In this document: positions 1 through 64,000 of the stretch, in pieces | How the letters are laid out: every line of letters begins with the position of its first letter | Numbering within the stretch: position 1 is the stretch's first letter | Source: Anaerofustis stercorihominis | GTDB taxonomy: Bacteria; Bacillota; Clostridia; Eubacteriales; Anaerofustaceae | DNA: 64,000 nucleotides | Assembly (NCBI GenBank): GCA_015058295.1 | Contig: SVCP01000004.1 | Coordinates: 4,040-68,039, forward strand | Reading direction: 5' to 3' | Program-made: the position numbers and the translations under genes | Notes under the pieces: model-generated | What the model was told of the DNA's origin: nothing | What the model saw: only the letters and a program-made list of their open reading frames with translations | Databases searched by the model: none

Positions 1-1
1 T

Positions 2-598
2 ATGAGTGAACTTATCGGTCCGTGCGTAGCAATGGAATGTGTTCACCAGACAGGTATGCATATCTGGGAAGACCATTTCGTTCCGCAGATAATAGATCCT
101 GTAACAGGAGAACTTCTTGAAGAAGGTCAGACCGGGGAACTTGTGGTTACGGCTATGACGAAAGAATGTCTGCCGATGCTGCGTTACCGCACAAAAGACA
201 TCGCATCTATCACAACAGAAAAATGTTCATGCGGAAGAACCATGGCAAGGATCAAACGTCTCAGCGGAAGAACTGACGATATGATGATCATCAGAGGCGT
301 AAATGTATTCCCGTCACAGATTGAATCAATCATCTTCGAAGTACAGGGAGTTGAGCCGTATTATCAGCTTGTTCTCTCTACAGCAAACGGAATGACAGCT
401 CTCGAAGTGAAAGTGGAAGTATCTCCGGAGTATTTCAACGACGATATCAGAAGACTTACATCGCTTCGTGAAGAGATAGGAAACAGAATCAAGACTTTCA
501 TCGGTATCAGTGCAAAGATCACTCTCTGCGAACCGAAGAGTCTTCCGAGAAGTGAAGGAAAAGCTGTCAGGGTAATCGATCAGAGAACGATAAAATAG
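2..598 (+). CDS. phenylacetate-CoA ligase family protein (PaaK-like), C-terminal part; 5' end lies outside the window
   Basis: ORF is open to the window edge. The C-terminal region resembles PaaK-type adenylate-forming ligases as I recall them (RTDDMMIIRGVNVFPSQIE). Confidence 0.7.
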   Translation: MSELIGPCVAMECVHQTGMHIWEDHFVPQIIDPVTGELLEEGQTGELVVTAMTKECLPMLRYRTKDIASITTEKCSCGRTMARIKRLSGRTDDMMIIRGVNVFPSQIESIIFEVQGVEPYYQLVLSTANGMTALEVKVEVSPEYFNDDIRRLTSLREEIGNRIKTFIGISAKITLCEPKSLPRSEGKAVRVIDQRTIK

Positions 599-607
599 GT
601 GAATAAT

Positions 608-838
608 ATGAAAGAGTATGAACTCACCATACAGATAAAACAGCCCCACTGCGGCGGCAAATTCCCATACAAAAGAGAAATTCTCGAAATAGAAACAGAC
701 GATCCCGTAGCATATGTGAAAAACAGGGAACACTCAATAGCTGACGAATATTTCACTGTTTTTTATGAAGAAAATGAACTTACGGTGTATGTCAATTTCG
801 AGAGATACGATGCGAAGTATATTTTTACAGAAATATAA
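608..838 (+). CDS. hypothetical small protein (76 aa)
   Basis: ATG at 608 is preceded by AGGTGA. No recognisable motif. I checked whether this is a T-box leader for tyrS and found no T-box sequence. Confidence 0.4.
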   Translation: MKEYELTIQIKQPHCGGKFPYKREILEIETDDPVAYVKNREHSIADEYFTVFYEENELTVYVNFERYDAKYIFTEI

Positions 839-909
839 AATCAAATAAAATACATAGTTCCCGCAGTGCCTGTGAGGAACTCAGATGATATTGATCAGGA
901 GGAAAAACA

Positions 910-2133
910 ATGCAAATTTATGAAGAACTGGTAGCAAGGGGACTTATTGCCCAGGTTACCGATGAAGCAGAAATCAAAGAACTGGTAAATACGGGAAAAG
1001 CAACATTCTATATCGGCTTTGATCCGACAGCAGACTCACTTCATGTAGGACACTTTATGGCTCTTTGCCTTATGAAAAGACTTCAGATGGCAGGCAACCG
1101 CCCAGTAGTACTTCTCGGCGGCGGCACAGGCCACATCGGAGACCCGTCAGGCAGAACAGACATGAGAACAATGATGACAAAGGAAACAATCGACCATAAC
1201 TGCGAATGTTTCAAAAAACAGATGTCACGCTTTATTGATTTTGAAGGCGAAAACGCAGCTATCGCAGTAAACAATGCGGACTGGCTCCTCGCTCTCAATT
1301 ATGTTGAAGTTCTCAGAGAAGTAGGTGCTTGTTTCTCAGTAAACAATATGCTCAGAGCAGAATGTTACAAAAACAGAATGGAAAAAGGCCTTTCATTCCT
1401 TGAATTCAACTACATGATCATGCAGGCTTATGACTTTTACTATCTCTTCCAGAAATACGGCTGCAATATGCAGTTCGGCGGTGATGACCAGTGGAGCAAT
1501 ATGCTTGCAGGCACAGAACTTATCCGTAAAAAATTAGGCGAAGACGCTTATGCTATGACGATCACTCTTCTTATGAACTCAGAAGGCAAGAAGATGGGTA
1601 AAACAGCAAACGGCGCAGTATGGCTCGATCCGGAAAAGACATCTCCGTTTGAATTCTATCAGTACTGGAGAAACGTAGGCGATGATGACGTACTCAAATG
1701 CATCCGTATGCTTACATTCGTTCCCCTTGAAGAAGTTGAAAAGATGGAAAGCTGGGAAGGCGCTGAACTGAACAAAGCAAAAGAGATCCTCGCTTATGAA
1801 CTCACAACTCTCGTTCACGGAAAAGAAGAAGCCGACAAAGCAAAAGAAGCGGCTCTCGCACTTTTCGCAGGCGGGGAAGATGACAGCAATATGCCTACAA
1901 CACAGCTCGATGAAAGTGCTCTTACAGACGGCGCTATCGGTATCATGGATCTTCTCGTAGTAACAGGTCTTGCTGCTTCAAAGAGTGAAGCAAGAAGACT
2001 TATCACACAGGGCGGTATCGCCATTGACGGTGAAAAAGTAGATTCCATCGACCTTGCAGTAACAAAAGAAGCTATTGCAAACAGCATCAAAATCAAAAAA
2101 GGTAAAAAAGTATTCCACAAGGTAGTACTTTAA
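910..2133 (+). CDS. tyrS: tyrosine--tRNA ligase
   Basis: Class I aaRS motifs HVGH (HIGH) and KMGKT (KMSKS) plus a C-terminal S4-like segment. GGAGG RBS upstream. Confidence 0.95.
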
Positions 2134-2151
2134 TTGAGAAATATCAAAAAT

Positions 2152-2185
2152 AAAGGCTGTCCTATTATCGGGACAGCCTTTTCTT
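2152..2185 (+). terminator. rho-independent terminator after tyrS
   Basis: GGCTGTCC / GGACAGCC stem followed by TTTTCTT. Confidence 0.7.
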
Positions 2186-2265
2186 ATCTTTTCTTGTTTA
2201 TATTTTATAATTCCTCTCAGCCGGCTTATGCTGACAGCAGTCCATATTGGGGAGCACAACACCAA

Positions 2266-2556
2266 TCAGATCTCCACATAGAAGTGATGCATTATAAATG
2301 CCAGTGCAAGCATTATGTAACCGCAATATCTGCACAGAGTTTCAGAGATGCTGCTTACAGAAGGCATAAGATATATTCCTGAACCGATGAGTATTGCCGC
2401 GATTGAGGCAATCACCATAGTCTTCTGCTTTTTTTCTATGTTCCCCTGCTCAATGGGTTTACCGAATATTTTGCCGATGTATTCAACGGCGATCATTATC
2501 AGTTCTGATGCAGCATACAGCAGTGCAACCCATAGCAGAAGTACTTCCGTCTTCAT
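2266..2556 (-). CDS. small 3-TM membrane protein, paralog 1 of tandem family
   Basis: AAGGAGG RBS. Shares the EYIGK.FGKP motif and C-terminal FYVEI with the neighbouring ORFs. Confidence 0.65.
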   Translation of the reverse strand: MKTEVLLLWVALLYAASELIMIAVEYIGKIFGKPIEQGNIEKKQKTMVIASIAAILIGSGIYLMPSVSSISETLCRYCGYIMLALAFIMHHFYVEI

Positions 2557-2600
2557 AATATTGCCTCCTTGATGACAGGTAAAGTCAGTGTTTCAGCTAA

Positions 2601-2972
2601 TCAGTAAAGCTGTGCAGGCCCCATAAGGAACATATGGATGAAAATACATATCAGCACGGGAACGCACGCCGCCGCAAGCCATATGAGCCTGAGCGGAAAC
2701 GGAAGAAATACTCCGATAAACATCTGCGGGATATGTATGCAAAGACCGATAACCGCATACTTCAGCGCAGGCTTCTGGTATTTTCTCTGGTCAAGCTGTC
2801 CGGGAAGTGTATCAGTTTTTCCGATGCTGTCTTTATATCTGTCTATAAGCATAAACAGAATGTTGGAAAGGAAAAACAACAGCAGAAGTCCAAGCACTAT
2901 GAGATTTATTATCTTGATGTGTGTCTGTATAAAGCTGTATGCCTGCACAAGTTCCGATGTTATATTTTCCAT
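2601..2972 (-). CDS. hypothetical multi-pass membrane protein (123 aa), unrelated to the flanking paralogs
   Basis: Hydrophobic segments. Starts 5 nt after the stop of the upstream paralog, suggesting coupled translation. Confidence 0.5.
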   Translation of the reverse strand: MENITSELVQAYSFIQTHIKIINLIVLGLLLLFFLSNILFMLIDRYKDSIGKTDTLPGQLDQRKYQKPALKYAVIGLCIHIPQMFIGVFLPFPLRLIWLAAACVPVLICIFIHMFLMGPAQLY

Positions 2973-2976
2973 AATA

Positions 2977-3264
2977 TTATATCTCTACATAGAAGTGATG
3001 CATTATAAACGCCGCCGCAAATACCACATATCCGCTGTACTGACAGACGACCATGGGAATGTGACCCACAGACGGCATAACATACAAGCTCATGCCGATA
3101 AGCACTGCCGCAACAGATGCAACTGCCATGGTTTTTGCTTTTTTCTCTACATTACCCGGTTCAATGGGTTTTCCGAACATCTTTCCGATATATTCAACGG
3201 CAATCATAAAGAGATTTGCACCTGCGTATACCAGTGTTGCGTAAAATATATATTTCTCTGTCAT
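2977..3264 (-). CDS. small 3-TM membrane protein, paralog 2
   Basis: GGAGG RBS. EYIGKMFGKP motif and C-terminal AFIMHHFYVEI identical to paralog 1. Confidence 0.65.
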   Translation of the reverse strand: MTEKYIFYATLVYAGANLFMIAVEYIGKMFGKPIEPGNVEKKAKTMAVASVAAVLIGMSLYVMPSVGHIPMVVCQYSGYVVFAAAFIMHHFYVEI

Positions 3265-3329
3265 ATTACTACCTCCTCAAAAATATTTTTCTGTAAAATA
3301 TTATGTTCGATGAGTTGGAAAGCAGTGTT

Positions 3330-3620
3330 TCAGAATTCCATATAGAAGAAATTCATAATGAACGATGCCACAAATACAGCATATCCCGTACAACGGCATA
3401 TCACCGAAAGTAAGTGCAACTGTGACGGAATCACATATACGCCTGCACCGACGAGTACCGTAGCGCAAAGGGCAACAGTTGCCGTATTGTGATGTTTTTT
3501 TACTTTGTAATGCTCAACAGGCTTTCCGAAATATTTCCAGAGATACTCAACTCCGATCATTACGATGTTTGCAAATGCAAATATCGAGGAAAATAACATA
3601 ATGGCATAATCGATTTCCAT
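3330..3620 (-). CDS. small 3-TM membrane protein, paralog 3
   Basis: GGAGG RBS. VEYLWKYFGKP motif and C-terminal FFYMEF. Confidence 0.6.
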   Translation of the reverse strand: MEIDYAIMLFSSIFAFANIVMIGVEYLWKYFGKPVEHYKVKKHHNTATVALCATVLVGAGVYVIPSQLHLLSVICRCTGYAVFVASFIMNFFYMEF

Positions 3621-3658
3621 TGTAATACCTCCTGCGTGCAGAATCAGAGCCGTATTGT

Positions 3659-3925
3659 TTATTTTGCTTTATGCCACTGTGCGAGGACAGCCATTACGAA
3701 GAATATGTATCCAACATACGGCAAAAATGCCGGAGCGGAAATATTCCGCATACAGAATATAAGTACTGCAGCTGAAACTGTCGCACAGATCAGGGCAATA
3801 AGTCTTTTACGTACGTTTTCGGCTCTGAATTCTTTATTGTAATGTTTTCCTATGTATTCTGCGGATATCATTATCACATTCGCAATAACAAATCCCACAG
3901 ACATAAGCATGATCCATTTGTTCAT
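3659..3925 (-). CDS. small 3-TM membrane protein, paralog 4 (divergent, lacks the FYVE tail)
   Basis: AGAGG RBS. AEYIGKHY motif and the same length and topology pattern. Confidence 0.55.
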   Translation of the reverse strand: MNKWIMLMSVGFVIANVIMISAEYIGKHYNKEFRAENVRKRLIALICATVSAAVLIFCMRNISAPAFLPYVGYIFFVMAVLAQWHKAK

Positions 3926-3960
3926 TATTGTACCTCTTTGAGTAATGTGTAGCAGTTATT

Positions 3961-4254
3961 CTATAGCTCCACATAAAACGTCATCAGAAAAGCAACTGCA
4001 ATACTGAGAGCAAACCCTGCATAAAGCAGGATGCTTGCGATGACGCTTCCGAAACGAACTTTCATGCAGTTGCTGAGGGTAATAAGCGACAGTGATCCGG
4101 AAGCGACGAGTACTGTAACTGTACACTTTTTTACTCTGGCTATATCTTTTTCTTTTCCGAATTTCTGCATTCCGTATTCGGTGATGATTCCAAGCAGGTT
4201 TGCAAGGATTACCACACTCAGAAATATCATAACAGAAACAATATAAACTTCCAT
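3961..4254 (-). CDS. small 3-TM membrane protein, paralog 5
   Basis: I chose the start at MEVYIV (GAAAGGAAAG RBS) rather than the longer ORF. ITEYGMQKFGKE motif and C-terminal FYVEL. Confidence 0.6.
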   Translation of the reverse strand: MEVYIVSVMIFLSVVILANLLGIITEYGMQKFGKEKDIARVKKCTVTVLVASGSLSLITLSNCMKVRFGSVIASILLYAGFALSIAVAFLMTFYVEL

Positions 4255-4270
4255 AAAATACTTTCCTTTC

Positions 4271-4432
4271 TTATGCGTTAAAAATCCTGATCGCCGTATG
4301 TACGAACAGCAGAACAAGACCTGTAAGTCTGAGAACATCCTCTGCGGGCGGATCGAAAAACAGACTTGCGATCAGAAGTGCCGCTGAAGATATCGCAATT
4401 ATATTTTTTAATATCCTTCGCTGAGTTTTCAT
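4271..4432 (-). CDS. hypothetical 53-aa membrane peptide (below the ORF-track cutoff)
   Basis: Hand translation gives MKTQRRILKNIIAISSAALLIASLFFDPPAEDVLRLTGLVLLFVHTAIRIFNA. GGAGAAAGGGA RBS. Two hydrophobic segments. Confidence 0.4.
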   Translation of the reverse strand: MKTQRRILKNIIAISSAALLIASLFFDPPAEDVLRLTGLVLLFVHTAIRIFNA

Positions 4433-4584
4433 AGTAATCCCTTTCTCCGATTACATATTATCATATGTTTGAAGATATTGGTACTGATTTAATGAAAATT
4501 TAATGTTTGGGAATCACCATGAACAAAAGCAACCTGCCCGGCAATATGCAGGACAGGCTGAAATGAAGAAAAACAGAGTATGCA

Positions 4585-6639
4585 TTATGATTCTTTGTAT
4601 CCGCAGCCTTCGCTTGTGCAGAACAGTTTTTTGCTCTTTCCGTTGGGAAGAAACAGCATATTTCCGCACTGCGGACAAAGTTTGTCTGTGGGGCGGTACC
4701 ATGATACGAAGTTGCATTCGGGGTAACCTTTACAACCGTAGAATACCTTGCCCTTTTTACTTTTTCTGACCAGAATGTCATTTCCGCATTCGGGACACTG
4801 CACTCCGGTCTTTTCTTCGATTGATTTTGTATTTTTACATTCCGGATAGCCCGGGCAGGCGAGGAATTTTGTGCCGAAGCGGCTTGTCTTTATGACCATT
4901 TTTCTGCCGCATTTTTCGCAGACCTCGTCTGTTTCCTCATCGGGGATCTTTATTCTTTCAATGTTGTCAGCTTCCTTGAGATATTTGTTCAGATCTTCGT
5001 GGAAATCATAAATTACTTCCTTCCATTTTACATCTCCGTCTGCAATATCATCAAGCTTTTCTTCCATCTGTGCCGTAAACTTCAGATCAACGATATCAGT
5101 GAAATTTTCTACCATAAGCTTTGTTACCGCTTCGCCAAGATCTGTCGGTTTGAATTTTTTATCTTCAAGCTCTACATAATCTCTCTGCTGTATGGTGCTG
5201 ATAGTCGATGCGTAGGTACTCGGGCGTCCGATTCCCTGCTCTTCGAGAGCTTTTACGAGAGAAGCTTCGTTGTAGCGTGGTGGAGGCTGTGTGAATTTCT
5301 GCTGGTCCTCAAGTTTTACCCTGTCAAGCTTTTCCCCTTCGTCAAGCTTCGGAATATTGAGCTTTGAATCTTCCTCATCGTCAAAGTTATATACTTTGAG
5401 GTATCCGGGGAAGGTAAGGGACTGACCTGTTGCATGGAAAGTATAATCTCCTGCGGAAATATCAACGCTCATGGTATCGTATTTTGCATCACTCATGAGA
5501 GATGCAACAAAACGGTTATGAATAAGTGTATACAGCCTGAGCTGTTCTTTTGTCAGATCGTTCTGAAGCATCTGAGGTGTCAGGAACACATCTGTCGGGC
5601 GGATGGCTTCGTGAGCGTCCTGAACATTGCCTTTTGCTTTTGACGACTTTACTCCACCGATATATTCCTTTCCGAAATTCTGTGCGATATATGCAATGCC
5701 TGCGTTTTTCGCCACATCGGAAATTCTTACGGAGTCTGTTCTGATATATGTTACAAGACCCGTGTGTCCTTTGCCTTTGATGTTTACACCTTCATAAAGC
5801 TGCTGAGCTATGGACATTGTCCTCTTTGATGTGAAGCCGAGCTTTCTGTTGGCATCCTGCTGAAGTGTACTCGTTGTGAATGCAGGAGCGGATTTTTTGC
5901 GCTTTGTGCCGTTTTTTACACCTGCGACGATAAAATCAAGGGTATTAAGTTCATCCAGTATCGCACGGGCATCTTCCGTTGTGGAAATTTCGATCTTCTT
6001 TCCGTTCATTTTTGTGAGCTGGGAAGTGAATGTTTCCTTTGTGGAAGGCTTACGGAGGGTTGCGAATATAAGATGATATTCTTCCGCAATGAAATTTCTT
6101 ATCTCGTTTTCTCTGTCAACAATTATTCTGGTTGCAACAGACTGTACCCTTCCGGCGCTGAGACCTTTGCGGAGCTTTCTCCAGAGAATAGGGCTTATCT
6201 GGTAACCTACAAGGCGGTCAACGACCCTTCTTGCCTGCTGTGCGTCCACGAGATTCATATCTACAGTGCGCTTGTTGTTCATAGCATTCTGCACAGCATC
6301 TTTTGTTATTTCGTGGAATTCGATACGGTTCTTTTCATTAAGATCCATTCCAAGATAATTAGCAAGATGATACGAAATTGCCTCTCCTTCACGGTCAGGG
6401 TCAGTTGCAAGGATTACTTCTTCGGCTTTTGCAGCCTGGGATTTGATCTGCTTGACCGTAGGCCCTTTGCCTCTGATTATCTGATATTGCGGTTCAAAAT
6501 CATTTTCTATATCAACACCGAGTTTGCTTTTGGGCAGATCGATAATATGCCCCATAGTCGCTTCGACTTTGCAGTCATCGGGTAAATATCTTTCTATTGT
6601 CTTTGCTTTTGCAGGGGATTCGACTATAACTAATCTCAA
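4585..6639 (-). CDS. topA: DNA topoisomerase I (type IA) with C-terminal zinc ribbons
   Basis: N-terminal Toprim segment VIVESPAKAKTI, a full-length type IA pattern and C-terminal CxxC repeats. TTG start after GGAGG. Confidence 0.95.
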   Translation of the reverse strand: MRLVIVESPAKAKTIERYLPDDCKVEATMGHIIDLPKSKLGVDIENDFEPQYQIIRGKGPTVKQIKSQAAKAEEVILATDPDREGEAISYHLANYLGMDLNEKNRIEFHEITKDAVQNAMNNKRTVDMNLVDAQQARRVVDRLVGYQISPILWRKLRKGLSAGRVQSVATRIIVDRENEIRNFIAEEYHLIFATLRKPSTKETFTSQLTKMNGKKIEISTTEDARAILDELNTLDFIVAGVKNGTKRKKSAPAFTTSTLQQDANRKLGFTSKRTMSIAQQLYEGVNIKGKGHTGLVTYIRTDSVRISDVAKNAGIAYIAQNFGKEYIGGVKSSKAKGNVQDAHEAIRPTDVFLTPQMLQNDLTKEQLRLYTLIHNRFVASLMSDAKYDTMSVDISAGDYTFHATGQSLTFPGYLKVYNFDDEEDSKLNIPKLDEGEKLDRVKLEDQQKFTQPPPRYNEASLVKALEEQGIGRPSTYASTISTIQQRDYVELEDKKFKPTDLGEAVTKLMVENFTDIVDLKFTAQMEEKLDDIADGDVKWKEVIYDFHEDLNKYLKEADNIERIKIPDEETDEVCEKCGRKMVIKTSRFGTKFLACPGYPECKNTKSIEEKTGVQCPECGNDILVRKSKKGKVFYGCKGYPECNFVSWYRPTDKLCPQCGNMLFLPNGKSKKLFCTSEGCGYKES

Positions 6640-6671
6640 TTAATATCCTCCTGCCGACGGATTTATATTAT

Positions 6672-7766
6672 TCAGAGAATATACAGTGTTCCCATGTCAC
6701 TTGCGATTATTCCTTCAATTTCAAGTGTGGAAACTATTCCCATTACAGTCCCGATCGGCATATTCAAACACTTTGAAACAGCGTTTACAGTATTGTTACC
6801 TGATGAAATTGCATTATATACTGCCGATTGGTCTTTGTCAAGCTCTGGAAGTTCATTTTTTTTCTGCTCAGACGGATACATTCCCCTGAGAAGCTCGTAC
6901 ATATCTTCTATTACGTCTTTCCCGGAGGTCACGAGTCGTGCACCTTGTCTTATGAGAGAGTTTGTTCCTTCGGACTGAGGGGAGTTGATGTTCCCCGGAA
7001 CCGCATATACATCTCTTCCCTGTTCAAGGGCATAATTTGCTGTAATGAGAGAGCCGCTTGAACGTGCCGCTTCCACAACGATCACTCCGTCGCATATTCC
7101 GCTGATGATACGGTTTCTCTGCGGAAAGTTTGTGGAGATGGATGATGTCCCGGGAGAGAATTCCGTGAGGATCATTCCCCCGCTGTGCTCTATCTTCAGG
7201 TACAGCTCTTTATTGCTTGCAGGATATACTACATCTATTCCGCATCCGAGGACGGCTCCCGTTATACCTCCGCTGTTTATGCATGCACTGTGCGCCGCCG
7301 CATCTATCCCTGCAGCAAGTCCGCTTATTATATTTATTCCGCATTGGCTCAGTTCTTTTGAAAGTTCTGCCGCCGCTTTCAGGCCGTAGGGCGTTGCTTT
7401 GCGTGAGCCGACGATTGCGATGGAAGGGGTGTCTGAAGTGAAGATATTTGTTCCTTTATAATACAGTATCGGTGGCGCACCGTATATTTCCTTCAGTTTG
7501 CGGGGGTATTTCTCAGACTGATATGTAATGAGACCGATATGTTTTTTATCAACGAATTCAAGTATTCTGCCGGCCTCAGTCAGGTCTTTGTTCTGAATAA
7601 GGTTTATTGCCGTATCCATACCTATACCATCAATTTTCATATATTCGGAAATATCTCTGTTCTCGTACACATTCTGTGCTGTTCCGAAATGCTCGATAAG
7701 GCTTGCCATTCTTGCGGAGCCGATGTTTTTTTGTCCGTTTAACCAGATCAGGTATAAAATGTCCAT
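6672..7766 (-). CDS. dprA: DNA processing protein DprA (Smf)
   Basis: Rossmann-like DprA core (AIVGSRKATPYG ... GIDAAAH) and the conserved dprA-topA gene order. Confidence 0.9.
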   Translation of the reverse strand: MDILYLIWLNGQKNIGSARMASLIEHFGTAQNVYENRDISEYMKIDGIGMDTAINLIQNKDLTEAGRILEFVDKKHIGLITYQSEKYPRKLKEIYGAPPILYYKGTNIFTSDTPSIAIVGSRKATPYGLKAAAELSKELSQCGINIISGLAAGIDAAAHSACINSGGITGAVLGCGIDVVYPASNKELYLKIEHSGGMILTEFSPGTSSISTNFPQRNRIISGICDGVIVVEAARSSGSLITANYALEQGRDVYAVPGNINSPQSEGTNSLIRQGARLVTSGKDVIEDMYELLRGMYPSEQKKNELPELDKDQSAVYNAISSGNNTVNAVSKCLNMPIGTVMGIVSTLEIEGIIASDMGTLYIL

Positions 7767-7910
7767 TCCATTATCCTTTCTACACTATATATTTGCTAAT
7801 AGTTCAGAAAGTCCTTTTTTATTTTTACACTTTTTTAATTTTTTTTTTCGACAAACAAAGAAGGATTTTCGACATATTCCGCAAATATATATATTGAAAG
7901 GTAATAACAG

Positions 7911-9464
7911 GTGAAAAAAATGCTGTGCAAAACATATTCTTCGGCCCTATTCGGCATTGACTCCACAATAGTAACAATAGAAACAGATGTGCGTGACGGA
8001 AGTGTGCCTACATTTTATATGGTAGGGCTTGCGGATACTGCCGTGAAAGAATCCCGTGAGAGGATAGGCTCCGCATACCAGAACAACGGATTCCGTTTTC
8101 CGAAAGGGCGAGTTGTCATAAACCTGGCTCCTGCAGATATGAAAAAGGAAGGAGCGGCTTTTGATCTTGGGATCGCCGTTGCAATACTCGCCGCATCCAT
8201 GCAGATATATATTAAGGAAGATCTTGATGAGTATCTTATTTTAGGTGAATTGTCCCTTGACGGAAAGTTAAAAGGTGTGAGAGGGGTTCTTCCTATGGTC
8301 AGTTCCGCAGTGAAGATGGGATATACAAAGATTCTCCTTCCGAAAGAAAACGCAAAGGAAGCGGCACTTGTCGATGGATGTGAGGTTTATGGTGCCCGGG
8401 ATATAAACGAAGCTGTCAATCATCTTTGCGGAAAGAAAATGATAACTGCGCAGGAAGACGACAGCAAAGTATTTTCACGGAACTATTCGAAATACGATGT
8501 GGATATGTCGGACGTAAAAGGGCAGGAAAACGTAAAAAGAGCCATGGAAATAGCAGCTGCGGGTTCGCACAATATGCTTATGATCGGACCTCCCGGAAGC
8601 GGAAAGAGTATGCTGGCAAAGCGTTTTCCTACTATTCTGCCGCCTATGAGCAAAAGTGAAAGTCTTGAAGTTACAAAAATATATTCTGTCTGCGGAATGC
8701 TTAAAGAGGATACTCCGCTCATCAGTACAAGGCCGTTCCGTTCTCCTCACCACAGTATATCCTCTGCGGCGCTCGTCGGCGGAGGTCGGATTCCGAGGCC
8801 GGGGGAAGCATCGCTGTCACATTGCGGGGTTTTATTTCTTGATGAGTTTGCGGAATTCTCAAAGAGTGCCATCGAGGTGCTTCGTCAGCCTATTGAAGAC
8901 AAGGAAGTAAGCATTTCAAGGGTACAGGCGATGATAACTTATCCTTCGTCTTTTATGCTTCTTGCGAGCATGAATCCATGTCCTTGCGGATATTATAACG
9001 ATCCTAACAATCAGTGCAAATGTTCGCAGAGTGCCGTTGACAGGTATATGCAGAAACTTTCGGGGCCTATTCTTGACAGGATAGATATTTTTACCCATGT
9101 GACTGTGGAAAGTTACGACAAGCTCACAAACAAAGACGACGAAAAGCCCGAAAGCAGCGAAAGTATGCGTGAAAGAATAAATGTGGCAAGAGACCGTCAG
9201 CTTCACCGTTTCAGAAACACAGGGCAGCATTTCAATTCTCAGCTTACGGTGACACAGATAGATGATGTATGTGCATTGGGTGAAAGGGAAGAAAAGCTTA
9301 TGAGAAATGCATTCAAAAGGTTCAATATGTCTGCAAGAAGTTATCATCGTGTCCTGAAGCTTGCAAGAACGATTGCGGATCTTGATGACAGTGATAATTT
9401 AAGTATTACACATCTTTCGGAAGCTCTGCAGTACAGAAGTTTTGAGCAACGTTTCAAATTATGA
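7911..9464 (+). CDS. comM: YifB/ComM family Mg-chelatase-like ATPase
   Basis: Lon-like N-terminal domain, Walker A GPPGSGKS, Walker B VLFLDE. The start (GTG 7911 or ATG 7920) is uncertain. Confidence 0.9.
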   Translation: MKKMLCKTYSSALFGIDSTIVTIETDVRDGSVPTFYMVGLADTAVKESRERIGSAYQNNGFRFPKGRVVINLAPADMKKEGAAFDLGIAVAILAASMQIYIKEDLDEYLILGELSLDGKLKGVRGVLPMVSSAVKMGYTKILLPKENAKEAALVDGCEVYGARDINEAVNHLCGKKMITAQEDDSKVFSRNYSKYDVDMSDVKGQENVKRAMEIAAAGSHNMLMIGPPGSGKSMLAKRFPTILPPMSKSESLEVTKIYSVCGMLKEDTPLISTRPFRSPHHSISSAALVGGGRIPRPGEASLSHCGVLFLDEFAEFSKSAIEVLRQPIEDKEVSISRVQAMITYPSSFMLLASMNPCPCGYYNDPNNQCKCSQSAVDRYMQKLSGPILDRIDIFTHVTVESYDKLTNKDDEKPESSESMRERINVARDRQLHRFRNTGQHFNSQLTVTQIDDVCALGEREEKLMRNAFKRFNMSARSYHRVLKLARTIADLDDSDNLSITHLSEALQYRSFEQRFKL

Positions 9465-9500
9465 GCATATGAAATGAGATGTCTGATGAGGCGAAATTGC

Positions 9501-9529
9501 TTTACATAACACACAAAATATGTTACAAT
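9501..9529 (+). promoter_or_regulatory. candidate sigma-A promoter for the 3D-domain gene
   Basis: TTTACA, 17-nt spacer, TACAAT. Confidence 0.45.
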
Positions 9530-9555
9530 AGCGTTACATTATCAAGAGGAAGCAA

Positions 9556-10197
9556 ATGAAAAAGATCATAAAGTTTTTGGTATGCTTTGTATTTGCTGTA
9601 ATGGTGGCTGTTGTACCTATGAATGCAGGAAGTGGCAGGGAACTTGCAACTTCCGCAAGACAGCTTATACTTCTGTGTACGGAAAGCATCACTCATGAAA
9701 ATCAGATAGAGGCACTGTCCATAAATACATCAAAGGCTCCATTAAAGAGCCTTCAGGCCACAGCAGACGCATCAATAAAGTATGCATCGCTGAAAGCCGT
9801 AAATCCTGTATCGGCACCGACGAATCTTGACGACTTTACGGTGGCGACCAATGGTACCATTTCCACATCAGGCGGGACATTAAGTTATTCAAGAAAAGTA
9901 AAGGTTGAGGCAACAGCATATTGCTCGTGTTCAATATGTTGCGGCCCGTATGACGGGACAAGCACAGCAGATGGTTCCCGTCCGAAGCCGTATTATACTG
10001 TTGCTGCATCCAAGCTTATGCCTTTCGGGACTATGTTGTACATACCATACTTTGATTCATCACCTAATAATGGTGTGTTCGAAGTAGAGGACAGAGGCGG
10101 CGCAATACAGAACAACAGAATAGATGTATATTTCGCAACGCATCAGGAAGCTCTCAGATTTGGAAGAAGATCTTTCTATGTGTACATATTGAAATAA
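9556..10197 (+). CDS. secreted 3D-domain protein (MltA/RlpA-like barrel, cell-wall associated)
   Basis: Signal peptide. The C-terminal region has the conserved Asp pattern typical of the 3D domain (TADG ... EDRGGAI ... IDVYF). Confidence 0.75.
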   Translation: MKKIIKFLVCFVFAVMVAVVPMNAGSGRELATSARQLILLCTESITHENQIEALSINTSKAPLKSLQATADASIKYASLKAVNPVSAPTNLDDFTVATNGTISTSGGTLSYSRKVKVEATAYCSCSICCGPYDGTSTADGSRPKPYYTVAASKLMPFGTMLYIPYFDSSPNNGVFEVEDRGGAIQNNRIDVYFATHQEALRFGRRSFYVYILK

Positions 10198-10206
10198 CAT
10201 GTGAAT

Positions 10207-10239
10207 AAACCCATCGGTATTCCGATGGGTTTTGTTTTG
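10207..10239. terminator. bidirectional rho-independent terminator
   Basis: ACCCATCGG / CCGATGGGT stem with a T-run after it and an A-run before it. Lies between convergent genes. Confidence 0.75.
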
Positions 10240-10252
10240 TAATTGAATTTAT

Positions 10253-11755
10253 TTAGCGGGCTGAGGGAACATATTCGCCGAGAGTGACTTCAATGCTCAT
10301 ACTTTCTCCGCCTCTTTCGATATACAGCATTATTTTGTCGCCTACACTCTTGCTTCCGACGATATCAACGAACTGAGCGGAATCTTCGATTTCTGTGTCA
10401 TCGAGAGCTACGACATAATCTCCGGGTTTAAGCCCTGCTTTATCAGCTGCGGAATTATCCTGAATTTCGAGGATATAAACGCCGTATTTGTTTACTCTGT
10501 AAGATGCTGCTGTCATGTAATCCTGAATGTCGATAAGTGTAACACCCATGAATGCCCTTCCGGAAACGTATCCGATATCGATAAGCTCTTCAATTACTTC
10601 CTTCGCATCATCAACAGGAATAGCAAATCCGAGCCCTTCAATTCCGCTTCCGCCGGACTTTGCATTGACTATGCCTACGAGTTCGCCCCTGAGGTTGAAA
10701 AGTCCGCCGCCTGAGTTGCCGGGATTTACTGCTGCGTTTGTCTGCAGGAGTGTCATTTTCTGGCTTTCGATTGTGAGCTCCCTCTCAAGAGCACTGATAA
10801 TACCGTCTGTGACAGTTCCGCCGAGTTCCCCGAGAGGATTTCCCACTGCGACAACCCCCTGACCTACTTTAAGGGTACTGCTCGAACCGAATACGGCAGG
10901 GTTGAGGCCTGCTGCTTCAACCTTTACGACAGCAAGGTCGGTTTTTGCATCTGTTCCGATAAGTTTTGCAGTATATTCCGTGCCGTCCACTGTTCTGACA
11001 CGGATTGTGGAAGCTCCGTCGATAACATGGTTGTTTGTTACGATATATCCGTCGTCGGAAATGATGACGCCGCTTCCCGCACCTTCCGTAATGTATTCCT
11101 GAACGAAAAATCCGCTGGACTGAACTACGGTTTCTGTCCTTATCTCAACAACACTGCTCTTTACAAGTTCTGCGGCAGATTCAACGGTGAGAGTCAGTAT
11201 ATCCTTGCCGTTTTCGTCTGTTCTCTGCACTGTCTGATAAAGTACAGTGCCTCCGTTTGCTTTCATGGCTTTCTGCATTCCGTAATATCCGCCGATATAA
11301 GAGCCGATAAGCGATACTATAAGACATACAGCAACGAGAATTATGCCGGAAGAGTTTCTTTGCTTTTTCTCTCTGACTTTCTTCTCCGGCGTTGCAAAAC
11401 GATAGTCATAGCCTTCGGGTTTTGATGATCTGTGTGGTATTGTCTGCACTTTTTCTTCTTCCGGAGATTCATCTGCAGGCATTTTTTCCGCAATTTCCGG
11501 CTGAATTTCTTCCTTCATATTTTCACGGAGTTCTTCGGGCTTTGTCTCTTCGTATTCGCTGAGTTTTTCTGTGAGAATATCCTCCACGGATTTTTCTGCT
11601 GTAACTTTCTCTGCATTATCATCTGTTACAAGTATGAAATCCGGAGAATACGCTTCCGTCGTCTCCGACGTGTCAGTGACAGTCGTTTCATCCGGAGTAT
11701 TGTTTATTTCATCTTCCGGAAAAACATTATCTTTATTTTCAATGTTGTTATTCAT
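10253..11755 (-). CDS. htrA: HtrA/DegP-family serine protease with PDZ domain, TM anchor and a long acidic N-terminal extension
   Basis: TNNHV, D and GNSGGGLFN catalytic-triad context, with a C-terminal PDZ-like segment. Confidence 0.9.
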   Translation of the reverse strand: MNNNIENKDNVFPEDEINNTPDETTVTDTSETTEAYSPDFILVTDDNAEKVTAEKSVEDILTEKLSEYEETKPEELRENMKEEIQPEIAEKMPADESPEEEKVQTIPHRSSKPEGYDYRFATPEKKVREKKQRNSSGIILVAVCLIVSLIGSYIGGYYGMQKAMKANGGTVLYQTVQRTDENGKDILTLTVESAAELVKSSVVEIRTETVVQSSGFFVQEYITEGAGSGVIISDDGYIVTNNHVIDGASTIRVRTVDGTEYTAKLIGTDAKTDLAVVKVEAAGLNPAVFGSSSTLKVGQGVVAVGNPLGELGGTVTDGIISALERELTIESQKMTLLQTNAAVNPGNSGGGLFNLRGELVGIVNAKSGGSGIEGLGFAIPVDDAKEVIEELIDIGYVSGRAFMGVTLIDIQDYMTAASYRVNKYGVYILEIQDNSAADKAGLKPGDYVVALDDTEIEDSAQFVDIVGSKSVGDKIMLYIERGGESMSIEVTLGEYVPSAR

Positions 11756-11886
11756 CTTATTCCTCCTTTATATACTGATTATAATACATATATGTGATGA
11801 ATTTATGAACAAATGATGAGATATTCATTAAAAATTATGCTATACTTTATTATACAGGACTTTTTGTGAAAAAAGAAAGGATTCTT

Positions 11887-12414
11887 ATGAGGTTATTCAT
11901 CGCAATACAAATATCTCCCGAAATGAAAGATGAGCTGTTGTATGTTGAAAATATGATCCGTTCATCAAGCAGAAAATCTTCCGTAACAAACGAAAACAAT
12001 CTCCATCTTACACTGGCATTCATAGGAGAAAGCGACGAAAAAGAAAGAATAATAAATACGCTGTCCCGAATCAAGTTTGCCCCGTTTGAGCTAAAACTTT
12101 CACATCTCGGATCATTTTCTCAAAGAGGAGAAATGCTTATTTACGGAGCTCTTGAAAAAACTCCCGGGCTTATTGATCTGCAGAAGAAGATCACATCTGC
12201 GCTGAAGCAAGAAGGCATATCTTTCGACAATAAAAAATTCCTTCCGCACATAACTCTCGCAAGACGCACTGTCCTGAATGAAGACACCGATCTTTCTGAC
12301 ATAAAGATAATGCCGGTAACATCAAAGGTAACTTCTTTTGAGCTTATGTCATCGGATCTCAGTGGCAGGCGACCTGTTTACACGGTTTTATATTCCAATA
12401 AAGCAAGTATATAA
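11887..12414 (+). CDS. thpR: RNA 2',3'-cyclic phosphodiesterase (2H family)
   Basis: Two HxT motifs (HLTL, HITL). I prefer ATG 11887 (GAAAGGA RBS) over GTG 11866. Confidence 0.8.
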   Translation: MRLFIAIQISPEMKDELLYVENMIRSSSRKSSVTNENNLHLTLAFIGESDEKERIINTLSRIKFAPFELKLSHLGSFSQRGEMLIYGALEKTPGLIDLQKKITSALKQEGISFDNKKFLPHITLARRTVLNEDTDLSDIKIMPVTSKVTSFELMSSDLSGRRPVYTVLYSNKASI

Positions 12415-12464
12415 CACCTGTTGTTGCAGGTGTTTTCTTTTGCAAAAAATATTTTATAAATATA

Positions 12465-12493
12465 TTGACAACTGTATATATACTGTATATACT
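12465..12493 (+). promoter_or_regulatory. sigma-A-type promoter of the GntR/ABC operon
   Basis: TTGACA (12465-12470), 17-nt spacer, TATACT (12488-12493). Confidence 0.6.
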
Positions 12494-12510
12494 GTGCATA
12501 TACAGTATAC
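12471..12510. promoter_or_regulatory. candidate operator overlapping the -10 element
   Basis: Inverted repeat TATACTGT-N6-ACAGTATA (12488-12509), plus a tandem ACTGTATATA(T/C) direct repeat (12471-12492). Confidence 0.5.
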
Positions 12511-12521
12511 GGTGAGAGGCT

Positions 12522-12893
12522 ATGAATATATTCATTGACAACAAGGGAAATTCCCCAATTTACGAACAGATCTATACACAGATCAAAAATCAGATAATAA
12601 GCGGGTCGCTGAAAGAAAATGATGCGCTTCCGTCTATACGCTCCCTGGCTAAAGACCTGCGCATAAGTGTCATAACCACAAAGCGTGCTTATGAGGAGCT
12701 TGAAAGGGAAGGATTTATATATACTCTTCCCGCAAAGGGCTGTTTTGTGGCAGAAAAAAACATTCAGCTTCTCCGTGAAGAGAATCTCCGCAGGATCGAG
12801 GAATATATGCAGGAGATAATAAATCTGAGCGAATTGTGCAGCCTGACAAAAGAGGAAGTTCTTGATATGTGGGAGATCATGTGGGAGGATTAG
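12522..12893 (+). CDS. GntR-family transcriptional regulator (YtrA-like short subfamily)
   Basis: N-terminal winged HTH pattern (PIYEQIY ... LPSIRSLAKDLRISVITTKRAYEELE) with a short C-terminal part. Confidence 0.85.
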   Translation: MNIFIDNKGNSPIYEQIYTQIKNQIISGSLKENDALPSIRSLAKDLRISVITTKRAYEELEREGFIYTLPAKGCFVAEKNIQLLREENLRRIEEYMQEIINLSELCSLTKEEVLDMWEIMWED

Positions 12894-12896
12894 ATT

Positions 12897-13742
12897 ATGG
12901 ATGCTATAAAAATCGAAGGTCTTAACAAGTCATACGGTGACTTTGCTATCAGGAATCTCAATCTTACTCTCCCTTCGGGGACAGTAATGGGGCTTGTAGG
13001 AAAAAACGGTGCAGGAAAAACCACGCTCATAAAGCTGATAATGGATATGATAAAGCGTGACAGTGGAAAAATAACCGTACTCGGAAAAGACAATAAAGAT
13101 AATTTCACTCTTACTAAGGAAGATATCGGAGTTGTTCTCGGTGAAAACGGTCTGCCTCATTGTATGAGTGGAAGAGATATTGACAGAATGATGAAAGATA
13201 TCTATAAAAACTGGAACACGGAGCAGTTTTACGGCTATCTCAAAAGATTTGAAGTGCCTTTTGACAAAGAATATAAGGAACTCTCAAAAGGTATGAGAAT
13301 GAAACTTCACATTGCGGTGGCTCTTTCCCACAAAGCAAGACTTCTTATTCTCGATGAAGCAACAAGCGGACTTGATCCTGTGATAAGAGATGAGATTCTG
13401 GATATATTTGCGGAGTTTACGAGAGACGAAAATAATTCCATTCTTATATCTTCGCATATTGTCAGTGACCTTGAAAAAATATGCGACTATATAGCATTTC
13501 TTCATAACGGACAGCTTCTGCTTTGCGAAGAAAAGGACAGACTCCGTGAAGAACACAGGATTGCGTTTTTCACAAAAGAGCAATACGAGAATATTTCTTC
13601 GGATATTATAATAGGCAAAAAAATAACGACCTACGGAGTGGAAGTGCTTATGCGTAAAGATCATATTCCCGAAGGCGTAAACACCACAAATGTAACAATA
13701 GAGGATTTGTTTATTTTTATGGCAAGGGAGGACAACGCATGA
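12897..13742 (+). CDS. ABC transporter ATP-binding protein
   Basis: Walker A GKNGAGKTT, signature LSKGMRMK, Walker B LLILDE. Confidence 0.9.
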   Translation: MDAIKIEGLNKSYGDFAIRNLNLTLPSGTVMGLVGKNGAGKTTLIKLIMDMIKRDSGKITVLGKDNKDNFTLTKEDIGVVLGENGLPHCMSGRDIDRMMKDIYKNWNTEQFYGYLKRFEVPFDKEYKELSKGMRMKLHIAVALSHKARLLILDEATSGLDPVIRDEILDIFAEFTRDENNSILISSHIVSDLEKICDYIAFLHNGQLLLCEEKDRLREEHRIAFFTKEQYENISSDIIIGKKITTYGVEVLMRKDHIPEGVNTTNVTIEDLFIFMAREDNA

Positions 13743-14359
13743 AAGGGATTTTATATAAAGATTTCTGTATGATTAAGAAATACCTGAAAGTATACCTTTT
13801 TCTGATGCTCACATTCGGAGTATTCGGTATGTTTGGCGGTATAAATTCTTTTTTCACACTTTATCCGACGGTGCTTGCGGGAATATTTCCGTCAACGCTC
13901 ATATCATACGACGAAAGTTTCCGTTTTTTGGAATATGCACAGACCCTTCCCGTAACAAAAAGAAACATTGTGGAAGAAAAATATATTCTTGGGATTATTT
14001 GTATCGGGCTTGCAGGGGTGTTTTCCATAGTGGTAAATACGGTCATTCTCATAAGAATGTCGCAGTTCAGCATAATGACCATAGTGCATATTCTGTGCCT
14101 TCAGTCATTTATTTCTGTATGCGGTTTTTCCCTCACCGCACCGATCATCTTCAGATTTGGTCATGAGCGTGCAAGGCTTGTGCAGATGCTTGTCATAGGG
14201 GGATTTACAGGCCTTGTGATGGGATTTGTGTTCAACAACCCCATTGAGAATCTCTTTGCGGTAGAATATCTTCCGTTTGTGATATTTTTACTGGGTGCAG
14301 TGATTCTGCTCATATCGCTCAGGCTTTCCGTAAGGTTTTATGAAAAGAGAGAACTTTAA
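13739..14359 (+). CDS. ABC-2-type membrane permease component
   Basis: About six hydrophobic segments. 4-nt overlap with the ATPase gene. Confidence 0.65.
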   Translation: MKGILYKDFCMIKKYLKVYLFLMLTFGVFGMFGGINSFFTLYPTVLAGIFPSTLISYDESFRFLEYAQTLPVTKRNIVEEKYILGIICIGLAGVFSIVVNTVILIRMSQFSIMTIVHILCLQSFISVCGFSLTAPIIFRFGHERARLVQMLVIGGFTGLVMGFVFNNPIENLFAVEYLPFVIFLLGAVILLISLRLSVRFYEKREL

Positions 14360-14385
14360 ATCATCGTGTTTTATAGTCTATAAAG

Positions 14386-14420
14386 AAAACCTGCCATACA
14401 TATATGGCAGGTTTTTGTGT
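14386..14420. terminator. bidirectional rho-independent terminator
   Basis: AAACCTGCCATA / TATGGCAGGTTT stem followed by TTTGTG. Lies between convergent genes. Confidence 0.75.
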
Positions 14421-14433
14421 AATAAACAATATC

Positions 14434-15993
14434 TTAATATACGGGATTGTTTTTTTCTCTGTCTGCACTCATAGTATTTTTGTCAAAATGCTGTCCGCGA
14501 ATGAAATCCGGCGCTTTGTTTTCTTCGACCCATTCCGTCAGTGCAGCCATTGCCGTTGCGTTACTCGGACCGCATCCGAATTTTGCATAGCTTGCATGGT
14601 CATCACCGGGGATAACAAACAGTCTTGCGAATTCCATAGTTTTTTCACGTCCGCCGCAGACTTTCATGATCTTTTCATAATAATCTATTGTGCCGTCAAC
14701 ATAGATTGCGCTGTCGTCCACACCATGACACAGAATCAGTTTCCCGCCAAGATCTCTCAGATTACGCATATCAGGATTATCGAGATCCATGCTTGAAAAA
14801 TCACAACAACTCTTTATAAAGAGTTTGTGGAAGCCTTCGGTTGTAAGGGATTCAAACTCCCAGCTATTGTCCATAAGGAGCCAGTCTCTCATATATTCCA
14901 CGGTCAGGCTGAAAGGAACAGCTTTGTAACTTCCGTCTTCCTTCTGCGCTACTGCTGAGTATCCGTTTGCTTCCCATGCGGTTACTCCGGGGCGCATTCC
15001 GTACCAGAGAAATTCTCCTTCGGGAGAACGTGCACCTTCCCATATTTTGTGCATAACCACAGCATCAGTATGAGTGATTTCACCGGCAGGTGTTTCTTTT
15101 CCGATAAGGCTGAAGGCATCGAAATCTATGTAGTCAGTGGTTTCGTAGAATGCATCTTTTCCGCCGGCCTTTTCCCATACGGCTTCCCTGAATGCCTCGA
15201 ATTTGGCCGGATGCATAGCATTGTTGTATTCATTCATTACAACAGCGGGCCACGCCAGCGCAGGAAGCATTTTCTGGTATGTGAGTACAGGACAATCTGC
15301 CCAGTAACCGTCATAATCCTGAGGGTATTTCTGTGCCGAATATGCAACCTGTCTTCCGCCTCCGGAGGCTCCCATTGTGTAGCTGTATTTCGGAGGCTTA
15401 TTGCATATAAATTCCGTTACAGACTTTCCGACTACGGCCATTATATGAGTGCTGTAGTCGATCCAGTTGAAATACATTTCGTAATCGAACTCTTTGTTTT
15501 CGTGGTCAACGCCCCAGCCAAAGAATTGTTCACTGCGGCAGGCTGCATCCGTGCATGCGCATGCATATCCGTTTCGCAGTGCTACAGGCATAGATATCTG
15601 TCTTGATCCTGCACCCAAAAATTCGGGCATCCACATAATGGTGCGGTTTCCGCCTCCGTTGCAGCCGAAAAATCTTTCATTCCATACCAGGGGAATCCAC
15701 AAGATGATATTTTCCGTATGTTTACCGGTGCAATGTTCAATATGTATGTCGCAGAATGCGGGCAGACCGGTATACTCTGTTGCCGGCATCATTCCGGGAG
15801 TTATAACGGGAGATGTGAAATTTCCTTTTGTATTGATTTCTGCCTTGGTTACTCTGAGATCCTTTACCTTTACATTTTCGTCAAGGAATTTCTGAATTTT
15901 TTCGATATTGCAGTTTTCCGAAATGAACTTGTTTTCACTGAACAGACTCATATCGATCCAGTGGTTGAAGTCGGTGATTTTTACTATACTCAT
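14434..15993 (-). CDS. tannase/feruloyl-esterase-family alpha/beta hydrolase (cytoplasmic, no signal peptide seen)
   Basis: GASGGGRQ nucleophile-elbow context, a C-terminal GDDH segment, and a length and Cys pattern matching my recollection of this family. Confidence 0.5.
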   Translation of the reverse strand: MSIVKITDFNHWIDMSLFSENKFISENCNIEKIQKFLDENVKVKDLRVTKAEINTKGNFTSPVITPGMMPATEYTGLPAFCDIHIEHCTGKHTENIILWIPLVWNERFFGCNGGGNRTIMWMPEFLGAGSRQISMPVALRNGYACACTDAACRSEQFFGWGVDHENKEFDYEMYFNWIDYSTHIMAVVGKSVTEFICNKPPKYSYTMGASGGGRQVAYSAQKYPQDYDGYWADCPVLTYQKMLPALAWPAVVMNEYNNAMHPAKFEAFREAVWEKAGGKDAFYETTDYIDFDAFSLIGKETPAGEITHTDAVVMHKIWEGARSPEGEFLWYGMRPGVTAWEANGYSAVAQKEDGSYKAVPFSLTVEYMRDWLLMDNSWEFESLTTEGFHKLFIKSCCDFSSMDLDNPDMRNLRDLGGKLILCHGVDDSAIYVDGTIDYYEKIMKVCGGREKTMEFARLFVIPGDDHASYAKFGCGPSNATAMAALTEWVEENKAPDFIRGQHFDKNTMSADREKNNPVY

Positions 15994-16041
15994 AATGTAA
16001 ACCTCCTCATACTGATTAGAAATTTGTTATATTACATTATA

Positions 16042-16074
16042 TCATAAAACCCATTTCTGACAAGGAAATGGGTT
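16042..16074 (-). terminator. rho-independent terminator after dnaB
   Basis: AACCCATTTC / GAAATGGGTT stem followed on the minus strand by TTTTAT. Confidence 0.7.
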
Positions 16075-16086
16075 CTGATACAGACA

Positions 16087-17439
16087 TTATTCTGATTGAT
16101 TGTCATATGTACCGGAGTAGTCCGAGAAAAGTGTGTATTCCGGACGGAAGTCGAGTTTGATTGTTTTGACTTCACCGTTACGGTTTTTGGTGATGATAAG
16201 TTCCGTTTCCTTTGTGGGATATTCGGGATTGTAGTAGCTTTCTCTGTAAAGCATCATAACGATATCCGCATCCTGCTCGATGGCACCACTTTCACGAAGG
16301 TCACTCATGATCGGTCGCTTGTTTGTTCTGCTTTCGGGACCACGGGAGAGCTGTGAGAGTGTGAGGATCGGGCAGTTCAGTTCTTTAGCAAGACCTTTGA
16401 GTTCTCTTGAAATAAGAGTGATCTCCTGCTGACGGTTTTCCGTCTTCATATTTGTGCTCATAAGCTGCAGATAGTCGATTACAACAAGATCAAGGCCTCT
16501 TCTCGCTTTGAGCTTTCTGAGCTTGGAACGCATTTCCCCGATAGAAATAGCGGAAGTGTCATCTATATAAAGAGGAGTTTCTCTTTCCGTAACCTCCTGA
16601 TTGAGGGAAAGAAGCTTGTTGTATACAGAACTTATCGTTGCAGGGTTGTGCATAAGCTTCGTATCAAACATCTTTTCAGCAGACATGATTCTCGTTGCGA
16701 GCTGTTCCGCACTCATTTCCAGCGAGAATATGGCAACGGTCTTTCCGTGACGGAATGCGGCGTTCTGTGCGATATTCACGCCGAAAGCGGTTTTACCCAT
16801 TGACGGACGGGCCGCAAGAAGAATGAGGTCTCCGGGCTGAAGGCCGTTAGTGAGGGAATCAAGTTCCGTAAATCCTGTGGGCACACCTGTAAATGTCTCG
16901 TTTCTTTCGTAAAGATCGCCAACTTTGTCAACAAGGGGACGGATAATATCTTTTATTATTGTCAGATCATTGTTCGCGGAGTTCAGCGAAAGGTTATACA
17001 CAGTTCTTTCTGCTGCTTCGAGTATGCTTTGTACGTCGTCATCCTGGCTGTAACACTGCGAGATAACATTTCCGAGACCGCTGATGAGCTTGCGGAGAGT
17101 ACTTTTTTCGGTGATTATACGGCAGTACTGTGCTGCGTTTTCCGAATATGATACTGTGTCCATAAGTTCCGCAAGATAAGTAAGACCTACCTTTTCGATG
17201 TTGCCCGAGGAAGTAAGCCTGTCAAGAAGTGATACATAATCCACTGTGTATCCTTCACGGTGAAGTTTGTACATTGCGGAATATATCATCTGATTCTGTG
17301 CGGAGTAAAAATCATCCGCAGTAAGGGAGTCCACTGCTACCAGCACCGCAGATTTGTCCAAAAGCATAAGCCCCAGCAAGCTTTTTTCCGCTTCATCGCT
17401 GTGTGGCGGCAGTTTCGGGGAGGGAGTGCTCACCTTCAT
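16087..17439 (-). CDS. dnaB: replicative DNA helicase (DnaB family)
   Basis: N-terminal PPHSDEAEKSLLG, Walker A ARPSMGKTAF, Walker B VVIDYLQL. Confidence 0.95.
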   Translation of the reverse strand: MKVSTPSPKLPPHSDEAEKSLLGLMLLDKSAVLVAVDSLTADDFYSAQNQMIYSAMYKLHREGYTVDYVSLLDRLTSSGNIEKVGLTYLAELMDTVSYSENAAQYCRIITEKSTLRKLISGLGNVISQCYSQDDDVQSILEAAERTVYNLSLNSANNDLTIIKDIIRPLVDKVGDLYERNETFTGVPTGFTELDSLTNGLQPGDLILLAARPSMGKTAFGVNIAQNAAFRHGKTVAIFSLEMSAEQLATRIMSAEKMFDTKLMHNPATISSVYNKLLSLNQEVTERETPLYIDDTSAISIGEMRSKLRKLKARRGLDLVVIDYLQLMSTNMKTENRQQEITLISRELKGLAKELNCPILTLSQLSRGPESRTNKRPIMSDLRESGAIEQDADIVMMLYRESYYNPEYPTKETELIITKNRNGEVKTIKLDFRPEYTLFSDYSGTYDNQSE

Positions 17440-17442
17440 ATA

Positions 17443-17901
17443 TTACTTTACTGTGACAACAGCATAGAACTCTGTTTCAACGCCTGCGTGAAGCTTGCAT
17501 TTTACAGTATAAGTTCCCGCACTCTTAATGGGGCTTGCAAGAATGATCTTTCTTTTGTCGATATCTTCACCGAACTGATCTTTTATTGATGAAGCGATAT
17601 CTATTGATGTTATTGAACCGTAGAGTTTTCCGTCAGGACCTCCTGAAGCGGTAACTTTTACGCTCTGACCTTTGATGACGTCTCTTACTCTTTCGGCTTC
17701 TGCTTTGATAGCCGCTTCTTCTGCTCTCTTGATAGCGAGCTGTTCGTTGAGCGCTTTCATATTTTCATCATTTGCAACTACCGCAAGACCTTTTTTGAAA
17801 AGGAAATTGTTTGCATAGCCGCTTTTTACATCTATTACCTGCTGCTGTTTTCCAACACCCTGTACATCAGCCAATAAAATTACTTTCATATTGTCCTCCA
17901 A
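17443..17901 (-). CDS. rplI: 50S ribosomal protein L9
   Basis: MKVILL.DV.G.GK N-terminus. Length and the position directly upstream of dnaB also fit. Confidence 0.9.
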   Translation of the reverse strand: MEDNMKVILLADVQGVGKQQQVIDVKSGYANNFLFKKGLAVVANDENMKALNEQLAIKRAEEAAIKAEAERVRDVIKGQSVKVTASGGPDGKLYGSITSIDIASSIKDQFGEDIDKRKIILASPIKSAGTYTVKCKLHAGVETEFYAVVTVK

Positions 17902-17935
17902 AATATTATTTATGAATTACTGATTATTGTATCAT

Positions 17936-17975
17936 AAAAAGGCTTCAAATAACAACTGTGAAGCCTTTATTTTTA
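17936..17975. terminator. rho-independent terminator after azlD
   Basis: GGCTTCA / TGAAGCC stem flanked by an A-run and a T-run. Confidence 0.6.
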
Positions 17976-17984
17976 CAATTTACT

Positions 17985-18317
17985 TTATAATACTGCCTGT
18001 ATAAGCACCATATATACAGCAACTCCTCCGAATATTGATAAAAGTGAATTTCTCTTGTAAAGATGAAGTCCCACAACCACAGCTATAGAAACAAGCTCCG
18101 CAATTCCGTACGGTGCCGTGGTAAAAGAAACATCTTTCAGGCAATAAACCACCAGAAGCCCCATCATTGCAGGCGGAATAAGTTCTTTAAGCTTAGCAAA
18201 TTTTTCCGGCATCTTTCTGTTTCCGGAAAAGAGTATAAACGGCAGGAATCTTGTCACCATTACGCCGAGTGAGACTGCAAGGATAGTTATTATACTTTGT
18301 GTGAATGTCATCTGCAT
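17985..18317 (-). CDS. azlD: branched-chain amino acid exporter small subunit AzlD
   Basis: 110-aa membrane protein overlapping the AzlC gene by 10 nt. Confidence 0.7.
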   Translation of the reverse strand: MQMTFTQSIITILAVSLGVMVTRFLPFILFSGNRKMPEKFAKLKELIPPAMMGLLVVYCLKDVSFTTAPYGIAELVSIAVVVGLHLYKRNSLLSIFGGVAVYMVLIQAVL

Positions 18318-18997
18318 AATCTGTCACCTCCGAAAAGGAATATTACGAGTATTATTATCATTGCCGGAATTATCATTGACGATGAACCGAATACCAGAAG
18401 TGACAGCACACTTGCGCCGAAACCGATAATACCCGGAAGCCGGTTTTCTTTTTTGAGCATCTGCTCAAGGAAAAGAACCACAAAGAGAGCCGTAAGCGCG
18501 AAATCCATACCCATGGAATTGAACTGTATGCTTCCTGCTATTATCCCACCGATGACTGAGCCGAGCACCCAGTAAAAATGGTCAAACAAAGATACATAGA
18601 AAAACATCTTGTTTCTTGTTTTCTTATCCGCTATCTCAAGGCTTGATGTGATGGAGAAAGTTTCATCACACATAGCAAAAATCAGATAGTTTTTATATTT
18701 CCCCGAATCGGAATATTTGTCCATAAGGGATATTCCGTAAAAAAGATGCCTTGCGTTTACCATAAGGCTTACAAGAAATGCGTTTACGGGATTAAATGAG
18801 GAAGTAAGGAGCGATATAGAAAGATACTGTATGCTTCCGGCAAATGCAATGAGAGAGAAAAATCCCGAGTATATCCAGTTATACCCTATAGACTCCATAA
18901 GTATGCCGAAGGCGATTCCCAGTGGCAGAAATCCCGTGGCCACGGGGATAGAAAGCTTAAATGCTTCTTTTATTATTGATCTGTTTTCATTGTTCAT
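18308..18997 (-). CDS. azlC: AzlC-family branched-chain amino acid exporter subunit
   Basis: Multi-TM protein with AzlC-like segments (PLGIAFG ... NARH.FYG), paired with azlD. Confidence 0.75.
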   Translation of the reverse strand: MNNENRSIIKEAFKLSIPVATGFLPLGIAFGILMESIGYNWIYSGFFSLIAFAGSIQYLSISLLTSSFNPVNAFLVSLMVNARHLFYGISLMDKYSDSGKYKNYLIFAMCDETFSITSSLEIADKKTRNKMFFYVSLFDHFYWVLGSVIGGIIAGSIQFNSMGMDFALTALFVVLFLEQMLKKENRLPGIIGFGASVLSLLVFGSSSMIIPAMIIILVIFLFGGDRLCR

Positions 18998-19117
18998 AAA
19001 TATTCACCTGTTGAGTGGTATTTTATCACATTATAATTTTGTTGTAAATGGTCCGGTTGTCCGGATATTTTATAGGGGAAACGTGAATTGCCCAAAATGT
19101 GAATTTATATTTATCTG

Positions 19118-19152
19118 TAAATAATAACAGACTGCGTATGCAGTCTGTTATT
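19118..19152 (-). terminator. terminator after the AIR synthase-related gene
   Basis: AACAGACTGC / GCAGTCTGTT stem with a weak U-run. Confidence 0.55.
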
Positions 19153-19165
19153 ATAGATGTTTTCT

Positions 19166-20134
19166 CTATAATTTATATAACTCATCCGATTCCGGCGGAG
19201 TGAGTTCGTATGTATTGCCGCCTTCCGATATGAGCATACCGGCTTCTGTAAATTCACCGATGATTTCCGCATTTATGCCGTTTCTGAGAAGTTCTTCCTT
19301 CAGCTGTTCTGCGTTGTCTGTAGCGAAGAGCATGACTCCGCTTGAAATAAGCCTGTACGGATCGATGTTAAAAAATCTCGCTGTTTTTACGGAAACATCC
19401 TTTATGGGAATGAGATCTTTATATACAGTAAGGCCTAAAGATGCATTGTCTGCCATTTCCCATGCAGCACCGAGGACACCGCCTTCCGTCGCATCATGCA
19501 TGAGCTTTACGTTCATCTGCGAGCCGATTATGCCTTCCTGCTTTACGGATGTATGATTGAGCATATCCATAGCCTCAAGAAGTTCTTCTTCCGAAAGGAT
19601 TTCTCTGAGTTTATCCGAATGAGCGGATGAAATGATGCCGATGCCTTCAGTTGCGGCGAATTTACTCATTACAAGTTTATCTCCTGCCACAACTTCCCTG
19701 AAAGGCTTTTTAGGCATTTTGCCTATTGCAACAGCGGAAAGAATTATTCTGTTTACAGCGTCTGTAACTTCCGTGTGTCCACCGATAAGGTCAATATTTA
19801 ACTCGTTACATGAAGAGATAGCTTCGTCAATGACTTTTTCCACATTTTCCATACTTTCATGAGGAGGGATAAGCATTGTTATCATTATGGCGACAGACTC
19901 CGCTCCGGATGAGGCAATATCGTTGGTGGAAATATTCACGCAGAGTTTTCCCAGCCCATCTTCGCTTGCTGTTATTGGGTCTGTTGAAAGAACGCAGTAG
20001 TTATCCGCAAGATCAAGGACTGCACAGTCTTTTCCCACACCTGCACCTGTTACTGTTTCTGTTCTGTTTTTTCTGAGCTTTGAAAAAATCATTTCTTCGA
20101 GCTGCCTGTTTGTGAGCTTACCTTCCCTGATCAT
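19166..20134 (-). CDS. AIR synthase-related (PurM/HypE/ThiL superfamily) protein
   Basis: GKL.N..L N-terminus and the DAT.GG / DPI pattern of the PurM-like fold. Start chosen at MIREGKL after GGAGG. Confidence 0.65.
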   Translation of the reverse strand: MIREGKLTNRQLEEMIFSKLRKNRTETVTGAGVGKDCAVLDLADNYCVLSTDPITASEDGLGKLCVNISTNDIASSGAESVAIMITMLIPPHESMENVEKVIDEAISSCNELNIDLIGGHTEVTDAVNRIILSAVAIGKMPKKPFREVVAGDKLVMSKFAATEGIGIISSAHSDKLREILSEEELLEAMDMLNHTSVKQEGIIGSQMNVKLMHDATEGGVLGAAWEMADNASLGLTVYKDLIPIKDVSVKTARFFNIDPYRLISSGVMLFATDNAEQLKEELLRNGINAEIIGEFTEAGMLISEGGNTYELTPPESDELYKL

Positions 20135-21107
20135 AAAGCCTCCTGCATATATAATCGATGGCAACAGAGCTGTTGTGTCTTACTGCTCCGTCAACGACTT
20201 CCGCAAGGTCAAGTCCCACCATCTCGTATTTTTCACAGTGTTTATCCTGTACGTCAGCTTCTACAGGCGCCGCACCCTGCAGTTTATATCGTGTTCGTGT
20301 GGCATCATCCACAGAAGAAGTGCTGTAGATGATAACGTCCGCAAGCTTTTCTCCTCCGGAATGTTTTTCGAATGCTTTGATATGATCCGACATACGGAAG
20401 TGCTGTGTTTCGCCTTTCTGTGTCATAAGGTTCATTATCCAGAATTTTTCCGCTTTGCTTTCTTTCAGCGCCTGAGTCATTCCTTCCACAAGGAAGTTGG
20501 GAATAATTGAAGTATATAAGCTTCCCGGCGCGTAAATTATTACGTCGGCATTTTTTATGGCTTCCACACATTCGCTGAATACGGTTGCGTTTTCGGGGTT
20601 ATTGTATACCTTTTCGATGGCAGTTTTGTGCTTTGCGGCATATTTCGGTATTTCAGATTCCCCTTTGACTGTCTTTCCGTTTTTCATCGTTGCGCAGAGT
20701 GTGATATTGTCCGTACTTACGGGGAGAACTTTACCTGTAATGGCGAGTACGTCACATATTGCACTTATCGCCAGAGGGAAGCTTCCCATAATATCATCCA
20801 GTGCTGTAATAATAATGTTTCCAACACTCTGTTTACTCATAAATCCGTCTTTGAAACGATAATTTATGACGCGGCTCATAACGCTTTCTTCGTCGGAGAG
20901 GGCAACAATGCAGTTGCGGATATCTCCCATAGCAATGACAGAGTAATCCTTGCGGATAGTCCCGGTGCTTCCGCCGTCATCGCATACATTCACGATTGCC
21001 GTTATATTCTGTGTGTAGTTTTTGAGTTTTCTCAGAAAAACACTGCTCCCAGTGCCACCGCCGATAAGCACAACGTTTTTGTCTTTTAAAGTATTATGTC
21101 TTTTCAT
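20118..21107 (-). CDS. yvcK: YvcK/CofD-like gluconeogenesis (cell-shape) factor
   Basis: N-terminal VVLIGGGTGSS ... DDGGSTG. Confidence 0.85.
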   Translation of the reverse strand: MKRHNTLKDKNVVLIGGGTGSSVFLRKLKNYTQNITAIVNVCDDGGSTGTIRKDYSVIAMGDIRNCIVALSDEESVMSRVINYRFKDGFMSKQSVGNIIITALDDIMGSFPLAISAICDVLAITGKVLPVSTDNITLCATMKNGKTVKGESEIPKYAAKHKTAIEKVYNNPENATVFSECVEAIKNADVIIYAPGSLYTSIIPNFLVEGMTQALKESKAEKFWIMNLMTQKGETQHFRMSDHIKAFEKHSGGEKLADVIIYSTSSVDDATRTRYKLQGAAPVEADVQDKHCEKYEMVGLDLAEVVDGAVRHNSSVAIDYICRRLYDQGR

Positions 21108-21964
21108 CAGTAACTGTCCTTATGAATGTCCCTATGCTCTATATCAACATTATTTGTGTGTTTCAGTGCAAGCTCTTTCATTGATTCCGCAAAAAATACA
21201 GAGCGGTGTCTGCCGCCAGTGCACCCAAACGCAACTATAAGCTGTCTTCTTCCGTCATTGATGAACTGAGGGATCACATAATCGAGAAGAGATGATATCT
21301 TCTCTGTAAACTCCTTTGTTTCGTCAAATCCCGAGATATATTCTTTTACTCCCGCATCAAGACCGGTCATATGCCTGAGAGAAAGGTCGTGATACGGATT
21401 CTTAATGAAACGCACATCGAATATATAATCCGCATCTGTGGGAATACCATATTTAAATCCGAAAGAAACCAGCGCTACCTGCAGGCGGTCTCTGTCGCCG
21501 GTATCAAGTATCTCAAGAAGCTTAGCCCTGAATTCGTTGTCTGTGGTGAGTGAAGTGTCAATTACATAGTCGCTCACACCCTTGAGCATACTCATAAGTT
21601 CACGTTCTTTCTTTATGGTAAGCTCAAGTCTTTCGCCTTCACTCATAATATGACGGCGACGCTGTGTTTTATACCTCTGTATGAGTACATCATCATCCGC
21701 ATCAACAAATATTCTCTTGAGATCTGTGTGCTGGCTCAGGTACGCAAGGGCATCTTCGAGTTCTTTAAAAAAAGCCTGTCCGCGCATATCTACCACAAGG
21801 CCGATCTTTTCGGGGGCATTTTCGCCGGAGCTTACCAGCTCAATGAAATCCTTTATCATATTTGCGGGAAGGTTGTCAACGCAGTAATACCCAAGATCCT
21901 GCACCACTCTCAGAGCGATGCTTTTGCCTGCCGCCAACATTCCGCTGATCAATACAACCTGCAT
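21107..21964 (-). CDS. rapZ: RNase adapter protein RapZ (YvcJ)
   Basis: P-loop ISGMLAAGKS, C-terminal CTGGRHRSV motif, and the conserved yvcJ-yvcK order. Confidence 0.85.
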   Translation of the reverse strand: MQVVLISGMLAAGKSIALRVVQDLGYYCVDNLPANMIKDFIELVSSGENAPEKIGLVVDMRGQAFFKELEDALAYLSQHTDLKRIFVDADDDVLIQRYKTQRRRHIMSEGERLELTIKKERELMSMLKGVSDYVIDTSLTTDNEFRAKLLEILDTGDRDRLQVALVSFGFKYGIPTDADYIFDVRFIKNPYHDLSLRHMTGLDAGVKEYISGFDETKEFTEKISSLLDYVIPQFINDGRRQLIVAFGCTGGRHRSVFFAESMKELALKHTNNVDIEHRDIHKDSY

Positions 21965-21969
21965 ATTTT

Positions 21970-22209
21970 TTACTCCTTATCTTCCGCCTGTTCTTTTTCT
22001 GCGAGTTTTCTCTCCCTGCGCTTCTGATCTATCTGGGCCTGTCTTTCGATATCATCGAGATTTTTCTGTAAGTCTTTGGGAATAAACATCTTTACGAATC
22101 TGCTTTCCTCGCCTCTGTCGAGGGATTTGTACATTCCTTTGACGCCGAACCAGGTGAGGACCCATACGGTTACAAGTCCGACACCGATAAAAAAGTATAT
22201 CTTTGTCAT
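21970..22209 (-). CDS. small single-TM protein with a K/E-rich tail
   Basis: Start chosen at MTKIYFF. One hydrophobic segment, then a charged C-terminus. Confidence 0.4.
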   Translation of the reverse strand: MTKIYFFIGVGLVTVWVLTWFGVKGMYKSLDRGEESRFVKMFIPKDLQKNLDDIERQAQIDQKRRERKLAEKEQAEDKE

Positions 22210-22361
22210 ATTATATATTATCTCCTGTTTCCGTACCATAAATCACCGGCAGTCGTGAATTAACGGCAATTTATGAGTTATTTTGTTCATTGTACCACAA
22301 ATGCTATGTCTTCGTACAGATTTTTGACAAAAAGGCTTTTTATGAATTCGCCTGCTACTCA

Positions 22362-22390
22362 TTGCAATAAATGAAAAAAGTATATATAAT
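22362..22390 (+). promoter_or_regulatory. candidate sigma-A promoter for rph/rdgB
   Basis: TTGCAA, 17-nt spacer, TATAAT. Confidence 0.5.
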
Positions 22391-22421
22391 TGGTATGTTA
22401 TACAGAAACGGAGAGATATAG

Positions 22422-23735
22422 ATGAGAACAGACAGAAAAAATGATCAGTTAAGAAATATAAGTATAAAAAGAAATTTCCTGGACAACCCGCAGGGCAGTG
22501 TGCTCATTCAGAGCGGCAACACAAAAGTTATATGTACGGCTTTTGTGGAAGAAAAAGTTCCGGGATTTCTCAGAGGACAGAACAAAGGCTGGATCAGCGC
22601 GGAATACAGTATGCTTCCCGGTGCAAATGCCACAAGAAAGCAGAGGGATATTTCGAAACTGAAGCTTGACGGAAGAAGCGCAGAAATTCAGAGACTTATC
22701 GGCAGAAGCCTCAGAAGTATAGTTGATCTTGAAAAATTAGGTGAGAGAACTATATGGATCGATTGCGATGTCATAAATGCAGACGGAGGCACGCGTACTG
22801 CAAGCATTACAGGCAGCATTGTGGCACTCAGGGATGCACTTGATAAACTGCTTGATCAGGGGCTTATTACGGAGGACCCGATGCCGAAATATGCGGCGGC
22901 GGTTTCTGTCGGTGTGGTGGACGGAGAAGTTCTTACAGACCTTTGCTATTCAGAGGACAGCCATGCGGAAGCTGATGTAAACGTAGTAATGGACGAAGAC
23001 GGAAACTTTATCGAACTGCAGGCAACAGGTGAAGCCCGCCCCATAAAAAGGGAAGAAATGGATGCCATTATCACACATGCGCAGAAAGCCATTTTTGAAC
23101 TGATAGAAATGCAGAAAGCGGCAATAAACAAAGATAAAGAAAAGAATACCATCATCTTCGCTACGGGAAACGAACATAAAGCAAAGGAACTCAGAAGGAT
23201 ACTTCCCGAATACGAGATCCTTACGCTTAAAGATGTTAATTTTGACGGGGATATCGTTGAGGACGGAAATTCATTTGAAGAAAACTCTCTTATCAAGGCG
23301 AAATATATCCACTCTCTTTACGGAAAAACAGTAGTTGCGGACGATTCAGGCGTATGCGTTGATCTTCTCAACGGGCTTCCGGGAATCAATTCCGCAAGAT
23401 ATGCAGGGCAGCACGGAAACGACCATGCAAACAACGAGCTTCTCCTGAAAAACATCGAAGGTACGTCGCCCGAAGAAAGAACGGCAACATTCGTTTCCGC
23501 TGCGGCTGTTGTGTTTGAAGACGGCTCTCAGGCAGTGATGAGAGGGGAAGTAAAAGGGAAAATAGGCTACGAATACCGGGGCGAAAACGGCTTCGGGTAT
23601 GATCCGCTCTTTATCGTTGATGCAACAGGCAAGACTTACGCAGAGATGACAGATGAAGAAAAGAATCTTCTCAGCCACAGAAAACTCGCTTTCGAAAAGC
23701 TCAGACCGTTTATTGAACTTTACTACAATATGTAA
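22422..23735 (+). CDS. rph: fused ribonuclease PH / dITP-XTP pyrophosphatase (RdgB/HAM1)
   Basis: The N-terminal ~240 aa show the RNase PH pattern (DGR ... DADGGTRTASITG). The C-terminal ~195 aa show the RdgB pattern (ATGN.HK ... EDG.SF.ENS ... DDSG ... FGYDP). Confidence 0.9.
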   Translation: MRTDRKNDQLRNISIKRNFLDNPQGSVLIQSGNTKVICTAFVEEKVPGFLRGQNKGWISAEYSMLPGANATRKQRDISKLKLDGRSAEIQRLIGRSLRSIVDLEKLGERTIWIDCDVINADGGTRTASITGSIVALRDALDKLLDQGLITEDPMPKYAAAVSVGVVDGEVLTDLCYSEDSHAEADVNVVMDEDGNFIELQATGEARPIKREEMDAIITHAQKAIFELIEMQKAAINKDKEKNTIIFATGNEHKAKELRRILPEYEILTLKDVNFDGDIVEDGNSFEENSLIKAKYIHSLYGKTVVADDSGVCVDLLNGLPGINSARYAGQHGNDHANNELLLKNIEGTSPEERTATFVSAAAVVFEDGSQAVMRGEVKGKIGYEYRGENGFGYDPLFIVDATGKTYAEMTDEEKNLLSHRKLAFEKLRPFIELYYNM

Positions 23736-23755
23736 ATAACTTACGGAACATAAAC

Positions 23756-23790
23756 AAGCCTGCGGAATATTTCCGCAGGCTTATCTTTTT
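23756..23790. terminator. bidirectional rho-independent terminator
   Basis: AAGCCTGCGGAA / TTCCGCAGGCTT stem followed by ATCTTTTT. Confidence 0.8.
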
Positions 23791-24430
23791 ACCTTCTGTT
23801 CATATCTTCTTCGATGCGTTCTTTCCAGTTTTCTGAGATTACCGCATTTGCGCGGATTCCTTCGATGGCATCGCTTATGACATCATAGTTGAGTCTAGTT
23901 CCCTGTTTGTCACTGCGGTAGTTTACTGCACGGGAGCTGTCGATGCCGAACACTTTTGCTGTACCGATGGTATCGATATTTGCCCCGAGGAATAAAAATT
24001 CCCAGCCGTATTTTCTTTTTTGACTTTCTATCATTTCCTTTATTCTTGAAACATTATAGTTTCTGCTGGCATTTTCCATTCCGTCTGTTGTAATGACGAA
24101 CAGTGTATTTTCCGGTATATCTTCGCTACGTGCATATTTGTGGACATTTCCGATATGATGGATCGCGCCGCCTATGGCATCCATAAGAGCTGTGCAGCCT
24201 CCGACATAATAATCTCTTTCACTCATAGGAGGTACATTGTCAATACTTACCCTGTCGTGTAGTACAACGCATTCATCATCGAACAATACCGTCGATACAT
24301 AAGCTTCTCCCGGCAGTTTTTTCTGTTTTTCTATCATTGAGTTGAATCCGCCGATGGTATCTGCTTCAAGTCCGTACATTGAACCGCTGCGGTCAAGAAT
24401 AAATACGATTTCCGTTAAACCTTTTCTCAT
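23789..24430 (-). CDS. von Willebrand factor A (VWA) domain protein
   Basis: MIDAS motif DRSGSM followed by T and D positions. Start chosen at MRKGLTE after GGAGG. Confidence 0.8.
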   Translation of the reverse strand: MRKGLTEIVFILDRSGSMYGLEADTIGGFNSMIEKQKKLPGEAYVSTVLFDDECVVLHDRVSIDNVPPMSERDYYVGGCTALMDAIGGAIHHIGNVHKYARSEDIPENTLFVITTDGMENASRNYNVSRIKEMIESQKRKYGWEFLFLGANIDTIGTAKVFGIDSSRAVNYRSDKQGTRLNYDVISDAIEGIRANAVISENWKERIEEDMNRR

Positions 24431-24516
24431 AAATAAAACCTCCGTAATATATTTTACAAACATATTATAGGAGGTTTTTGATTTACAGTGGTCGCATAGA
24501 AAGCGACAAGTTATTT

Positions 24517-25560
24517 TTATGACACACTTCCGAGAAGCGGCTGGTCATACTCAAACAACACCACATTTATGTCATTTATGCGGTAATTGCTATTTGAGAT
24601 AACATACCGGATGATTACATCAAATTTATCGCTGTAGGAAAGTGCATAACCTGCTTTTTTAAGAAGCTCATTGGTTTCTTCAAGTGAAAGCTCAAGCGCA
24701 ACGGCAAATGCCACTGCGGTGGTCTTTTTCGGCTTATAGTATTTGTCGTTTACTATTTTCGAGAACAGTTTTCTGTCTATGTTGGCTTTTTTGTAACAGT
24801 CGGAGTTTCTGATACCCTTTTCGTCAATTTTCCTTATGAGCATTTCCGAAAAGCTTTCATCAAGGTTACTGAGTTGTTCTTCAAGGGACGGAGCTGTCTG
24901 TGCGGCAACCTGCGGGGAGCACATTTTTGCAGAACAGTCATCTTCTGCGAAATCATCATCAATATGTGACGCAGAAAGCACACGAGAGCTTCTTTTTGAA
25001 TTTCTTCTTCTGTCATATATTATGGCATAGTTGTCATCGATATAGGATTTTATCTGCGGAAAAAGTCTGCTCCCCAGGCGGAATCCTTCCTTGTCGTATA
25101 CGACTATGTATACGGTAATGTCCGTATCATAATTTCTGTCCATGAGGTACTGACCGACAGTATTCAGGGCAATATTCAGCGCCTCGTCTTTCGGATATCC
25201 CTGTGCCCCCGATGCTATGAGCGGAAAAGCGATGCTTTCGCAATTATATTCATCTGCAAGCTTCAGAGCCTTTTTGTAGCATGAACCGAGAAGTGTTTTT
25301 TCTCCGTAATTTCCGCCTTTCCATTCCGGCCCGACAGTATGTATGACATATTTTGCCGGAAGGGCATATGCATTTGTTATCTTTGCTTCTCCCACAGAGC
25401 ATCCTCCGAGAGAAAGGCAGTCATTTATGATCTGTTCTCCGGCTTTTTGCAGTATTCTGCCATTTAAACCGTCGCTCATGGTAAGTGTTCTGTTGGAAGG
25501 GTTGACGATTGCATCGACTTCCATTTTTGTGATGTCGTTTCTGATGATCTGAACAGGCAT
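24517..25560 (-). CDS. macro-domain protein (ADP-ribose binding/hydrolase fold) with a C-terminal helical/HTH-like domain
   Basis: N-terminal DIT...VDAIVN.SN ... GGC..GEA.IT ... VIHTVGP pattern. Start at MPVQII after GGAGG. Confidence 0.8.
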   Translation of the reverse strand: MPVQIIRNDITKMEVDAIVNPSNRTLTMSDGLNGRILQKAGEQIINDCLSLGGCSVGEAKITNAYALPAKYVIHTVGPEWKGGNYGEKTLLGSCYKKALKLADEYNCESIAFPLIASGAQGYPKDEALNIALNTVGQYLMDRNYDTDITVYIVVYDKEGFRLGSRLFPQIKSYIDDNYAIIYDRRRNSKRSSRVLSASHIDDDFAEDDCSAKMCSPQVAAQTAPSLEEQLSNLDESFSEMLIRKIDEKGIRNSDCYKKANIDRKLFSKIVNDKYYKPKKTTAVAFAVALELSLEETNELLKKAGYALSYSDKFDVIIRYVISNSNYRINDINVVLFEYDQPLLGSVS

Positions 25561-25664
25561 ATATCTCCTCCGCAATGTTTATGTCTGTATTATATACTTA
25601 TTCCGAAAAAAACACAAATTTATCAGTCCTTAGTGCTATGTCTGTGAAGATTTTGTCCGTACAA

Positions 25665-25698
25665 ATACAAAAAGGTGCCGTCGGGCACCTTTTTGTAT
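25665..25698. terminator. rho-independent terminator
   Basis: AAAAGGTGCC / GGCACCTTTT stem flanked by an A-run and a T-run. Confidence 0.75.
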
Positions 25699-26682
25699 TT
25701 ATAAATAGTAATTCGTACCGTATTTAAATGCTTCGTCTGCAAGGATTCTTGCGTAGTTCATCATTTTTTCTCTGTCTGTCATCATGAGCATACCGGAGAA
25801 ACCGAAGTTGCCCTGCGGAGCATACATATCGATAGTGTCTCTTGCGCTTTGTCTGAGCTGTTCTTCTGTTGCGGGCTTGTAAGAATATTCTCCGATCATA
25901 TCATATCCGCCGATGAATGCAAGTTTGTCGCCGTATTTCTTTCCGAGGCCGACCAGGTCATTTTCCGGCTGACAGATTTCCCATGCGTGAGCGCCTTCTT
26001 CAATGATTGTGGGAACTGTATCTTCGCATTTTCCGCAAACGTGAAGGTGCGGGATTACTCCCATGGATTTTGCCGCATCGTTAAATTTTTTGTGCGCGGG
26101 AGCGATGAGTGTCCTGTAAGATTCGAGAGACATGAAAAGACCTCTTTCCGTAGCTACGTCATCGTATACGCATACAACATCAGGTTTGAAGTATTTTACC
26201 ACATATTCCAGAGTTTTTATTCTGTAATCAACGATAGCATCTAAAAGTTCAGCACAAGCTTCCGGCTCTTCATACATAGCGATAAGGCCTTCTTCAAATC
26301 CCATAAGGTGCATAAGACGAAGGAACGGACCGTTCCAGAAACCGTATTCGAGGATCTGATTTTCTTTGTTGAATCTGCCGTGAGCTTCTTTTGCAGCTCC
26401 TTCCCAGTCATATTCTTCAAATTTCGGGAATTTTACTACTTTCTTCCATTCTGTTACATCTTTAAGTACAGCACTGTTCGGTGCGGGAACTCCTGCGCCG
26501 TTTGCTGAAGATGTGTTTTCCCAGAGGCATCCGAATCCGTCATATCCGCCGTTTCCCGGGCCGTTTTCAAATGTTTCCCTGCTGCCACCGCATCCGCATA
26601 CATCGAATGTTGTTACAGGGACATGATCGTGTTTTTCATGATTGATGAGAGCAAGCATATTCTCTCTTCTGTTCATTGCCAT
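25699..26682 (-). CDS. uroporphyrinogen decarboxylase (URO-D) family protein, MtaA/CmuA-like methyltransferase fold
   Basis: Start at MAMNRREN (GAAGGAGAAA RBS). Family assigned from overall pattern and from similarity to the paralog at 52579-53622. Confidence 0.6.
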   Translation of the reverse strand: MAMNRRENMLALINHEKHDHVPVTTFDVCGCGGSRETFENGPGNGGYDGFGCLWENTSSANGAGVPAPNSAVLKDVTEWKKVVKFPKFEEYDWEGAAKEAHGRFNKENQILEYGFWNGPFLRLMHLMGFEEGLIAMYEEPEACAELLDAIVDYRIKTLEYVVKYFKPDVVCVYDDVATERGLFMSLESYRTLIAPAHKKFNDAAKSMGVIPHLHVCGKCEDTVPTIIEEGAHAWEICQPENDLVGLGKKYGDKLAFIGGYDMIGEYSYKPATEEQLRQSARDTIDMYAPQGNFGFSGMLMMTDREKMMNYARILADEAFKYGTNYYL

Positions 26683-26747
26683 AGTATTTCTCCTTCTGAT
26701 TATTTTGTTTAATATATTTTTACTTATTGATTTCAGTCTATAATTCC

Positions 26748-26785
26748 GGCAGATTTTTGTCAATGCGAAACAGGCAGATTTTTGT
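26748..26785. repeat. 13-bp direct repeat GGCAGATTTTTGT, two copies 25 bp apart, in the upstream region of the URO-D-like gene
   Basis: Exact copies at 26748-26760 and 26773-26785. Confidence 0.7.
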
Positions 26786-26865
26786 AAACTCATATTGAAA
26801 TAAAAGAATTGCCTGTTCTTAAAATTCATTATGGAAAACAGTGTGAAGTGATCAGGAATATCACA

Positions 26866-26896
26866 TAAAAAGAAGAGTGTCAAAAACTGACACTCC
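26866..26896 (-). terminator. rho-independent terminator
   Basis: GAGTGTCA / TGACACTC stem followed on the minus strand by TTCTTTTTAT. Confidence 0.7.
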
Positions 26897-26907
26897 TGTG
26901 TATGTAA

Positions 26908-27711
26908 TTATTTCAATGAGCTTATGGCATCATTTATGGCACTGATAGAAATGTTGTTGAGACCGAAATCATCTGCAGCAACGAATGTAAAGTCGTTTTT
27001 CGGTGTCGGTGCTTCCGGTTTCTTTTGTTCCTTACGGGGCTTTTCCGGCGTTTTTTCCGTGGAAGCCTGTTTTCCATCTTCGATGCTGAGTATAAGCTTT
27101 TCTTTCTGGGCGATGATGTTTTCCCTGACTTTAAGATTTTCATAAAGGCCGGAAATATCATTTACGAGATCATCGATAATCTGTTTTTTCTTGTTGAGTT
27201 CTTCTTCTTTTCTGCTTTTTGTTACGGCTTCCTCCCGTATTTCTTTTGAACGGTTTACCTGATATTTCTGAAGGGCATTTGCAAGAATGGCAACCTCTCT
27301 CTGAATATCAAACAGCCTGTTTATATCATAATTCAGGAGAAAATCCTCGTCGTTTCTTTCTTCACCGAAAATGTCAACAGTTGCGGTAAAATCTTTTTTC
27401 TTCGGGGCTTCACGCTTGTCGGTTTCTTCTGCCGGTGCGTATTTCATAGTAACATTCTTCTGCGTTTTTACTTCTTCCCGGGTGTTGTTTTCCGGATCTT
27501 GTTTGCGTGTTCCGCAGATTTCCTGTGTTTCTTTGCTGTACTGCTTGTTTACGAGTGGCTCTGCAACGAGGGGTGAATAATCTGTGCAGGGATAGCTGTC
27601 GTCGAAGAAGTCATCGCAATAGGAGAAAGACAACGGTCTGTTGATGATATTCTCAATGTCCGATGATACTTGTTTTGCATGGTCTATCAATTTGTCGTTA
27701 TATGAATCCAT
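26908..27711 (-). CDS. hypothetical K/E-rich protein with a coiled-coil segment
   Basis: Start at MDSYNDK after AAAGGAGAAG. Low-complexity charged regions and no motif recognised. Confidence 0.5.
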   Translation of the reverse strand: MDSYNDKLIDHAKQVSSDIENIINRPLSFSYCDDFFDDSYPCTDYSPLVAEPLVNKQYSKETQEICGTRKQDPENNTREEVKTQKNVTMKYAPAEETDKREAPKKKDFTATVDIFGEERNDEDFLLNYDINRLFDIQREVAILANALQKYQVNRSKEIREEAVTKSRKEEELNKKKQIIDDLVNDISGLYENLKVRENIIAQKEKLILSIEDGKQASTEKTPEKPRKEQKKPEAPTPKNDFTFVAADDFGLNNISISAINDAISSLK

Positions 27712-27998
27712 AGGTCTTCTCCTTTCGCATATTTCAACTGTACAGTCTACTATATTATATATAATTTGAGGATTCAATTCAACAAGAAATATAAAATTTG
27801 CCTGCTTTATTTCTGAAATTTATATATGCGCCCATTATATATACGATCGTATGAAAAAAATGGCGAAAAAACACCTCGATGGATAATTCGGGAATAAAAA
27901 TATCACGAAATTAATATAAACTCTCTCGTTTTGTTGCTAATGGAGAAAAAAAAGTATATAATGAGGAAGCTTATGAAAAAGTGCAAAGGAGGTCTGTT

Positions 27999-30815
27999 AT
28001 GAGTGACGACAAAAATAATTTACCGGCAGTGACAGACGATAACAATAAAAAATCAAAAAGTAAAAAAGGGAAAAAGTCAAAACAGAAGAAGGGACTTGCC
28101 GTATGGAAGAAAGTCATACTGGTAGCATTTTTCCTGTGCTGTATTGTCGGATTCATCGGAATAGGGGTTGTTGCATCCATTATGATGCAGGCACCTCCTC
28201 TTGATACCACGAAATTTGAATTTACATCATCAACTATGGTATACGATATCAACGGAAAGGAATATCAGGAGCTTGAAACCACAGAAAAGCGTATCCCTGT
28301 TGATATTGAGGAAATTCCCGAACTCGTTCAGCTGGCATTCATATCCATCGAAGACCAGCGATTCTATTCTCATCAGGGTGTTGACATAAGAGGTACGGGT
28401 AAAGCCATCGTACAGGTTCTCACACAAGGCAACCTTGACGGCCCCGGAGGAAGTACCATTACCCAGCAGCTCATCAAGCTTACGCACCTTTCAAGTGAAA
28501 AGCTTGTCACAAGAAAGCTTATGGAGTGGAAGCTCGCATACGAAACCGAGCAGAATCTGTCAAAAAGAGAAGTTCTCGAAGCATATCTCAACGAAGTAAA
28601 CATGCACCTGACATGGGGTATCCAGTCTGCAGCAAATCTGTATTTCGGAGTCGATGCTTCAGAGTTGTCAATCGCACAGAGTGCGGTTCTTGCATCTATA
28701 ATCAACTCTCCTGCATTTTATGTGCCGTATCGTTATGATACAGACGAAGAAGGGGATCGTTTCATTGTAACAACAAAAGATGAAGACGGAAACACAATTG
28801 TCGGACACGATTATGATAACCGCGACAGAGCTATTCTTGTTATTGACAAGATGCTTGAGCTTGGACATATCAGTAAGAAGGAGCATGAGATCGCTCTTGA
28901 TGAACTTGAAAATAACAAGATAGGCCTTATCCTTCCGAAGTTTACTTCAAGCTACACATACTTCACAGATGCTGTATATAACGAAGTTCTCGAAGATCTC
29001 GTGGAAGAATATGCGTATTCCGAATCTGATGCCATCGACCTTCTTCTTAACGGAGGTCTGAAGATATACTCTACTGTAGATCCGGTTATCCAGAAATCAC
29101 TGGAAAAACATGCGTCAAGTTCGTCAAACTTCCCGTCACAGAGTTATTCGGCCGAAAGAGCTTCCGCAGCTGTAACAAAGCAGACAGGTGTTGAAACTGA
29201 ATACATCGTTCAGGTCGGCGGGGCCATCATTGAGAACAAGACAGGTTATGTATCCGGTATTATCGGCGGAAGAGAGAAGACAGGCTCACTTTCTCTGAAC
29301 CGTGCGCTCAGAAAATTCCAGATCGGTTCGACGACGAAGCCTATGACAGTATATGCGGCAGGTCTTGATGCAGGAATACTTACCCTTGCGTCCACATTCA
29401 ACAATGTAAGAATGAACTTCGGTTCGTGGACAGTTGTAAACACACCGTCAACATATACGGGCATGATGTCCGTAAGGGATGCCATAGTCGGATCTGTAAA
29501 CATAGTTGCAGTACTTGCTCAGAAAAAAGTCGGAGTTGATATATCTGCAGAATATGCGGAACGTTTTGGTCTTGAAATCGCAAGAGAAGGTGATGCAAAC
29601 GATATGAACTCTGCGGCGCTCGCTCTCGGAGGTTATACTTATGGTCAGACACCGCTTTCGGTTGCTGCGGCATACACAACATTCCCGAACGGCGGTTACA
29701 GAGTAACCCCCACATTCTATACAAGAGTCGAAGATTCAAACGGTACGATCATACTTGAATCTGCACAGGAAACGGTTCAGGTAATCAGTGAAGATACAGC
29801 ATGGCTCATTACGAGCTGCCTCAGAGAGGTTGTCCGTGGCGGAACGACCACAAGAAGTGTTCCCGGACAGCAGATGGGCGGAAAAACAGGTACAACAGAC
29901 TCCAACGGTGTAACTTGGTTCGTCGGATTTACTCCGAGATATACAGGTGCTTTCTGGTACGGATATGACCAGCAGAGAGTAACTGTGGGTAAGACAACAT
30001 ATGAACTCAATGTCGGAATCGGCGGCGGTGGTTCACGAAGCCCCGCACAGCTTTGGGAAAAAGTATTCCGTGAATTCTATGATAAGAAAGATCTCCCCGA
30101 TGAAAAGCTCCCGTCAAGACCGAGCAATGTATATTCTGCGGCGGTAGATGCTGTTTCCGGACTTGCTCCCACAGAGCTTACGGAAAAAGACCCGAGAGGA
30201 AGCAAAGTTGTCAGCGAGTACTTCGCAAAGGGAACATATCCCTCCGAAGCGGACAATATGCATAAGGAAATTGAAGTCTGCGCAATTACGGGAAAACTTC
30301 CCAACGAACATTGTGTAACAGAAAAGAAAGTATTCGTTGTCAAGGATCCTAAACTTCTGTATCCTGACGGAACGAGGGTTACCAGCGGACATTACGGCTC
30401 GAGTGAAAAGAAGATCGCTCCGCCGTCAGCAAAGGATGTATGTAAAGAATGTACCGCAACAGGCACCATCGAAGGATTTATTTTCTCGAACCGATATGCG
30501 GCAAACTCTGCAGTGAATGCTGTAACGCTTGATGTAGGAGAAGATATGACACTGTATCTGAAGACCATCAACAGAGGCGGTGAGATTGCAAATCTCACAA
30601 AGGAAACACCGACATACTCTTCCGACAACACTTCAGTATGTACTGTGAGCAACCAATCAATGGGTATTCTGATTAAAGGGGTCAGCGCAGGAACCACGAC
30701 AATCACCGCAAGATATACCTATCATCCGGGTACAGCAGCAGAATACACCATAAGCAAGTCAATTACCGTAACGGTAGAAGATAACAGGATTATTCTGCCA
30801 CCTGTAACGGAATAG
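27999..30815 (+). CDS. class A penicillin-binding protein (transglycosylase + transpeptidase) with a C-terminal Ig-like extension
   Basis: GT51 motifs (EDQRFYSHQG, GGSTITQQ), transpeptidase SxxK (GSTTKP), KTGT, an N-terminal TM anchor, and an AAGGAGG RBS. Confidence 0.9.
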   Translation: MSDDKNNLPAVTDDNNKKSKSKKGKKSKQKKGLAVWKKVILVAFFLCCIVGFIGIGVVASIMMQAPPLDTTKFEFTSSTMVYDINGKEYQELETTEKRIPVDIEEIPELVQLAFISIEDQRFYSHQGVDIRGTGKAIVQVLTQGNLDGPGGSTITQQLIKLTHLSSEKLVTRKLMEWKLAYETEQNLSKREVLEAYLNEVNMHLTWGIQSAANLYFGVDASELSIAQSAVLASIINSPAFYVPYRYDTDEEGDRFIVTTKDEDGNTIVGHDYDNRDRAILVIDKMLELGHISKKEHEIALDELENNKIGLILPKFTSSYTYFTDAVYNEVLEDLVEEYAYSESDAIDLLLNGGLKIYSTVDPVIQKSLEKHASSSSNFPSQSYSAERASAAVTKQTGVETEYIVQVGGAIIENKTGYVSGIIGGREKTGSLSLNRALRKFQIGSTTKPMTVYAAGLDAGILTLASTFNNVRMNFGSWTVVNTPSTYTGMMSVRDAIVGSVNIVAVLAQKKVGVDISAEYAERFGLEIAREGDANDMNSAALALGGYTYGQTPLSVAAAYTTFPNGGYRVTPTFYTRVEDSNGTIILESAQETVQVISEDTAWLITSCLREVVRGGTTTRSVPGQQMGGKTGTTDSNGVTWFVGFTPRYTGAFWYGYDQQRVTVGKTTYELNVGIGGGGSRSPAQLWEKVFREFYDKKDLPDEKLPSRPSNVYSAAVDAVSGLAPTELTEKDPRGSKVVSEYFAKGTYPSEADNMHKEIEVCAITGKLPNEHCVTEKKVFVVKDPKLLYPDGTRVTSGHYGSSEKKIAPPSAKDVCKECTATGTIEGFIFSNRYAANSAVNAVTLDVGEDMTLYLKTINRGGEIANLTKETPTYSSDNTSVCTVSNQSMGILIKGVSAGTTTITARYTYHPGTAAEYTISKSITVTVEDNRIILPPVTE

Positions 30816-30836
30816 TTAATTACAGAAATAACGCAT

Positions 30837-30870
30837 AACACCACAGACTGATCTGTCTGTGGTGTTTTTA
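30837..30870 (+). terminator. rho-independent terminator after the PBP gene (left boundary of the island)
   Basis: AACACCACAGAC / GTCTGTGGTGTT stem followed by TTTA. Confidence 0.8.
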
Positions 30871-30994
30871 TGTGATTGATTATATGTGGATGGAATATTA
30901 TTGACACCCTGAGGTATAAAATATGCCTGTTTATATAATTATTTTCCGAAATATCATGCAGATTCCGTTATACATATCATACAGGAGGTCAGAT

Positions 30995-31693
30995 ATGTAT
31001 AACAGTATTTATAATTTACCGTCATTTTTTTACAGCGCTGCAACCGGTATCGGCAATATATCCGAAAGGATCTGTAACAGCATATACTACAGCCTTAATA
31101 ATATCTCCCGCAGAGTTTCACGAAGCAGAAGAAATTCTTACGGAGGCAGAAGAAATTCCGATACACATATATTCCGCGGACTTGTTACTTCATTAAATCC
31201 TGTGGGAAGATACAGGACTACGCTTCAGAAAATATCAGATGCGTTGTTCCTGGGTATTCCGTATACGATTGGATTCAGTGCATACAGTCTGCGATTCAGA
31301 GTCGAAAAGATCGATGATTACGGCAGGTATACAGATGATATAAGGGATTTTGTGTTTTTCGGTGATCTGGAAGGCGTCATTCAGCTCGGGAGCGAAGTTT
31401 CCGTCAGAAGTGACTCTTCCGGCAGAGTGAAAAGTGTACTTGTTCACGATACAGGAAGGGAATACCGACCTGCATCTGCATTGTCGGTAGTTCTTATCAG
31501 GGTTGCTGCCATATTGGCAGTCGCATTGTTCATAATGTTTATAGTGTCTGTTGTCAACGGGACGCTATTTGCTTTTCTCGGTGCATTTTTCGGTGGGATT
31601 TTTTCTGCGTTCGGTATGATGCTCATGTACCTTATGCCGTATGCGGTGTGTTTTATGATTGTTTATTATATTTTCAGGGGGATATTCAGCTGA
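30995..31693 (+). CDS. hypothetical membrane protein (soluble N-terminal domain plus 2-3 C-terminal TM helices)
   Basis: ATG at 30995 after AGGAGG; an alternative start at 30923 follows GAGGT. Hydrophobic C-terminal third. Confidence 0.55.
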   Translation: MYNSIYNLPSFFYSAATGIGNISERICNSIYYSLNNISRRVSRSRRNSYGGRRNSDTHIFRGLVTSLNPVGRYRTTLQKISDALFLGIPYTIGFSAYSLRFRVEKIDDYGRYTDDIRDFVFFGDLEGVIQLGSEVSVRSDSSGRVKSVLVHDTGREYRPASALSVVLIRVAAILAVALFIMFIVSVVNGTLFAFLGAFFGGIFSAFGMMLMYLMPYAVCFMIVYYIFRGIFS

Positions 31694-31695
31694 GT

Positions 31696-34185
31696 ATGGA
31701 AATGAGTTTCAGACAACGACAGAGTAAGTATATAAACGATGCGCCATCGCTGATAAATGCCATTACAGGAAAAATGCAGAGCGCAGGGACAATCGACAGA
31801 TATTTTTCTCCCGCAGAATTCCCCTGTATCACAAAAATACATGGGTACCGTTCGGCAGAAGACAAAGATATTGATAAAGACAGATGTATTTCGTTTATTA
31901 AATCCGTTGCGGAATATGACAGAGATTTTTGTGTAATGTATATTTCCGAAAACGGACTGATAAACATATATATTGCTACAGAATTCCCGATTCACACGAT
32001 ACTCAGCCTGCTTCCGGGAATAAGGGCCGAAACAACCGGATTCCCCGTAAGATCTTTTTCTGCAATGAAAAGCTGCGGGGTCGTCAGGGGTAGGAGCAAT
32101 CTGTATTTTGATGCGGATAAACTGCTCAGGCATATGTCGGGAAAAAACTGCGCCGTTGTCGTGACATTTACACCTGTGAGCAAAGATGATCTGTCGGCCG
32201 AAAGAGAAGTACTTCATAATCTCAGCACAGTATATTCCTCCCTGGAAACAAATGAAATAAAGAATTACAAAGGGGATATAAGGCTGACAAATCCGACTGT
32301 GTCGCTTCTGAATGAAATATTATCCTGTGCCACAGACAGAGTAAATGAAGCTATGGGTACGGGAATGTATACCTGCAGTGCATTCTGCTTTGGTGAGAAT
32401 AAGGATGAGATGAATTCTCTTGTTAATGCGTATATTTCTTGTGCCGACAAAAAAAGTATTATCAACGATAATCTCCCGGATATATTCTGTGGAAAGAAAT
32501 TAATTTATACTGATATTTATCCCATAAAAAATGAGACCATCTGTGTTCCCGGCAATGATTCGTATATGATGTACGGTCTGAAGGTATTCGGCAGGGAGTT
32601 GTCTTCAGAGATTACACTGAACGAAATAAGTTCAGCTGTATCTCTTCCGGTGTACTCACATGCAGGGTTTTCTGTGGAAAAGATAAGCAAAACACCTGAT
32701 GAATATCACATTTTTGATGTGAATATACCACGGGGAAAGGAAGGAGATACTATTTCTCCCGGAATTATCGCAGAAGGGAATCAAGCTTTCTGTATAGATA
32801 TAAACAGGCTGACTTCACACATACTCAACTGCGGCACAACAGGCTCCGGAAAGAGTAATACGGGGAGGGTGATCATCGGTGAGCTTGTGAAAAACAACAT
32901 CCCCGTCCTTGTGCTCGAAAGCAAAAAGCGTGATTACTGGAAATTTGCGGTATCAAGGGGAGGAAGAGTATTTTCCGCAACAAATGATGCAGAGGCACTT
33001 TGCTTTAATCCTCTCATACCGCAACCGGGAACAGTGATCGCAAATCATATTGAAAAGCTGATAGTTGCGTTTTCCTCCCAGAGTACCAATTTTGAGTCCC
33101 CCTTGCCGGAAGTTCTCAAAGGGCTTCTGGAAATAACATACAACAAAGCGGGATTCAGTGTGGACGAGACCGCAACGAGACGCGAAAAAAGAATATATCC
33201 CACTCCGAAGGATATGTTTTCACTTATGGGAGAGTATATTGACTCCCTGCCGTATTCGGGGAAAGTCAAAGACGATGTTTACGGAGCATTAAAGATGAGG
33301 CTTTCAGAGCTTTCTTACGGGATGGGCGGAAGGATATTCAACACAGACAAGGCGATTAATTTTGACGAGTGGTTTTCTTCTCCGGTTACGGTGATAGAAC
33401 TCGACAGTCTGGAAGAAAAGACCTGCAGTTTTACCGTATCAATACTTTGCTGTATGCTTGACGAATATCTCAGATCTCGTCCGGAGAGCCATATTCTCAA
33501 GAGAATGATTGTTCTCGAAGAAGCACACAGATTTTTCGCAAACACAGAAAGAATGAATGCATCGACAGATACAAAAGGAATGATAAGTGCGTACTTTTCT
33601 GAAATGCTCTCTACCATCAGAAGCTATGGAACAGGAATGATGATTATTGATCAGTGTCCGTCACGGCTTGATGGCAGTGCAGTTGCGAATACCGCAGTGA
33701 AGATAGTTCATGCACTGTCCGACAAAAAAGATGCGGAGGCAGTGGAATATCATCTTTCGCTCAGTGAAGAACAGAAAAGATATCTGACAAACCTTCAGAC
33801 AGGCCATGCAGTGATAAAACTTTCGGGGATTTCGCAGTGTTGTCTTGTGAAAATAAATCAAGCAGAATCTGAAAACGAAAAACCGCATCACGGCTGTATG
33901 TTCTGTGAAAAAGGCAACTGCGTATTCTCCGCAGCGACTGACATCTTTTCTTCCGGCAGATTTCGTGCTTTGTGTGATGCTATGTCAGATGAACTTCGTG
34001 ATGACGGAGATATTGAGTGTGTTATCAGTCTGATCATCAGGTGTGCATCGGAGTTTTACAATAATGAAATGGATTGTAAAAAAGAATTTCTCACCTGCTT
34101 TGGAGGAATGCTAATAAGCAAATCCCGATATGCGAATGCCGCATTGCTGCGTAGGACGATGAAGGAGTTTGTAAGGAGGTTATAA
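31696..34185 (+). CDS. HerA/FtsK-superfamily P-loop ATPase (DUF87-like) with large unassigned N- and C-terminal regions
   Basis: Walker A GTTGSGKS (nt ~32833-32856) and Walker B MIVLEEAHRF (nt ~33505). Cys/His cluster HHGCMFCEKGNC near the C-terminus. Start uncertain (31696, 31702 or 31648). Confidence 0.7.
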   Translation: MEMSFRQRQSKYINDAPSLINAITGKMQSAGTIDRYFSPAEFPCITKIHGYRSAEDKDIDKDRCISFIKSVAEYDRDFCVMYISENGLINIYIATEFPIHTILSLLPGIRAETTGFPVRSFSAMKSCGVVRGRSNLYFDADKLLRHMSGKNCAVVVTFTPVSKDDLSAEREVLHNLSTVYSSLETNEIKNYKGDIRLTNPTVSLLNEILSCATDRVNEAMGTGMYTCSAFCFGENKDEMNSLVNAYISCADKKSIINDNLPDIFCGKKLIYTDIYPIKNETICVPGNDSYMMYGLKVFGRELSSEITLNEISSAVSLPVYSHAGFSVEKISKTPDEYHIFDVNIPRGKEGDTISPGIIAEGNQAFCIDINRLTSHILNCGTTGSGKSNTGRVIIGELVKNNIPVLVLESKKRDYWKFAVSRGGRVFSATNDAEALCFNPLIPQPGTVIANHIEKLIVAFSSQSTNFESPLPEVLKGLLEITYNKAGFSVDETATRREKRIYPTPKDMFSLMGEYIDSLPYSGKVKDDVYGALKMRLSELSYGMGGRIFNTDKAINFDEWFSSPVTVIELDSLEEKTCSFTVSILCCMLDEYLRSRPESHILKRMIVLEEAHRFFANTERMNASTDTKGMISAYFSEMLSTIRSYGTGMMIIDQCPSRLDGSAVANTAVKIVHALSDKKDAEAVEYHLSLSEEQKRYLTNLQTGHAVIKLSGISQCCLVKINQAESENEKPHHGCMFCEKGNCVFSAATDIFSSGRFRALCDAMSDELRDDGDIECVISLIIRCASEFYNNEMDCKKEFLTCFGGMLISKSRYANAALLRRTMKEFVRRL

Positions 34186-34187
34186 AT

Positions 34188-35045
34188 ATGCTTGATTTTT
34201 ACGATTATGATGATATTTACGAAACCCCGGTGTATAAAGATATACTGTCTGCAATTACAGATACGCCCACGGAATACGAAGAACTTTCTGATAATACACA
34301 AAAAAGCATTGTCGAAATGCTTGACACAGGAGAATATATCCATACATCATTCCGAATCAATGATATTTCTGATATAACAATGCAGGACTATGAACTTGCT
34401 CTGAAAACAAAGTCTCTGGCATACGAAATGCTGCAGAAGAGTGAACACGGAGCGGAAGGTCTCGGAAAGTATTCAGAATATATTTCCGATGTGGCGAATT
34501 ACAGAAGAGACTCGGGAGAAAACTTTCAGGGAGATCTTTTCCACGAGATCATCGCGGCAAAAGACGGGTTCAACGGTATTCCCCATGTTCTCGATGAAGA
34601 TGAATTTGAAGAAGCTTCCCGGGGAAAGACCCTCTTGTACAGAGGGCTTTCCGCTTCTCCTGACGGAAAGAGCGCATTTGAGATAAGCGAGGATTTCAAG
34701 TATTCGGACAGGTTCTATCATGGTCTCGGGCTTTACGGAAACGGAATATATATGAGTCCGAGAGAAGATATAGCTAGATGCTATTCTGACGGAAGCTATG
34801 GCAGCGGAATAACTGCATTTCTCGACAGCGATGCAAGGATAATAACTTATGAAGATCTCCTTGAACGAAAAAAAAGGATTGATCTTGACGACGGAACAGA
34901 TGCGGGCAGGCTCGCAAATGAGATAATCAGCGACAACGGAAGATTTGCGGAACTTTGCGGATACGATGCCGTGAGCCTTGACGGATATGCAGGGCAGGAA
35001 CATATACTTGTGCTTAACAGAAGCAAACTGACAGTGAAGAAATAA
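34188..35045 (+). CDS. ADP-ribosyltransferase-like protein (R-S-E clade-like fold; glutamate motif atypical)
   Basis: LLYRG (Arg codon 34641-34643), GIYMS, and GYAGQEHILVLNRS (34983-35024). The last resembles the GYAGE.E.LLN segment of C2/iota/C3-type ARTs as I recall it. GGAGG RBS. Confidence 0.5.
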   Translation: MLDFYDYDDIYETPVYKDILSAITDTPTEYEELSDNTQKSIVEMLDTGEYIHTSFRINDISDITMQDYELALKTKSLAYEMLQKSEHGAEGLGKYSEYISDVANYRRDSGENFQGDLFHEIIAAKDGFNGIPHVLDEDEFEEASRGKTLLYRGLSASPDGKSAFEISEDFKYSDRFYHGLGLYGNGIYMSPREDIARCYSDGSYGSGITAFLDSDARIITYEDLLERKKRIDLDDGTDAGRLANEIISDNGRFAELCGYDAVSLDGYAGQEHILVLNRSKLTVKK

Positions 35046-35076
35046 AAAACAGGTCATCATTGACCTGTTTTTTTTT
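35044..35076. terminator. bidirectional rho-independent terminator shared by the two convergent island operons
   Basis: AACAGGTCA / TGACCTGTT stem with an A-run before it and T7 after it. It fills the whole gap between the two stop codons. Confidence 0.85.
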
Positions 35077-35077
35077 A

Positions 35078-35878
35078 TTATATGATTCCTGACAGGAATA
35101 ATGCTGCTGCGCAGGACAGAATCAGCCTGCCGCAATATCTGTAAAACAGCGGAAATGTTTCCGAGCGGTTAAGCAGAAGCGGAACGGAAATCATCGTAAT
35201 AACAATGCCTGCGGAAACCGTAATGATATTTTCTGTTGTCAGCAACAGAACCAGAAATAATGGAAGAAACCATATTGACAGGTGGGAACCATATCTTTCA
35301 GAAAAAGAATATATGATTCTGTTTACGCATACTGACAACACACACGCCCCGAAGAATCCTGCCCATCCGCTGAGTGTTGATACCGTAGACGGAAATATTA
35401 CCCCGATGATGGTGAATAACAGCTGTATTGCAAGATATATATATGACAGTGTTATTCCGTTTTGTTGCCGGCTGAGAAGTTCATCGCTTTCCCTGCGGTC
35501 TGCGGAAGGTTGTCTTCTTTGTGTGTTTCTCCGTCGTGTTGTCTGTCGTGTTGTAGTGTCTGTTGAATTTCCGGAACTCTCATTCTGTGTATTTTGCGGC
35601 CTCTGAAGATATTCACTCCGGACTCTCGGATAATACACCTGTGCCGCATATTGGTTTGCGTGAATGCTCTGTGCTGTGATTGCGGATCTTGAATTATGGA
35701 TTCTTACGGGGAAAACATATCCGCAGTTGTGACACTGATCTTCTCCGCGAAGCAGATCCTCCTTGCATACAGGGCAGTGAGACCTCTTAGAGTTTCTTGG
35801 TTTTCGTCTGAATCCGCAATGAGGACAAAGACTGCGTGTCCGTTCGAATAATGTATTGCATGCGGGACAATGTATCAT
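35078..35878 (-). CDS. double zinc-ribbon protein with a disordered basic linker and a C-terminal multi-TM domain
   Basis: N-terminus CPAC..CPHC..CPVC..CHNCGYVFPV.IH aligns with the two upstream paralogs. About four hydrophobic segments. Confidence 0.65.
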   Translation of the reverse strand: MIHCPACNTLFERTRSLCPHCGFRRKPRNSKRSHCPVCKEDLLRGEDQCHNCGYVFPVRIHNSRSAITAQSIHANQYAAQVYYPRVRSEYLQRPQNTQNESSGNSTDTTTRQTTRRRNTQRRQPSADRRESDELLSRQQNGITLSYIYLAIQLLFTIIGVIFPSTVSTLSGWAGFFGACVLSVCVNRIIYSFSERYGSHLSIWFLPLFLVLLLTTENIITVSAGIVITMISVPLLLNRSETFPLFYRYCGRLILSCAAALFLSGII

Positions 35879-35881
35879 ACT

Positions 35882-36970
35882 CTATGCTCCGAATATAGCC
35901 GCAACGGATGGCGCCTGACACAGCATAAAATATGTAAAAGTGATGCATGCAGCAGCAATGGTCGGTGTATATATAGCCAGAAAGAATCCTTCCGACCACA
36001 GATGATGATATTCACTTCGGAAAATGAACAACTCCGTAAATCCGATAATGCATGTCAGGATCAACAGCACTGCCGCTGTGATATACTGCACTCCCGGACG
36101 GAATGTCCCTGCGAGAAGCCCGAGCCATAAAATTCCGAGAATGATATTCGGAAGTACACCGTCGGCAATGTGGCTTCTGTAGCATCTTGAGATATTATGC
36201 ACAGACATAAGAAAAACCAGTACACTTATCCCTACACACATATATGCAGGCCATCTCAGTTCAGGGAATTCGATTGCCCAGGTCTGATTGACGCAAAGGA
36301 GTGAGCAGAAAACTATATTCTCCATTACGTGCGCATATCCGTCTGTAACATGAAGACGGGTTTGTGACAGGAGAGCCTTGCTTTCTGCACTCCGCGTTCT
36401 TTGCATCAGTGAGGTCATTTCATTTTGTAATGCAACAACTTCTTCAGAAGAACCGGCATCACTTCGCAGTTCGTCCAATATGGCAGACATCGAGTTGATT
36501 TCATCCATAAGCATATCTGCCGTGCGGGTTCTTTCTTCCAGCTGAGATTTTACATATTCAAGTTCCGCACTGTTTTCATTTGCTTTTGATCTGTGAATAA
36601 GAAGCTCGTAGTTCAGTTCATCTATATTTTTCTGCAGATTTTTAAGTTGCTCATCTTTAAGGTCAAGTTCTTTTTTATATTTTCCGTTGACGTTTTCAAA
36701 GTATTTTATTTTCTGTGACGGGAGGATGGTCTTTTCCGAGTACTCTTCGGCAAGTTCTCTTACGTATTGGTCTGTATATTCTGTGCTGTGGACCACCGCC
36801 GGCAGAGTAAATCCGCATTCCGGACAGCTTTCGTCTGTGTGGGAGAGCTTTTCAAAACAGGACGGACAGTATCTTCCTTTTTTGCTGTCAGGAGCGATTC
36901 GGAAAGAACATTCCGGGCATATTTTTATTCCGTCAGGTATTTCACTGCCGCATATTTTACATTTTATCAT
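35882..36970 (-). CDS. double zinc-ribbon / coiled-coil / multi-TM protein
   Basis: CKIC..CPEC..CPSC..CPECGFTLPAVVH, then a ~130-aa heptad-rich region, then ~4 TM segments. AAAGGAG RBS. Confidence 0.65.
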   Translation of the reverse strand: MIKCKICGSEIPDGIKICPECSFRIAPDSKKGRYCPSCFEKLSHTDESCPECGFTLPAVVHSTEYTDQYVRELAEEYSEKTILPSQKIKYFENVNGKYKKELDLKDEQLKNLQKNIDELNYELLIHRSKANENSAELEYVKSQLEERTRTADMLMDEINSMSAILDELRSDAGSSEEVVALQNEMTSLMQRTRSAESKALLSQTRLHVTDGYAHVMENIVFCSLLCVNQTWAIEFPELRWPAYMCVGISVLVFLMSVHNISRCYRSHIADGVLPNIILGILWLGLLAGTFRPGVQYITAAVLLILTCIIGFTELFIFRSEYHHLWSEGFFLAIYTPTIAAACITFTYFMLCQAPSVAAIFGA

Positions 36971-36994
36971 GCAGAAAACTCCTTTCAGGGTAAA

Positions 36995-37495
36995 TTAAAG
37001 TTCAATACCCGAGTTGTAAAGTCTGTCTTTGAGTACATCCAGCTCCTGCTGTACTTCCCTGAGTTTTTCTCTGGTCAGTTCATATCTTTGTTTGTAGTAT
37101 TTTTCTGTATCGGACAGTTTTATACTCTCTGCATTTGCGGGAAGCTCCCCGTATTTTTCCTTGTGGTTTATGTTTGCGATGTCTTTTTCAGCGAGCATCT
37201 TTTCATATTGAGCTATCTTTTCTTTAAGATACTTTTCCTTTTTGCGGGGAATATAGTATGTGCCTGCATATGTTACGGCCTCCGTTGTCACACGGGCGAG
37301 AACTTCGGGTGTGGGATGAATAATTACCGGGAAAGTATATCCGCATTCATCGCAGATCTCCTCACCTTTTTTTACGTTGTGATTGCAGGAGGGGCAGTAT
37401 GGTTTATTTTTATCTTCCGGTAAAAATCGGAATGAGCAAGAACATACCTCTGTTTTTACAGGAACTTCTTTTTCGCAGACAGGGCATTTTTTCAT
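36995..37495 (-). CDS. double zinc-ribbon / coiled-coil protein (soluble)
   Basis: CPVC..CSC..CPSC..CDECGYTFPVIIH, then a K/E-rich helical region. 4-nt overlap with the upstream radical SAM gene. Confidence 0.6.
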   Translation of the reverse strand: MKKCPVCEKEVPVKTEVCSCSFRFLPEDKNKPYCPSCNHNVKKGEEICDECGYTFPVIIHPTPEVLARVTTEAVTYAGTYYIPRKKEKYLKEKIAQYEKMLAEKDIANINHKEKYGELPANAESIKLSDTEKYYKQRYELTREKLREVQQELDVLKDRLYNSGIEL

Positions 37496-38115
37496 TTTAT
37501 TTCACCTTCGCTTTGTCTTATATAGCTGTTTATATATTCTCTCTGTGCTCTTGTGGGGACTCCCGTTATGGAGACTTTATCAAGGTTTACGTCCGCTTCT
37601 ATGATCCTGCCTTCGGCATTGTAAGTTTCATCGTATTTATCCTTATAACGGTCTGTAAGGAGTATTACTCTCTGATTTGAGGATCCTACGTATCTTCTCC
37701 TGTCGTCATTAAGTTCATCGACATATTCGCCATCAATAAGGATATCAATTACATCAAGGGCTCTGAGTGTGTATTCACTGCCGCAGTCACGTAGCTGTTC
37801 GATGGTGTTGCCTGTGTATACGGTGACTCCGAGATCAAGTTCATGTGCAGCAGAAGCTATGACAAACAAAGCTTCGTCCTGTAAAAACGGTTCACCGCCA
37901 CTAATGACGATTCCCTCGATTCCGAGAGACAAATTTGCGGAGATCATTTTTATTATCTCATCCGTATCAGTAATATACCCTCCGTCAAGGCTTCTTGAAT
38001 CAACGCTCATGCAGTTCGGGCAACGTCTTTTACAGCCCTGAAACCATATGGCCGTCTTTTTGCCCATACCGAACGCTTCGGTTACGGGTTTGTATGCATA
38101 TAATCGTACATTCAT
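37492..38115 (-). CDS. radical SAM activase, NrdG-like (anaerobic RNR / glycyl-radical-enzyme activating family)
   Basis: CxxxCxxC cluster GCKRRCPNC (nt ~38007-38035), SGGEP, and a DGEY...VGSSNQR segment typical of NrdG as I recall it. Confidence 0.7.
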   Translation of the reverse strand: MNVRLYAYKPVTEAFGMGKKTAIWFQGCKRRCPNCMSVDSRSLDGGYITDTDEIIKMISANLSLGIEGIVISGGEPFLQDEALFVIASAAHELDLGVTVYTGNTIEQLRDCGSEYTLRALDVIDILIDGEYVDELNDDRRRYVGSSNQRVILLTDRYKDKYDETYNAEGRIIEADVNLDKVSITGVPTRAQREYINSYIRQSEGEIK

Positions 38116-38125
38116 ATTTTTTACC

Positions 38126-39037
38126 TTATTGTTCTTCGTCGTCCTTACAAAGCAGAATATCCCTGAACTTTAACTTTATGCTGTCCAGAAGTTCTTCTGC
38201 CTGAAGAATTTCTCCATTTAAGAGATTGTTTACTTTTATGAGCTTTCCGGAGAAATTATCTGACGACGGTTTCATGTCTTCCTCGGCATCTCTGATATTG
38301 CTTAGCTTGTCGAGCCACTGAGTATACGTATTTCTCATTCTTTTTAGCTCATTGTCAAGTTCAAGACTTTTCTGCTTCAGTTCATTCAGAGCTTCTCTGT
38401 CAGAAGAAAGATCAGTTGAAATAATACTTTCATAGTGAGCTTTTTCCTTCAAAAGACGTTCGTATTCGCTGAGGTGCTCCGCATTATCAGATTGCAGTTT
38501 CTTTATAAGAGCATCAAGCTTTTCATTATCTGATATGATTTTAATTTTTTCTTTCTGCAGCTTATCGCGTTGTGCTTTTTTTACCTGCAGGATATCCGGA
38601 GAATATGAACTCAGTTCATCCGTGAGAGAATTTATCTCTTCATCAAGCTTTTTCACAACACTCATCTGTTGTTCGTGTTCCTGCTGTTTTTCTGTGAGCT
38701 TATCTTTTTCGGCACGGAGTTTTGTGCTCTTCTCTTTCAGTTCATCAATGGCAGAACGGACAGCATTATATTCTTCTTTTGTTTTTTCTATTTCGTCGGC
38801 AGACTCCTGTTTAAGAAGCTCTATCTGTTCTCCCGATGCTTTCGGATACGAAAGAAGAAGGTCTGAAAACAGTCCCGAAACTTCCATGAGCTGAGTGTAA
38901 AAAAGCTCAACATCATCAAGATTGTTTCCATTGATGTTTTCTTCATTTGCGTCATAAAAGCTCAGTACGGCGCTGAGAAAATCAACGGGAGATATTTTTT
39001 CTTTTGAAGCGAATTTATTAAAGCAGCTTAAATCCAT
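38126..39037 (-). CDS. coiled-coil protein (303 aa)
   Basis: Almost entirely E/K/L/Q-rich heptad-like sequence. AGAGG RBS. Confidence 0.55.
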   Translation of the reverse strand: MDLSCFNKFASKEKISPVDFLSAVLSFYDANEENINGNNLDDVELFYTQLMEVSGLFSDLLLSYPKASGEQIELLKQESADEIEKTKEEYNAVRSAIDELKEKSTKLRAEKDKLTEKQQEHEQQMSVVKKLDEEINSLTDELSSYSPDILQVKKAQRDKLQKEKIKIISDNEKLDALIKKLQSDNAEHLSEYERLLKEKAHYESIISTDLSSDREALNELKQKSLELDNELKRMRNTYTQWLDKLSNIRDAEEDMKPSSDNFSGKLIKVNNLLNGEILQAEELLDSIKLKFRDILLCKDDEEQ

Positions 39038-39049
39038 AACAGACCTCTT

Positions 39050-40870
39050 TTATTTTTTCGTATTCTGCTCAAGTGCAAGGGGGGAGCCGTCAACAGCAAA
39101 TATCTCTCTTCCGCTGCGGAAGGTATTTGTTTTTTCGGTTCCGCTCATATCCTTGAGGTAAAGTGTGAGAGCATTATCTTTTCCTATTGAAGCTCCGAAA
39201 TAGTATGTCACACTGCTTTTGCCGGGCGTGAGGAAGAAACTGCGGTATGATGGGTGAGGATATGCGCAATACGGAGTTATTCCTTCGCCGTAATCGAGGA
39301 CTATCCTGTAATCCGCATTGCCGTCAAAGATAAACGGGATCTCGTTTCCGCCGGAATTCTTTATATAATACGGAATGTCCTTTTGTATTACCTGACGGTT
39401 GGTAAAGCAGTAAAAATATTTCGTCTCTCCGTTGAGGATAGCTTCAAGTCCTACACCGAAAGGTGCAAAATCACGGTATGTTATGTATCCGTTGCCGACA
39501 AGGGCTGCTCCCAGACTTACGGCGTGAGATCTCCAGTTTGCGGAAACTTCGCTGTATTCACCTGCATAAACATGAGATATATTGTTTATGAGGGTGTTGT
39601 CGTTTGCGGTGCGGTGATAGTTATATTCAAGGCGTGAGTTTTCCGAATCAGCCACATCAAGACCGAAGATTTTCAGGATATACCACCTTGTGAGATAGAA
39701 GTTTCCGAAACCTCCGATAACTGCTATCATCGGTTCAATTCCGCTTTGTTCAATAAATGATTTCGCCTCGTTAAGATATTTTTCGTAGCCGGGTTTAATG
39801 ACTTCTCCGAAGCTGCTAAAGAGCTGGGAAACGGTGATCTTTACTTTTCTGCCATCGTAATATATGAAGTTGTCATTTTTGCTGTTAAAGCAGAAATTTT
39901 CTTCTTCTTTCGCAAGGTCAGTGGTTTTTCTGAACTTCCAGCTTTTGTGATTAAACTTTACGCAAAGCTTTGAGAGCTTGTCGCTGATGGATTTTGCATT
40001 TGTTGTAAGCTTTGACTCGAGAGAGTTGAACGCCTCCCAGTAATCCCTGTTTTTCGGAATCTCCGAAATACCAAGCTGTGATGAGATACTCTTCGTCAGA
40101 ACATCATTTATGTATGCAAATCCCGCCTGTCCGAGTTTGTCTTCGGAATGAAGTCCGAGTCCCCATTTTTTTATGGGCTCAAACATACTTATGCCGTCAT
40201 TTGAATACACGTTTGCCAGAAGCACATCAAATGTTCCACCTCCTATATCTGCAAGAAGAATGGCTCCTTCGTAATTTCTGCCTTCGTTCGCTTTGTAGTT
40301 GTCAATGAGCATAGCCATTGCCGCCGCAGGCTCGTTGATTATGGATACATCGGTGTGCTGATCAAATACTTTGCTGTATTCTCCGTCAAGTTCGGTTATG
40401 GCGTTTTTCAGAACGGAAGTCATGATATCTGTAAGGACGACATCTTCCGGACGTGTATTGTTGTTCTGTCCCCAGATGAGAGGCATGCATATCTTTACGG
40501 AATCAACGTGGAGCCCTTCTGTGTTGCAACTGTCAGTAAACAGCTTCATAACATATTTTAAGAATTCTTTTGTAATGTATTTCGGAGTAAACTTGTCGGT
40601 ATAGCTGTTTCTTTCGAGGACGGAAGCATCTGTTTCGTTGATAAGCAGCTTGAAGCCTCTGTATACCACAACATTTCCTCCTCCGTTAAGTGCATCAAAA
40701 CCGAACTGCAGGTCATCATCTATTCTGCTTACTACAGAAGGTATCGCATAAGATGCACCGTTGAATGCAGCTCTGCGGACTATGTTATTGGAATCAATGC
40801 CAATAACGGAAGAGTTGTAGCTGATTTTCGTGTATGTCGTTCCGTTGTCAATTGAAATGTTGAGTCCCAT
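39050..40870 (-). CDS. divergent Hsp70/DnaK-family ATPase with a non-canonical C-terminal domain
   Basis: IDNGTTYT (phosphate 1), IINEPAAA and DIGGGTFDV (nt ~40225-40255). The C-terminal ~180 aa do not look like the DnaK substrate-binding domain. Confidence 0.75.
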   Translation of the reverse strand: MGLNISIDNGTTYTKISYNSSVIGIDSNNIVRRAAFNGASYAIPSVVSRIDDDLQFGFDALNGGGNVVVYRGFKLLINETDASVLERNSYTDKFTPKYITKEFLKYVMKLFTDSCNTEGLHVDSVKICMPLIWGQNNNTRPEDVVLTDIMTSVLKNAITELDGEYSKVFDQHTDVSIINEPAAAMAMLIDNYKANEGRNYEGAILLADIGGGTFDVLLANVYSNDGISMFEPIKKWGLGLHSEDKLGQAGFAYINDVLTKSISSQLGISEIPKNRDYWEAFNSLESKLTTNAKSISDKLSKLCVKFNHKSWKFRKTTDLAKEEENFCFNSKNDNFIYYDGRKVKITVSQLFSSFGEVIKPGYEKYLNEAKSFIEQSGIEPMIAVIGGFGNFYLTRWYILKIFGLDVADSENSRLEYNYHRTANDNTLINNISHVYAGEYSEVSANWRSHAVSLGAALVGNGYITYRDFAPFGVGLEAILNGETKYFYCFTNRQVIQKDIPYYIKNSGGNEIPFIFDGNADYRIVLDYGEGITPYCAYPHPSYRSFFLTPGKSSVTYYFGASIGKDNALTLYLKDMSGTEKTNTFRSGREIFAVDGSPLALEQNTKK

Positions 40871-40894
40871 GTTATTCTCCGAATATTTCTTTGA

Positions 40895-42268
40895 TTAATT
40901 TTTCTGAGAAGCAAGTCTTCTCATAGATTCACCGGCAGATGCGGAACACTGTGAAAGTCCGCCCTGCGCCGCTGAAACCAGGATATCATCCTCGGATTCT
41001 GCAATCCCGGAGGCTGACAATATGTTTGTTATGTCTCCTTCAACGGAGGCTCTTTCTTCCGGCTGTGAAAAGATCTCTCTGTACACAGTAAGTTCATCTC
41101 CCGGATTTACGGAAAGGATGACACTGTCTCCGAAATCATTTGAAATTCTCATTGTGACAGGGCCTACTGCATTGCTGTCAAGTCTCTCATCAATGGTCCA
41201 GCCACGGCTTTCCGACTGAGAGATGAGGTTGTCTGCGGCGCTGTGTGCGGCGATCTGTCTTAATCTGTTTTCGTTTGCTATTGATACAAGAGAGCTTTCA
41301 TCATCCGAGAGTACTTCGTCAAGGTCGTATTCCATTGTGTTTATCATCTGCTCAAGTGCGCGGTTGCCGAGAGATTCAGGTGTTTTTATGCGGTTTCTGA
41401 TGGCAATATAGTTCTCTCTTACCATCTCATAAAAGTTTTCTCCGTCATCCGTGAAAGCGTCGCACCACTCACCTACAGGGCAGGGGTATTTCGTGATGTT
41501 GTTATCTTCATCGGCAAGCAGAACTTCGTTTTCGTCACATTCTGCGAGCCTTCCATCCATTCTTACGGAAAGCTCATTTGCTCTTGCAATGAGAGACGGA
41601 CGTTTTTCGAAGTTTTCTGAGAGAATGTGATAGTGAATGAGCATATCCCTGTTGAACTGAGCATCTAAAATTGCTGTTACACTCTGAGTGTTGTCTCTCT
41701 GAAGTTCTGCACGGGCGCTTTCGATGACAAATGCAAATCTGTCGAGTTCTTCCTTGTCTTCTCCTCCGAAGTCAAGCTCTCTCATCTGCGAAAGAAGATT
41801 CTCTGCGTTGGAAAGAAGACTTGTTGCCGTTTCTTTTCTTCTGTTTTCAAGATCAAATATAGCATCGACTCTTTCGTTGGTTAAAGTTACCTGTCCGTAA
41901 AGGTCATCAATTCTGAAATTTACCTGATCGAGCTGACGGTTGATCATATCCACCCTGTGTCCGAGATCGTTTATTCTGTCTGTGTTTGCGTTGTTGAGCG
42001 CATCCTGCTGAGAGATCACATCTCTCAGTCTGTCGAGTTCTCTTTGTGTTGAACGGCTCAGTTCGTCATATCTTCTCTGGGCTTCAGCTCTTGCCTGCTC
42101 CGACTGAGCTCTTTCTTCTCTGATAATGCGCTCGACAGCTTCGTTAACCTGTGCATTGCCGTTTCTTACGGATGCAAGCTCTCTTTCGAGGTTTGCTGCT
42201 CTGTTGTAACCTGCAAGAAGACGGTTATATTCACTGTTTGATAATACTCGTGTTCGTTCGATACTCAT
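40895..42268 (-). CDS. coiled-coil protein with a globular C-terminal half (457 aa)
   Basis: The N-terminal ~200 aa are R/E/Q/L-rich heptads. Start chosen at ATG 42268, 8 nt after GGAG. Confidence 0.55.
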   Translation of the reverse strand: MSIERTRVLSNSEYNRLLAGYNRAANLERELASVRNGNAQVNEAVERIIREERAQSEQARAEAQRRYDELSRSTQRELDRLRDVISQQDALNNANTDRINDLGHRVDMINRQLDQVNFRIDDLYGQVTLTNERVDAIFDLENRRKETATSLLSNAENLLSQMRELDFGGEDKEELDRFAFVIESARAELQRDNTQSVTAILDAQFNRDMLIHYHILSENFEKRPSLIARANELSVRMDGRLAECDENEVLLADEDNNITKYPCPVGEWCDAFTDDGENFYEMVRENYIAIRNRIKTPESLGNRALEQMINTMEYDLDEVLSDDESSLVSIANENRLRQIAAHSAADNLISQSESRGWTIDERLDSNAVGPVTMRISNDFGDSVILSVNPGDELTVYREIFSQPEERASVEGDITNILSASGIAESEDDILVSAAQGGLSQCSASAGESMRRLASQKN

Positions 42269-42334
42269 AATAAGCACTCCTTTTATGTTTATTCGGTTAA
42301 TATAACCGGGCTTATTTTTATATATCGGAAAACA

Positions 42335-45300
42335 TCAGATATTTTCTTTGTTTTTGATATTTTTCATCAGTCTGTAAAGATTATCTATGTGTGCAAAACG
42401 ATTTGTTTCGCTGGGAGCATGTACTCCCGAGCTGGAATGGTTTATAGATCCGCACAGATATCCGATTACAAGGCCGTCTGTATTTATTATAGGTGCACCG
42501 GAATCTCCCTGATGAATCGCCTGTCCTTCAAAAAGGATATAACCGCTGTTGGTTCCCACTACTTTCGAAGGTGTATGCAGCTGCAGCTCTCTTATTCCGA
42601 GAGGATATCCTGCGGAGAATACCTTATCCTGAAGAGAGCACAGCTCCCCTTCAGGTGCAAGATTCAGTGAAGGATACACAGACCCGTTTTCAAAGCTGTC
42701 CTTTATGGCGAGGATCGCACAGTCGCCGTCTTCGGATGATGCGATTACGGAAAGGTGGATATTTTTCTCGAAGTTCATGGCGCCCTGTTTTATTTTCACT
42801 GTTGCGGTAAACGAATCCGCACCGTTTACGCAGTGGTGACATGTGGCAACATATTTTCCTCCGATAATGTATCCTGTGGAATGTGAATGTACCGAACCGC
42901 CTTTTTTTGCTTCGATCCTTACGATGGCATTTTCCATCTTTGTCAGGAAGCCTTCAGAAATATTATCGTTTTCGTCAAGTACATTTTCTTCGCCTGACGA
43001 GAGCGATTCAATAAATCCGTCCTCAGCAAATTCACGGGAATATATTTCCTTTTCATCCACTGCGGAACCTTCCTTTATGAATTTATAATCCTCAAGTTCT
43101 TTTATTGCATCAACGGAAAGAGTGTTGTCTTCCACAAACGGCCACAGGTCTTCTGCCAGTGCGCAAGCATACCTTGCGTTACCGAAGGCCGCACCTGTAT
43201 TTTGTTTGTATGTGATAATGCGCATAAGTGCATCTCTTGCTTCGTCGGTAACGATAACTTCCTGTGAGATAAGCTCACTCAGTTTGTGAGCGAATATTGC
43301 ATACAAAGCATCAACATCGTAATCCCCGATGCGTATCTCCGTAAAGCGGCTTTCAAGACCTTCCTGAGCAGATTTTACAGCCGCCCAGTCCTTTTCGTAT
43401 CCTGTGAAAATAACGCATATGTTGTTTTTTTCTCCGTCGGTTATGTAGGAGCACATATTGTTCACGGCATTTCTGCAGGCGCTATCAGAACGGACCTGCA
43501 GATCAAGTCCCGCTGTTTCATCAATAAGAAGTACAGACCCGTTTGCTTCCGAAAATGCTTCTTCCATTTTTTCGGGGGTGTTGATATCTGAAAATCTCTT
43601 CTGAATGAATGCTCCCGTTGAGAGTATACGGAATTCCCTGAACACGCGCCCCATAAGTCTTGCGAACTCTGTCTTTCCCGTTCCCGGATTGCCGAGAAGG
43701 GAATAATTTTTTACTTTAACTTTGCGCCTTATCTCGAGAATGCCTTTCTGCGTAAGTCTGCCGTTTTTTGTATTTCCGGGAAGAGATGCCACTTTTGTGA
43801 TGCGTCTGTGCATATTTCGGATTACATTTTTCACATCTTCCATACCCACAAATTCACTCATGATTTCCTCAAGTTCATTTTCGGTTATAAGGTGATACTC
43901 TTTATCGTATTTTTCAAGAGGAGTGCCTTTTGATGAAAAAGTATTCGCTCTGGTACAGGGAACAAGAAATTCTTCTTCAAGTGTGCGGACATTTGCCCAC
44001 TTCCGTTTTGTGTCTCCCAGGCGGTCAATGTACCAGTTTGTTAGAAAATCCCTCAGATCGTCATCGGCATAGCCTTCTTTGTATCGGATATTGTTGTTTT
44101 TGAGATATGATCTTGCGATCTCGAAAAGCTCGAGCTCCGAATATGTATCAAGCCTGATGAAATTCTGACGGAAACGGGAAGAAAGACCTTCATCGTTTTC
44201 CCAGATTTTTTCCATCCTGTCTTCATATCCCGCGAGTACAACAGCCATTCTGCCTTTGTAATTCGTGAGTGCCGGAATGAGTACTTCCATTATCTCCTGT
44301 TTGAAATGTTCTTCGTTGCCGTTGTTGTCGTGAACGCGGAGGTTGTGAGCTTCATCAATGAACAATACTCCCCCGACAGCATCTTTGATTCTGTTTTTCA
44401 TTTCAACGGCAGTCTGTCCCACAAATCCCTGCTTCAGCTGCCCTACGGAAGTTTCCACAAGATGGCCGCTGGGCAGGATTCCGAGATTTCGGAGTGCTTC
44501 CCCGAGAAGTCTTGCAACTGTGGTCTTTCCGCTTCCCGGAGGCCCCACGAGGACGAAGTTCAGGAATGCAGGTGCGTTTTTACTGTCTGCAGGAAAGAGC
44601 CTCTGCACAGCAAGATAATCAGGACAGATATGAGAAGTTACCTTTGATGGCTTTGTGCCACCATAAGCGGTTTTTATATCATTCAGCTCTCTTAGCAGCG
44701 TTTTGAATCCGTTTCCCTGCATATTTCTTATCTTTTCCAGCGGGTCTTCAGCGATATTCCTTACGCAGTTTTGCAGTTCGTCAAAATAAGATACTTTTTT
44801 GTTTTTGTAGCATACGGAGTTTTTCAGACCGCTGAGTGTTGCTGTTTTGTCAAAATTAATGCCTGATTTTTCCAGTGAAGAAACTATCTGGGGTTTTTGT
44901 GATTTTGTATCATCGGACTGGGAAGGGGTATATCTGTTTATCGCTACAAGCTGTGAGGATATATCCTCCAGAAGATTATAGTCAAGGGATATTTCCCCTT
45001 CGATGTCGGATTTGATGAGCATATTTTTTGCTTCATCAGTGCTGAATTTTTCAACTTCGATGAATCTTCCGTTGATGCTCTCAATATGTGCTTTGTTGTC
45101 ATAATTTTTCTTGAAGTCGCCTTCAGCGCAGGCTTCCCAGAATGACAGTTCTTTGAAAAGCTCATGAACAGCTTTCCATTCTTCCCGGATCTGCCCGTTT
45201 ACGGTTGTCATATTGTCCACATAGTCAATATCCGGGAATATAAATATAATATTTTTCCTTATTCTGTTGTTTGCCCTGAACTTCGAGAGAGTTGTGCAGA

Positions 45301-45757
45301 GCTTTATTATCTCTTCAGTCTTGTCAAGACTGTTTTTTATTATGTCAAAAAGATCTTCTCCGCTTAAGATGACTGCGGTGGAAAAATCTCTCTGTTCTTC
45401 TCCGAACATAAATCTGTCGATATATCTGAGCATCTTGATATACGAAGACAACTTATCCTTGTCCGTGAGAATTATCTTCGCACCGTTTACGGGAATGAAG
45501 CCTCTTTTCTGTGTTCCTTCGAGCTTGAACAGGTTCCCGAAATTCGTTGCGGAAATCTCATCGGACGCAAACGGACCGATGAAAGAGTCGTCTTTTTTGA
45601 AAGAGATTATGTAGTCATATCCCGCATATTTAAGATAGTTGTGAAGATACCCGAATATATCCACTTCCTCAAGGGAGTTCAGATAAAAGCGTTCGTTATA
45701 GATTTCTTTTGAAATAACGTATCCGAAGATCTCGTTTATTCCTTCAAAATATGCCAT
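42335..45757 (-). CDS. 1140-aa fusion: unassigned N-domain + two CbbX/SpoVK-type AAA+ modules + C-terminal trypsin-like serine protease
   Basis: Walker A GPPGSGKTT with Walker B VLFIDEAH (nt ~44521-44550). Second Walker A GNPGTGKTE with LLIDE (nt ~43670-43700). Protease His (TCHHC), Asp (DCAIL) and Ser (GDSGAPI, nt ~42494-42515). AAGGAG RBS. Confidence 0.75.
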   Translation of the reverse strand: MAYFEGINEIFGYVISKEIYNERFYLNSLEEVDIFGYLHNYLKYAGYDYIISFKKDDSFIGPFASDEISATNFGNLFKLEGTQKRGFIPVNGAKIILTDKDKLSSYIKMLRYIDRFMFGEEQRDFSTAVILSGEDLFDIIKNSLDKTEEIIKLCTTLSKFRANNRIRKNIIFIFPDIDYVDNMTTVNGQIREEWKAVHELFKELSFWEACAEGDFKKNYDNKAHIESINGRFIEVEKFSTDEAKNMLIKSDIEGEISLDYNLLEDISSQLVAINRYTPSQSDDTKSQKPQIVSSLEKSGINFDKTATLSGLKNSVCYKNKKVSYFDELQNCVRNIAEDPLEKIRNMQGNGFKTLLRELNDIKTAYGGTKPSKVTSHICPDYLAVQRLFPADSKNAPAFLNFVLVGPPGSGKTTVARLLGEALRNLGILPSGHLVETSVGQLKQGFVGQTAVEMKNRIKDAVGGVLFIDEAHNLRVHDNNGNEEHFKQEIMEVLIPALTNYKGRMAVVLAGYEDRMEKIWENDEGLSSRFRQNFIRLDTYSELELFEIARSYLKNNNIRYKEGYADDDLRDFLTNWYIDRLGDTKRKWANVRTLEEEFLVPCTRANTFSSKGTPLEKYDKEYHLITENELEEIMSEFVGMEDVKNVIRNMHRRITKVASLPGNTKNGRLTQKGILEIRRKVKVKNYSLLGNPGTGKTEFARLMGRVFREFRILSTGAFIQKRFSDINTPEKMEEAFSEANGSVLLIDETAGLDLQVRSDSACRNAVNNMCSYITDGEKNNICVIFTGYEKDWAAVKSAQEGLESRFTEIRIGDYDVDALYAIFAHKLSELISQEVIVTDEARDALMRIITYKQNTGAAFGNARYACALAEDLWPFVEDNTLSVDAIKELEDYKFIKEGSAVDEKEIYSREFAEDGFIESLSSGEENVLDENDNISEGFLTKMENAIVRIEAKKGGSVHSHSTGYIIGGKYVATCHHCVNGADSFTATVKIKQGAMNFEKNIHLSVIASSEDGDCAILAIKDSFENGSVYPSLNLAPEGELCSLQDKVFSAGYPLGIRELQLHTPSKVVGTNSGYILFEGQAIHQGDSGAPIINTDGLVIGYLCGSINHSSSGVHAPSETNRFAHIDNLYRLMKNIKNKENI

Positions 45758-45781
45758 TTTTAGCTCCTTATGCCGAATAAT

Positions 45782-46054
45782 TTAACGATCGAGTATTTCG
45801 ATGATATTGAGATATGCGTTATATTTTTTGCTGCAGTAACTGCAGTTTTTCATATGTCTGTTAAATTCCGTAAGCCTTTTCATATTATCTTCGTCTAGAC
45901 TTTTCATCATAATTATTTCCGCAAAGTCCGAAGGAGAGATATGTTTTACCGTATCATCGAACATTTCCCCGTTATCACGGGGAGGCTGTTCTTTTCCGGC
46001 AGAACGGATATTAATATTGAATCTGTCATTATCTTTTGAACGGTATTTGTCCAT
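45782..46054 (-). CDS. 90-aa protein with a zinc-binding anti-sigma-type HxxxCxxC motif
   Basis: RHMKNCSYC (nt ~45832-45857). No TM segment. Lies directly downstream of the sigma-like gene. Confidence 0.4.
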   Translation of the reverse strand: MDKYRSKDNDRFNINIRSAGKEQPPRDNGEMFDDTVKHISPSDFAEIIMMKSLDEDNMKRLTEFNRHMKNCSYCSKKYNAYLNIIEILDR

Positions 46055-46069
46055 TTTGTCTTTTCACCT

Positions 46070-47104
46070 TTACAGATAATCCTTCACCTCTGCGTAAAGA
46101 GCTTTATGAACCTTCTTCATAGAGCTTTTCGCCCAGTCGTACATATCTTTTTCCTTTCCGAAGACTTTAAAAAATGTGTCCTTGTACTTTTGTCCGTCCG
46201 GAATATTCCCTGCTGAACGGAATTTTGCTGGAACTTCTATTTCGAGTCTGTCGTCAAGACACGCAAATGAAATCTCTTCATCCATATTTACATCATATCC
46301 CATATATCTTACGAACAGACAGCGTATGTCGCTGTTTGCGTCGTTTCTCATCCTGTATAACCGGCTGTCGGCATATTTTCGGAAAACCGGCGTGTAATTT
46401 CCAAGGGATGATGTACTTTTTTTCATGAACGGGAATATTATCACACTGAACAGCGTTGAGAGTGTTTTGTAAGGAGCTTCCTTTTCAAACCCGAGCAGCG
46501 TATTGAAGCTTCTCATAAGTATTTTTATTTTTTCTGTTCTCATGAGAGAAGTATCCGCGTTATCTTCTGCCGAATATTCCCTGTGTGAGAGGATTCCTTC
46601 ATTATCAGAATCATCATCTGTTGTCTCGGGATATACAGATACGGTATGTATGTATTTCGGTGTGTTCTCAGGGTTCTTTTTATACTCCGGGTTGAGCACG
46701 ATGCCATACTGCTTCAGCGTATCGCTTATGGCACTGTTTGCACACATGCCAAGATAGCTGATGAAATTTCCTGTGTTTTTCATAAACAGGTTATCCCTGT
46801 CCGTAAACTTGGGCGGAATATTCTTCAGGGATTTGAGGGCAACTTCACTGAGGGCATCTTCGATAAATCTGTCTTTATCGAAATTTGCGGAATTTGAGTT
46901 AGCAGTTTTCAGTACAGCTGACAATGCCACATTCTTCGCCGCCGCAGAAATATATCTGCACGCTTCGGAAAAATTTTCCCGGAAAGCGCTGTCATCACTG
47001 TTGATCAGCTCTGAAATGTGATGTATGTCACCAAGTGTAATGTCTTCAAGAAATTCGTGTAAAGAACCGTCCGGTATTATCCTTTTTTCTGTAAATCTGC
47101 CCAT
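46070..47104 (-). CDS. hypothetical protein with a sigma-70 region-2-like segment (possible atypical sigma factor)
   Basis: FIEDALSEVALKSLKNI ... FISYLGMCANSAISDTLKQ resembles the ECF region 2 pattern (..QE.FLK.w.. / F..WL..IA.N...D..R). Start chosen at MGRFTEK after GAGGTG. The assignment is weak. Confidence 0.3.
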   Translation of the reverse strand: MGRFTEKRIIPDGSLHEFLEDITLGDIHHISELINSDDSAFRENFSEACRYISAAAKNVALSAVLKTANSNSANFDKDRFIEDALSEVALKSLKNIPPKFTDRDNLFMKNTGNFISYLGMCANSAISDTLKQYGIVLNPEYKKNPENTPKYIHTVSVYPETTDDDSDNEGILSHREYSAEDNADTSLMRTEKIKILMRSFNTLLGFEKEAPYKTLSTLFSVIIFPFMKKSTSSLGNYTPVFRKYADSRLYRMRNDANSDIRCLFVRYMGYDVNMDEEISFACLDDRLEIEVPAKFRSAGNIPDGQKYKDTFFKVFGKEKDMYDWAKSSMKKVHKALYAEVKDYL

Positions 47105-47202
47105 AAAACACCTCAGTAATACTTTAAAATAAGTATATATCATATTCAAAACAAAGTCCATATGAAGAGAACTTTTTTGGTACACATGATTGTTTGTCTG
47201 AA

Positions 47203-47228
47203 TTAAAAAACTGCCCGTGCGGGCAGTT
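47203..47228 (-). terminator. rho-independent terminator after the nitroreductase gene (right boundary of the island)
   Basis: AACTGCCCG / CGGGCAGTT stem followed on the minus strand by TTTTTTAATT. Confidence 0.8.
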
Positions 47229-47233
47229 GCGTT

Positions 47234-47755
47234 TTACCATCTTTCGAAGTGGACTCTGTCTTCTTCGTAAATGAGTTTCTGTTTTGTGGATTCGGCTTTT
47301 GGGTATCCGAAAGCGATAATGGAATGAGGAACTATACTTTCAGGCAGACCGAAAAGTTCTGCCTGAGCCTGCATCTTTTCTTCCTGCGGCCATGTGCCCA
47401 GCCAGCAACTTCCTATTCCCATAGCATTTGCCGCGAGGATCATGTTCTGCGCAGCGATGGAGCCGTCTATAACCCAATAATCCGGAGCTGCTCGGAATGC
47501 TCTGTCAAGGTCTCCGCATACAAGGATTCCGAGAGGAGCTCTTTTAAGAAGCTGTGCGGCTTTTCCGTTTGCATCAGCCATTTTTGCAAGAGTGTCTTTA
47601 TCTTTCACGACGATAAATGACCACGGTCTTGCGTTTACGGCAGTAGGTCCGCTCATCGCCGCATCAAGGATAGCCCTGATCTCATCATCGGAAATTTCCT
47701 TGTCGGAATAATCCCTGACACTTACTCTCGCCAATATGTTTTTCAATGTGTCCAT
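47234..47755 (-). CDS. nitroreductase-family protein
   Basis: 173 aa with an R.SVR.Y N-terminus and the P.A.N.QPW pattern. Confidence 0.8.
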   Translation of the reverse strand: MDTLKNILARVSVRDYSDKEISDDEIRAILDAAMSGPTAVNARPWSFIVVKDKDTLAKMADANGKAAQLLKRAPLGILVCGDLDRAFRAAPDYWVIDGSIAAQNMILAANAMGIGSCWLGTWPQEEKMQAQAELFGLPESIVPHSIIAFGYPKAESTKQKLIYEEDRVHFERW

Positions 47756-47758
47756 TTT

Positions 47759-48673
47759 TTACTCTCCTGTTTCTCTTCGCATCATTTCTATTGCATTCTG
47801 CATATCCTCCGGCATGGGAGCAGTATAGGTCACACGCTCATTTGTCCTCGGATGAATAAAACTGAATGATGCCGCATGAAGTGCCTGACGGGACATATAC
47901 GGGTTTTCCTCGGGGAAATACAGGAAATCTCCGATTATCGGGTATCCTATATGCTTTAAATGTACTCTTATCTGATGTGTTCTTCCCGTAAGGAGCTTCA
48001 ACTTCAGGAGTGTATGATTCCGGAATCTTTCGACTACCTCGTATATGGTCTGAGAAGGATCACCATCTTCACGCACGATCCTTATGAGCCCGAATTCTTC
48101 TTCTCGGATTATCGGTGCATCGATAAGGCCGCTGTCATCGGGAATCACACCTTTTACGATAGCATAATAATACTTTTCCGTAATATTTTCCATTGACTGT
48201 GACTGAACAAAATGATGAACATACTTGTTCTTCGCTCCGACGACTATGCCGGACGTGTCCATATCAAGTCGGTTGACAAACCTTACCTTGCCCGTATGCT
48301 TTATCTTCTCCCAGTGTGCGTAGATGCCGTTGGAAAGCGTATCTGTCTGATGGGATTTTGTGGGATGAACCACAGTATTGGGAGATTTATTGATGATGAT
48401 CACATCATCATCTTCGTGGATTATGTCAAGAGGCATCTCAACCGCATCACAGTCGGGATATTCTCCCGCAAAGCAAAGGGAGATGATATCTCCCTCTTTG
48501 CAAATCTCTTTAAAATATACGTCTTTTCCGTTAAGTCTTAAATATCCTTCCTTTTTGTTTCGTGTGATAACTCTGGAAGAATAATTGAAGTTGTCTTTGA
48601 GATAGGATTCTATACTGCCTGAATATCCTTCTCTGACAACATATTCATAATAAGCTTTTGTGGGCTTTCTCAT
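47759..48673 (-). CDS. RluA-family pseudouridine synthase (RluD-like, with S4 domain)
   Basis: Catalytic motif NRLDMDTSG and HQIRVH. Confidence 0.85.
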   Translation of the reverse strand: MRKPTKAYYEYVVREGYSGSIESYLKDNFNYSSRVITRNKKEGYLRLNGKDVYFKEICKEGDIISLCFAGEYPDCDAVEMPLDIIHEDDDVIIINKSPNTVVHPTKSHQTDTLSNGIYAHWEKIKHTGKVRFVNRLDMDTSGIVVGAKNKYVHHFVQSQSMENITEKYYYAIVKGVIPDDSGLIDAPIIREEEFGLIRIVREDGDPSQTIYEVVERFRNHTLLKLKLLTGRTHQIRVHLKHIGYPIIGDFLYFPEENPYMSRQALHAASFSFIHPRTNERVTYTAPMPEDMQNAIEMMRRETGE

Positions 48674-49920
48674 TACATACCGAGTTCGTTCATAGCTTCC
48701 TTGATGATAGCCGGAAGTCTTCTGCAGTCGCTTTCCTTCATAGCGCAGATGGCAACACGGATACCCTCAGCAAGGGGCACTGTGAATACATTCTTTTCGA
48801 TAAGCTTTTCACACAGAGCTGTCGGGTCATTTGCGAGAACACTTACGAAGAAACCGCCGCAGTAATTTGTGATGGGAAGATCAACTTCCTTTACGCCCTG
48901 CATAAATGCTGCGCCTCTTGTTGCGAGGAGTTTGCGGTATTTTGTTCTTTCTTCTTCACATTTTGCGTATTTTTCTTCGTCTGCGAAGATGTTTGCGATT
49001 ACCTGCATTGCGCCTTTTGTGCCGTTTGACCAGTTGCCACGGTTGGAGTGTGCGCAGGAATAATAGAATTCCGTAGCAAGATCTTCGTTTGATGTTACGC
49101 AGATAAGAGCACCGTTACGGAGTCCGTACATTGTGTAACCTTTTGATGCTGAGTATGCGAAAAGTCCCATGATGTTTTCCGGAAGGTTACCGAATTTTTC
49201 CATGAAGGTTCTTGTGTCGCCTTCGCCTGCAAAGTCGATATATGCCATGTCTACAAGAATGGAAATTCTGTAATCCGGATCTTTTGCCGCATATTCTTTT
49301 GCGAGATCAATGATCATATCCCATTCTTCATCAGAAACAGTATAACCTGTGGGGTTGTGTGCAGGTGTGTTGATTACTGCAAGAACACGTTTCTGTTTTT
49401 CGAGATAGTATACGAATTTTTCCTTGTAGCTTTCGAAATCGAATGTGCCTTTTTCGTTGAAAAGGTTGAATGTATCGAAGTTTCTGCCGTTTTCAGCTGC
49501 GATTGTCGTATATGCCGGCCAGTATGAGCTTGCTGTGAAGAATGTATCGCCGGGATTTGTGTAGTTTACCACTGCGTTTTTGATTGCGCCTGTTCCGCCG
49601 GGCGTTGCAACTGCTCTGATGAAGCCTTCCGGACGGTGGTCCATAAAGCATGCTTTGACAACTGCGTCTAAAAATGCCGGAATACCTGCAAGTCCTGCAT
49701 ATGCAGCGATGTCTGCCGGATTCATGTTCTGAAGCTCGCTGTAAACGGATTCAAATGCCACTAATTTTCCGTCATCATCGAGAAGTGTACCGATGGTTGA
49801 GTTAATGACGTTTTCTTTACCGTATTTTGCGATTGCTTCGTTTGCTCTTGCTGAAAGACCGAAGATGATATCGTCTTCACGAGCTCTTATAGCATGATTT
49901 GCTACCATGTTGATTGCCAT
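48673..49920 (-). CDS. class I/II (fold type I) aminotransferase, aspartate/aromatic type
   Basis: PLP-lysine context SASKGYTMYGLR, N.PAHNPTG, and a length of about 415 aa. Confidence 0.75.
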   Translation of the reverse strand: MAINMVANHAIRAREDDIIFGLSARANEAIAKYGKENVINSTIGTLLDDDGKLVAFESVYSELQNMNPADIAAYAGLAGIPAFLDAVVKACFMDHRPEGFIRAVATPGGTGAIKNAVVNYTNPGDTFFTASSYWPAYTTIAAENGRNFDTFNLFNEKGTFDFESYKEKFVYYLEKQKRVLAVINTPAHNPTGYTVSDEEWDMIIDLAKEYAAKDPDYRISILVDMAYIDFAGEGDTRTFMEKFGNLPENIMGLFAYSASKGYTMYGLRNGALICVTSNEDLATEFYYSCAHSNRGNWSNGTKGAMQVIANIFADEEKYAKCEEERTKYRKLLATRGAAFMQGVKEVDLPITNYCGGFFVSVLANDPTALCEKLIEKNVFTVPLAEGIRVAICAMKESDCRRLPAIIKEAMNELGM

Positions 49921-50023
49921 ATAATATCCTCCTGTAACACCTGCCCGAAAGTCCCTGTCGCTGGCGGAAGGGACTTCTGCAAGTTTAATTTATACTTGTA
50001 TATGATTTACTGATCGTGTTTCG

Positions 50024-52003
50024 TTATTTTACGATAGAACCAAGCTTAAATCCTTCTCCTGCGCTTACGAATGAAAGGACATCTTTATCCATATCTTCCG
50101 CAAGGAGTATCATTCCTTCGGATACTTCGCCACGGAGTTTTGCGGGTTTGAGGTTTGCAACAACGACAACATTCTGGCCTACGAGGCTTTCGAGTTCGAA
50201 GTATTTTGCGATACCAGAAACGATCTGTCTTGTTTCTGTGCCGAGATCTACTTTAAATACATAAAGCTTATCTGCTTTCGGGTGCTTTTTAGCTTCGATG
50301 ATCTTTCCTGTTCTGAGTTCAAGCTTTGCGAAATCGTCGATTGAGATCTCTTCTTTCTTTACTTCCTCTTTTGGTTCTTCCTTCTTTTCTTCCTTAGCTT
50401 CTTCTTTGACTTCAGCCTGTTCGAGAAGGTTCTTCGGAGCGAGTTTTTTCTGGATTTCTTCGAGTCTTGCGGCCGCATCGATTCTTTCGAAGAGCATTGT
50501 TACTTCGCCGAGAGCTTCGCCTGCTTTGAGTCCGCCGAATGTTTTTGTGGATTCGAAGTCTCTTACATCCGTATTTAAGATATTGAGCATCTTTTCGCCT
50601 GTTGACGGAAGGAATGAAGAAAGAAGCACGCCTGCTATACGGATAGTCTCCATAAGATTATAAAGTACTGTGCCGAGTCTTTCTTTCTGATTTTCGTCTT
50701 TTGCGAGGACCCAGGGTGTTGTTTCGTCGATATATTTGTTTGCTCTTCTGAGGAGGTTGAAGATCACCTGAACGGAATCCGCAACTCTCATGTCGTGCAT
50801 CTTTGCAGCGATGTCTTCGCCTGCAGATGTTGCCATTGAGATAAGTTCGTCATCAAGAGCATCTTTTGCTGTGGGAGCGGGGATGATGCCGCCGAAATAT
50901 TTGTTTGTCATTGCCGCTGTACGGTTTACGAGGTTTCCGAGGATGTTTACGAGTTCTCCGTTGATTCTTTCGATGAGAAGTTCGTATGTGAGGGAACCGT
51001 CCTGCGCAAACGGCATTTCTTTAAGGAGATAATATCTTACCGCATCAAGACCGAATTCTTCAACGAGTTCGTCAGCGTAGATTACGTTGCCTTTTGATTT
51101 ACTCATCTTGCCTTCGCCTACAAGGAGCCACGGATGGCCGAATACCTTCTTCGGAAGGGGAATATCAAGAGCCATAAGCATGATGGGCCAGTAAATAGTG
51201 TGGAAACGGAGAATATCCTTACCGATGAGGTGGATATCAGCAGGCCAGAATTTATTGAACTGTTCTGTATGGTTGCCGTCCGGGTCGTAACCGAGGAATG
51301 TGATGTAGTTTGAAAGAGCATCGATCCATACATAGATTACATGTTTCGGGTCGAAATCAACGGGAATACCCCAGCTGAATGATGTTCTTGATACACACAG
51401 ATCTTTAAGGCCCGGTCTGATGAAGTTGTTGAGCATTTCATTCTTTCTTGATTCGGGCTGAATGAAATCGCTTGATTCAATATATTCTTCCAGCTGTTTC
51501 TGATAATTGGAGAGTTTGAAGAAATATGCTTCTTCCTTGGCATATTTTACTTCCCTGCCGCAGTCGGGGCATTTGCCGTCAACAAGCTGGCTTTCCGTGA
51601 AGAAACTTTCGCAGGGTGTGCAGTACATTCCTTCGTATTCGCCTTTATAGATGTCGCCTTTGTCATAAAGCTTTCTGAACATCTTCTGTACTTTTGCTTT
51701 GTGATACGGATCTGTTGTTCTGATGAATCTGTCATGAGATGATCCCATGATTTCCCAGTTTCTTTTGATTTCTGCGGAAACTTCATCTACGAACTGCTGG
51801 GGAGTAACTCCTGCTTCCTGGGCTTTGAGTTCGATCTTCTGTCCGTGTTCGTCTGTACCTGTCTGGAAATATACGTCGTAGCCGTAGCTGCGCATAAATC
51901 TTGCAAGTGCGTCTGCAAGAACGATTTCATAAAGGTTTCCGATGTGTGGCTTGCCTGAAGTGTAGGCAATGGCCGTTGTAATGTAATAGGGTTTTTTTGT
52001 CAT
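50024..52003 (-). CDS. metG: methionine--tRNA ligase with a C-terminal EMAP/tRNA-binding domain
   Basis: HIGN (HIGH) and KMSKSKGN motifs, a zinc knuckle CTPC...CPDCG, and a C-terminal OB-fold segment. Confidence 0.95.
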   Translation of the reverse strand: MTKKPYYITTAIAYTSGKPHIGNLYEIVLADALARFMRSYGYDVYFQTGTDEHGQKIELKAQEAGVTPQQFVDEVSAEIKRNWEIMGSSHDRFIRTTDPYHKAKVQKMFRKLYDKGDIYKGEYEGMYCTPCESFFTESQLVDGKCPDCGREVKYAKEEAYFFKLSNYQKQLEEYIESSDFIQPESRKNEMLNNFIRPGLKDLCVSRTSFSWGIPVDFDPKHVIYVWIDALSNYITFLGYDPDGNHTEQFNKFWPADIHLIGKDILRFHTIYWPIMLMALDIPLPKKVFGHPWLLVGEGKMSKSKGNVIYADELVEEFGLDAVRYYLLKEMPFAQDGSLTYELLIERINGELVNILGNLVNRTAAMTNKYFGGIIPAPTAKDALDDELISMATSAGEDIAAKMHDMRVADSVQVIFNLLRRANKYIDETTPWVLAKDENQKERLGTVLYNLMETIRIAGVLLSSFLPSTGEKMLNILNTDVRDFESTKTFGGLKAGEALGEVTMLFERIDAAARLEEIQKKLAPKNLLEQAEVKEEAKEEKKEEPKEEVKKEEISIDDFAKLELRTGKIIEAKKHPKADKLYVFKVDLGTETRQIVSGIAKYFELESLVGQNVVVVANLKPAKLRGEVSEGMILLAEDMDKDVLSFVSAGEGFKLGSIVK

Positions 52004-52238
52004 TTTTTCCTCCGGATGATAAAAAAATCGTCAACTGCATGGGACGGTATTACCGCGGTGCCACCCAAATTGACGAAGTCCTCTCTCTGCATTAACGCTG
52101 CAACACGTCTGCGGCTAACTATTCACCGCAGAGGCTCCGAAACCATCTTCGATAATCTGCTCTGCCGCCTCGCACCATATGGCGGCTCTCTGTAAGAGCG
52201 GGGTTTATCTACTCATTTCTTCATAGCCGTTTTTATTT
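52004..52238 (-). promoter_or_regulatory. T-box leader (tRNA-sensing riboswitch) upstream of metG
   Basis: The minus strand reads AATTTGGGTGGCACCGCGG (T-box sequence, plus coordinates ~52053-52070), then a hairpin region and GATTTTTTT (52021-52029). Upstream lie AGAGAG and GGTGCGA stem-I elements, and GAAGATGG contains ATG. Confidence 0.8.
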
Positions 52239-52244
52239 AAATAC

Positions 52245-52272
52245 ATTATACACAAAAACAGCTGAAAATCAA
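52245..52272 (-). promoter_or_regulatory. candidate sigma-A promoter of the metG leader
   Basis: Minus strand: TTGATT, 16-nt spacer, TATAAT. Confidence 0.5.
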
Positions 52273-52307
52273 CAATTTTGTTGCAGAAATACAAAAAGCC
52301 TGTGTCA

Positions 52308-52381
52308 GCAGGCGGATGCAAGGCGATGCCTTGCAAAAAGAGGGTGGGCGGGCGGGAATTTTCCGAAACGCAAGAAAAAAT
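52308..52381 (+). repeat. GC-rich structured element, left copy (GCAGGCGG + hairpin + G-quadruplex-type tract + GAAACGCAAGAAAAAAT)
   Basis: Hairpin TGCAAGGC-GAT-GCCTTGCA (52317-52335) and GGGTGGGCGGGCGGG (52342-52356). Related to the inverted copy at 53854-53943. Confidence 0.7.
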
Positions 52382-52578
52382 CAGCTTCAGGAAACAGTAA
52401 CCTGTATGAGGCAGGCACCAGGCTTTCACGAATATAAGATGTGCTTGTGCTGATAATACAAAAACCGCATTGTGTACAGAAGTGATTTTGTATTGAAATG
52501 CAATTTTATAAGGTGATATAATAAAAACATAAAATGAAATGTATTTATGCACTAAAACTTATAAAAGGAGAAGCAAAA

Positions 52579-53622
52579 ATGACAAAAGAATATAACTGGA
52601 AGCAGCTTCCCGGCACATTCCCGTGGATGGCTCAGCAGAAAAAGGCTCCTCTCGAAAAAAGAGAGATCCCTTACTATGAAAACTACGAAAGAGCTATAAA
52701 AGGCAACAACCCTGTATGGCTTCCTGTGGCAGGCGCAGAAAAAAATATATGCTGGCCTGATGAAATGGTTGAACATCCGGTACCTGAAGTTGACGGATTC
52801 GACTGGTGGGGCGTTGAATGGGTAATGGTTGAAAGTGCAGGCGGTATGATGGTAAAACCGGGAACAAGAGTTATCGAAGATTTCACAACATGGAAAGAAA
52901 CATTCAAGTGGCCGGATTATTCTGATGTTGACTGGGCGGCAGACGGAGAAAAGATATCTTCAAACTATGACCCTGACAGAGCTCATGTATATCAGTGCGT
53001 TGAAGGTCTCTTTGAAAGACTTCATGAACTTATGCCGTTTGATGAAACACTGATGCTTTTCTATGAAGAACCGGAGCTTCTCTCAGACTGGTTTGAAAAA
53101 TGCACAGATTACAAAATCGACACAACAGCAAAAGTATTTGAACACTACGGCAGAATCGACGGCGTACTTTATCACGATGACTGGGGTACACAGCGTGCAG
53201 GCTTCTTCTCAAATGAAATGTTCCGTGAACAGATCTTCCCGCATACAAAGAGATTCTTTGATTTTATCAAAGAACAGGGCAGGTTCGTTGAGCTTCACTC
53301 CTGCGGAAGAAATATGCAGTATGTTCCCATGATGATCGAAATGGGCGTTGATATGTGGGGACCGCAGGAAAACTGCAACGACATGGATCACCTCATCGAC
53401 GCATTCGGCGAACAGATGACATTCACAAAGAGCATCGAAGGGCTTAATGACAAGGAAGTCATGGACGAAGCTGAAGTACGCGCTATTGTCAGAGAATATG
53501 TTGACAAATACAAAGACAGAAGAGTCATGGCTTCATTCAGAACAAACCCGGAAAGAAGCAAGATCGTAAACGACGAGCTTTATAAATACTCAAAAGAAGT
53601 ATACGCTAAAAAGCAGAAGTAA
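52579..53622 (+). CDS. URO-D family protein (MtaA/CmuA-like), paralog of 25699-26682
   Basis: Start at MTKEYNW after AAGGAG. Shares segments with the other copy (D.V...DD....G.F.S.E.., H.CG). Confidence 0.6.
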   Translation: MTKEYNWKQLPGTFPWMAQQKKAPLEKREIPYYENYERAIKGNNPVWLPVAGAEKNICWPDEMVEHPVPEVDGFDWWGVEWVMVESAGGMMVKPGTRVIEDFTTWKETFKWPDYSDVDWAADGEKISSNYDPDRAHVYQCVEGLFERLHELMPFDETLMLFYEEPELLSDWFEKCTDYKIDTTAKVFEHYGRIDGVLYHDDWGTQRAGFFSNEMFREQIFPHTKRFFDFIKEQGRFVELHSCGRNMQYVPMMIEMGVDMWGPQENCNDMDHLIDAFGEQMTFTKSIEGLNDKEVMDEAEVRAIVREYVDKYKDRRVMASFRTNPERSKIVNDELYKYSKEVYAKKQK

Positions 53623-53736
53623 TTTTCTGTTTGTCTAAATGAACGAATACTGTGTTGTTGGCCCTCTATGTAAGCTGTGCTGACGGAGCAGTATTTTACG
53701 GGGCAGGTCGATCCCTCCCTGAAAGCCACGCTTTCT

Positions 53737-53768
53737 TCCCTCCTTTTTTCTCAAGGGAGGGATTTTTG
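53737..53768 (+). terminator. rho-independent terminator
   Basis: TCCCTCC / GGAGGGA stem followed by TTTTTG. Confidence 0.55.
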
Positions 53769-53853
53769 TGTTCTCCCGGATAAAAGCATATAAAATTGAG
53801 AGCAGTCTGAGAGTATGAGAAAGTAACCGGCTTTATGCCGTATATTCTTGTTA

Positions 53854-53943
53854 ATTTTTTCTTGTGTTTCAGAAAGCACTAATTCCCACCCAACCCACCC
53901 TTTTCTTGCGACGCTGCGCGTCGCGCTGCCGCCTGCGGCGGGC
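53854..53943 (-). repeat. GC-rich structured element, right copy (inverted relative to 52308-52381)
   Basis: The minus strand reads CCCGCCGCAGGCGGCAGC, hairpin GCGACGC-GCA-GCGTCGC, GGGTGGGTTGGGTGGG (plus 53885-53900), then GAAACACAAGAAAAAAT. Confidence 0.7.
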
Positions 53944-54177
53944 TTTGGAAAGTAATTACAGTCTATGCCGTTTATTCTTGTTTGTTGAGTGAAGCCACGA
54001 GGATATCCGACAATTCCTCCTGTGCGACTCGTCGGGCAAAAATAATACAATGAAGAACGCAGGCACAAAAGGCTCCACTGTGTAAGGGGAGCTGTCGGTT
54101 AAACCGACTGAGGGGTTGTCTGCAGATGTGATGCATTGTGAAATTTATGCTGTGCAGGCAGATACCTCGCCGAAAGC

Positions 54178-54287
54178 CCCCGCCGCAGGCGGCAGGAGAT
54201 AAAATCCTGCGGATTTTTTCTCCTGCCTGCTCAAAGGCAAAGCCTTTGAGTGTGGGATGCAAAGCATCACACAGCCTGCGGCGGGGC
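54178..54287 (+). repeat. ~110-nt cloverleaf-type repeat, copy 1
   Basis: Closing stem CCGCCGCAGGC / GCCTGCGGCGG encloses three hairpins. It directly abuts the stop codon of the 145-aa gene. Confidence 0.85.
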
Positions 54288-54725
54288 TCATTCACAGCAC
54301 ATCTTTTTCGTTACATAGCGCATCACTCTGCGTCTTTTCCGCGGAAAGGTTTTTTCTGTAAATTCATAAAGCACTTTCCCGTTGACCGTTTTTGCATAAT
54401 GCGGGTCTATATTTACCTGTTGGAATATCCTTTCCGCCATATTTACATACAATCTGCACTTGTCGTAATAATAAAACCTCTCGGATATGCTTCTCCTTCC
54501 TCCGAATATGCTGACAGCGGCTCTGAAACAATAATACTCCACACCCATATGTATGCAGGCACGATTTCCGTATGATGATGCGAATATGAGCATTTCTTCG
54601 AGCTCACGGGCTTCGTTTTCGGTGTATTTCATGGAAAATATCTGCCGGAGGCGCTTTTCGCAGAATCGTTCAGCCATTCTGAGGTCTCCGTTGTATGCGA
54701 GAACTTTTAATTGATCAGTATTCAT
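54288..54725 (-). CDS. hypothetical protein (145 aa)
   Basis: Strong GGGAGG RBS. No recognisable motif. Confidence 0.55.
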   Translation of the reverse strand: MNTDQLKVLAYNGDLRMAERFCEKRLRQIFSMKYTENEARELEEMLIFASSYGNRACIHMGVEYYCFRAAVSIFGGRRSISERFYYYDKCRLYVNMAERIFQQVNIDPHYAKTVNGKVLYEFTEKTFPRKRRRVMRYVTKKMCCE

Positions 54726-54876
54726 AAATAACCTCCCGATATATATATTTGCGGATTCATATAGTATACTTTTTGATAAATGTCATCATAGACTTTTGAC
54801 ACTTAATATTTCAGATTAAAATTCATATATTTTTAGTAATTTGGTCGGCTCAGAAGCCGATTATTTAATTTTTCGC

Positions 54877-54919
54877 AAAAAAAATAACAACTATCAAAAG
54901 GTATACATTTTGATAGTTG

Positions 54920-54921
<2 letters not shown>
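54877..54921 (-). terminator. rho-independent terminator of the recombinase gene
   Basis: Perfect 14-bp arms AACAACTATCAAAA / TTTTGATAGTTGTT (54886-54921), followed on the minus strand by ATTTTTTTT. Confidence 0.75.
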
Positions 54922-55552
<631 letters not shown>

Positions 55553-55610
55553 TTATGATACATAATATACTCCATGACATTCAACGACATATTTTATTTT
55601 TTTGTGTGGG

Positions 55611-55719
55611 CCCGCCGCAGGCGGCAGGAGATAAAATCCGCAGGATTTTTTCTCCTGCCTGCTCAAAGGCAAAGCCTTTGAGGGTGTGATGCCTTGCATC
55701 ACACAGCCTGCGGCGGGGC
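55611..55719 (+). repeat. 109-nt cloverleaf-type repeat, copy 2
   Basis: Same orientation as copy 1. The 12-bp closing stem and all three hairpins are perfectly paired. Confidence 0.85.
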
Positions 55720-55810
55720 GGGAAGATGAAAAGTCAATTATTTCGCATCTATTTTTACGAGGGGAGATATTTGTATTTAAAAATCACGCAAGTCGGGGTA
55801 TAATCAGTAT

Positions 55811-56569
55811 ATGGACAAATTTATGACAGGCGAAAAATACAGACTTGATGATCTGCAGAACAAAGGTCTGAAAATATGGCAGGACACCTCCGAATTCTGC
55901 TTCGGGACGGATGCGGTACTGCTTGCGGATTTTGCCTCTGCAAAGATAAGAAAAAAAGACAGATATGTTGATCTTTGTACGGGAAACGGCATAATTGCGC
56001 TTCTTGTTTATGCAAGGACGGAAAATAAAAATATGACTGCCGTTGAGATAAATCCGAAAACAGCAGAACTTGCTTCGTACAATATGACATATAACGGACT
56101 GAATGAATATATAAATGTGGTCTGCGCAGATGTGAAAAGCTACGCAAGGGAGAATCTCAACAAGTTCGATGTGATCACAGTGAATCCTCCTTATATACCT
56201 GTGGGTACAGGTATTCCTTCGAAGAAAGAATCCGTATCCGCCGCAAGGCATGAAGTATTTCTGAGCCTTGAAGAGCTGATACATTCCTGCACGATGCTCC
56301 TGAAGGATAAAGGCAAGGTGTTTATGGTGCATCGCGCACACCGTGCCGCAGAGACCATCGCCGCAATGAGCAGACATCGCATTACTCCCAAAAGCATAAG
56401 GTTTATATACCCGAAAAACGGTGAAGAAGCAAATTTATTTCTCATCGAAGGCGTAAAAAATACGGGCGACTGGCTGAAAGTCTTGCCTCCGCTCGTGGTA
56501 TATAACGACGACGGAAGCTTCACGGACGAGATATATGAGATTTACGGAAGAGGGAATGAACATGAGTGA
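55811..56569 (+). CDS. SAM-dependent N6-adenine methyltransferase, tRNA1(Val) m6A37 (YfiC/TrmN6)-like
   Basis: NPPY motif (VNPPYIPVG), SAM-binding DLCTGNG, and an N-terminal RLDDL...GLKI.Q pattern. Confidence 0.7.
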   Translation: MDKFMTGEKYRLDDLQNKGLKIWQDTSEFCFGTDAVLLADFASAKIRKKDRYVDLCTGNGIIALLVYARTENKNMTAVEINPKTAELASYNMTYNGLNEYINVVCADVKSYARENLNKFDVITVNPPYIPVGTGIPSKKESVSAARHEVFLSLEELIHSCTMLLKDKGKVFMVHRAHRAAETIAAMSRHRITPKSIRFIYPKNGEEANLFLIEGVKNTGDWLKVLPPLVVYNDDGSFTDEIYEIYGRGNEHE

Positions 56570-57416
56570 AAATAATAATTACTCCGTTGAAGTGACGGAA
56601 AATTTCTCACTTACGAAGATATTCGACTGCGGACAGGCTTTTCGTTTCAGACAGACGGACAACGAAGGGGAGTTTGTGGGAGTAGCATTCGGAAGGGTGT
56701 TGAAACTCCGTCAGCAGGAAAATATGCTGACACTTTATGACTGCACGGAGGACGAATATACAGAGATATGGAAAGATTATTTTTGTATGGATACGGACTA
56801 TGCGGAAATTGACGAGATTATCAGTACAGACGACAGCATAAAAGAAGCCATAATCTACGGAAAAGGCATAAGAATACTCCGTCAGGAATTATGGGAGATG
56901 ATAATCACTTTTATTATTTCACAGAACAACAATATCCCCAGGATCGGAAAGCTTGTGGAGGCACTCTGCGAAAATTACGGAAGAGAGCTTGAGCTTGACG
57001 GAAAAATATATTATTCTTTCCCGACACCGGAAGAACTTTCCGCCGCAACGGAAGAAGACCTGACGGAAATGAAATTCGGATATCGTGCAGGATACATAAC
57101 GGGCTTTACAAAAGCGGTCGTCGACGGCTCATTCAGTCTTGATGAGCTGAACAGCCTTGACACGCCTGCCGCAAGGAAGATGCTGCTTTCCGTAAAGGGC
57201 ATAGGCGGGAAGGTTGCTGACTGCATACTTCTGTTCGGAATGGGAAGATATGAAGTATGTCCTCACGACACATGGATAAAAAAAGCACTTTCCGAAAAAT
57301 ACAATATCGAAAATGTAAACGAGAGAAAAGGATATGAACTTGTCACGGAGAAATGGGGGCAATACGCAGGAGTGGCACAGCAATATTTATTCTACGCACA
57401 AAGGTACCGTAAATGA
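56562..57416 (+). CDS. ogg: 8-oxoguanine DNA glycosylase (Ogg1-type, HhH-GPD)
   Basis: FDCGQAFRF N-domain, and an HhH with catalytic Lys (VKGIGGKVADCILLFGMG ... PHDTW) like the eukaryotic OGG1 motif. Confidence 0.8.
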   Translation: MSENNNYSVEVTENFSLTKIFDCGQAFRFRQTDNEGEFVGVAFGRVLKLRQQENMLTLYDCTEDEYTEIWKDYFCMDTDYAEIDEIISTDDSIKEAIIYGKGIRILRQELWEMIITFIISQNNNIPRIGKLVEALCENYGRELELDGKIYYSFPTPEELSAATEEDLTEMKFGYRAGYITGFTKAVVDGSFSLDELNSLDTPAARKMLLSVKGIGGKVADCILLFGMGRYEVCPHDTWIKKALSEKYNIENVNERKGYELVTEKWGQYAGVAQQYLFYAQRYRK

Positions 57417-58564
57417 GGATCGCTTCAGTCATAGCGGAATTTAATCCGCTTCACAATGCACATAAATATATTCTTGAAAAGACAAAAGAAAGCGGGCATG
57501 ATATTACTGCAGTCATACTCGGCGGAAACTTTATGCAGAGAGGGGAATTTTCTGTTCTCGACTGCTACGACAGGGCGGAGGCGGCGGTAAAATGCGGTGC
57601 GGATATTGTGCTTTTGCTTCCGTATGTATATTCCGCGCAGACGGCAGAAGTTTTTGCATGGGGCGCAGCAGGTATTGCGGAAGGTATCGGAACGGACACA
57701 TTGTTTTTCGGTTCGGAAGATGACAGTCTTTTGTTTTATGACACAGCAAGGCTTCTTTCGGAAGAGCCGGAGGAATTTAGAACTATCCTCAGAGACGGAC
57801 TTTCTTCCGGGCTTTCGTTTGCGGCATCAAGGGAAAACGCAGTCAGAGAGATTCTGGGTGAAAGTGGCGCAAAATGCCTTATGGGTGCGAACAACATTCT
57901 CTCCACGGAATATACGAAAGCCATCATCCGCATGAATTCACAGATGAAGACAAAGAGCGTAAAAAGGATCCCTTCACTCTCCGCAACGAAAATAAGACAG
58001 ATGCTTTCTTCGGGGAAAATGGATTCTGTAAAGGAATATGTCCCGGAAGAGTCTTTTGAAATGATAAAAAACGGTGAACTTCATTTTTCCGAAGACAATA
58101 AGGATCTGCTTTTTTACGGACTTCTGCTGAAAGGCGAAGAATGTCTCTGTCGGGTTGCGGAAGTTGAAAGCGGTCTTGAGAGAAGAATGTATGCCGGAAG
58201 ATATTCGCTTGCGGAGAGTCTGAAAGCATACGAAGACAAAGTATCCGCAAAGCGATATACAAGAAGCAGGATAAGACGGATACTTTACAACAACGTTATG
58301 GGATACACAAAAGAAGACCTTACGAAGGCAAGGAGCCATATGCCAAAGAGTGCACTTGTCCTTGCTGTGAATTCAAAAGGCAGGGATCTCATAAAGGCAG
58401 TAAACGGAAAAGGAGATTTCCGCATCATCTCAAATCTTTCAAAAGAGTACGACAGTATCGGTGATGACAGATGGATATACGATATGGAGATCCGTGCATA
58501 TGAGATGTATCACAGAAAAGACGGCAGGTCGCTTATGAAAGAGCACTGCAGGGTGTTGGGTTAA
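57413..58564 (+). CDS. tmcAL: tRNA(Met) cytidine acetate ligase (UPF0348/YlbM nucleotidyltransferase family)
   Basis: The N-terminal AEFNPLHNAH motif is typical of this family. Confidence 0.75.
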   Translation: MRIASVIAEFNPLHNAHKYILEKTKESGHDITAVILGGNFMQRGEFSVLDCYDRAEAAVKCGADIVLLLPYVYSAQTAEVFAWGAAGIAEGIGTDTLFFGSEDDSLLFYDTARLLSEEPEEFRTILRDGLSSGLSFAASRENAVREILGESGAKCLMGANNILSTEYTKAIIRMNSQMKTKSVKRIPSLSATKIRQMLSSGKMDSVKEYVPEESFEMIKNGELHFSEDNKDLLFYGLLLKGEECLCRVAEVESGLERRMYAGRYSLAESLKAYEDKVSAKRYTRSRIRRILYNNVMGYTKEDLTKARSHMPKSALVLAVNSKGRDLIKAVNGKGDFRIISNLSKEYDSIGDDRWIYDMEIRAYEMYHRKDGRSLMKEHCRVLG

Positions 58565-58575
58565 TATTGATTCTG

Positions 58576-58606
58576 ACGGCATCGTAAGATGCCGTATTTC
58601 TTTTTT
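58576..58606 (+). terminator. rho-independent terminator
   Basis: ACGGCATC / GATGCCGT stem followed by ATTTCTTTTTT. Confidence 0.8.
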
Positions 58607-58857
58607 CGGAGAGATGTTTTATTGCGGAAAACTTCGCTGTATAAAAGGATTTCTGTGCAATCAAGCGAAAAAAAAATCATATTTCAAACAGTTGAAAAGA
58701 TTCGGAAAATCGTAAAATAAAAAAGAGTATTTTCCGTATTTTGTATCCGTGAGGGTATGCGAATGGATAAAAATATATAAAATAAGGCTTAAATAAAGGA
58801 ATAATTTATATATTGTGAAGATTTTGAAAAATAAAACATCAAAATGTTATTTTTCCC

Positions 58858-58886
58858 TTGCATATATTCTGTCGTGGTGCTATAAT
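58858..58886 (+). promoter_or_regulatory. candidate sigma-A promoter of the liv-type operon
   Basis: TTGCAT, 17-nt spacer, TATAAT. Confidence 0.55.
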
Positions 58887-59007
58887 AACACAAATCCTTT
58901 ATTATCCGTTGCCGTCCATATATAGCTTTCGTATTGGTATGTATGCGACGACAGTAGGATAAAATGGATAAATAAACCGGTACTATTATGTACTATGGAG
59001 GGAAAAA

Positions 59008-60195
59008 ATGAAAAAAACATTAGCAATTTTACTTGCCGTTGTTATGATCATCGGCCTCTTCGCAGGATGCGGCGGCGATGATGATACAGCAAATGTAATC
59101 AAGATCGGTGTTTTCGAACCGGCTTCAGGCGATAACGGCGCAGGCGGAAAACAGGAAACACTCGGTATTCAGTACGCTAACACTGTAGCTCCGACAGTTG
59201 AAATCAACGGTACTACATATGACGTTAAACTCGTTCCCGTTGACAACGAATCATCAAACGACAAAGCAGCTACAGCAGCAAACACACTTATTGCTGAAGG
59301 TGTTCAGGTAGTTCTCGGTTCTTACGGTTCAGGCGTTTCAATCGCAGCAAGTGATACATTCAAAAACGCAGGTATTCCGGTAATCGGTATCACATGCACA
59401 AACCCGCAGGTTACAGAAGGCAACACACACTACTTCCGTATCTGCTTCCTCGATCCGTTCCAGGGCACAGTTCTTGCAAACTTCGCTAAATCAGAACTCG
59501 GTGCAGCAAAAGCTTACTGCCTTGCTAAACTCGGTGATGACTACTCAGTAGGTCTCTGCAACTACTTCATGGATGCTTTCAAAAAGCTCGGCGGTGAAGT
59601 TGTTTACGAAACATTCCCGGAAGGTACATCAGACTTTACAGCATATGTTGCAAAAGCTACAAATGAAAAAGCAGGCGTGTTCTTCGCTCCGGTTTCAACA
59701 GAAGCTGCTGCAAACATTATCAACCAGGGTAATGCACAGGGTATGACAATGCCTATCCTCGCAGGCGACACATGGGATTCAAACGTTATCCTTCAGGCTG
59801 CAAAAGGCACAACAAATAACATCTACATCACAACATTCTTCGATGAAGGCGACACATCAGATACTGCAAAAGCATTCGTATCAGGTTGCAAAGAATGGAT
59901 CAACGGCAATGCCGAAGCTAAAACAAACAACAACGGCGACGACACAATCGCTGCTGTAACAGCAATGGGTTATGATGCTTACTTCGTAGCTCTCGAAGCA
60001 ATCAAAGCTGCAACAGACCCGATGGATTCTGCAGCCATCAATGAAGCACTCTGGGATGTTAACTATGACGGCGTTACAGGCAACATTCAGTTCGAATCTG
60101 TAAACGGTGATGCTGTAAGAAACGTAGCTTACATCAAGAAAGTTAACACAACAGATGCAGTTTGGGAATTCGTAACAGTACAGTCAGTACAGTAA
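59008..60195 (+). CDS. ABC transporter substrate-binding lipoprotein (branched-chain amino acid type)
   Basis: Lipobox LFAGC and a type I periplasmic-binding-fold pattern. First gene of the livHMGF-like operon. Confidence 0.85.
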   Translation: MKKTLAILLAVVMIIGLFAGCGGDDDTANVIKIGVFEPASGDNGAGGKQETLGIQYANTVAPTVEINGTTYDVKLVPVDNESSNDKAATAANTLIAEGVQVVLGSYGSGVSIAASDTFKNAGIPVIGITCTNPQVTEGNTHYFRICFLDPFQGTVLANFAKSELGAAKAYCLAKLGDDYSVGLCNYFMDAFKKLGGEVVYETFPEGTSDFTAYVAKATNEKAGVFFAPVSTEAAANIINQGNAQGMTMPILAGDTWDSNVILQAAKGTTNNIYITTFFDEGDTSDTAKAFVSGCKEWINGNAEAKTNNNGDDTIAAVTAMGYDAYFVALEAIKAATDPMDSAAINEALWDVNYDGVTGNIQFESVNGDAVRNVAYIKKVNTTDAVWEFVTVQSVQ

Positions 60196-60301
60196 TAAAT
60201 ACTCAGACATACAGCAGAACAACGGGGACGTACCTGTCCCCGTTTTCAGTTTAATAAAAAATACTCTATTTTCACCCAAATACCCTAAACGGAGTAACAT
60301 T

Positions 60302-61183
60302 ATGGATTTTACTAATTGGTTGCCATACATTCTTTCCGGAGTTTCCGTAGGCGGACAGTATGCGCTTATGGCTATCGGATATACAATGGTATACGGCATA
60401 TTAAGACTTATCAACTTCGCACATGGCGACATTTTCATGTCAGCGGGTCTTATAATGGTTTATCTTGCAACATGGATGCCCATACAGTTTGCTATCCCGC
60501 TCACAATCATCATAACGGTTATTATAGGTTTCCTTGTGGAACGTATTGCTTACAAGCCCCTTCGTGAAGCACCGAGAATGTCTATTATGATCAGTGCTAT
60601 CGGAGTAAGCTATTTTATTCAGAACGTCGCCCTTTATCTTACGGGCGGACTTACAAAACAATATCCGCAGATCCCGCTTATCGGTGAATCTATCGAGATA
60701 TTGGGTGCAAAAACAAAGGTCGTTACTGTTGTAACACCGTTTTTGACACTGTTTCTTGTTATTGCTCTCACATTCCTCATCAAAAAGACAAAAGTCGGTA
60801 TGGCGATGAGAGCTGTATCAAAAGATTTTGAAACATCACGCCTTATGGGCATAAAGATCAACACTGTAATCAGCGCAACATTCATCATCGGTACATTCCT
60901 TGCTGCGGTAGGGTCAATGCTTTACTTCACAAACTATACAGGTGTATCGACTATCTCCGGTTCAATGCCCGGTCTGAAGGCATTCGTTGCCGCTGTTTTC
61001 GGCGGTATCGGTTCTATCCCCGGTGCAGTTATCGGTGCGTTTGTTATCGGTATATGTGAAAACATTATAAAGGGTCTTGGTTGGACGACATTCAGCGACG
61101 CATTTACATTCGCTTTGCTCATTGTCATTCTCATCTTTAAGCCAAACGGCATTTTTGGTGAGGCCAATACGGATAAGGTGTGA
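60302..61183 (+). CDS. livH: branched-chain amino acid ABC permease
   Basis: Multi-TM protein with N-terminal G..YAL.A.G..MVYG...INFAHG. Confidence 0.85.
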   Translation: MDFTNWLPYILSGVSVGGQYALMAIGYTMVYGILRLINFAHGDIFMSAGLIMVYLATWMPIQFAIPLTIIITVIIGFLVERIAYKPLREAPRMSIMISAIGVSYFIQNVALYLTGGLTKQYPQIPLIGESIEILGAKTKVVTVVTPFLTLFLVIALTFLIKKTKVGMAMRAVSKDFETSRLMGIKINTVISATFIIGTFLAAVGSMLYFTNYTGVSTISGSMPGLKAFVAAVFGGIGSIPGAVIGAFVIGICENIIKGLGWTTFSDAFTFALLIVILIFKPNGIFGEANTDKV

Positions 61184-61187
61184 GGAT

Positions 61188-62309
61188 ATGAAGAACTTAG
61201 ATAAAAAGACTAAAAAAAGAATTATCATCGACATTATCCTTGTTATAGCATTGTTTGCAGGCTTATGGGTATTGGAACAGGTTCTCCCGAAGAACAGCAT
61301 GCTCTTCCCGGTACTTAAAAAAGGTGCGATTTATGCGCTCTTAGCAGTATCAATGAACCTTCTCAACGGTTTTACGGGCCTTTTCAGCCTTGGTCAGGCA
61401 GGTTTTATGCTTCTGGGTGCTTATACATATGCGATATTCACGATTCCCGTTGACGCGAGAGCATCTGTTTATCAGTATTATAACGGTGGTGCAATCACAT
61501 TTGCACTTCCCTCATGGCTGGCTCTTATCCTCGGAGGACTTCTGGCAGCTGCTGCTGCGGCACTTATCGGTGTCGTTGTTCTCAGGCTGAAGAGTGACTA
61601 TCTGGCTATTGCAACTCTCGGTTTTGCGGAAATTATCCGTGCATTCGCACAGTGGGATGTTATGGGTCCTGTCACAAACGGATCAAACGTTCTGCGTAAG
61701 TTTCCGTATTTCCAGTCTACACTTGTTCCGTTTGCTATCGTCGGAGTATGTATATTCCTTATTGTACTTCTGATCAATTCGTCTTACGGAAGGGCTTTCA
61801 AAGCTATCCGTGATGATGAGATCGCTGCGGAAGCAATGGGCATAAACCTTTTCAAGCATAAACAGCTTGCATTCGTAATCAGCTCGTTCTTCGCAGGCAT
61901 CGGCGGTGCGCTTCTCGCTATGTTCAACACGACGGTTATTGCCAGCACATTCAAAACCTCACTTACATACGAAATTCTTCTTATCGTAGTACTTGGTGGT
62001 GTTGGTTCGGTATCCGGTTCTGTGATGGCATCATTCCTCTATATTGCAGCAAGTGAATGGTGGCTCAGATTCCTTGATGCACCGCTTATGATTGGTTCAT
62101 TCCAGGTGCCGCTTCTTAAAGCAGGATTCAGAAAAGTTGTGTTCTCTGTAATCATTATGATCGTCGTACTCTTCTATCGTGAAGGTATGATGGGAAGAAA
62201 CGAACTTTCATGGGATTTCATCAAAGACAGGCTTAACAAGTTAAAAAATAAGATATCAGGTATAGGAAATAAAAAGAAATTAAAAGCGGAGGCTGACAAT
62301 GAGCAATAA
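61188..62309 (+). CDS. livM: branched-chain amino acid ABC permease
   Basis: Start at MKNLDKK after GAGGA. LNL..G..G..SLGQA.F pattern. Confidence 0.85.
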   Translation: MKNLDKKTKKRIIIDIILVIALFAGLWVLEQVLPKNSMLFPVLKKGAIYALLAVSMNLLNGFTGLFSLGQAGFMLLGAYTYAIFTIPVDARASVYQYYNGGAITFALPSWLALILGGLLAAAAAALIGVVVLRLKSDYLAIATLGFAEIIRAFAQWDVMGPVTNGSNVLRKFPYFQSTLVPFAIVGVCIFLIVLLINSSYGRAFKAIRDDEIAAEAMGINLFKHKQLAFVISSFFAGIGGALLAMFNTTVIASTFKTSLTYEILLIVVLGGVGSVSGSVMASFLYIAASEWWLRFLDAPLMIGSFQVPLLKAGFRKVVFSVIIMIVVLFYREGMMGRNELSWDFIKDRLNKLKNKISGIGNKKKLKAEADNEQ

Positions 62310-63141
62310 CGTATTACGTCTTGAACACGCAACGATGCAGTTCGGCGGCGTTGTTGCGGTTGACAATTTGTCTTTGCAGGTAAACAAGGGTGAGATCGTC
62401 GCTCTTATCGGACCTAACGGTGCAGGAAAGACAACTGCTTTCAATATGATAACAGGTGTATATCAGCCGACAAACGGTGCTGTATACTTCAATGACGAGC
62501 TTATCATATCAAACCACCCGAAGGGAAAAATGAAAAAGATCTATGCCGGCGAATACACAAAATCCATCGGCAGAAGAGTTGTTAAAACTCCCGACAAGAT
62601 CACAAAGCTCGGTATGGCAAGAACATTCCAGAATATCCGTCTGTTTACAAATATGACGGTACTTGAGAATGTACTTATTGCAAAACATATGAGAGCAAGA
62701 CACAATGTATTCACTTCCACACTGCGTGTTGATGGCGGTGCTGAAAAGAAAATGAGAGAAGAAGCTCTTGCGCTTCTGGAAATGCAGGGTATGACTCATC
62801 TGAAAGATGAAATCGCAGGATCTCTTCCGTATGGTATTCAGCGACGCCTTGAGATTGCCCGTGCCCTTGCGACAGATCCGGAAATTATTCTTCTTGACGA
62901 ACCGGCTGCAGGTATGAACCCGCAGGAAACAAATGAACTTACGGAATTTATAGCACGCATAAAGGATGAATATGATCTTACTATCTTCATGATCGAACAT
63001 CATATGGATCTCGTTATGCAGATATCCGACAGGATATATGTTCTTGACTTCGGAAAGCTTATTGCGGAAGGTACTCCGGAGGAAATTCAGAACAACCCAC
63101 GTGTAATCGAAGCTTATCTTGGAGGTGCCGCAGATGCTTAA
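62299..63141 (+). CDS. livG: ABC ATP-binding protein LivG-like
   Basis: Walker A GPNGAGKTT, signature LPYGIQRRLEIA, Walker B ILLDEP. Confidence 0.9.
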   Translation: MSNNVLRLEHATMQFGGVVAVDNLSLQVNKGEIVALIGPNGAGKTTAFNMITGVYQPTNGAVYFNDELIISNHPKGKMKKIYAGEYTKSIGRRVVKTPDKITKLGMARTFQNIRLFTNMTVLENVLIAKHMRARHNVFTSTLRVDGGAEKKMREEALALLEMQGMTHLKDEIAGSLPYGIQRRLEIARALATDPEIILLDEPAAGMNPQETNELTEFIARIKDEYDLTIFMIEHHMDLVMQISDRIYVLDFGKLIAEGTPEEIQNNPRVIEAYLGGAADA

Positions 63142-63838
63142 AATCAAAAATCTCAGTGTATCATACGGCGGTATCGAAGCTGTAAGGGATATTTCATTTG
63201 ATGTACCGGAAGGCAGTATCGTAACAATGATCGGTGCCAACGGTGCAGGTAAATCAACAACACTGCGCACCATCGCAGGCCTTGTAAAGCCGAAAGCCGG
63301 TACTATTGAGTTCATGGGACAGGATATTACCAATATGCCCACGGAACAGATAGTAAAACAGGGGATAACGCTTGTTCCCGAAGGTCGAAAAGTATTTGCT
63401 GACCTCTCTGTAGAGGAAAACCTTAAGATCGGCGCATACATGAGAAAAGACGACTATAAGGCAGATATGGAATGGGTGTATGAACTTTTCCCACGTCTTA
63501 AAGAACGTTCATGGCAGTATGCAGGTACTCTCTCCGGCGGTGAACAGCAGATGCTTGCTGTAGGCAGAGCTCTTATGAGCAAACCGAAACTCATCATGAT
63601 GGACGAACCGTCTCTCGGTCTTGCTCCGATCATCGTTTCGGGAATATTTGATATTATCCGTGAAGTCAATAAGCAGGGTGTTACTATCCTCCTTATTGAG
63701 CAGAATGCCAATATGGCGCTTAAATGTGCACATTATGCTCACGTTCTGGAAACCGGCTCCGTGACACTCAGCGGAACGGGTCAGGAAGTCCTTGAAAATG
63801 ACGCAGTAAGAGCTGCGTATTTGGGAAAATCAAAATAG
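63134..63838 (+). CDS. livF: ABC ATP-binding protein LivF-like
   Basis: Walker A GANGAGKST, signature LSGGEQQML, Walker B IMMDEP. Confidence 0.9.
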   Translation: MLKIKNLSVSYGGIEAVRDISFDVPEGSIVTMIGANGAGKSTTLRTIAGLVKPKAGTIEFMGQDITNMPTEQIVKQGITLVPEGRKVFADLSVEENLKIGAYMRKDDYKADMEWVYELFPRLKERSWQYAGTLSGGEQQMLAVGRALMSKPKLIMMDEPSLGLAPIIVSGIFDIIREVNKQGVTILLIEQNANMALKCAHYAHVLETGSVTLSGTGQEVLENDAVRAAYLGKSK

Positions 63839-63845
63839 AGTAGTT

Positions 63846-63889
63846 AAAAGCATGAGACATCGGTATTCATCCGGTGTCTTTTGCTTTTT
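63846..63889 (+). terminator. rho-independent terminator after the liv operon
   Basis: AAAAGCA..AGACATCGG / CCGGTGTCT..TGCTTTT stem followed by a T-run. Confidence 0.7.
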
Positions 63890-63964
63890 AATCGCTCATT
63901 TAATGGATTTTTTATATTGTCTGTAGTATACTGATTTTAAACAATACGTGTTACGGAGGATATT

Positions 63965-64000
63965 ATGTACGAATTGATACAGGTTGGGCAGAACAGTTTT
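63965..64000 (+). CDS. start of an unidentified CDS truncated by the window end
   Basis: ATG after ACGGAGGA; only 12 codons (MYELIQVGQNSF) are visible. Confidence 0.3.
   Translation, partial: MYELIQVGQNSF

Follow-up and report, generated by a model that had tools for sequence, protein, structure and literature searches.

The segment analyzed here lies in a 64,000-nucleotide stretch (the window) of the Anaerofustis stercorihominis contig SVCP01000004.1. It comprises 16 kb with 13 tightly packed open reading frames (ORFs), which are arranged in two convergent operons (Table 1). The plus-strand genes g01 to g03 (operon 1) are separated by gaps of 2 to 3 nt, and the 10 minus-strand genes g13 to g04 (operon 2) are spaced by -4 to 57 nt. 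The NCBI annotation of the same MAG lists 13 proteins between PBP1A (MBE6037912) and the nitroreductase (MBE6037926). Hairpins were recovered at both edges and between the operons, in agreement with a preliminary description of this DNA, which had proposed 13 genes in two convergent operons with edge terminators and one shared terminator. Overall, 31 terminator-like sites were observed, compared to 15.1 ± 4.2 in shuffled sequences. The ATPase gene g02 probably starts at 31696, as in NCBI protein P0125 of the MAG, to which its product is 100% identical, and its ORF reaches back to 31648. For g13, the probable start is the one of the JGI gene call at 47104 (344 aa) and not the ORF end at 47185, so that a promoter would fit upstream of operon 2.

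Table 1. Positions of the genes and transcription signals of the segment (window coordinates)
Feature	Position	Strand	Basis or detail
Terminator-like hairpin, end of PBP1A gene, left edge	30837..30866	+	12-bp stem, 6 GC pairs, T-run
g01, 256 aa, first gene of operon 1	30923..31693	+	ORF; 3 C-terminal TM segments, aa 182-238, by hydropathy
g02, VirB4/HerA-fold P-loop ATPase, 829 aa	31696..34185	+	DUF87 5.8e-13 (Pfam), motifs, fold
g03, 285 aa, last gene of operon 1	34188..35045	+	C-terminal ~175 aa toxin-type domain; N-terminal ~110 aa unique
Shared bidirectional terminator, operon 1/operon 2	35044..35073	.	13-bp stem, T-runs on both strands
g04, last gene of operon 2, N-terminal double zinc ribbon, low-complexity linker, 4 TM	35078..35878	-	Motifs, hydropathy
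g05, paralog with a double zinc ribbon, a coiled coil and 3 or more TM segments	35882..36970	-	
g06, paralogous zinc ribbon, coiled coil, soluble	36995..37495	-	
g07, NrdG/PflA-type radical SAM enzyme, 207 aa	37492..38115	-	Fer4_12 2e-25
g08, 303-aa coiled-coil protein	38126..39037	-	Coiled-coil-type matches only
g09, divergent Hsp70-like ATPase, 606 aa	39050..40870	-	Cluster c3 HMM 5.6e-30; motifs
g10, 460 aa, N-terminal coiled coil, small C-terminal globular domain	40895..42277	-	Alignment to c2 tails
g11, 1140 aa, two AAA+ (SpoVK/CbbX-type) and trypsin-like protease	42335..45757	-	Pfam AAA 1e-24, Trypsin_2 5e-12
g12, 90 aa, C-terminal HxxxCxxC motif (HMKNCSYC)	45782..46054	-	Motif search
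g13, 344 aa, first gene of operon 2; ORF to 47185	46070..47104	-	ORF; JGI gene call
Promoter-like hexamer pairs upstream of g13	47132..47166	-	Consensus matches only
Terminator-like hairpin, end of nitroreductase gene, right edge	47209..47228	-	8-bp stem, 5 GC pairs

The segment had also been regarded as an accessory island. Neither its GC content nor its use of tetranucleotides stood out, no tRNA was present within the window, and the 13 genes and those directly next to them encode no integrase. Every contig with an identical PBP1A or nitroreductase also carried the island edge, and the island occurred in all sampled contigs of the species. These results give no support to the accessory label. 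The ordinary composition, the absence of mobility genes from the island and its constant presence in the species would also suit an ordinary proteostasis, envelope or developmental cluster, in which SpoVK-, FtsH- or Lon-like quality control and Hsp70 stand beside an unrelated ATPase cassette; the combination of an AAA-protease with Hsp70 does resemble protein quality control.

The first product of operon 1, g01, showed no Pfam, NCBIfam or PADLOC match; a gene call of identical length (256 aa) is present on the JGI contig L149. Its neighbor g02 possesses one P-loop domain (Walker A, GTTGSGKS; Walker B, MIVLEE), no TM segment, and a separate domain formed by the N-terminal ~370 aa. An AF2 model (pLDDT 70, 36-sequence MSA) was used for a Foldseek search, in which TrwK/VirB4 was the best match (E 8e-16); TM values were 0.75 for the VirB4 C-domain, 0.70 for DndH-C and ~0.5 for HerA. 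The HerA/FtsK-like ATPase of the preliminary description was recovered by Pfam, with a fold nearest VirB4/TrwK. Similarities to type IV secretion include the full-length extent of the TrwK match (E ~1e-15) and the small membrane gene located just upstream of g02, as VirB3 is for VirB4. However, ATPases of the g02 family are followed by interchangeable toxin genes, and g02 scored far below the cut-offs of the NCBIfam VirB4 models (45.7 bits; cut-off, 590) and of the TraC equivalog. No VirB6/8/9/10, coupling protein or relaxase was detected with Pfam in the island products or the immediate flanks. A gene for a hexameric ATPase of the FtsK-HerA superfamily beside an effector is likewise found in HerA defense systems (SIR2-HerA/Nezha, DUF4297-HerA, DndFGH and TdpAB), and g02 showed structural matches to SIR2-HerA and DndH-C as well as PADLOC matches to HerA and mad8. 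In contrast to these systems, g02 reached 32 bits with HerA_antiphage (cut-off, 800), the PADLOC HerA match covers the C-terminal half only, and a VirB4-like N-terminal domain is found where HerA has the HAS barrel; SIR2 and DUF4297 are absent, the effector domain is another one, and a membrane partner is present.

The last gene of operon 1, g03, had been described as an ART-like putative effector. A toxin-type domain was recognized, whereas the ART assignment remained sub-threshold: Pfam ART-PolyVal matched g03 with E=0.002 and 19.4 bits (cut-off, 31.2) and was matched by 4 of 35 relatives. Profile searches against the PDB gave weak matches only (diphtheria toxin and PARP4, E 0.3-0.5), and the residues conserved across the family comprise RG, LNR and an invariant Tyr, with no Glu being invariant. 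The C-terminal domain has 908 representative relatives, many of which form the C-terminal part of Phage_Mu_F or minor-capsid-2 proteins. This homology connects g03 to the MuF polymorphic or polyvalent-protein toxins, whose pool comprises toxins of the nuclease, metallopeptidase and ART types (Jamet et al. 2017, PMC5576092). Unlike these toxins, g03 is a stand-alone, chromosomal protein with its own N-terminal region, lacking a MuF domain and a small ORF downstream.

The neighborhoods of g02 relatives placed this putative effector in a variable position. The ATPase is the sole conserved gene of these neighborhoods and is followed by a Gln-amidase (Gln-deamidase) toxin in one type of relative, by an HNH/EndoVII nuclease and then an SMI1/KNR4 (SUKH) immunity protein in others, and by an HExxH protein in further ones. 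Some relatives carry SMI1/KNR4 or small ORFs after the toxin; SUKH proteins are known to have an immunity role (PMC3113570). The kinds of toxin found behind g02-type ATPases (ART-like, HExxH and HNH) mirror the MuF toxin set. The family of operon 1 therefore displays a trait of polymorphic toxins, namely, a conserved putative trafficking ATPase followed by interchangeable toxin genes. No immunity gene follows g03 in the window; the terminator comes directly after it. Larger versions of these operons have dynamin-like GTPases upstream of the ATPase. The family was located on 44 plasmids and 15 IMG/VR contigs, with relatives in plasmids and prophages.

Most domain calls made earlier for operon 2 were upheld as well. 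The tandem AAA+ modules and the serine protease are parts of a single protein, g11, which begins with a unique N-domain (residues 1-385). GxxGxGKT and hhhhDE are retained in the two AAA modules, with Walker A motifs at 405 and 689 and Walker B motifs at 464 and 742; the protease triad is complete (His975, Asp1012 and Ser1086). With these catalytic motifs intact, the trypsin-like protease is predicted to be active. Relatives of g11 contain 1 to 4 AAA modules, with trypsin present or absent. The divergent Hsp70 corresponds to g09, in which the phosphate-1 (DNGTT8), phosphate-2 (DIGGGTFD208) and adenosine (GGFG386) motifs were found. A profile of its family matched BiP/DnaK in the PDB at ~1e-79 over NBD and beta-SBD (DnaK residues 1-503); g09 alone fell under the Pfam cut-off, and a word index of 5.8 billion proteins yielded only 4 relatives of it. 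The g04 protein contains four CxxC motifs with sub-threshold Pfam DZR/Zn_ribbon matches, and its N terminus resembles the zinc ribbon of cluster c8 proteins from related systems (E 5e-6). Clear TM segments were present in three proteins (g01, g04 and g05), one fewer than the four membrane proteins that had been counted. The suggested sigma/anti-sigma pair of g13 and g12 was not borne out: neither Sigma70 r2/r4 nor zf-HC2 domains were found in these proteins, and the HxxxCxxC motif of g12, possibly a small regulator, was the only pointer. No Pfam match even at E<=10 and no PDB sequence match were obtained for g13, and its single-sequence AF2 model (pLDDT 42) was unusable.

The radical SAM (rSAM) activase of the preliminary description, g07, was confirmed, and its motifs (C28-x3-C32-x2-C35, GGEP73 and GSSNQ144) are those kept in NrdG and PflA. 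PFL-activating enzyme was the only PDB match of the g07 profile (2.5e-12), and the NrdG model TIGR02491 gave 1.5e-24 and 86.7 bits. This score lies below the equivalog cut-off of 126.1, and the sequence thus assigns g07 to the glycyl-radical activases at family level only. In contrast to NrdG and PflA, the conserved neighbors of g07 are AAA+ and coiled-coil proteins, with no glycyl-radical enzyme nearby; no NrdD- or PFL-type enzyme was present in the island, and no RVxG[YF]-type site was found as a g07 substrate. The protein is ~40% identical to the rSAMs of two related loci (L005 and L006), and a C-terminal extension (~aa 160-200) is common to it and its AAA-linked relatives.

Of 84 loci with an rSAM of the g07 family, 55 have a SpoVK/FtsH-type AAA gene beside it. 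In 36 loci a coiled-coil protein of ~500 aa (c2) lies between the two, Hsp70-like genes are present in 18, and about one-third of the partner AAA proteins carry a trypsin domain. The tails of c2 proteins offered a comparison for g10, which had no HMM match, including to c2: its C-terminal domain aligned to them with z scores of up to 6.8 (control medians near 0, control maxima 1.9 to 4.9). This similarity is suggestive only of g10 being a divergent counterpart of c2; no conserved glycine-radical-type motif was seen in the c2/g10 tails. Another coiled-coil protein, g08, weakly matched (1e-5) cluster c13, which adjoins the rSAM in related systems.

The presence of an rSAM, a protease, small and zinc-ribbon proteins, and membrane proteins in one operon could also indicate that operon 2 makes and exports a modified, RiPP-like peptide or protein. 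The rSAM would then modify g12 or a zinc-ribbon protein, the protease would trim the product, and the membrane proteins would export it or give immunity. However, g07 is a 207-aa NrdG/PflA-type enzyme in which only Fer4_12/Radical_SAM and no SPASM, auxiliary-cluster domain or RRE was detected. In related loci, a large AAA+ protein and a coiled-coil protein of 500 aa, and not a short precursor, are the conserved partners, no conserved leader/core peptide was seen, and Pfam revealed no ABC exporter in the island. We consider such a pathway very improbable.

The rSAM-family loci stem from at least five phyla (Bacillota, Bacteroidota, Planctomycetota, Myxococcota and Pseudomonadota), and cultured carriers of the rSAM-AAA core include Eubacterium ramulus, Blautia, Bacteroides caecigallinarum, Kordia and Moellerella plasmids. 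Gene architecture differs widely among them. One arrangement contains 4 to 5 TerD paralogs (TerD 3e-70); another, myxobacterial and planctomycete, combines the fvmX5/fvmX6 domains of FtsH ternary systems with a 706-aa AAA protein. On the Geminocystis plasmid pGM01, the rSAM lies among anti-phage dCTP deaminase, dGTPase, BrnT and HigB, and on a Moellerella conjugative plasmid it closes an AAA-PIN-AAA operon. The flanks of related loci were enriched only modestly in defense genes (kinases, TPR, LRR and a few helicases). A patchy spread over phyla and a variable architecture are typical of mobile conflict systems. The ordinary quality control cluster introduced above appears hardly probable: the core is distributed very patchily and not lineage-wide, its relatives occur on plasmids and in defense-type neighborhoods, the architecture varies strongly between loci, and the word index gave only the 4 relatives of g09.

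PADLOC-DB v2 returned no known system, in line with the earlier statement that the segment matches no named one; generic domain matches only were obtained (HerA/mad8, RT-Protease_XI trypsin, PDC-M37B at 4.5e-7 and pVip at 9e-6). Among the known systems closest to operon 2 are the FtsH ternary systems (vWA-MoxR subsystem 3), for which a "distinctive radical SAM" effector has been noted (Kaur, Burroughs, Iyer & Aravind 2020, eLife, PMC7159879). In both, the same radical SAM family stands beside a classical-clade multi-AAA+ protein, and both are predicted, multi-gene, NTP-dependent systems with a chaperone-like logic. They differ in that MoxR, vWA and fvmX were absent from the 13 products in the window (Pfam) and in that both AAA modules of g11 are intact, whereas the N-terminal copy of the FtsH ternary protein has lost Walker A/B. 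In addition, operon 2 contains the trypsin fusion, the Hsp70-like ATPase, and coiled-coil and zinc-ribbon membrane proteins.

The 13 genes had originally been treated as one system. An orthologous pair of operon 1 and operon 2 was found in none of 80 rSAM loci or ~20 g02-family loci, and the two operons are therefore treated as separate modules. Family-level associations make a functional link between them possible. TrwB-like (T4SS-type) ATPase and HExxH modules flank rSAM/AAA/Hsp70 systems in at least seven loci, and three loci (L134, L135 and L138) have Hsp70-like genes within operons of g02-type ATPases. CoCoNuT operons also join SpoVK-like, EssC-like or VirB4-like ATPases with Hsp70-like proteins (PMC11090510). 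This comparable mix, the two kinds of association, the VirB4/TrwK-like fold of g02, the three membrane proteins, and the toxin and SUKH immunity pairs after g02-type ATPases would all fit a single 13-gene toxin-delivery apparatus. Here, g02 and the membrane proteins would form the export route, the Hsp70-like and AAA+ proteins would serve as chaperones of secretion in the manner of EccA in type VII systems, the protease would process substrates, and g03 would be a toxin secreted against competing bacteria. Apart from the lack of orthologous co-occurrence, the operons run toward each other, each from a promoter of its own, and share one terminator, g03 has no immunity gene after it, and neither channel parts nor a coupling protein, WXG100 or substrates bearing signals were detected. 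We therefore regard one integrated apparatus as unlikely.

Type VII secretion is defined by WXG100 proteins, a multi-domain EssC and a subtilisin-type mycosin, and its EccA carries an N-terminal TPR. The segment resembles it in the parts list only (FtsK-HerA ATPase, CbbX/SpoVK AAA+, serine protease, membrane proteins and toxin). Type VII secretion was rejected, since g02 has a single P-loop, no TM segment and a VirB4 fold in contrast to the 2 to 3 tandem P-loops of the membrane-anchored EssC/EccC, no WXG100/LXG Pfam match was obtained in the 13 products, the protease is a trypsin fold fused to AAA and not a subtilisin-like mycosin, and the AAA protein lacks TPR. Of the two readings offered in the preliminary description, toxin delivery thus fits operon 1 better, with type IV secretion nearer than the type VII analogy that had been drawn. 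The other reading, a regulated conflict system, best fits operon 2, whose rSAM and AAA core is found in FtsH ternary conflict systems, together with TerD arrays and within a plasmid defense island.

Taken together, both modules look like members of widespread families that resemble microbial conflict or defense systems, as predicted from gene context. We estimate a probability of about one-half that the segment comprises two neighboring, separately transcribed conflict-system modules and not one housekeeping cluster. The rSAM-AAA core and the ATPase-variable-toxin layout both recur in other genomes; we infer a conflict or defense role, an order of events, a kind of substrate for the rSAM and a possible cooperation of the modules. 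Module A (g01 to g03) would be a toxin-deployment cassette, in which the hexameric VirB4/HerA-fold ATPase g02 and its small membrane partner g01 may pass on, activate or export whatever protein the toxin slot directly downstream encodes. In this genome the slot would be occupied by g03, with an ART-PolyVal-like domain from the same pool as the phage MuF toxins. Module B (g13 to g04) would be an ATP-driven, chaperone-gated effector system built on the rSAM and multi-AAA+ unfoldase pair. The Hsp70-like g09 and the coiled-coil proteins g10 and g08 would bind a trigger or client protein, which the tandem AAA+ ring of g11 would then unfold or remodel and feed to its own trypsin-like protease. Glycyl-radical activases abstract hydrogen from a protein partner; in the same manner, g07 may abstract hydrogen from a protein partner and thereby arm or modify a component. 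Two membrane proteins with zinc ribbons, g04 and g05, may anchor the machinery to the membrane or exert their activity at this site.

A more far-reaching proposal, which we hold only tentatively and consider doubtful, is that rSAM, multi-AAA+ and c2 proteins (with optional Hsp70-like, trypsin, TerD and vWA-MoxR components) constitute a large immune or conflict superfamily, in which a glycyl-radical-type activase acts on a non-metabolic protein partner. T4SS-type ATPase and swappable-toxin cassettes would be its coupled output, and the 13 genes would form one unit. To our knowledge, glycyl-radical-type activase chemistry on a non-metabolic partner is not known in immunity.

The VirB4-like ATPase family with its toxin slot connects secretion-type motors, dynamin-like GTPases, Hsp70-like proteins and the phage MuF toxin pool; no description linking these four was found in the literature. 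The rSAM-AAA core is widespread, on plasmids and over at least five phyla, yet absent from PADLOC, and the target of g07 is directly testable in the cultured carriers. If their role is defense or antagonism, these modules would bring gut anaerobes a further class of system, one of unusual biochemistry that combines a radical-SAM activase, a poly-AAA+ unfoldase-protease and a private Hsp70.

The segment between PBP1A and the nitroreductase proved to have the anatomy given in the preliminary description: 13 genes in two convergent operons, operon 1 (g01 to g03) and operon 2 (g13 to g04), with terminators at both edges and one shared between them. The ORF map and the terminator-like hairpins bore this out, and in the NCBI annotation exactly 13 proteins separate PBP1A from the nitroreductase. 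Intergenic spacing within the segment was operon-like (-4 to 57 nt). The flanking genes encode PBP1A, the nitroreductase, an RluD-type pseudouridine synthase and an aminotransferase, and six window proteins are on record (MBE6037912 to MBE6037926) from a 77,294-bp contig. The window derives from a MAG classified as Anaerofustis stercorihominis (Eubacteriaceae, human gut), and g02 shows 100% identity to an NCBI protein from a MAG under this name. The sole gathering-level match in an Rfam scan of the window was a T-box leader (RF00230, 128.8 bits); the 659-aa gene downstream of it is probably an aminoacyl-tRNA synthetase gene.

Coordinates of features in the window and in related loci (L, contigs from other genomes, plasmids or viral sequences)
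Feature	Sequence	Position	Strand	Remarks
Terminator-like hairpin	window	30837-30866	+	
g01	window	30923-31693	+	ORF map
g02	window	31648/31696-34185	+	ORF map, two candidate starts
g03	window	34188-35045	+	ORF map
Terminator-like hairpin	window	35044-35073	both	13-bp stem
g13, g12, g11, g10, g09, g08, g07, g06, g05, g04	window	last ends 35078	-	ORF map, ten genes in this order
g12	window	45782-46054	-	motif at residues 67-74
g13	window	47185/47104-46070	-	ORF map, two candidate starts
Terminator-like hairpin	window	47228-47209	-	
659-aa gene	window	50024-52003		
T-box leader	window	52037-52233	-	
c30/c56 module	L023	18151-20558		
c30/c56 module	L025	19744-20558		
c30/c56 module	L071	3821-5284, 18452-19985		
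c30/c56 module	L076	1-2374		
c30/c56 module	L005	1-878		
c30/c56 module	L063	11328-13019		
Dynamin-ATPase-toxin operon	L147	362-9145		Lactococcus cremoris pB26B
Dynamin-ATPase-toxin operon	L148	938-9337		E. coli pTW10590_133
g02-type ATPase operon	L134	4363-12677		IMG/VR contig
g02-type ATPase operon	L135	4420-13005		IMG/VR contig
g02-type ATPase operon	L138	4594-13374		IMG/VR contig
AAA-PIN-x-AAA-rSAM	L131	1-9549		Moellerella wisconsensis pW18-2-a

The segment had been called an accessory island, with GC deviation proposed as a check, which gave no compositional signal: GC was flat (0.40-0.44), and neither GC nor tetranucleotide usage departed from the window mean by more than about 1 SD. No tRNA genes were found in the window, and neither the 13 products nor those of the directly adjoining genes included an integrase domain. 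All contigs with an identical PBP1A or nitroreductase (exact look-up) carried the island edge, and a metagenome scan with PBP1A for an empty site yielded no close relative with downstream DNA. The 90% clusters of island and flank proteins had one or two members each, and no Anaerofustis locus was present among the matches listed in a scan of genome contigs with a profile of g07-type radical SAM enzymes (rSAM). The accessory nature of the segment was thus not demonstrated. Since PBP1A and the nitroreductase, both housekeeping proteins, had no relatives of at least 90% identity in a 15-billion-protein collection and the best metagenomic match of PBP1A was 67% identical, this MAG, its species label notwithstanding, may stand well apart from the Anaerofustis strains sequenced so far.

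In operon 2, g11 starts with a unique N-domain, continues with two SpoVK/CbbX-type AAA+ modules, both with intact Walker A and B motifs, and ends in a trypsin-like domain in which His, Asp and Ser are all present. g07 is a 207-aa radical SAM enzyme (motifs CX3CX2C, GGEP and GSSNQ); its nearest family was NrdG (1.5e-24, under the equivalog cut-off), and used as a profile against the PDB it matched only the PFL-activating enzyme. g09 is a very divergent Hsp70, barely detectable alone, for which a word index of 5.8 billion proteins gave just four relatives. A profile of Hsp70-like proteins from related loci matched it at 5.6e-30, and the joint family profile covered the nucleotide-binding domain and beta-SBD of DnaK/BiP at ~1e-79. 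The nearest relative of g09 (P0001, 26% identity) lies in another 13-gene cluster, on human gut metagenome contigs L001-L004. With no rSAM within 10 kb, this cluster encodes a zinc-ribbon protein, a 1598-aa helicase (DUF4011/AAA_11/AAA_12/MTES) and two AAA proteins that are separate. Double zinc ribbons characterize the paralogous g04, g05 and g06, of which two have TM segments, and g08 and g10 are coiled-coil proteins. HMM searches did not place g10 in c2, a cluster of ~500-aa coiled-coil proteins from related loci; Smith-Waterman z scores of up to 6.8 and an alignment by eye are suggestive, and g10 may be a divergent c2. A glycyl-radical site was considered in the c2/g10 tails and C-terminal to the g04-g06 zinc ribbons, and the idea was dropped because neither contained a conserved RVxG[YF]-like glycine; no glycyl-radical enzyme is encoded in the locus. 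The proposed sigma/anti-sigma pair was not supported: g13 had no detectable sigma domain (no Pfam or PDB match; its single-sequence AF2 model was unusable), and the only hint in g12 was an HxxxCxxC motif (HMKNCSYC), as found in zinc-binding anti-sigma factors, which had no Pfam support.

Close relatives of g11 in gut metagenomes occur in operons with an rSAM of ~40% identity. The rSAM profile scan, with one genome per species, yielded at least 80 loci, and ORFs were clustered over 84 loci. Among the matches listed, a SpoVK/FtsH-type AAA protein adjoins the rSAM in 55 of the 84, c2 lies between the two in 36, and Hsp70-like genes (c3) occur in 18. The partner AAA proteins carry one to four AAA modules and, in about a third, a trypsin domain at the end. 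Architecture A (Hsp70-Hsp70-CC-x-CC-rSAM-c2-AAA(3-4)-trypsin-ZnR/RCC1) was found in Lachnospiraceae and Oscillospiraceae. Architecture B, present in Bacillota, Bacteroidota and Ca. Brocadia, is a minimal rSAM-c2-AAA to which Hsp70 is added in some cases. Architecture C (4-5 TerD paralogs-rSAM-c9-c2-c2-AAA; TerD 3e-70) belongs to Ruminococcus; such tandem arrays directly 5' of rSAM-c9-c2-c2-AAA were seen in Ruminococcus and Lachnospiraceae MAGs (L029, L033, L035, L036, L042, L045, L047, L050, L055 and L060) and tie the tellurite-resistance/TerD stress module to the rSAM-AAA core. Architecture D (rSAM-fvmX6-fvmX5-AAA..., Myxococcota and Gemmataceae) is the FtsH ternary system, in which a "distinctive radical SAM" effector had already been noted (PMC7159879). 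Architecture E (AAA-PIN-x-AAA-rSAM) is that of marine gammaproteobacteria and of a conjugative plasmid from Moellerella; it encodes an AAA protein of ~1300 aa, an 800-aa PIN-domain protein, a 381-aa protein, a 620-aa AAA protein and the rSAM; it recurs in L044, L052, L054, L066, L094 and L096, and its 620-aa AAA protein gave domain-level PADLOC matches to PDC-M37B and DolB. The rSAM of plasmid pGM01 from Geminocystis has genes for an anti-phage dCTP deaminase, a dGTPase, BrnT and HigB as neighbors. Cultured carriers of operon 2 relatives include Eubacterium ramulus strain 21, Blautia HCP3S3_G3 and Bacteroides caecigallinarum. Carriage of the system by phages was not supported, as viral-contig matches were mostly ordinary phage NrdG and type-E AAA occurred in only three. 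Operon 2 shares rSAM, AAA-trypsin, Hsp70-like and zinc-ribbon parts with the related loci, but their order differs. As the preliminary description had it, the 13-gene combination matches no named system: PADLOC gave domain-level matches only for all proteins of operon 2 and its relatives, and no paper describing the rSAM-c2-polyAAA-trypsin-Hsp70 combination was found. The Ophion rSAM system is unrelated.

In operon 1, g02 carries a DUF87/HerA P-loop domain. Its AF2 model (pLDDT 70, built from 36 relatives) had its best match, over the full length, in TrwK/VirB4 from the type IV system of R388 (E ~1e-15) and matched the Thermoanaerobacter VirB4 C-domain with a TM of 0.75, DndH-C and HerA ranking lower. 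g02 scored far below all cut-offs of the curated VirB4, HerA and CedD models and therefore constitutes a separate clade. g01 had no family match and has three C-terminal TM segments. The C-terminal ~175 residues of g03 fall in a family with 908 representative members, which often forms the C-terminus of phage Mu-F or minor-capsid-2 proteins, some of which also bear Zeta-toxin or ADPrib_exo_Tox domains; the domain is drawn from the MuF polymorphic toxin pool described by Jamet et al. (PMC5576092). The ART assignment of g03 reached a sub-threshold score.

The g02 family was found on 44 plasmids and 15 IMG/VR contigs. The ATPase is the sole conserved gene of these loci, and the next gene downstream varies. 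In L126 it encodes a Gln_amidase papain-fold toxin, with two small ORFs behind it, in L142 an HExxH protein, in L007 a 482-aa protein without assigned family, and on plasmids of Lactococcus cremoris and E. coli an HNH/EndoVII nuclease, next to which an SMI1/KNR4 protein is encoded downstream. SUKH proteins are immunity proteins against nuclease toxins (PMC3113570). Larger versions have two dynamin-family GTPases and tail-anchored membrane proteins 5' of the ATPase. Because only the ATPase is kept and the following gene is interchangeable, operon 1 counts as a reduced form of an ATPase-plus-"toxin slot" cassette; in contrast to the related loci, nothing follows the toxin-like g03 in the operon. 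A common N-terminal "trafficking" domain in toxin-slot proteins was rejected, its sole signal being an 8-bit g03-HNH match judged to be noise. On the conjugative plasmids L147 and L148, the two GTPases, tail-anchored membrane protein(s), a g02-type ATPase of ~1080 aa, the nuclease and an SMI1/KNR4 or small protein form a tight operon, of which no description was found in the searchable literature. On the viral contigs L134, L135 and L138, a g02-type ATPase is encoded in one operon with an acidic protein of ~187 aa, a ~526-aa protein whose C-terminal region is Ig-like, a DnaK-like Hsp70, a small TM protein and a J-like/TPR membrane protein of ~407 aa.

The 13 genes had been put forward as one system, to be treated as two if the operons never co-occurred elsewhere. 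No homologues of g01, g02 or g03 were found among the 80 rSAM loci listed, and no g07- or g11-type genes in g02-family loci; the operons were therefore treated as independent. A connection was nevertheless not dismissed, because a three-gene module, encoding a protein of ~100 aa, the HExxH protein c30 (~370 aa) and c56, a soluble TrwB/VirD4-like ATPase (1.5e-14 to TrwB in the PDB), flanks rSAM systems of several architectures in at least seven loci, c30-like proteins fill the toxin slot 3' of g02-type ATPases, and Hsp70-like genes share an operon with g02-type ATPases in L134, L135 and L138 (E down to 1e-82), with weaker matches beside them in L142 and L126. With ~1-3 Hsp70-type genes per genome, the number of such cases expected by chance in ~20 loci is well below one. 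The c30/c56 module, which recurs in several genera beside rSAM/AAA/Hsp70 systems, resembles operon 1 by analogy and not by homology. A comparable mix is found in CoCoNuT type III-A operons, which combine SpoVK-like, EssC-like or VirB4-like ATPases with Hsp70-like proteins (PMC11090510).

In operon 1, a hexameric motor of VirB4/HerA fold with a membrane partner would deploy a toxin-pool protein, either by export or by activation in an abortive-infection manner. The toxin and immunity pairs of its relatives favor export or antagonism, and the missing immunity gene after g03 and the plasmid/prophage contexts are compatible with defense. In operon 2, Hsp70-like and coiled-coil components would capture a trigger or client, which the tandem AAA+ ring would remodel and feed to the fused serine protease; the NrdG/PflA-type enzyme would abstract hydrogen from a protein partner by radical chemistry, and the zinc-ribbon membrane proteins would tether the machine or have a role at the membrane. 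Of the two readings offered previously, a predicted conflict system is partly supported for operon 2 and predicted toxin deployment for operon 1, the latter with a type IV flavor in place of the suggested likeness to type VII secretion. The segment is a predicted variant of the computationally known NTP-dependent, chaperone-based conflict systems with an rSAM-AAA pair, and it adjoins a putative reduced member of a so far undescribed ATPase/toxin-slot family.

Follow-up and report, generated by a model that had tools for sequence, protein, structure and literature searches.

A three-gene operon between two terminators

The 64,000-nucleotide stretch of Anaerofustis stercorihominis DNA under study (hereafter the window) carries three consecutive genes on its + strand: ORF1 (30995..31693; 232 aa), the gene for a HerA-clade ATPase (31696..34185; 829 aa) and ORF3 (34188..35045; 285 aa). 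An earlier, sequence-only reading had proposed that these genes form an operon with 2-nt spacers, and the ORF coordinates and junction sequences (TGA-GT-ATG and TAA-AT-ATG) confirm that each spacer comprises exactly 2 nt. Strong ribosome-binding sites are present in front of ORF1 (AGGAGG) and ORF3 (AAGGAGG); that of the ATPase gene (GGGGGA) is weaker. An alternative in-frame ATG for ORF1 exists at position 30923 but is not preceded by a ribosome-binding site, and position 30995 is therefore the better start.

A terminator-like hairpin (30837..30866, + strand) ends the upstream gene, which encodes PBP1A as judged by its Transgly and Transpeptidase domains, and delimits the operon region at its 5' end. 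At the other end, a bidirectional hairpin resembling an intrinsic terminator (35044..35073) is common to ORF3 and to a convergent operon on the - strand. The three genes sit between these two terminators and hence constitute a delimited transcription unit; a membrane protein, a HerA-type ATPase and an ADP-ribosyltransferase-like protein are thus encoded by a real three-gene operon. Its flanks contain genes for DnaB, RapZ, RNase PH, PBP1A, a pseudouridine synthase and an aminotransferase, and no relaxase, T4SS, Ced or pilus genes were found among them. Since these flanks consist of housekeeping genes, the operon does not lie within a conjugative element, a setting that would have spoken against the sequence-only reading. 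Known defence systems are absent from the flanks, and an immunity gene is not evident at the locus either, the terminator following ORF3.

The ATPase is a divergent member of the HerA clade

The motifs that had been noticed in the ATPase were all located in its translation: the Walker A motif GTTGSGKS (32833..32856, + strand; residues 380-387), the Walker B motif VLEEAH with its EEAH signature (33511..33528, + strand; residues 606-611) and, in the C-terminal tail, the Cys/His cluster HHGCMFCEKGNC (33886..33921, + strand; residues 731-742). This cluster may bind metal; its H-x-CMFC-x3-C pattern is kept in the sole close relative, encoded on the metagenomic contig L093. Residues G380, T382, G383, G385 and K386 of the Walker A motif and E608, E609, A610 and H611 of the Walker B motif are invariant in alignment A3, and across the family as a whole the Walker, Arg and Gln positions do not vary. 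Judged from these alignments, the protein is a divergent HerA-clade ATPase that is catalytically intact.

The protein has a single ATPase domain and contains neither a TM nor an FHA domain. Residues 1-185 are lineage-specific, residues 186-360 are conserved in the family, the core spans residues ~360-720 and the tail residues 719-829; accordingly, relatives align to the window ATPase only from about residue 186-214 onward. Pfam DUF87 begins at residue 360 (49.9 bits; gathering threshold 23.2), and a family profile of the N-terminal region found no match in the PDB, so that this part of the protein stands without assignment, as the sequence-only reading had described it. When the profile of the ATPase family was compared with the PDB, HerA structures (1e-21 to 1e-12) were the best matches among the translocases compared, ahead of VirB4 (2e-4), TrwB (1e-3), EccC (3e-3) and FtsK (>0.1). 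These profile matches place the ATPase in the HerA clade. Membership in the VirB4, VirD4, FtsK or EssC groups was considered and excluded by their weaker matches.

ORF1 and ORF3

ORF1 had been read as a membrane protein, in keeping with three predicted TM helices in its C-terminal part (residues 158-220); its N-terminal cytoplasmic region is basic, with a net charge of +7 across the first 150 aa. We propose that ORF1 serves as a membrane anchor or partner of the ATPase. Searches of Pfam, NCBIfam, PADLOC and PHROGs yielded no matches to ORF1, and no relatives were detectable among 91 loci other than the window.

ORF3 consists of an acidic leader (34188..34517, + strand; residues 1-110, net charge -15), most of which, except for a helix at residues 62-84, is modelled with low confidence, and a C-terminal domain (34518..35045, + strand; residues 111-285). 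The latter resembles ART-PolyVal, the ADP-ribosyltransferase domain of phage MuF and polyvalent proteins (Iyer et al., 2017; PMC5512222). Its family comprises 908 relatives, some fused to MuF, minor capsid (Phage_min_cap2) or portal domains, and the domain is present in up to 6-7 tandem copies within giant proteins. Eight of 29 relatives match PF18760 (best E 2.4e-7), while ORF3 itself scores 19-20 bits, below the Pfam gathering threshold of 31.2, so that matches within the family range from sub-threshold to significant. The AF2 model of the domain has a pLDDT of ~85-98 for most residues (means of 10-residue blocks, 71-98). In Foldseek searches, similarity to solved ARTs was weak (best E 0.085, TM 0.39), and the BFVD matches were an ART-PolyVal-like phage protein and a MuF fusion protein. 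Together, the domain relatives, the PF18760 matches, the AF2 model and Foldseek uphold the earlier view of the third protein as ART-like, and indicate a domain of the ART-PolyVal (Tox-ART-HYD2) kind with an R-Y-D triad. The candidate catalytic residues, invariant in relatives, are R152 (34641-34643), Y188 (34749-34751) and D260 (34965-34967), all on the + strand. The strand-2 Tyr and strand-5 Asp of ART-PolyVal are kept in the ORF3 family; in strand 1, however, an invariant Arg replaces the His of the published H-Y-D triad (PMC5512222). That ORF3 carries Arg in place of this defining His is a point against reading the operon as a conflict module. ORF3 further differs from ART-PolyVal in that it stands alone, is chromosomally encoded and has an acidic leader unique to it; its gene is coupled to that of a HerA-like ATPase rather than to virion or conjugation genes.

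A second ATPase-ART locus and the convergent operon

Pairing of an ART with an ATPase of this family was found only in the window and on the contig L093, where the ATPase-ORF3 gene order and the 2-nt spacing recur (51-66% identity). That the ART pairing rests on two sequences also weighs against the conflict-module reading. The conserved linkage anticipated for all three genes thus holds for the ATPase and ART genes in one other contig; it does not extend to ORF1, which lacks detectable relatives in the 91 other loci, and the three-gene linkage is therefore seen in this genome only.

The - strand operon converging on ORF3 comprises eight genes, which encode an AAA+/trypsin-like protease, three unknown proteins, a radical-SAM enzyme and three double-zinc-ribbon proteins. 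Pfam DZR matches and TM predictions characterise the last of these genes, convergent to ORF3, as encoding a double-zinc-ribbon protein with four TM helices (35078..35878, - strand). Its paralogs are a protein with a coiled coil and three TM helices (35882-36970, - strand) and a soluble coiled-coil protein (36995-37495, - strand), both assigned by Pfam and TM prediction. The three-gene operon might act together with this gene cluster as part of an island of ~15 kb (30.9-45.8 kb), since both operons share the bidirectional terminator and lie between housekeeping genes. Moreover, a 39%-identical homolog of the last zinc-ribbon gene keeps the convergent position beside the ORF3 homolog in L093, and zinc-ribbon TM proteins recur next to family ATPases. 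We nevertheless consider such an island improbable. L093, a contig of 1.7 kb, is long enough to show only the zinc-ribbon gene of the - strand operon; synteny between two related organisms may reflect simple inheritance; no further - strand gene turned up beside ATPases elsewhere in the family; and the zinc-ribbon partners encoded elsewhere are on the ATPase's own strand. The protein encoded at 35078..35878 may be associated with the ATPase system, while a tie between the paralogs within 35882..37495 and the ATPase operon is uncertain.

A hypervariable toxin slot downstream of the family ATPases

The window ATPase branches deeply within a large, uncharacterised family of ATPases of 900-1200 aa and shares only 25-33% identity with any other member. 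The family is mostly cellular: species-representative genomes hold more than 564 relatives, whereas 2.9 million viral contigs hold 13. Its architecture occurs in monoderms, diderms and archaea, and several members are plasmid-borne. The gene immediately 3' of the ATPase gene encodes LHH (three times), WHH, Ntox15 or Colicin-DNase (twice each), EndoNS_2 or Zeta domains, followed by a SUKH gene in five loci and by Tdi1 in two. PGAP annotation shows the order ATPase, HNH nuclease and SMI1/KNR4 on E. coli and Bacillus plasmids, and ATPase, HNH nuclease and a hypothetical protein on a Lactococcus plasmid. Slot proteins are short (160-350 aa) and typically begin with an acidic leader (median net charge -7 versus +1, p = 5e-11). 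Upstream genes encode TM proteins in 42 of 73 cases; N-terminal zinc-ribbon TM proteins and FHA partners recur. The neighbours are of defence type and include WYL regulators, KAP NTPase, a NERD helicase and a dynamin pair of the Eleos type. In these operons a hypervariable toxin slot, usually filled by DNases, is translationally coupled to the ATPase gene at its 3' end. Replacement of the third gene by other effectors had been foreseen, with SIR2 among the candidates, and is borne out; the slot contains polymorphic-toxin-type nucleases, often accompanied by SUKH or Tdi1 immunity genes, and not SIR2.

This toxin slot bears on a reading in which the genes form no effector system: the ATPase would be a membrane-associated DNA translocase serving DNA uptake or transfer (like CedB/CedD or Thermus TdtA), or there would be a mobile-element addiction module with a phage-derived ART adjacent by chance. 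CedD, which imports DNA and is a HerA-clade ATPase combining a TM domain with an unknown N-terminal domain (PMC11868833), is the best NCBIfam match (94 bits), the ORF3 domain is otherwise one of phage MuF or polyvalent proteins, and several relatives reside on plasmids. CedB/CedD, VirB4 of T4SS and EssC of T7SS also belong to this superfamily of P-loop ATPases and act at membranes together with small TM partners. However, the CedD score is far under the cut-off of 600, the window ATPase likewise falls far short of the cut-offs for this group, and Ced, T4SS, T7SS, pilus and relaxase genes are absent. The 2-nt coupling and the ATPase-ORF3 order kept in a second organism speak against chance adjacency, and the family-wide slot favours an effector role. 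We consider this reading very improbable.

A toxin export machine, in which a membrane-docked ATPase would thread leader-bearing toxins (here the ART) out of the cell while immunity genes shield kin, is a weightier alternative, although on balance we think it unlikely. The slot toxin and immunity families, among them LHH, WHH, Ntox15 with Tdi1, Colicin-DNase and SUKH, are the ones that characterise polymorphic toxins of T5SS, T6SS and T7SS; variable C-terminal domains follow acidic leaders of similar composition; partners of the membrane, zinc-ribbon and FHA types recur; and other members of the FtsK-HerA superfamily (VirB4, VirD4, EssC) move proteins. Yet the slot toxins have no signal peptide and no LXG, WXG, PAAR, RHS, TPS or other known trafficking domain, and all that were recognised act in the cytoplasm, none on the cell wall. 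The same small architecture serves monoderms, diderms and archaea with no outer-membrane component, the WYL, KAP and dynamin neighbours resemble defence islands, ORF3 is followed by a terminator instead of an immunity gene, and the HerA clade proper holds no known protein exporters. With regard to a defence role, the immunity genes of many relatives suit secreted polymorphic toxins no less well than they suit defence effectors.

Comparison with known systems

In SIR2-HerA (Nezha) and DUF4297-HerA, as in the window, a HerA-clade ATPase adjoins a toxic effector, NAD-directed in SIR2-HerA, and the solved HerA chains of these systems (8xau, 8j4u, 8wiv, 9c1m) belong to the top matches of the family profile in the PDB. 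The kinship suggested by the sequence-only reading is nevertheless not close: the window ATPase has an N-terminal part that exceeds theirs by ~250-500 aa, its relationship to them is distant (NCBIfam HerA_antiphage, 32 bits where the cut-off is 800; PADLOC HerA profiles, at most 42 bits, in the C-terminal half only), the effector is ART-like behind an acidic leader rather than SIR2 or a Cap4-type nuclease, a membrane protein is added, and the relatives have immunity genes.

Polymorphic toxin-immunity cassettes (Zhang et al., 2011, 2012) share toxin and immunity families with the relatives' slots, whose toxins, however, are short, lack trafficking domains and have as their constant partner a HerA-clade ATPase, which is absent from the trafficking systems given in these studies; the window, in addition, lacks an immunity gene. 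In HerA/FtsK capture systems (DndH and relatives), loci directed against invaders couple nucleases to a translocase whose proposed task is to pull in foreign DNA for the effector (PMC10853773, PMC12839542). The window operon has the concept of a HerA/FtsK translocase plus effector in common with them but not their Dnd, BREX, ORC/Cdc6 or HTH partners (PADLOC DndH, a negligible 12 bits), and toxin-immunity pairs and membrane partners are not included in capture systems as described. In one ATPase subfamily, the gene string includes a pair of dynamin genes immediately before the ATPase gene, as found on plasmids of E. coli ETEC, Lactococcus and Bacillus and in the metagenomic loci L001 and L003-L006. 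These members resemble Eleos (LeoA/LeoBC dynamin-like), a two-gene dynamin operon experimentally shown to be anti-phage. Dynamin genes are lacking in the window, and Eleos is defined as two genes without the ATPase-nuclease-SUKH cassette.

A proposed conflict module

We tentatively favour, at somewhat less than an even chance, the view that the operon is a chromosomal conflict module in which a membrane protein and a divergent HerA-clade ATPase gate an ART-like effector with an acidic leader. In its favour are the confirmed operon and motifs, the HerA-clade ATPase with invariant catalytic residues, the large and mostly cellular family, the ART-like ORF3, the toxin slot with its acidic leaders and following immunity genes, the frequent upstream TM genes, the defence-type neighbours and the recurring ATPase-ORF3 order. 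Against it also stand the missing relatives of ORF1, the sub-threshold Pfam score and weak structural matches of ORF3, the absence of an immunity gene and of a flanking defence system, and the low identity of the ATPase to its family. The ATPase ring would assemble at the membrane via ORF1 and hold or gate the effector through its leader. A trigger, for instance invading DNA or membrane perturbation, would then lead to ATP-driven release or activation of the effector, which could ADP-ribosylate a cytoplasmic target (protein or nucleic acid) or consume NAD+, and thereby stop the invader or the infected cell. Within a large, undescribed family of ATPase operons with a swappable toxin, the operon of A. 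stercorihominis is one of the rare members, and it may represent a new kind of bacterial conflict module.

Genomic Context of the Three-Gene Operon

The operon, carried by a metagenome-assembled genome of Anaerofustis stercorihominis, comprises three plus-strand genes: ORF1 (30995-31693; 232 aa), the gene for the HerA-type ATPase (31696-34185; 829 aa) and ORF3 (34188-35045; 285 aa). It is a delimited unit. The tight gene packing described in the sequence-only reading was borne out, as both spacers are exactly 2 nt long (TGA-GT-ATG and TAA-AT-ATG), and strong ribosome-binding sites are present for ORF1 and ORF3. A terminator-like hairpin (30837-30866) closes the PBP1A gene upstream, and a bidirectional terminator-like hairpin (35044-35073) follows ORF3. 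The GC content is unremarkable. Housekeeping genes lie on either side, encoding DnaB, RapZ, a CofD-like protein, RNase PH/Ham1, a Macro-domain protein and PBP1A upstream, and a pseudouridine synthase and an aminotransferase downstream. No relaxase, type IV secretion system (T4SS), integrase or tRNA genes were found in the window and, given these housekeeping flanks, the operon does not sit inside an obvious conjugative element. Secretion-system genes are likewise absent from its flanks.

ORF1 had been proposed to encode a membrane protein, and three C-terminal transmembrane (TM) helices are indeed predicted for it. It matched nothing in any of the HMM libraries searched.

The ATPase by Its Motifs and Profiles: An Intact Member of the HerA Clade

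The motifs sit where they had been placed: Walker A (GTTGSGKS) at residues 380-387 of the ATPase, Walker B (VLEEAH) at residues 606-611 and the Cys/His cluster HHGCMFCEKGNC at residues 731-742. In the family alignment, the Walker A Lys (K386), the two Walker B Glu residues (E608, E609) and a downstream Arg and Gln (R642, Q653) are invariant, so that the full motif set of the HerA clade (GxxGxGK[ST], hhhh[DE]E, plus the conserved downstream Arg and Gln) is present. The Pfam model DUF87, the central domain of HerA, reaches 49.9 bits (gathering threshold 23.2), while FtsK_SpoIIIE, P-loop_TraG and HerA_C all stay below threshold. The top PDB sequence match is Sulfolobus HerA. A profile built from 12 family members retrieved HerA chains from the PDB with E values of 1e-21 to 1e-12, including those of the SIR2-HerA and DUF4297-HerA complexes, compared with 2e-4 for VirB4, 1e-3 for TrwB/coupling proteins, 3e-3 for EccC and >0.1 for FtsK. 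Similarity to HerA thus outscores that to the sister clades VirB4, VirD4/TrwB, FtsK and EssC and, on these sequence criteria, we assign the ATPase to the HerA clade as an intact member.

Judged by the same kind of evidence, it is not an ortholog of any curated family, since the scores with CedD (NCBIfam; 94 bits, cut-off 600), HerA_antiphage (NCBIfam; 32 and 22 bits, cut-offs 800 and 850) and mad8 (PADLOC; 55 bits) are all low. The HerA_antiphage scores also speak against membership in the SIR2-HerA and DUF4297-HerA systems, as do the PADLOC HerA profiles, which reach at most 42 bits and in 10 of 11 cases match the C-terminal half alone, and the adjoining effector, which is ART-like and neither SIR2 nor DUF4297. 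Although mad8 is the top PADLOC match of the ATPase, no further mad genes are present, and we discarded MADS. An EssC-like ATPase of a type VII secretion system (T7SS) was rejected as well, because the protein has a single ATPase domain, contains neither FHA nor TM segments and is separated from EccC by the E value of 3e-3. The conjugative VirB4/VirD4-TraG reading was dismissed since the VirB4, TraC, TraD and TraG profiles score far under their cut-offs and the flanks are housekeeping genes; that the operon serves DNA transfer, or that its genes are neighbors by chance, we consider very improbable.

A word-indexed search yielded 21 ATPase relatives, the closest of which is 32% identical over the C-terminal half only, and a scan of metagenomes with the ATPase gave no relatives. 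Residues 1-185 are lineage-specific, while residues 186-360 align within the family; a family profile of this N-terminal region found no sequence match in the PDB.

ORF3 Resembles ADP-Ribosyltransferases of the ART-PolyVal Kind

The view that the third protein is ART-like is upheld by several lines of evidence. The Pfam model PF18760 (ART-PolyVal) scores 19.4 bits over the full length of ORF3 and 20.1 bits for the domain only, against a gathering threshold of 31.2, so that ORF3 falls outside the family in the strict sense. Among 29 proteins homologous to the ORF3 domain, 8 match the same model (best E 2.4e-7). When the ORF3 family profile was run against the PDB, all 41 matches were sub-threshold, and 38 of them fall on PARPs or on a diphtheria-toxin-like protein. 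An AlphaFold2 model of ORF3, computed with 22 homologs, has a C-terminal domain with pLDDT values mostly of ~85-98 (10-residue block means of 71-98). The top 25 PDB matches of this domain in Foldseek are all PARP-family catalytic domains, and these matches are weak, with a best E of 0.085, a probability of 0.82 and TM-scores of 0.37-0.39. In the BFVD database, ten phage proteins match it at E ≤1e-3, one of them a MuF fusion, and an "ART-PolyVal-like domain-containing protein" matches at E 9e-3.

Only one close homolog of ORF3 (66% identity) was found, while an exhaustive HMMER search recovered 908 relatives of residues ~110-285. The domain is found as the C-terminal part of proteins that also contain Phage_Mu_F, Phage_min_cap2 or portal domains, and giant proteins hold up to 6-7 tandem copies of it; the ART domain in polyvalent proteins has been described as behaving in this way (PMC5512222). 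Three homologs carry 3 to 7 such copies in tandem (P0024, 1423 aa; P0025, 1363 aa; P0026, 728 aa) and match the arrays of multiple ART copies that have been described in polyvalent proteins of prophages. Stand-alone, mostly actinobacterial homologs in our alignment (P0048, P0174, P0110, P0177, P0179) start with the conserved motif H-[LM]PG-x-H-[DN]-Q-x-x-HG. Neither a scan of metagenomes with the ORF3 alignment nor tblastn searches of phage and plasmid collections gave any relatives, and a MuF-fusion relative matched phages via its capsid part only.

Within the ORF3 family, R152 (LYRG, strand 1, residues 150-152), D260 (GYDA, just before strand 5, residues 261-263) and N277-R278 are invariant, and Y188 (GNGxY, strand 2, residues 186-190) is nearly so. 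The published active site of the ART-PolyVal/Tox-ART-HYD2 clade consists of His (strand 1), Tyr (strand 2) and Asp (strand 5; PMC5512222). ORF3 has R152 where this clade has His, and its family would therefore be an R-Y-D variant of the H-Y-D triad. E271 was rejected as the catalytic Glu because it is not conserved in the family and D260 fits the published strand-5 Asp. From sequence and model together, we take the ORF3 domain to be a divergent member of the ART superfamily, of the ART-PolyVal kind and with putative activity.

Macro domains remove ADP-ribose, and the Macro-domain protein of the upstream flank (24517-25575, minus strand; 352 aa) has an N-terminal Macro match at E 3e-35 and is encoded 5.4 kb upstream of ORF1. 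Such a protein could act against an ART, or it could be an unrelated housekeeping protein.

The ATPase-ART Pairing Is Real but Rare

The one further homolog of ORF3 comes from a metagenomic contig of 1.7 kb (L093), where it is preceded at a distance of 2 nt by an ATPase C-terminus that is 51% identical to the tail of the window ATPase, CMFC cluster included. Conservation of linkage between the three genes was thus found in part: the ATPase-ORF3 pair recurs with its 2-nt spacing, whereas an ORF1-like protein occurs in none of the 91 other loci searched. No ORF3-like ART domain and no sequence resembling the ORF3 leader was detected in these 91 loci. Given this and the single pair on L093, the ATPase-ART pairing is real but rare, and the three-gene linkage is documented for this genome.

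Facing ORF3 is a convergent, tightly packed operon of eight minus-strand genes (35078-45757). It encodes a 1140-aa fusion of an AAA+ ATPase and a trypsin-like protease (42335-45757), a radical-SAM/Fer4_12 protein (37492-38115) whose gene overlaps the next by 4 nt, two unknown proteins (460 and 606 aa), a coiled-coil protein of 303 aa and three double-zinc-ribbon proteins that are paralogs of one another. On L093, the ORF3 homolog is followed by a convergent gene whose product is 39% identical to the window zinc-ribbon TM protein encoded at 35078-35878. No match was found between the convergent operon and known defense systems, and that its eight genes belong to the same system as the ATPase and ORF3 strikes us as improbable. 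The two operons together form an island of ~15 kb between housekeeping genes.

ORF3 Occupies a Hypervariable Toxin Slot of a Large ATPase Family

A scan of species-representative genomes revealed more than 564 relatives of the ATPase. The matches listed come from Actinomycetota, Bacillota, Cyanobacteria/Melainabacteria, Chloroflexota, Pseudomonadota and archaea, and their ATPases typically comprise 900-1200 aa. Relatives are carried by 44 plasmids, and just 13 were found among 2.9 million viral contigs. In the retrieved loci, we called ORFs and searched the genes that immediately follow the ATPase gene with Pfam. Among 72 first-downstream proteins, we found LHH (three), WHH, Ntox15 and Colicin-DNase (two each), Endonuclea_NS_2 and Zeta_toxin domains; among 66 second-downstream proteins, SUKH/SMI1_KNR4 (five) and Tdi1_C (two). 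Precomputed annotation of metagenomic loci likewise gives the order ATPase, LHH, SUKH, in which stop and start codons overlap. Together with the annotation of plasmids described below, these toxin domains show that the position of ORF3 is a hypervariable toxin slot across the ATPase family. The exchange of the third gene that had been anticipated is therefore confirmed, but the partners are DNases of the polymorphic-toxin type and not SIR2. At the family level, a C-terminal toxin domain that varies (LHH through Zeta, and ART) is set in a genomic and N-terminal context that stays constant, the mark of polymorphic toxins.

The leaders of the slot proteins are alike in acidity without being similar in sequence. 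Tightly coupled slot proteins have a median net charge of -7 over their first 80 aa, vs. +1 for the other genes of the loci, a control set derived from crude ORF calling (Mann-Whitney p = 5e-11); the value for ORF3 is -14. Upstream of the ATPase, 42 of 73 genes encode TM proteins. Proteins combining an N-terminal zinc ribbon with TM helices, and FHA proteins, recur as partners, and BLAST-level clustering of the loci revealed no universal partner besides the ATPase.

Several slot proteins stood out. The gene after the ATPase in seven loci (L001, 10506-11120; L003, 7238-7852; L011, 11464-12420; L050; L054; L084; L092) encodes a protein without a Pfam match whose Gly/Ala/Ser-rich hydrophobic N-terminus resembles a glycine zipper, with a common motif DLGD.A.QA...GI.PENY; these proteins may be membrane-acting effectors. 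In a metagenome-assembled genome of Clostridia (L042, 9563-10615), the protein after the ATPase opens with an extended stretch of (H/Y)EGT repeats (THEGTYEGT...). A 1152-aa member of the ATPase family from Veillonella (L011/L012; P0020) is common in human-associated metagenomes (indexed in 86 blocks), and its loci contain a string of unannotated genes ending in a NERD/UvrD-like helicase. It probably belongs to the NCBIfam subfamily ser_rich_anae_1, a model that the window ATPase matches at 77 bits.

A Validated Dynamin Pair Is Joined to the Toxin Cassette on Plasmids

On plasmids of E. coli ETEC TW10590 (L108) and Bacillus PGP15 (L110), PGAP annotates the string (WYL), dynamin, dynamin, hypothetical, ATPase, HNH/EndoVII nuclease, SMI1/KNR4. 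The same string is present on pB26B of L. cremoris B26 (L107), where the last gene is annotated merely as hypothetical. The string of two dynamins, ATPase and nuclease thus occurs in both Bacillota and E. coli, and dynamin-ATPase strings were also seen in five further loci (L001, L003-L006); across the plasmids and these loci, one or two hypothetical genes precede the ATPase. The Eleos-type dynamin pair is a published, experimentally validated two-gene defense system; in these strings it is physically joined to an ATPase-toxin-immunity cassette. The literature searched describes no dynamin-SUKH system and no Eleos dynamin pair joined to a HerA/DUF87-toxin-immunity family.

Discussion

We class the locus among HerA-anchored effector systems. 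HerA-effector defense pairs are its nearest functional likeness, whereas it lies outside the SIR2-HerA and DUF4297-HerA systems and the ATPases of T4SS and T7SS. Its slot behaves like that of polymorphic-toxin cassettes, but in the window no immunity gene directly follows ORF3; the terminator and the convergent genes are found there instead.

Our leading, if tentative, reading is that the operon serves an intracellular role against invaders. This reading is favored by the cytoplasmic mode of action of all recognized slot toxins, by the occurrence of one compact architecture in monoderms, diderms and archaea, by neighbors such as WYL regulators, KAP and NERD proteins and the validated dynamin pair, and by the solved HerA relatives, which are defense scaffolds. 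The ATPase ring would be tethered to the membrane through ORF1 and would hold or gate the ORF3 effector via its acidic leader; one might speculate that this partly disordered leader fills the basic DNA channel of the HerA ring. A trigger would then lead to ATP-driven release or activation of the effector, upon which ORF3 may ADP-ribosylate a cytoplasmic target or consume NAD+.

The main rival is toxin export for antagonism between bacteria. It is suggested by the immunity genes (SUKH and Tdi1), by the slot's repertoire of polymorphic toxins and by the membrane partners; we regard it as rather unlikely. Pfam showed no trafficking domains (LXG/WXG, PAAR/VgrG, TPS or signal peptide) in ORF3, nor do any feature among the families counted for the slot proteins of relatives. 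In its boldest form, the ATPase family would be the motor of an unrecognized and categorically new toxin export or delivery route common to monoderms, diderms and archaea, a proposal that we view as distinctly doubtful. Seated on small partner proteins (membrane or zinc-ribbon), a HerA-clade ring would thread polymorphic toxins with a leader to the outside, and the window variant would deliver an ADP-ribosyltransferase.

To our knowledge, HerA-type ATPases are coming to be seen as scaffolds by which toxic effectors are controlled in phage defense, and only pairings with SIR2 and Cap4-like nucleases have been studied; the literature searched describes neither a HerA/DUF87-toxin-immunity family nor a HerA-ART pairing. 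Our data point to a much larger uncharacterized branch, with more than 560 matches in species-representative genomes from Streptomyces to archaea and on plasmids of E. coli, Lactococcus and Bacillus, in which a hypervariable toxin slot has the ATPase as its constant partner, often alongside immunity genes and membrane partners and sometimes an Eleos dynamin pair. If the branch is an exporter, it would constitute a new toxin-trafficking route. If the intracellular defense role that we favor holds true, an ART effector class would be added to the HerA systems, and polymorphic-toxin domains and their immunity proteins would be tied to intracellular immunity.

Follow-up and report, generated by a model that had tools for sequence, protein, structure and literature searches.

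Organization of the ten-gene operon

The window analysed here is a 64,000-nt stretch of a gut Anaerofustis stercorihominis MAG, and it holds ten minus-strand ORFs (g1 to g10) at 35078-47104. From g1 to g10 the spacings are 15, 24, 66, 24, 12, 10, -4, 24 and 3 nt; the -4 is the overlap of g7 and g8, and the 66 nt between g3 and g4 become 57 if a GTG at 42277 is used for g4. A purine-rich Shine-Dalgarno sequence lies 5-10 nt 5' of every start (10/10 ORFs), and the inferred starts, among them ATG 47104 for g1 (344 aa) and ATG 42268 for g4 (457 aa), reproduce the deposited NCBI proteins MBE6037925.1 to MBE6037916.1 identically. The 5' boundary is the intrinsic terminator of an upstream nitroreductase gene (47209-47228, minus strand; an 8-bp stem with 5 G-C pairs, then a T-run), and between it and g1 a consensus scan and direct reading give a sigma-70-like promoter candidate, TTCATA-16 nt-TATGAT (47139-47166, minus strand), which is a consensus match only. 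On the 3' side of g10 lies a bidirectional terminator common to two convergent units (35044-35073; 13-bp stem, T-runs on both strands). A terminator scan found no convincing internal terminator, the minus-strand matches inside the unit being weak 5-6-bp stems in coding sequence (42833-42817, 38977-38961 and 35163-35150). The coordinates, Shine-Dalgarno sequences, short gaps and single 4-nt overlap given in the preliminary description were all recovered, and spacing and flanking signals fit its proposal of a single transcription unit; the ten genes look like one compact operon.

The island that contains the operon is flanked by housekeeping genes: PBP1 on one side (ORF 27981-30815, Transgly+Transpeptidase), and on the other the nitroreductase (ORF 47234-47755, Pfam Nitroreductase) together with ORFs that read as RluD-like, aminotransferase and MetRS. 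No integrase, tRNA, att-like repeats or GC deviation was found at the island, a setting that counts against a role in genetic conflict.

A core of radical SAM enzyme, G4 and tandem AAA+ protein

g3 (1140 aa; 42335-45757, minus strand) is the AAA+/AAA+/trypsin fusion that had been described: a ~380-aa N-terminal domain, two AAA+ modules of the SpoVK/CbbX/EccA clade (Pfam AAA, 1e-24) and a C-terminal trypsin-like serine protease (Trypsin_2, 5e-12). Both modules keep an intact Walker A (GPPGSGKT at 405, GNPGTGKT at 689) and Walker B (at 464 and 742), a pore loop (FVG445) is present in D1, and the protease triad is complete, with His (in ATCHHC), Asp1012 and Ser1086. The N-domain alignment to an HMM of sister AAA N-domains, built from 21 sequences, is colinear but weak (10.5 bits). 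Matches of g3 to the SpoVK, EccA and CbbX models (1e-60 to 1e-49) are well below the cut-offs.

g7 (207 aa; 37492-38115, minus strand) is a glycyl-radical-activase-like radical SAM (rSAM) enzyme, similar to PFL-AE and, as first noted, to NrdG: it matches Fer4_12 (2e-25), and its AF2 model (pLDDT 93) has PFL-AE (E=1e-8), QueE and viperin as best PDB neighbours. Against the NrdG model it scores 86.7 bits, with a cut-off of 126. It is of the minimal activase type, with four cysteines only and no SPASM/twitch domain; 40 homologues all keep C28-x3-C32-x2-C35 and GGEP, and more than 200 homologues are 37-50% identical. In a NJ tree every rSAM linked to G4, AAA, Hsp70 or HerA genes falls in one block, and the NrdD-linked loci (n=15), never with such partners, form a separate one. 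Judged by this tree, the system rSAMs are a clade of their own, apart from NrdD-linked NrdG and never adjoining NrdD; no glycyl-radical motif was found in the conserved partners.

g4 (457 aa; 40895-42268, minus strand) has an N-terminal coiled coil, a helical middle and a C-terminal alpha/beta part. Its earlier description as a coiled-coil protein was right but incomplete, since g4 also belongs to a conserved family, here called G4, a BLAST cluster whose 28 members come from 20 loci and in most of these lie between the rSAM and AAA+ genes. The family HMM gives 2e-72 for g4 and 1e-61 for the Calothrix plasmid protein WP_015173947, and no Pfam, NCBIfam or PDB family corresponds to it. Almost no residue is invariant. 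We take G4 to be a new coiled-coil family of ~450-550 aa and the core partner of the rSAM and AAA+ proteins.

The ordered triad rSAM-G4-AAA+ spans Clostridia, Bacteroidota, Flavobacteriia, Campylobacterota and cyanobacteria. It was seen in L005, L006, L013, L018-L022, L025, L029, L030, L032, L037, L052, L059 and L089, loci of Ruminococcus, Lachnospiraceae, Acutalibacteraceae, Bacteroidaceae, Muribaculaceae and Kordia. Variants were seen in Sulfurovum and Scytonema, and Calothrix PCC 6303 plasmid pCAL6303.02 carries the triad with Hsp70. Conservation of at least four to five genes in distant lineages had been proposed as the mark of a functional module, and it is found, since at least four (g7, g4, g3 and g5) co-localise there. 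No named system in PADLOC, Pfam, NCBIfam or the literature matches this gene set, in agreement with the preliminary description, which had also predicted the lack of a PADLOC system hit. A sporulation, T7SS or RNR locus was ruled out, with SpoVK, EccA, CbbX and NrdG scores far below curated cut-offs. By gene content and neighbourhood, then, the operon is an accessory-rich member of a conserved, horizontally scattered, unnamed multi-gene system, whose invariant core is the rSAM (g7), G4 (g4) and the tandem AAA+ protein with its ~380-aa N-domain (g3). Hsp70, a protease and zinc-ribbon proteins frequently accompany this core.

Accessory genes of the operon

The protease varies across loci (trypsin, Lon_C or absent), and most triad loci lack one. 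g5 (606 aa; 39050-40870, minus strand) is a divergent Hsp70 with NBD and SBD-beta and no helical lid. Alone it gives a weak Pfam match (E=0.007), but its family profile against DnaK reaches E=1e-85 over NBD+SBDbeta and the catalytic residues D8, K74, E180 and D208-x-G-G-G-T are kept, which upholds the original assignment; orthologues in L001, L008 and L009 are 26-28% identical. g6 (303 aa; 38126-39037, minus strand), directly 3' of g5, matches only SMC/Rad50/JetC-type coiled coils. L008 and L009 have 356-360-aa coiled-coil proteins in the same position after Hsp70, with no significant sequence similarity to g6. Hsp70 is present in 13/32 system loci and a GrpE-domain protein in one; a lid-less Hsp70 paired with a coiled-coil or GrpE protein is a recurrent accessory.

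The last three genes encode proteins with double zinc ribbons. g8 (166 aa; 36995-37495, minus strand; UPF0547/DZR matches) adds a coiled coil, and has CxxC at 4, 34 and 48 with a looser pair, C18-x-C20, completing the first ribbon. In g9 (362 aa; 35882-36970, minus strand; DZR, 7e-6), a paralogue of g8 and g10, a coiled coil and C-terminal TM helices follow, with hydrophobic segments from ~240; in g10 (266 aa; 35078-35878, minus strand; DZR match) a low-complexity linker and four TM helices follow (~141, 196, 216 and 248). Both have CxxC at 4, 18, 35 and 49. All three had been called zinc-ribbon membrane proteins; the ribbons stand throughout, and the membrane part holds for g9 and g10 only, because g8 has no TM segment and is predicted to be soluble. 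Such proteins, alike in their N-terminal zinc ribbon and different downstream of it, recur in several lineages as accessories within the triad clusters (c6, c10 and c16), and the zinc-ribbon tags sit on TM, Sel1, MORN and RCC1 modules.

An rSAM gene with a protease and a number of small Cys-rich proteins as neighbours might suggest a RiPP-like maturation cluster, in which the rSAM modifies a small zinc-ribbon or other precursor, the trypsin domain removes a leader and the ATPases assist; rSAM modification of a peptide effector has been proposed for FtsH ternary systems (Kaur et al. 2020, PMC7159879). We consider this highly improbable: g7 is of the minimal type described above, neither an exporter nor a match to a RiPP recognition element was found, the protease is missing from most triad loci, and the zinc-ribbon proteins, which are 166-362 aa long and contain TM or coiled-coil regions, are unlike leader-core peptides.

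At the head of the operon is a candidate local regulator pair. g1 (46070-47104, minus strand; MBE6037925.1, a hypothetical protein at NCBI) has no match in Pfam, NCBIfam, PADLOC or PDB sequences; it had been called sigma-like, a label that could not be confirmed, no sigma-70 region being detectable in Pfam, NCBIfam or PDB sequence searches. The protein at the corresponding place in L009 has 276 aa, matches Sigma70_r2 weakly (E=0.024) and precedes an HxxxCxxC protein. The small ZAS-like g2 (90 aa; 45782-46054, minus strand) does carry the HxxxCxxC motif reported for it (H67-x3-C71-x2-C74), matches the RsrA anti-sigma model weakly and below cut-off (E=0.006), and is a candidate anti-sigma/redox-zinc switch.

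A convergent HerA-like cassette

On the plus strand, between a hairpin and T-run after the PBP1 gene (30838-30869, plus strand, by direct reading) and the shared terminator, three genes converge on the operon. p256 (232 aa from ATG 30995; 30995-31693) is preceded by AGGAGG 6 nt 5' of its start and is a membrane protein with C-terminal TM helices. In L008 and L009 the proteins encoded just before the HerA-like gene share 25-28% identity with it and have an N-terminal zinc ribbon in addition. p845 (829 aa from ATG 31696; 31696-34185) is an ATPase of the HerA/FtsK superfamily (Pfam DUF87, 6e-13; PADLOC HerA/mad8 models, 1e-11 to 3e-15) that is extended at the N-terminus by ~320 aa; its Walker A reads GTTGSGKS and its Walker B MIVLEE. 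It shares 35% identity with the ATPase inside the L009 cluster and 27% with the one in L008. p285 (285 aa; 34188-35045), starting 3 nt after the p845 stop, has no match in Pfam, PADLOC, PDB, phages or plasmids. In L009 its place is taken by an unrelated HExxH protein, so that the gene after HerA varies, and p285 is a candidate effector.

L008 and L009, the closest sister loci, have the window architecture including the HerA-like ATPase and membrane partner, and HerA-like ATPases adjoin the rSAM in L029, L034, L085 and L109. The system had been delimited to 35078-47104; because the sister loci carry the ATPase and its partner, it is larger than that and very probably takes in 30995-35045. g1, g6, g8-g10 and p285, with no sequence-detectable orthologues in the other loci, are assigned by position and domain class.

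Two other readings bear on this extent. Two to three independent modules might share the island (rSAM-G4-AAA+(-Hsp70), the zinc-ribbon membrane proteins and the HerA-like cassette). In many loci the triad does have no accompanying Hsp70, zinc-ribbon or HerA gene, L034 has a HerA-like ATPase adjoining the rSAM with no AAA+, the HerA cassette of the window is a separate convergent transcription unit, and in CoCoNuT loci SpoVK- and HerA-type cassettes can act as insertable add-ons (PMC11090510). We nevertheless find this quite unlikely, given that L008 and L009 carry all these genes co-directionally in one tight cluster, that g7 and g8 overlap and g9 and g10 nearly abut, and that zinc-ribbon-tagged proteins lie inside triad clusters. 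Alternatively, the genes might build a T7SS-like or conjugation-related apparatus for protein translocation or assembly, with an EccA-like AAA+ chaperone, an FtsK/HerA motor, membrane partners and a processing protease. This would suit the EccA match of g3 (3e-52), the pairing of p845 with a membrane protein, the TM proteins g9, g10 and p256, and a TraG/VirD4-like gene near L006. It is very unlikely: the EccA match is 178 bits against a 467-bit cut-off, with similar SpoVK and CbbX scores, no EccC-type triple ATPase, EssB/EsaA or obvious WXG100-size gene is seen in the unit, secretion systems have nothing that corresponds to the rSAM and G4 core, and most triad loci have no membrane ATPase.

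Possible role and mechanism

In other genomes the system has tandem TerD arrays, a Ser/Thr kinase and vWA+PP2C for neighbours; CRISPR cas1/cas2 and AAA_21/RloB adjoin L011; AbiLi, AriA, Cas1, a type IIG R-M enzyme, WYL and integrases are among 145 flanking ORFs; and a Geminocystis plasmid copy lies amid anti-phage dCTP deaminase, dGTPase and toxin genes. Because of these neighbours we favour, by guilt by association, an anti-phage or anti-mobile-element conflict system, possibly abortive, in which an ATP-gated unfolding and proteolysis machine is joined to a radical-chemistry step (probability roughly 0.55). The modularity of the loci (protease swapped, post-HerA gene variable, zinc-ribbon tags on varied modules) is typical of conflict systems. 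Abortive infection, stress sensing and envelope remodelling, the roles put forward in the preliminary description, stay proposals, among which the neighbourhoods favour conflict or defence.

A specialised proteostasis or stress regulon with no conflict role is the other reading of the chaperone genes: Hsp70 and AAA+-protease quality control of membrane or oxidatively damaged proteins, with g1/g2 as an ECF-like sigma/ZAS anti-sigma switch and the oxygen-labile rSAM sensing redox state or acting in repair. Classical parts of proteostasis are present in Hsp70, a GrpE-domain partner and an AAA+-protease fusion; the g2 motif with its RsrA match, the stress-associated TerD genes linked in some loci, and the housekeeping setting of the window island, free of mobility genes, also fit. 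We hold it unlikely, since the distribution is patchy and cross-phylum, plasmids included, accessory-gene turnover is heavy and the protease is exchanged, the neighbours include CRISPR, AbiL, dCTP deaminase, toxin-antitoxin genes and integrases, and housekeeping chaperone systems are normally less variable and less rare. Against the conflict reading, chaperone and protease content with a possible ECF/ZAS pair is just as typical of a stress regulon. A J-domain (HPD) protein is absent, which counts against proteostasis and against the conflict reading alike.

Most likely, then, these genes represent a novel type of machinery against phages or mobile elements. Catalytic motifs are intact in the AAA+, protease, Hsp70 and rSAM proteins, and one can envision the following. 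g1/g2 would restrain expression or activity pending a trigger; Hsp70 (via SBD-beta) and the zinc-ribbon proteins would then seize a non-self or stress-derived client, or anchor the complex at the membrane. The client would be threaded via the D1 pore loop of the AAA+ ring into the fused protease, and the rSAM might take hydrogen from the threaded polymer, a system component or a nucleotide, making the response irreversible. The HerA-like translocase, its membrane partner and p285 could form a second, exchangeable effector arm. Linking Hsp70 and the zinc-ribbon proteins to the ring would fall to the coiled coil of g4, a role that is pure analogy, because g4 has almost no invariant residues; it is modelled on the M-domain of ClpB, which couples to DnaK.

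Organization of the predicted operon and its surroundings

Ten consecutive ORFs (g1 to g10) lie on the minus strand between 35078 and 47104 of the window, separated in the order g1 to g10 by 15, 24, 66, 24, 12, 10, -4, 24 and 3 nt; the 66-nt gap shrinks to 57 nt with an alternative GTG start. A purine-rich ribosome-binding site precedes all ten starts, and the inferred starts yield proteins identical to MBE6037925.1 to MBE6037916.1 of an Anaerofustis stercorihominis MAG, for which the NCBI names are "hypothetical protein" (eight), "AAA family ATPase" (one) and "radical SAM protein" (one). The predicted operon is framed by the terminator of an upstream nitroreductase gene (47228-47209, minus strand), a candidate sigma-70-like promoter (47166-47139, minus strand) and a 13-bp bidirectional terminator (35044-35073, both strands), on which a plus-strand cassette converges from the other side. 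Only three terminator-like stems occur internally on the minus strand, all of them weak (5-6 bp) and inside coding sequence. The ten-ORF block proposed in the preliminary description was thereby confirmed in its coordinates, spacing and ribosome-binding sites. Three mechanically called ORFs (30923-31693, 31648-34185 and 40895-42277) are probably overlong; their likely true starts are ATG 30995 (with AGGAGG upstream), ATG 31696 and ATG 42268, the latter two giving proteins that match deposited NCBI proteins exactly.

The island is bordered by a PBP1 gene and housekeeping genes, and its borders in the window carry no integrase, tRNA, flanking att-like repeats or GC shift. Elsewhere in the window, a T-box leader (RF00230, 128.8 bits; 52037-52233, minus strand) precedes a 659-aa ORF (50024-52003) that reads like a methionyl-tRNA synthetase; this is ordinary amino-acid-responsive regulation. 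A 352-aa Macro-domain protein (24517-25575, minus strand) and an RNase PH-Ham1 (RdgB-like) fusion (22422-23735, plus strand) both appear unconnected to the system.

A triad conserved in other genomes

The same gene set was found at the loci of g5 (Hsp70) relatives and at those of homologues of the AAA+-trypsin protein g3: one or more Hsp70s, a Fer4_12 radical SAM protein (rSAM) of ~190-220 aa, unknowns of ~450-550 aa and multi-AAA+ proteins. Loci were gathered via the rSAM from metagenomes, one-genome-per-species contigs, IMG/VR and plasmids, and when the ORFs of 32 loci were clustered, four of the resulting families contained window genes: rSAM (29/32 loci), AAA+ (28/32), Hsp70 (13/32) and the family of g4, here called G4 (28 members in 20/32 loci). 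The usual order, followed at most of the 32 loci, is rSAM, G4 in one or two copies, and AAA+. This triad occurs in Ruminococcus, Lachnospiraceae, Acutalibacteraceae, Clostridium, Bacteroidaceae, Muribaculaceae and the isolate Kordia aestuariivivens, with variants in Sulfurovum, Desulfovibrio and Scytonema. An Hsp70 family protein, a TPR protein, rSAM, G4 and AAA+ are also encoded together in Calothrix sp. PCC 6303, on its mobilizable plasmid pCAL6303.02; HMM matches reach 1e-61 for G4 and 2e-63 for AAA+, and the PGAP names are all generic. Curated NCBIfam families in the sister loci are likewise limited to generic DnaK, HscA, NrdG, MreB and SMC.

Co-localisation in other genomes, which the preliminary description had put forward as the mark of a functional module, was borne out by the recurrence of the rSAM, G4, AAA+ and Hsp70 families together across the 32 loci; the module is real, conserved and unnamed. 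The cluster might instead be a mosaic of independent modules; the Hsp70 family, found at a minority of the loci, would fit such a reading, which we regard as quite improbable.

The G4 protein of the window, g4 (457 aa), is coiled-coil-like. Members of the family begin with a coiled coil, continue with a helical section and end in an alpha/beta part, with almost no invariant residues; no Pfam or NCBIfam family matched, and the G4 profile hit only apolipoprotein-like coiled-coil noise in the PDB. G4 has the look of a scaffold or adaptor and not of an enzyme. An exhaustive phmmer search with the C-terminal 311 aa of g4 against 1.84 billion representatives returned one spurious repetitive match only, so the window copy is too divergent for single-sequence search.

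The radical SAM enzyme belongs to its own clade

The best conserved gene of the system is the rSAM, with 37-50% identity to >200 proteins. The window copy, g7, is a minimal radical SAM enzyme of 207 aa (Fer4_12, 2e-25) with four cysteines in total, and C28, C32 and C35 of CxxxCxxC and G73-G74-E75-P76 (GGEP) are invariant among 40 family members. Its AF2 model is confident (pLDDT 93), and the closest PDB structures are, in this order, PFL-activating enzyme (E=1e-8), QueE and viperins; g7 has no SPASM/twitch domain, its predicted fold matching activase, QueE and viperin, not SPASM enzymes, and no RiPP recognition element was matched. A radical SAM enzyme within a gene cluster could suggest RiPP-like maturation, but the 207-aa length, the four cysteines and the activase/QueE/viperin fold without SPASM make that reading extremely unlikely.

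NrdG was the obvious candidate for g7. The substrate of NrdG is NrdD, a glycyl-radical enzyme whose C-terminus bears RVxG[FYW]. Against the NrdG model (TIGR02491) g7 scores 86.7 bits, under the cut-off of 126.1; the sister-locus rSAMs are below this cut-off too, and the window cluster has no NrdD-type ORF ending in RVxG[FYW]. At 15 of the 80 best genome loci a short rSAM (162-197 aa) adjoins a large ORF in which a glycyl-radical motif lies at the C-terminus; these are true NrdG/NrdD pairs, and G4, AAA+, Hsp70 and HerA are absent from all 15. Conversely, at least one of G4, AAA+, Hsp70 and HerA is present at 27 of the same 80 loci, none of which has NrdD. A neighbour-joining tree puts the partner-linked rSAMs, the window's included, in one block of 29 and the NrdD-linked ones in another, and the glycyl-radical motif R[VIT]xG[FYW] is absent from every conserved partner family. 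On score, partner and clade, assignment of g7 as NrdG was rejected, and the rSAMs of the system form a clade of their own, distinct from NrdG.

Other branches of the rSAM family adjoin Ser/Thr kinases, FHA, PP2C and Cdc48/ClpB-type AAA+ proteins; as a general rule, the rSAM adjoins a ring-shaped NTPase. Two further arrangements were seen: (i) A second type of rSAM operon is carried by plasmids, in the order AAA-domain protein (~1285 aa), PIN (~820), hypothetical (~367), AAA ATPase (~622) and rSAM, in a Moellerella wisconsensis plasmid typed conjugative (L174, 1-9549) and a Polaromonas naphthalenivorans CJ2 plasmid typed non-mobilizable (L175, 1-9594); these operons adjoin ArdA, integrase and transposase genes. 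(ii) rSAM homology lies within ORFs of 784-946 aa in a Thermoanaerobaculia MAG (L063), Actinomadura meyerae (L066) and Spirillospora sp. (L076), which suggests that the activase-like domain has been fused with others. A phage origin of the system was considered and set aside: the 80 best IMG/VR matches to the rSAM are NrdG-length, and none has G4, AAA or Hsp70.

The AAA+-protease, the Hsp70 and the putative regulators

The AAA+ protein of the window, g3 (1140 aa), consists of an N-terminal region of ~380 aa with no family match, two modules of the SpoVK/CbbX/EccA clade and a trypsin-like domain. Walker A and B are intact in both modules, an FVG pore loop is present in the first of them (D1), and the protease residues are a His (in ATCHHC), Asp1012 and Ser1086. 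Against the NCBIfam equivalogs g3 scores 204.7 for SpoVK (cut-off 422.95), 177.9 for EccA (466.65) and 166.6 for CbbX (459.25), each less than half of the curated cut-off; because all three fall so far below, g3 is none of sporulation SpoVK, T7SS EccA or CbbX, and the SpoVK score leaves the alternative of a sporulation locus, raised in the preliminary description, without support.

Across loci the AAA+ proteins have from two to four or more modules, always with a region of 330-460 aa ahead of the first Walker A, and the g3 N-domain aligns colinearly but weakly with those of its sisters. The C-terminus carries trypsin (the window and loci L005, L006, L008 and L021), Lon_C (L009) or no protease. 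The AAA+ proteins of L032 (12447-16067) and L037 (13192-14385) have a GDSG motif near residue 271-275, and the protease domain of that lineage may be N-terminal instead of C-terminal.

The Hsp70, g5 (606 aa), is very divergent, with a Pfam E-value of 0.007 on its own, below gathering. Alignment with 17 relatives nevertheless shows every catalytic residue of the nucleotide-binding domain (NBD) kept, D8, K74, E180, D208, G210, G212 and T213 being invariant, and the profile of these 18 sequences matches DnaK residues 1-~500 (NBD and SBD-beta) at E=1e-85. The match stops at SBD-beta, without the helical lid. No J-domain HPD motif occurs in the 13 window proteins, and sister locus L006 alone has a GrpE domain. 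Relatives of g5 numbered just four in a k-mer-indexed search. For g6 (303 aa) there are only coiled-coil matches, and its similarity to the G4 HMM is likewise at coiled-coil level.

The preliminary description called g1 (344 aa) sigma-like, which could not be verified: it has no match of any kind in the libraries searched (Pfam, NCBIfam, PADLOC and PDB sequences), and none to Sigma70_r2, Sigma70_r4 or ECF at E<=0.1. The HxxxCxxC zinc-binding motif of g2 (90 aa) is H67-x3-C71-x2-C74, and g2 matches the RsrA anti-sigma model weakly (E=0.006, below cut-off). In L009, a 276-aa protein that matches Sigma70_r2 weakly (E=0.024) precedes an HxxxCxxC protein; this pair is the only support for g1/g2 as a putative sigma/anti-sigma pair. 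No pairwise similarity was found between g1, g6 or the cassette protein p285 and their positional analogues in L009.

Zinc-ribbon proteins and a HerA-like cassette

The last three genes, g8, g9 and g10, are paralogous and have in common a double zinc ribbon at the N-terminus, followed by a soluble coiled coil in g8, a coiled coil and TM helices in g9, and a low-complexity linker and four TM helices in g10. Their preliminary description as zinc-ribbon membrane proteins holds for g9 and g10, while g8 is soluble. Zinc-ribbon-tagged proteins abound in L008 and L009, the loci that resemble the window most (zinc ribbon with TM helices, with Sel1, or with MORN and 8 TM helices), and further lineages have zinc ribbons joined to RCC1 or MORN. 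We therefore take g8-g10 as a class of exchangeable modules with a common, putative docking tag.

Both L008 and L009 encode AAA+, G4, Hsp70 and rSAM, a coiled-coil protein of ~360 aa and a small protein with a zinc ribbon and, co-directional with these, a ~240-aa zinc-ribbon TM protein followed by a ~830-aa HerA/FtsK-like ATPase. The window counterparts of this pair are encoded on the other strand and run towards the terminator that the ten genes also use: p256 (start ATG 30995, plus strand), 25-28% identical to its L008/L009 counterparts, and p845 (start ATG 31696, plus strand), a DUF87 protein with a single P-loop domain, 35% identical to the L009 protein. With p256 and p845 homologous to in-cluster genes of L008/L009, the system is very probably larger than ten genes.

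The gene downstream of the HerA-like ATPase varies, being the unknown protein p285 (plus strand) in the window cassette and an HExxH protein in L009. An AF2 model of p285 made without an alignment is too poor for use (pLDDT 33); the candidate assignment as an ADP-ribosyltransferase was unsupported by Pfam, PDB, phage and plasmid searches. A HerA-like ATPase also flanks the rSAM in L029, L034, L085 and one IMG/VR contig. On that contig, L109 (UViG_3300045988_176120, classed viral), a HerA-like ORF (1-1914; E=1.3e-69 to the p845-homologue HMM) precedes a full-length-type rSAM (10001-10522) of like orientation by ~8 kb. This may be the HerA and rSAM pairing in a copy that is carried by a prophage or was misclassified. 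The HerA-like motor and TM proteins could be seen as parts of a translocation apparatus; the rejection of EccA for g3 is on the other side, and we judge this very improbable.

Genomic neighbours in other genomes

Triad loci of Ruminococcus, Lachnospiraceae and Clostridium have 3-4 tandem TerD genes upstream and a Ser/Thr kinase downstream. Such arrays were seen in L020 (~7300-9840, Ruminococcaceae) and in L022, L032 and L037 (Ruminococcus, Lachnospiraceae, Clostridium), and they link the triad to Ter-type stress/defence modules. In L011 the triad is joined to vWA and PP2C between CRISPR cas1/cas2 and an AAA_21/RloB pair. Among 145 triad-flanking ORFs, PADLOC models matched AbiLi (4e-63), AriA, Cas1, a type IIG R-M enzyme, mad3/mad8 and WYL, and Pfam identified three integrases. 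On plasmid pGM01 of Geminocystis sp. NIES-3708 (L173, 1-18570) a dense defence island surrounds the rSAM homologue, with DUF1156, HNH, BrnT, anti-phage dCTP deaminase, dGTPase, UvrD-helicase fragments and HigB; the rSAM is followed by six hypothetical genes, one of them weakly G4-like (E=1.9e-7).

These neighbours bear on the role of the system. A non-conflict proteostasis or stress regulon would accommodate the Hsp70, the AAA+-protease and the stress side of the Ter link, and has the defence genes around the triad to account for; we think it unlikely. A dedicated Hsp70/AAA+-protease/rSAM machine would still be new biology if the system serves stress. We favour a conflict-related role, with a probability of roughly 0.55.

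Proposed mechanism and implications

Active-site motifs are intact in the rSAM, both AAA+ modules, the protease and the Hsp70, and exchange across loci is modular, affecting the protease type, the zinc-ribbon partners and the HerA-linked partners. In the mechanism that we propose, the Hsp70 and zinc-ribbon modules would sense or recruit a client; G4 would form the bridge between these and the AAA+ ring, in analogy to the M-domain coupling of DnaK and ClpB; the ring would pass the client into the fused protease; and the rSAM would take hydrogen from the threaded polymer, a system component or a nucleotide. The HerA-like ATPase, its membrane partner and the variable downstream gene would form a second effector arm, with g1/g2 as possible regulators. 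The details of this ATP-gated unfoldase/protease with a radical step are doubtful. Also less likely than not is the broader proposal of a new immune/conflict class, in which an activase-like rSAM is obligatorily coupled to ring translocases (SpoVK-type, Cdc48/ClpB-type AAA+ or HerA/FtsK), with radical chemistry on a protein or nucleic-acid polymer during threading, or on-demand radical activation of a system component, and with Hsp70 paralogs and zinc-ribbon modules as sensors/adaptors.

If correct, this would for the first time tie the protein chemistry of radical SAM enzymes to Hsp70 chaperones and to antiviral defence, beyond nucleotide synthesis of the viperin type. For a defence or conflict system, the hard-wiring of a minimal activase-type rSAM to AAA+/HerA motors, with Hsp70 as accessory, would be a principle absent from catalogued systems. 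Besides the new radical SAM clade, the system brings at least two protein families that are new, G4 (the coiled-coil partner) and the N-domain of the AAA+ protein, and the zinc ribbons suggest a common docking tag on interchangeable membrane/repeat modules. The hosts are human-gut and rumen Clostridia and Bacteroidota, together with the plasmid-bearing cyanobacterium Calothrix sp. PCC 6303, which is culturable, making the system directly testable. The preliminary interpretation is supported in part: the conserved and unnamed module stands, the system very probably extends beyond ten genes, the sigma-like reading of g1 could not be verified, and a conflict role is the most likely of the functions envisaged.

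Comparison with known systems

The 13 window proteins gave no system match in PADLOC-DB v2.0.0 (2023), as the preliminary description had predicted; domain-level matches were to the trypsin part of RT-protease, JetC/LmuB (coiled coil), pVip (9e-6) and HerA/mad8 (p845). Full-text literature outside subscription content held no paper combining SpoVK with radical SAM and no description of an Hsp70/rSAM/AAA+ system, the only related work being PMC7159879 and the CoCoNuT paper PMC11090510. With database and literature both negative for an already named system, the system is undescribed within PADLOC-DB v2.0.0 (2023) and the non-subscription literature.

The machine resembles the DnaK-ClpB bi-chaperone and the AAA+ proteases Lon and FtsH in having an Hsp70 with intact ATPase residues, a ring AAA+ with an aromatic pore loop, coiled-coil mediators and a direct fusion of AAA+ to a protease (trypsin in the window, Lon_C in L009). 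It differs in that the AAA+ is no Clp/Hsp100 but belongs, as a tandem protein whose large N-domain is novel, to the SpoVK/CbbX/EccA clade; the window system lacks a J-protein and its Hsp70 the lid; a radical SAM enzyme and G4 are obligatory; and its distribution is rare and patchy, not universal. The rSAM shares with NrdG/PFL-AE the CxxxCxxC cluster site, the GGEP SAM motif and the minimal partial-barrel fold (PFL-AE is the best PDB match of g7, NrdG its best sequence model), but g7 carries a ~45-aa C-terminal extension with a conserved G-I/V-P, and the rSAM of the system adjoins ring translocases, never NrdD or a glycyl-radical-motif protein.

Kaur, Burroughs, Iyer and Aravind (2020; PMC7159879) described MoxR-vWA ternary systems, GTPases with Hsp70/GrpE/DnaJ, and tubulin with Hsp70. 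Common to these and ours are multi-gene NTP-dependent organization, chaperone-type ATPases, Hsp70/GrpE, trypsin-type effectors, small adaptor domains across variable proteins and high modularity; the window lacks MoxR, vWA, GAP1-N2, DO-GTPase and tubulin, and no GTPase domain is among the Pfam/NCBIfam matches of g1-g10. The rSAM-G4-SpoVK-type triad is absent from that paper, where radical SAM is mentioned once, in an FtsH context (PMC7159879).

CoCoNuT type III systems have Hsp70-like CnuD proteins, SpoVK, EssC and EccE3-HerA insertions and TerY-P triads (PMC11090510). Both they and our system bring together an Hsp70-like NBD/SBD, coiled coils of great length and AAA+ proteins of the tandem SpoVK family; a HerA/VirB4-like ATPase cassette that includes a small partner, and neighbours of the vWA, PP2C and kinase kinds, are likewise common to both (PMC11090510). 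By Pfam, the cluster proteins of the window lack the McrB GTPase, McrC/DUF2357, HEPN and CARF; CoCoNuTs in turn have no radical SAM enzyme. The Walker-like motifs of CnuD are degenerate by their published description (PMC11090510), whereas the catalytic residues of the window Hsp70 are kept.

The defences Sir2-HerA and DUF4297-HerA likewise pair a HerA/FtsK-superfamily ATPase with an exchangeable partner (here p285, or the HExxH protein in L009). However, p845 matches the PADLOC HerA models only partially (1e-11), p256 and p285 have no match to Sir2 or DUF4297, and p845 has a ~320-aa N-terminal extension, a membrane partner and a much larger surrounding system. Ter clusters (TerD; TerY-P, i.e. 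vWA, PP2C and kinase) have their features in common with only a subset of triad lineages, the window having no TerD, vWA, PP2C or kinase genes. The core gene combination and the coupling of rSAM to ring translocases are without characterised precedent, and for every known system compared at least one defining feature is lacking here.
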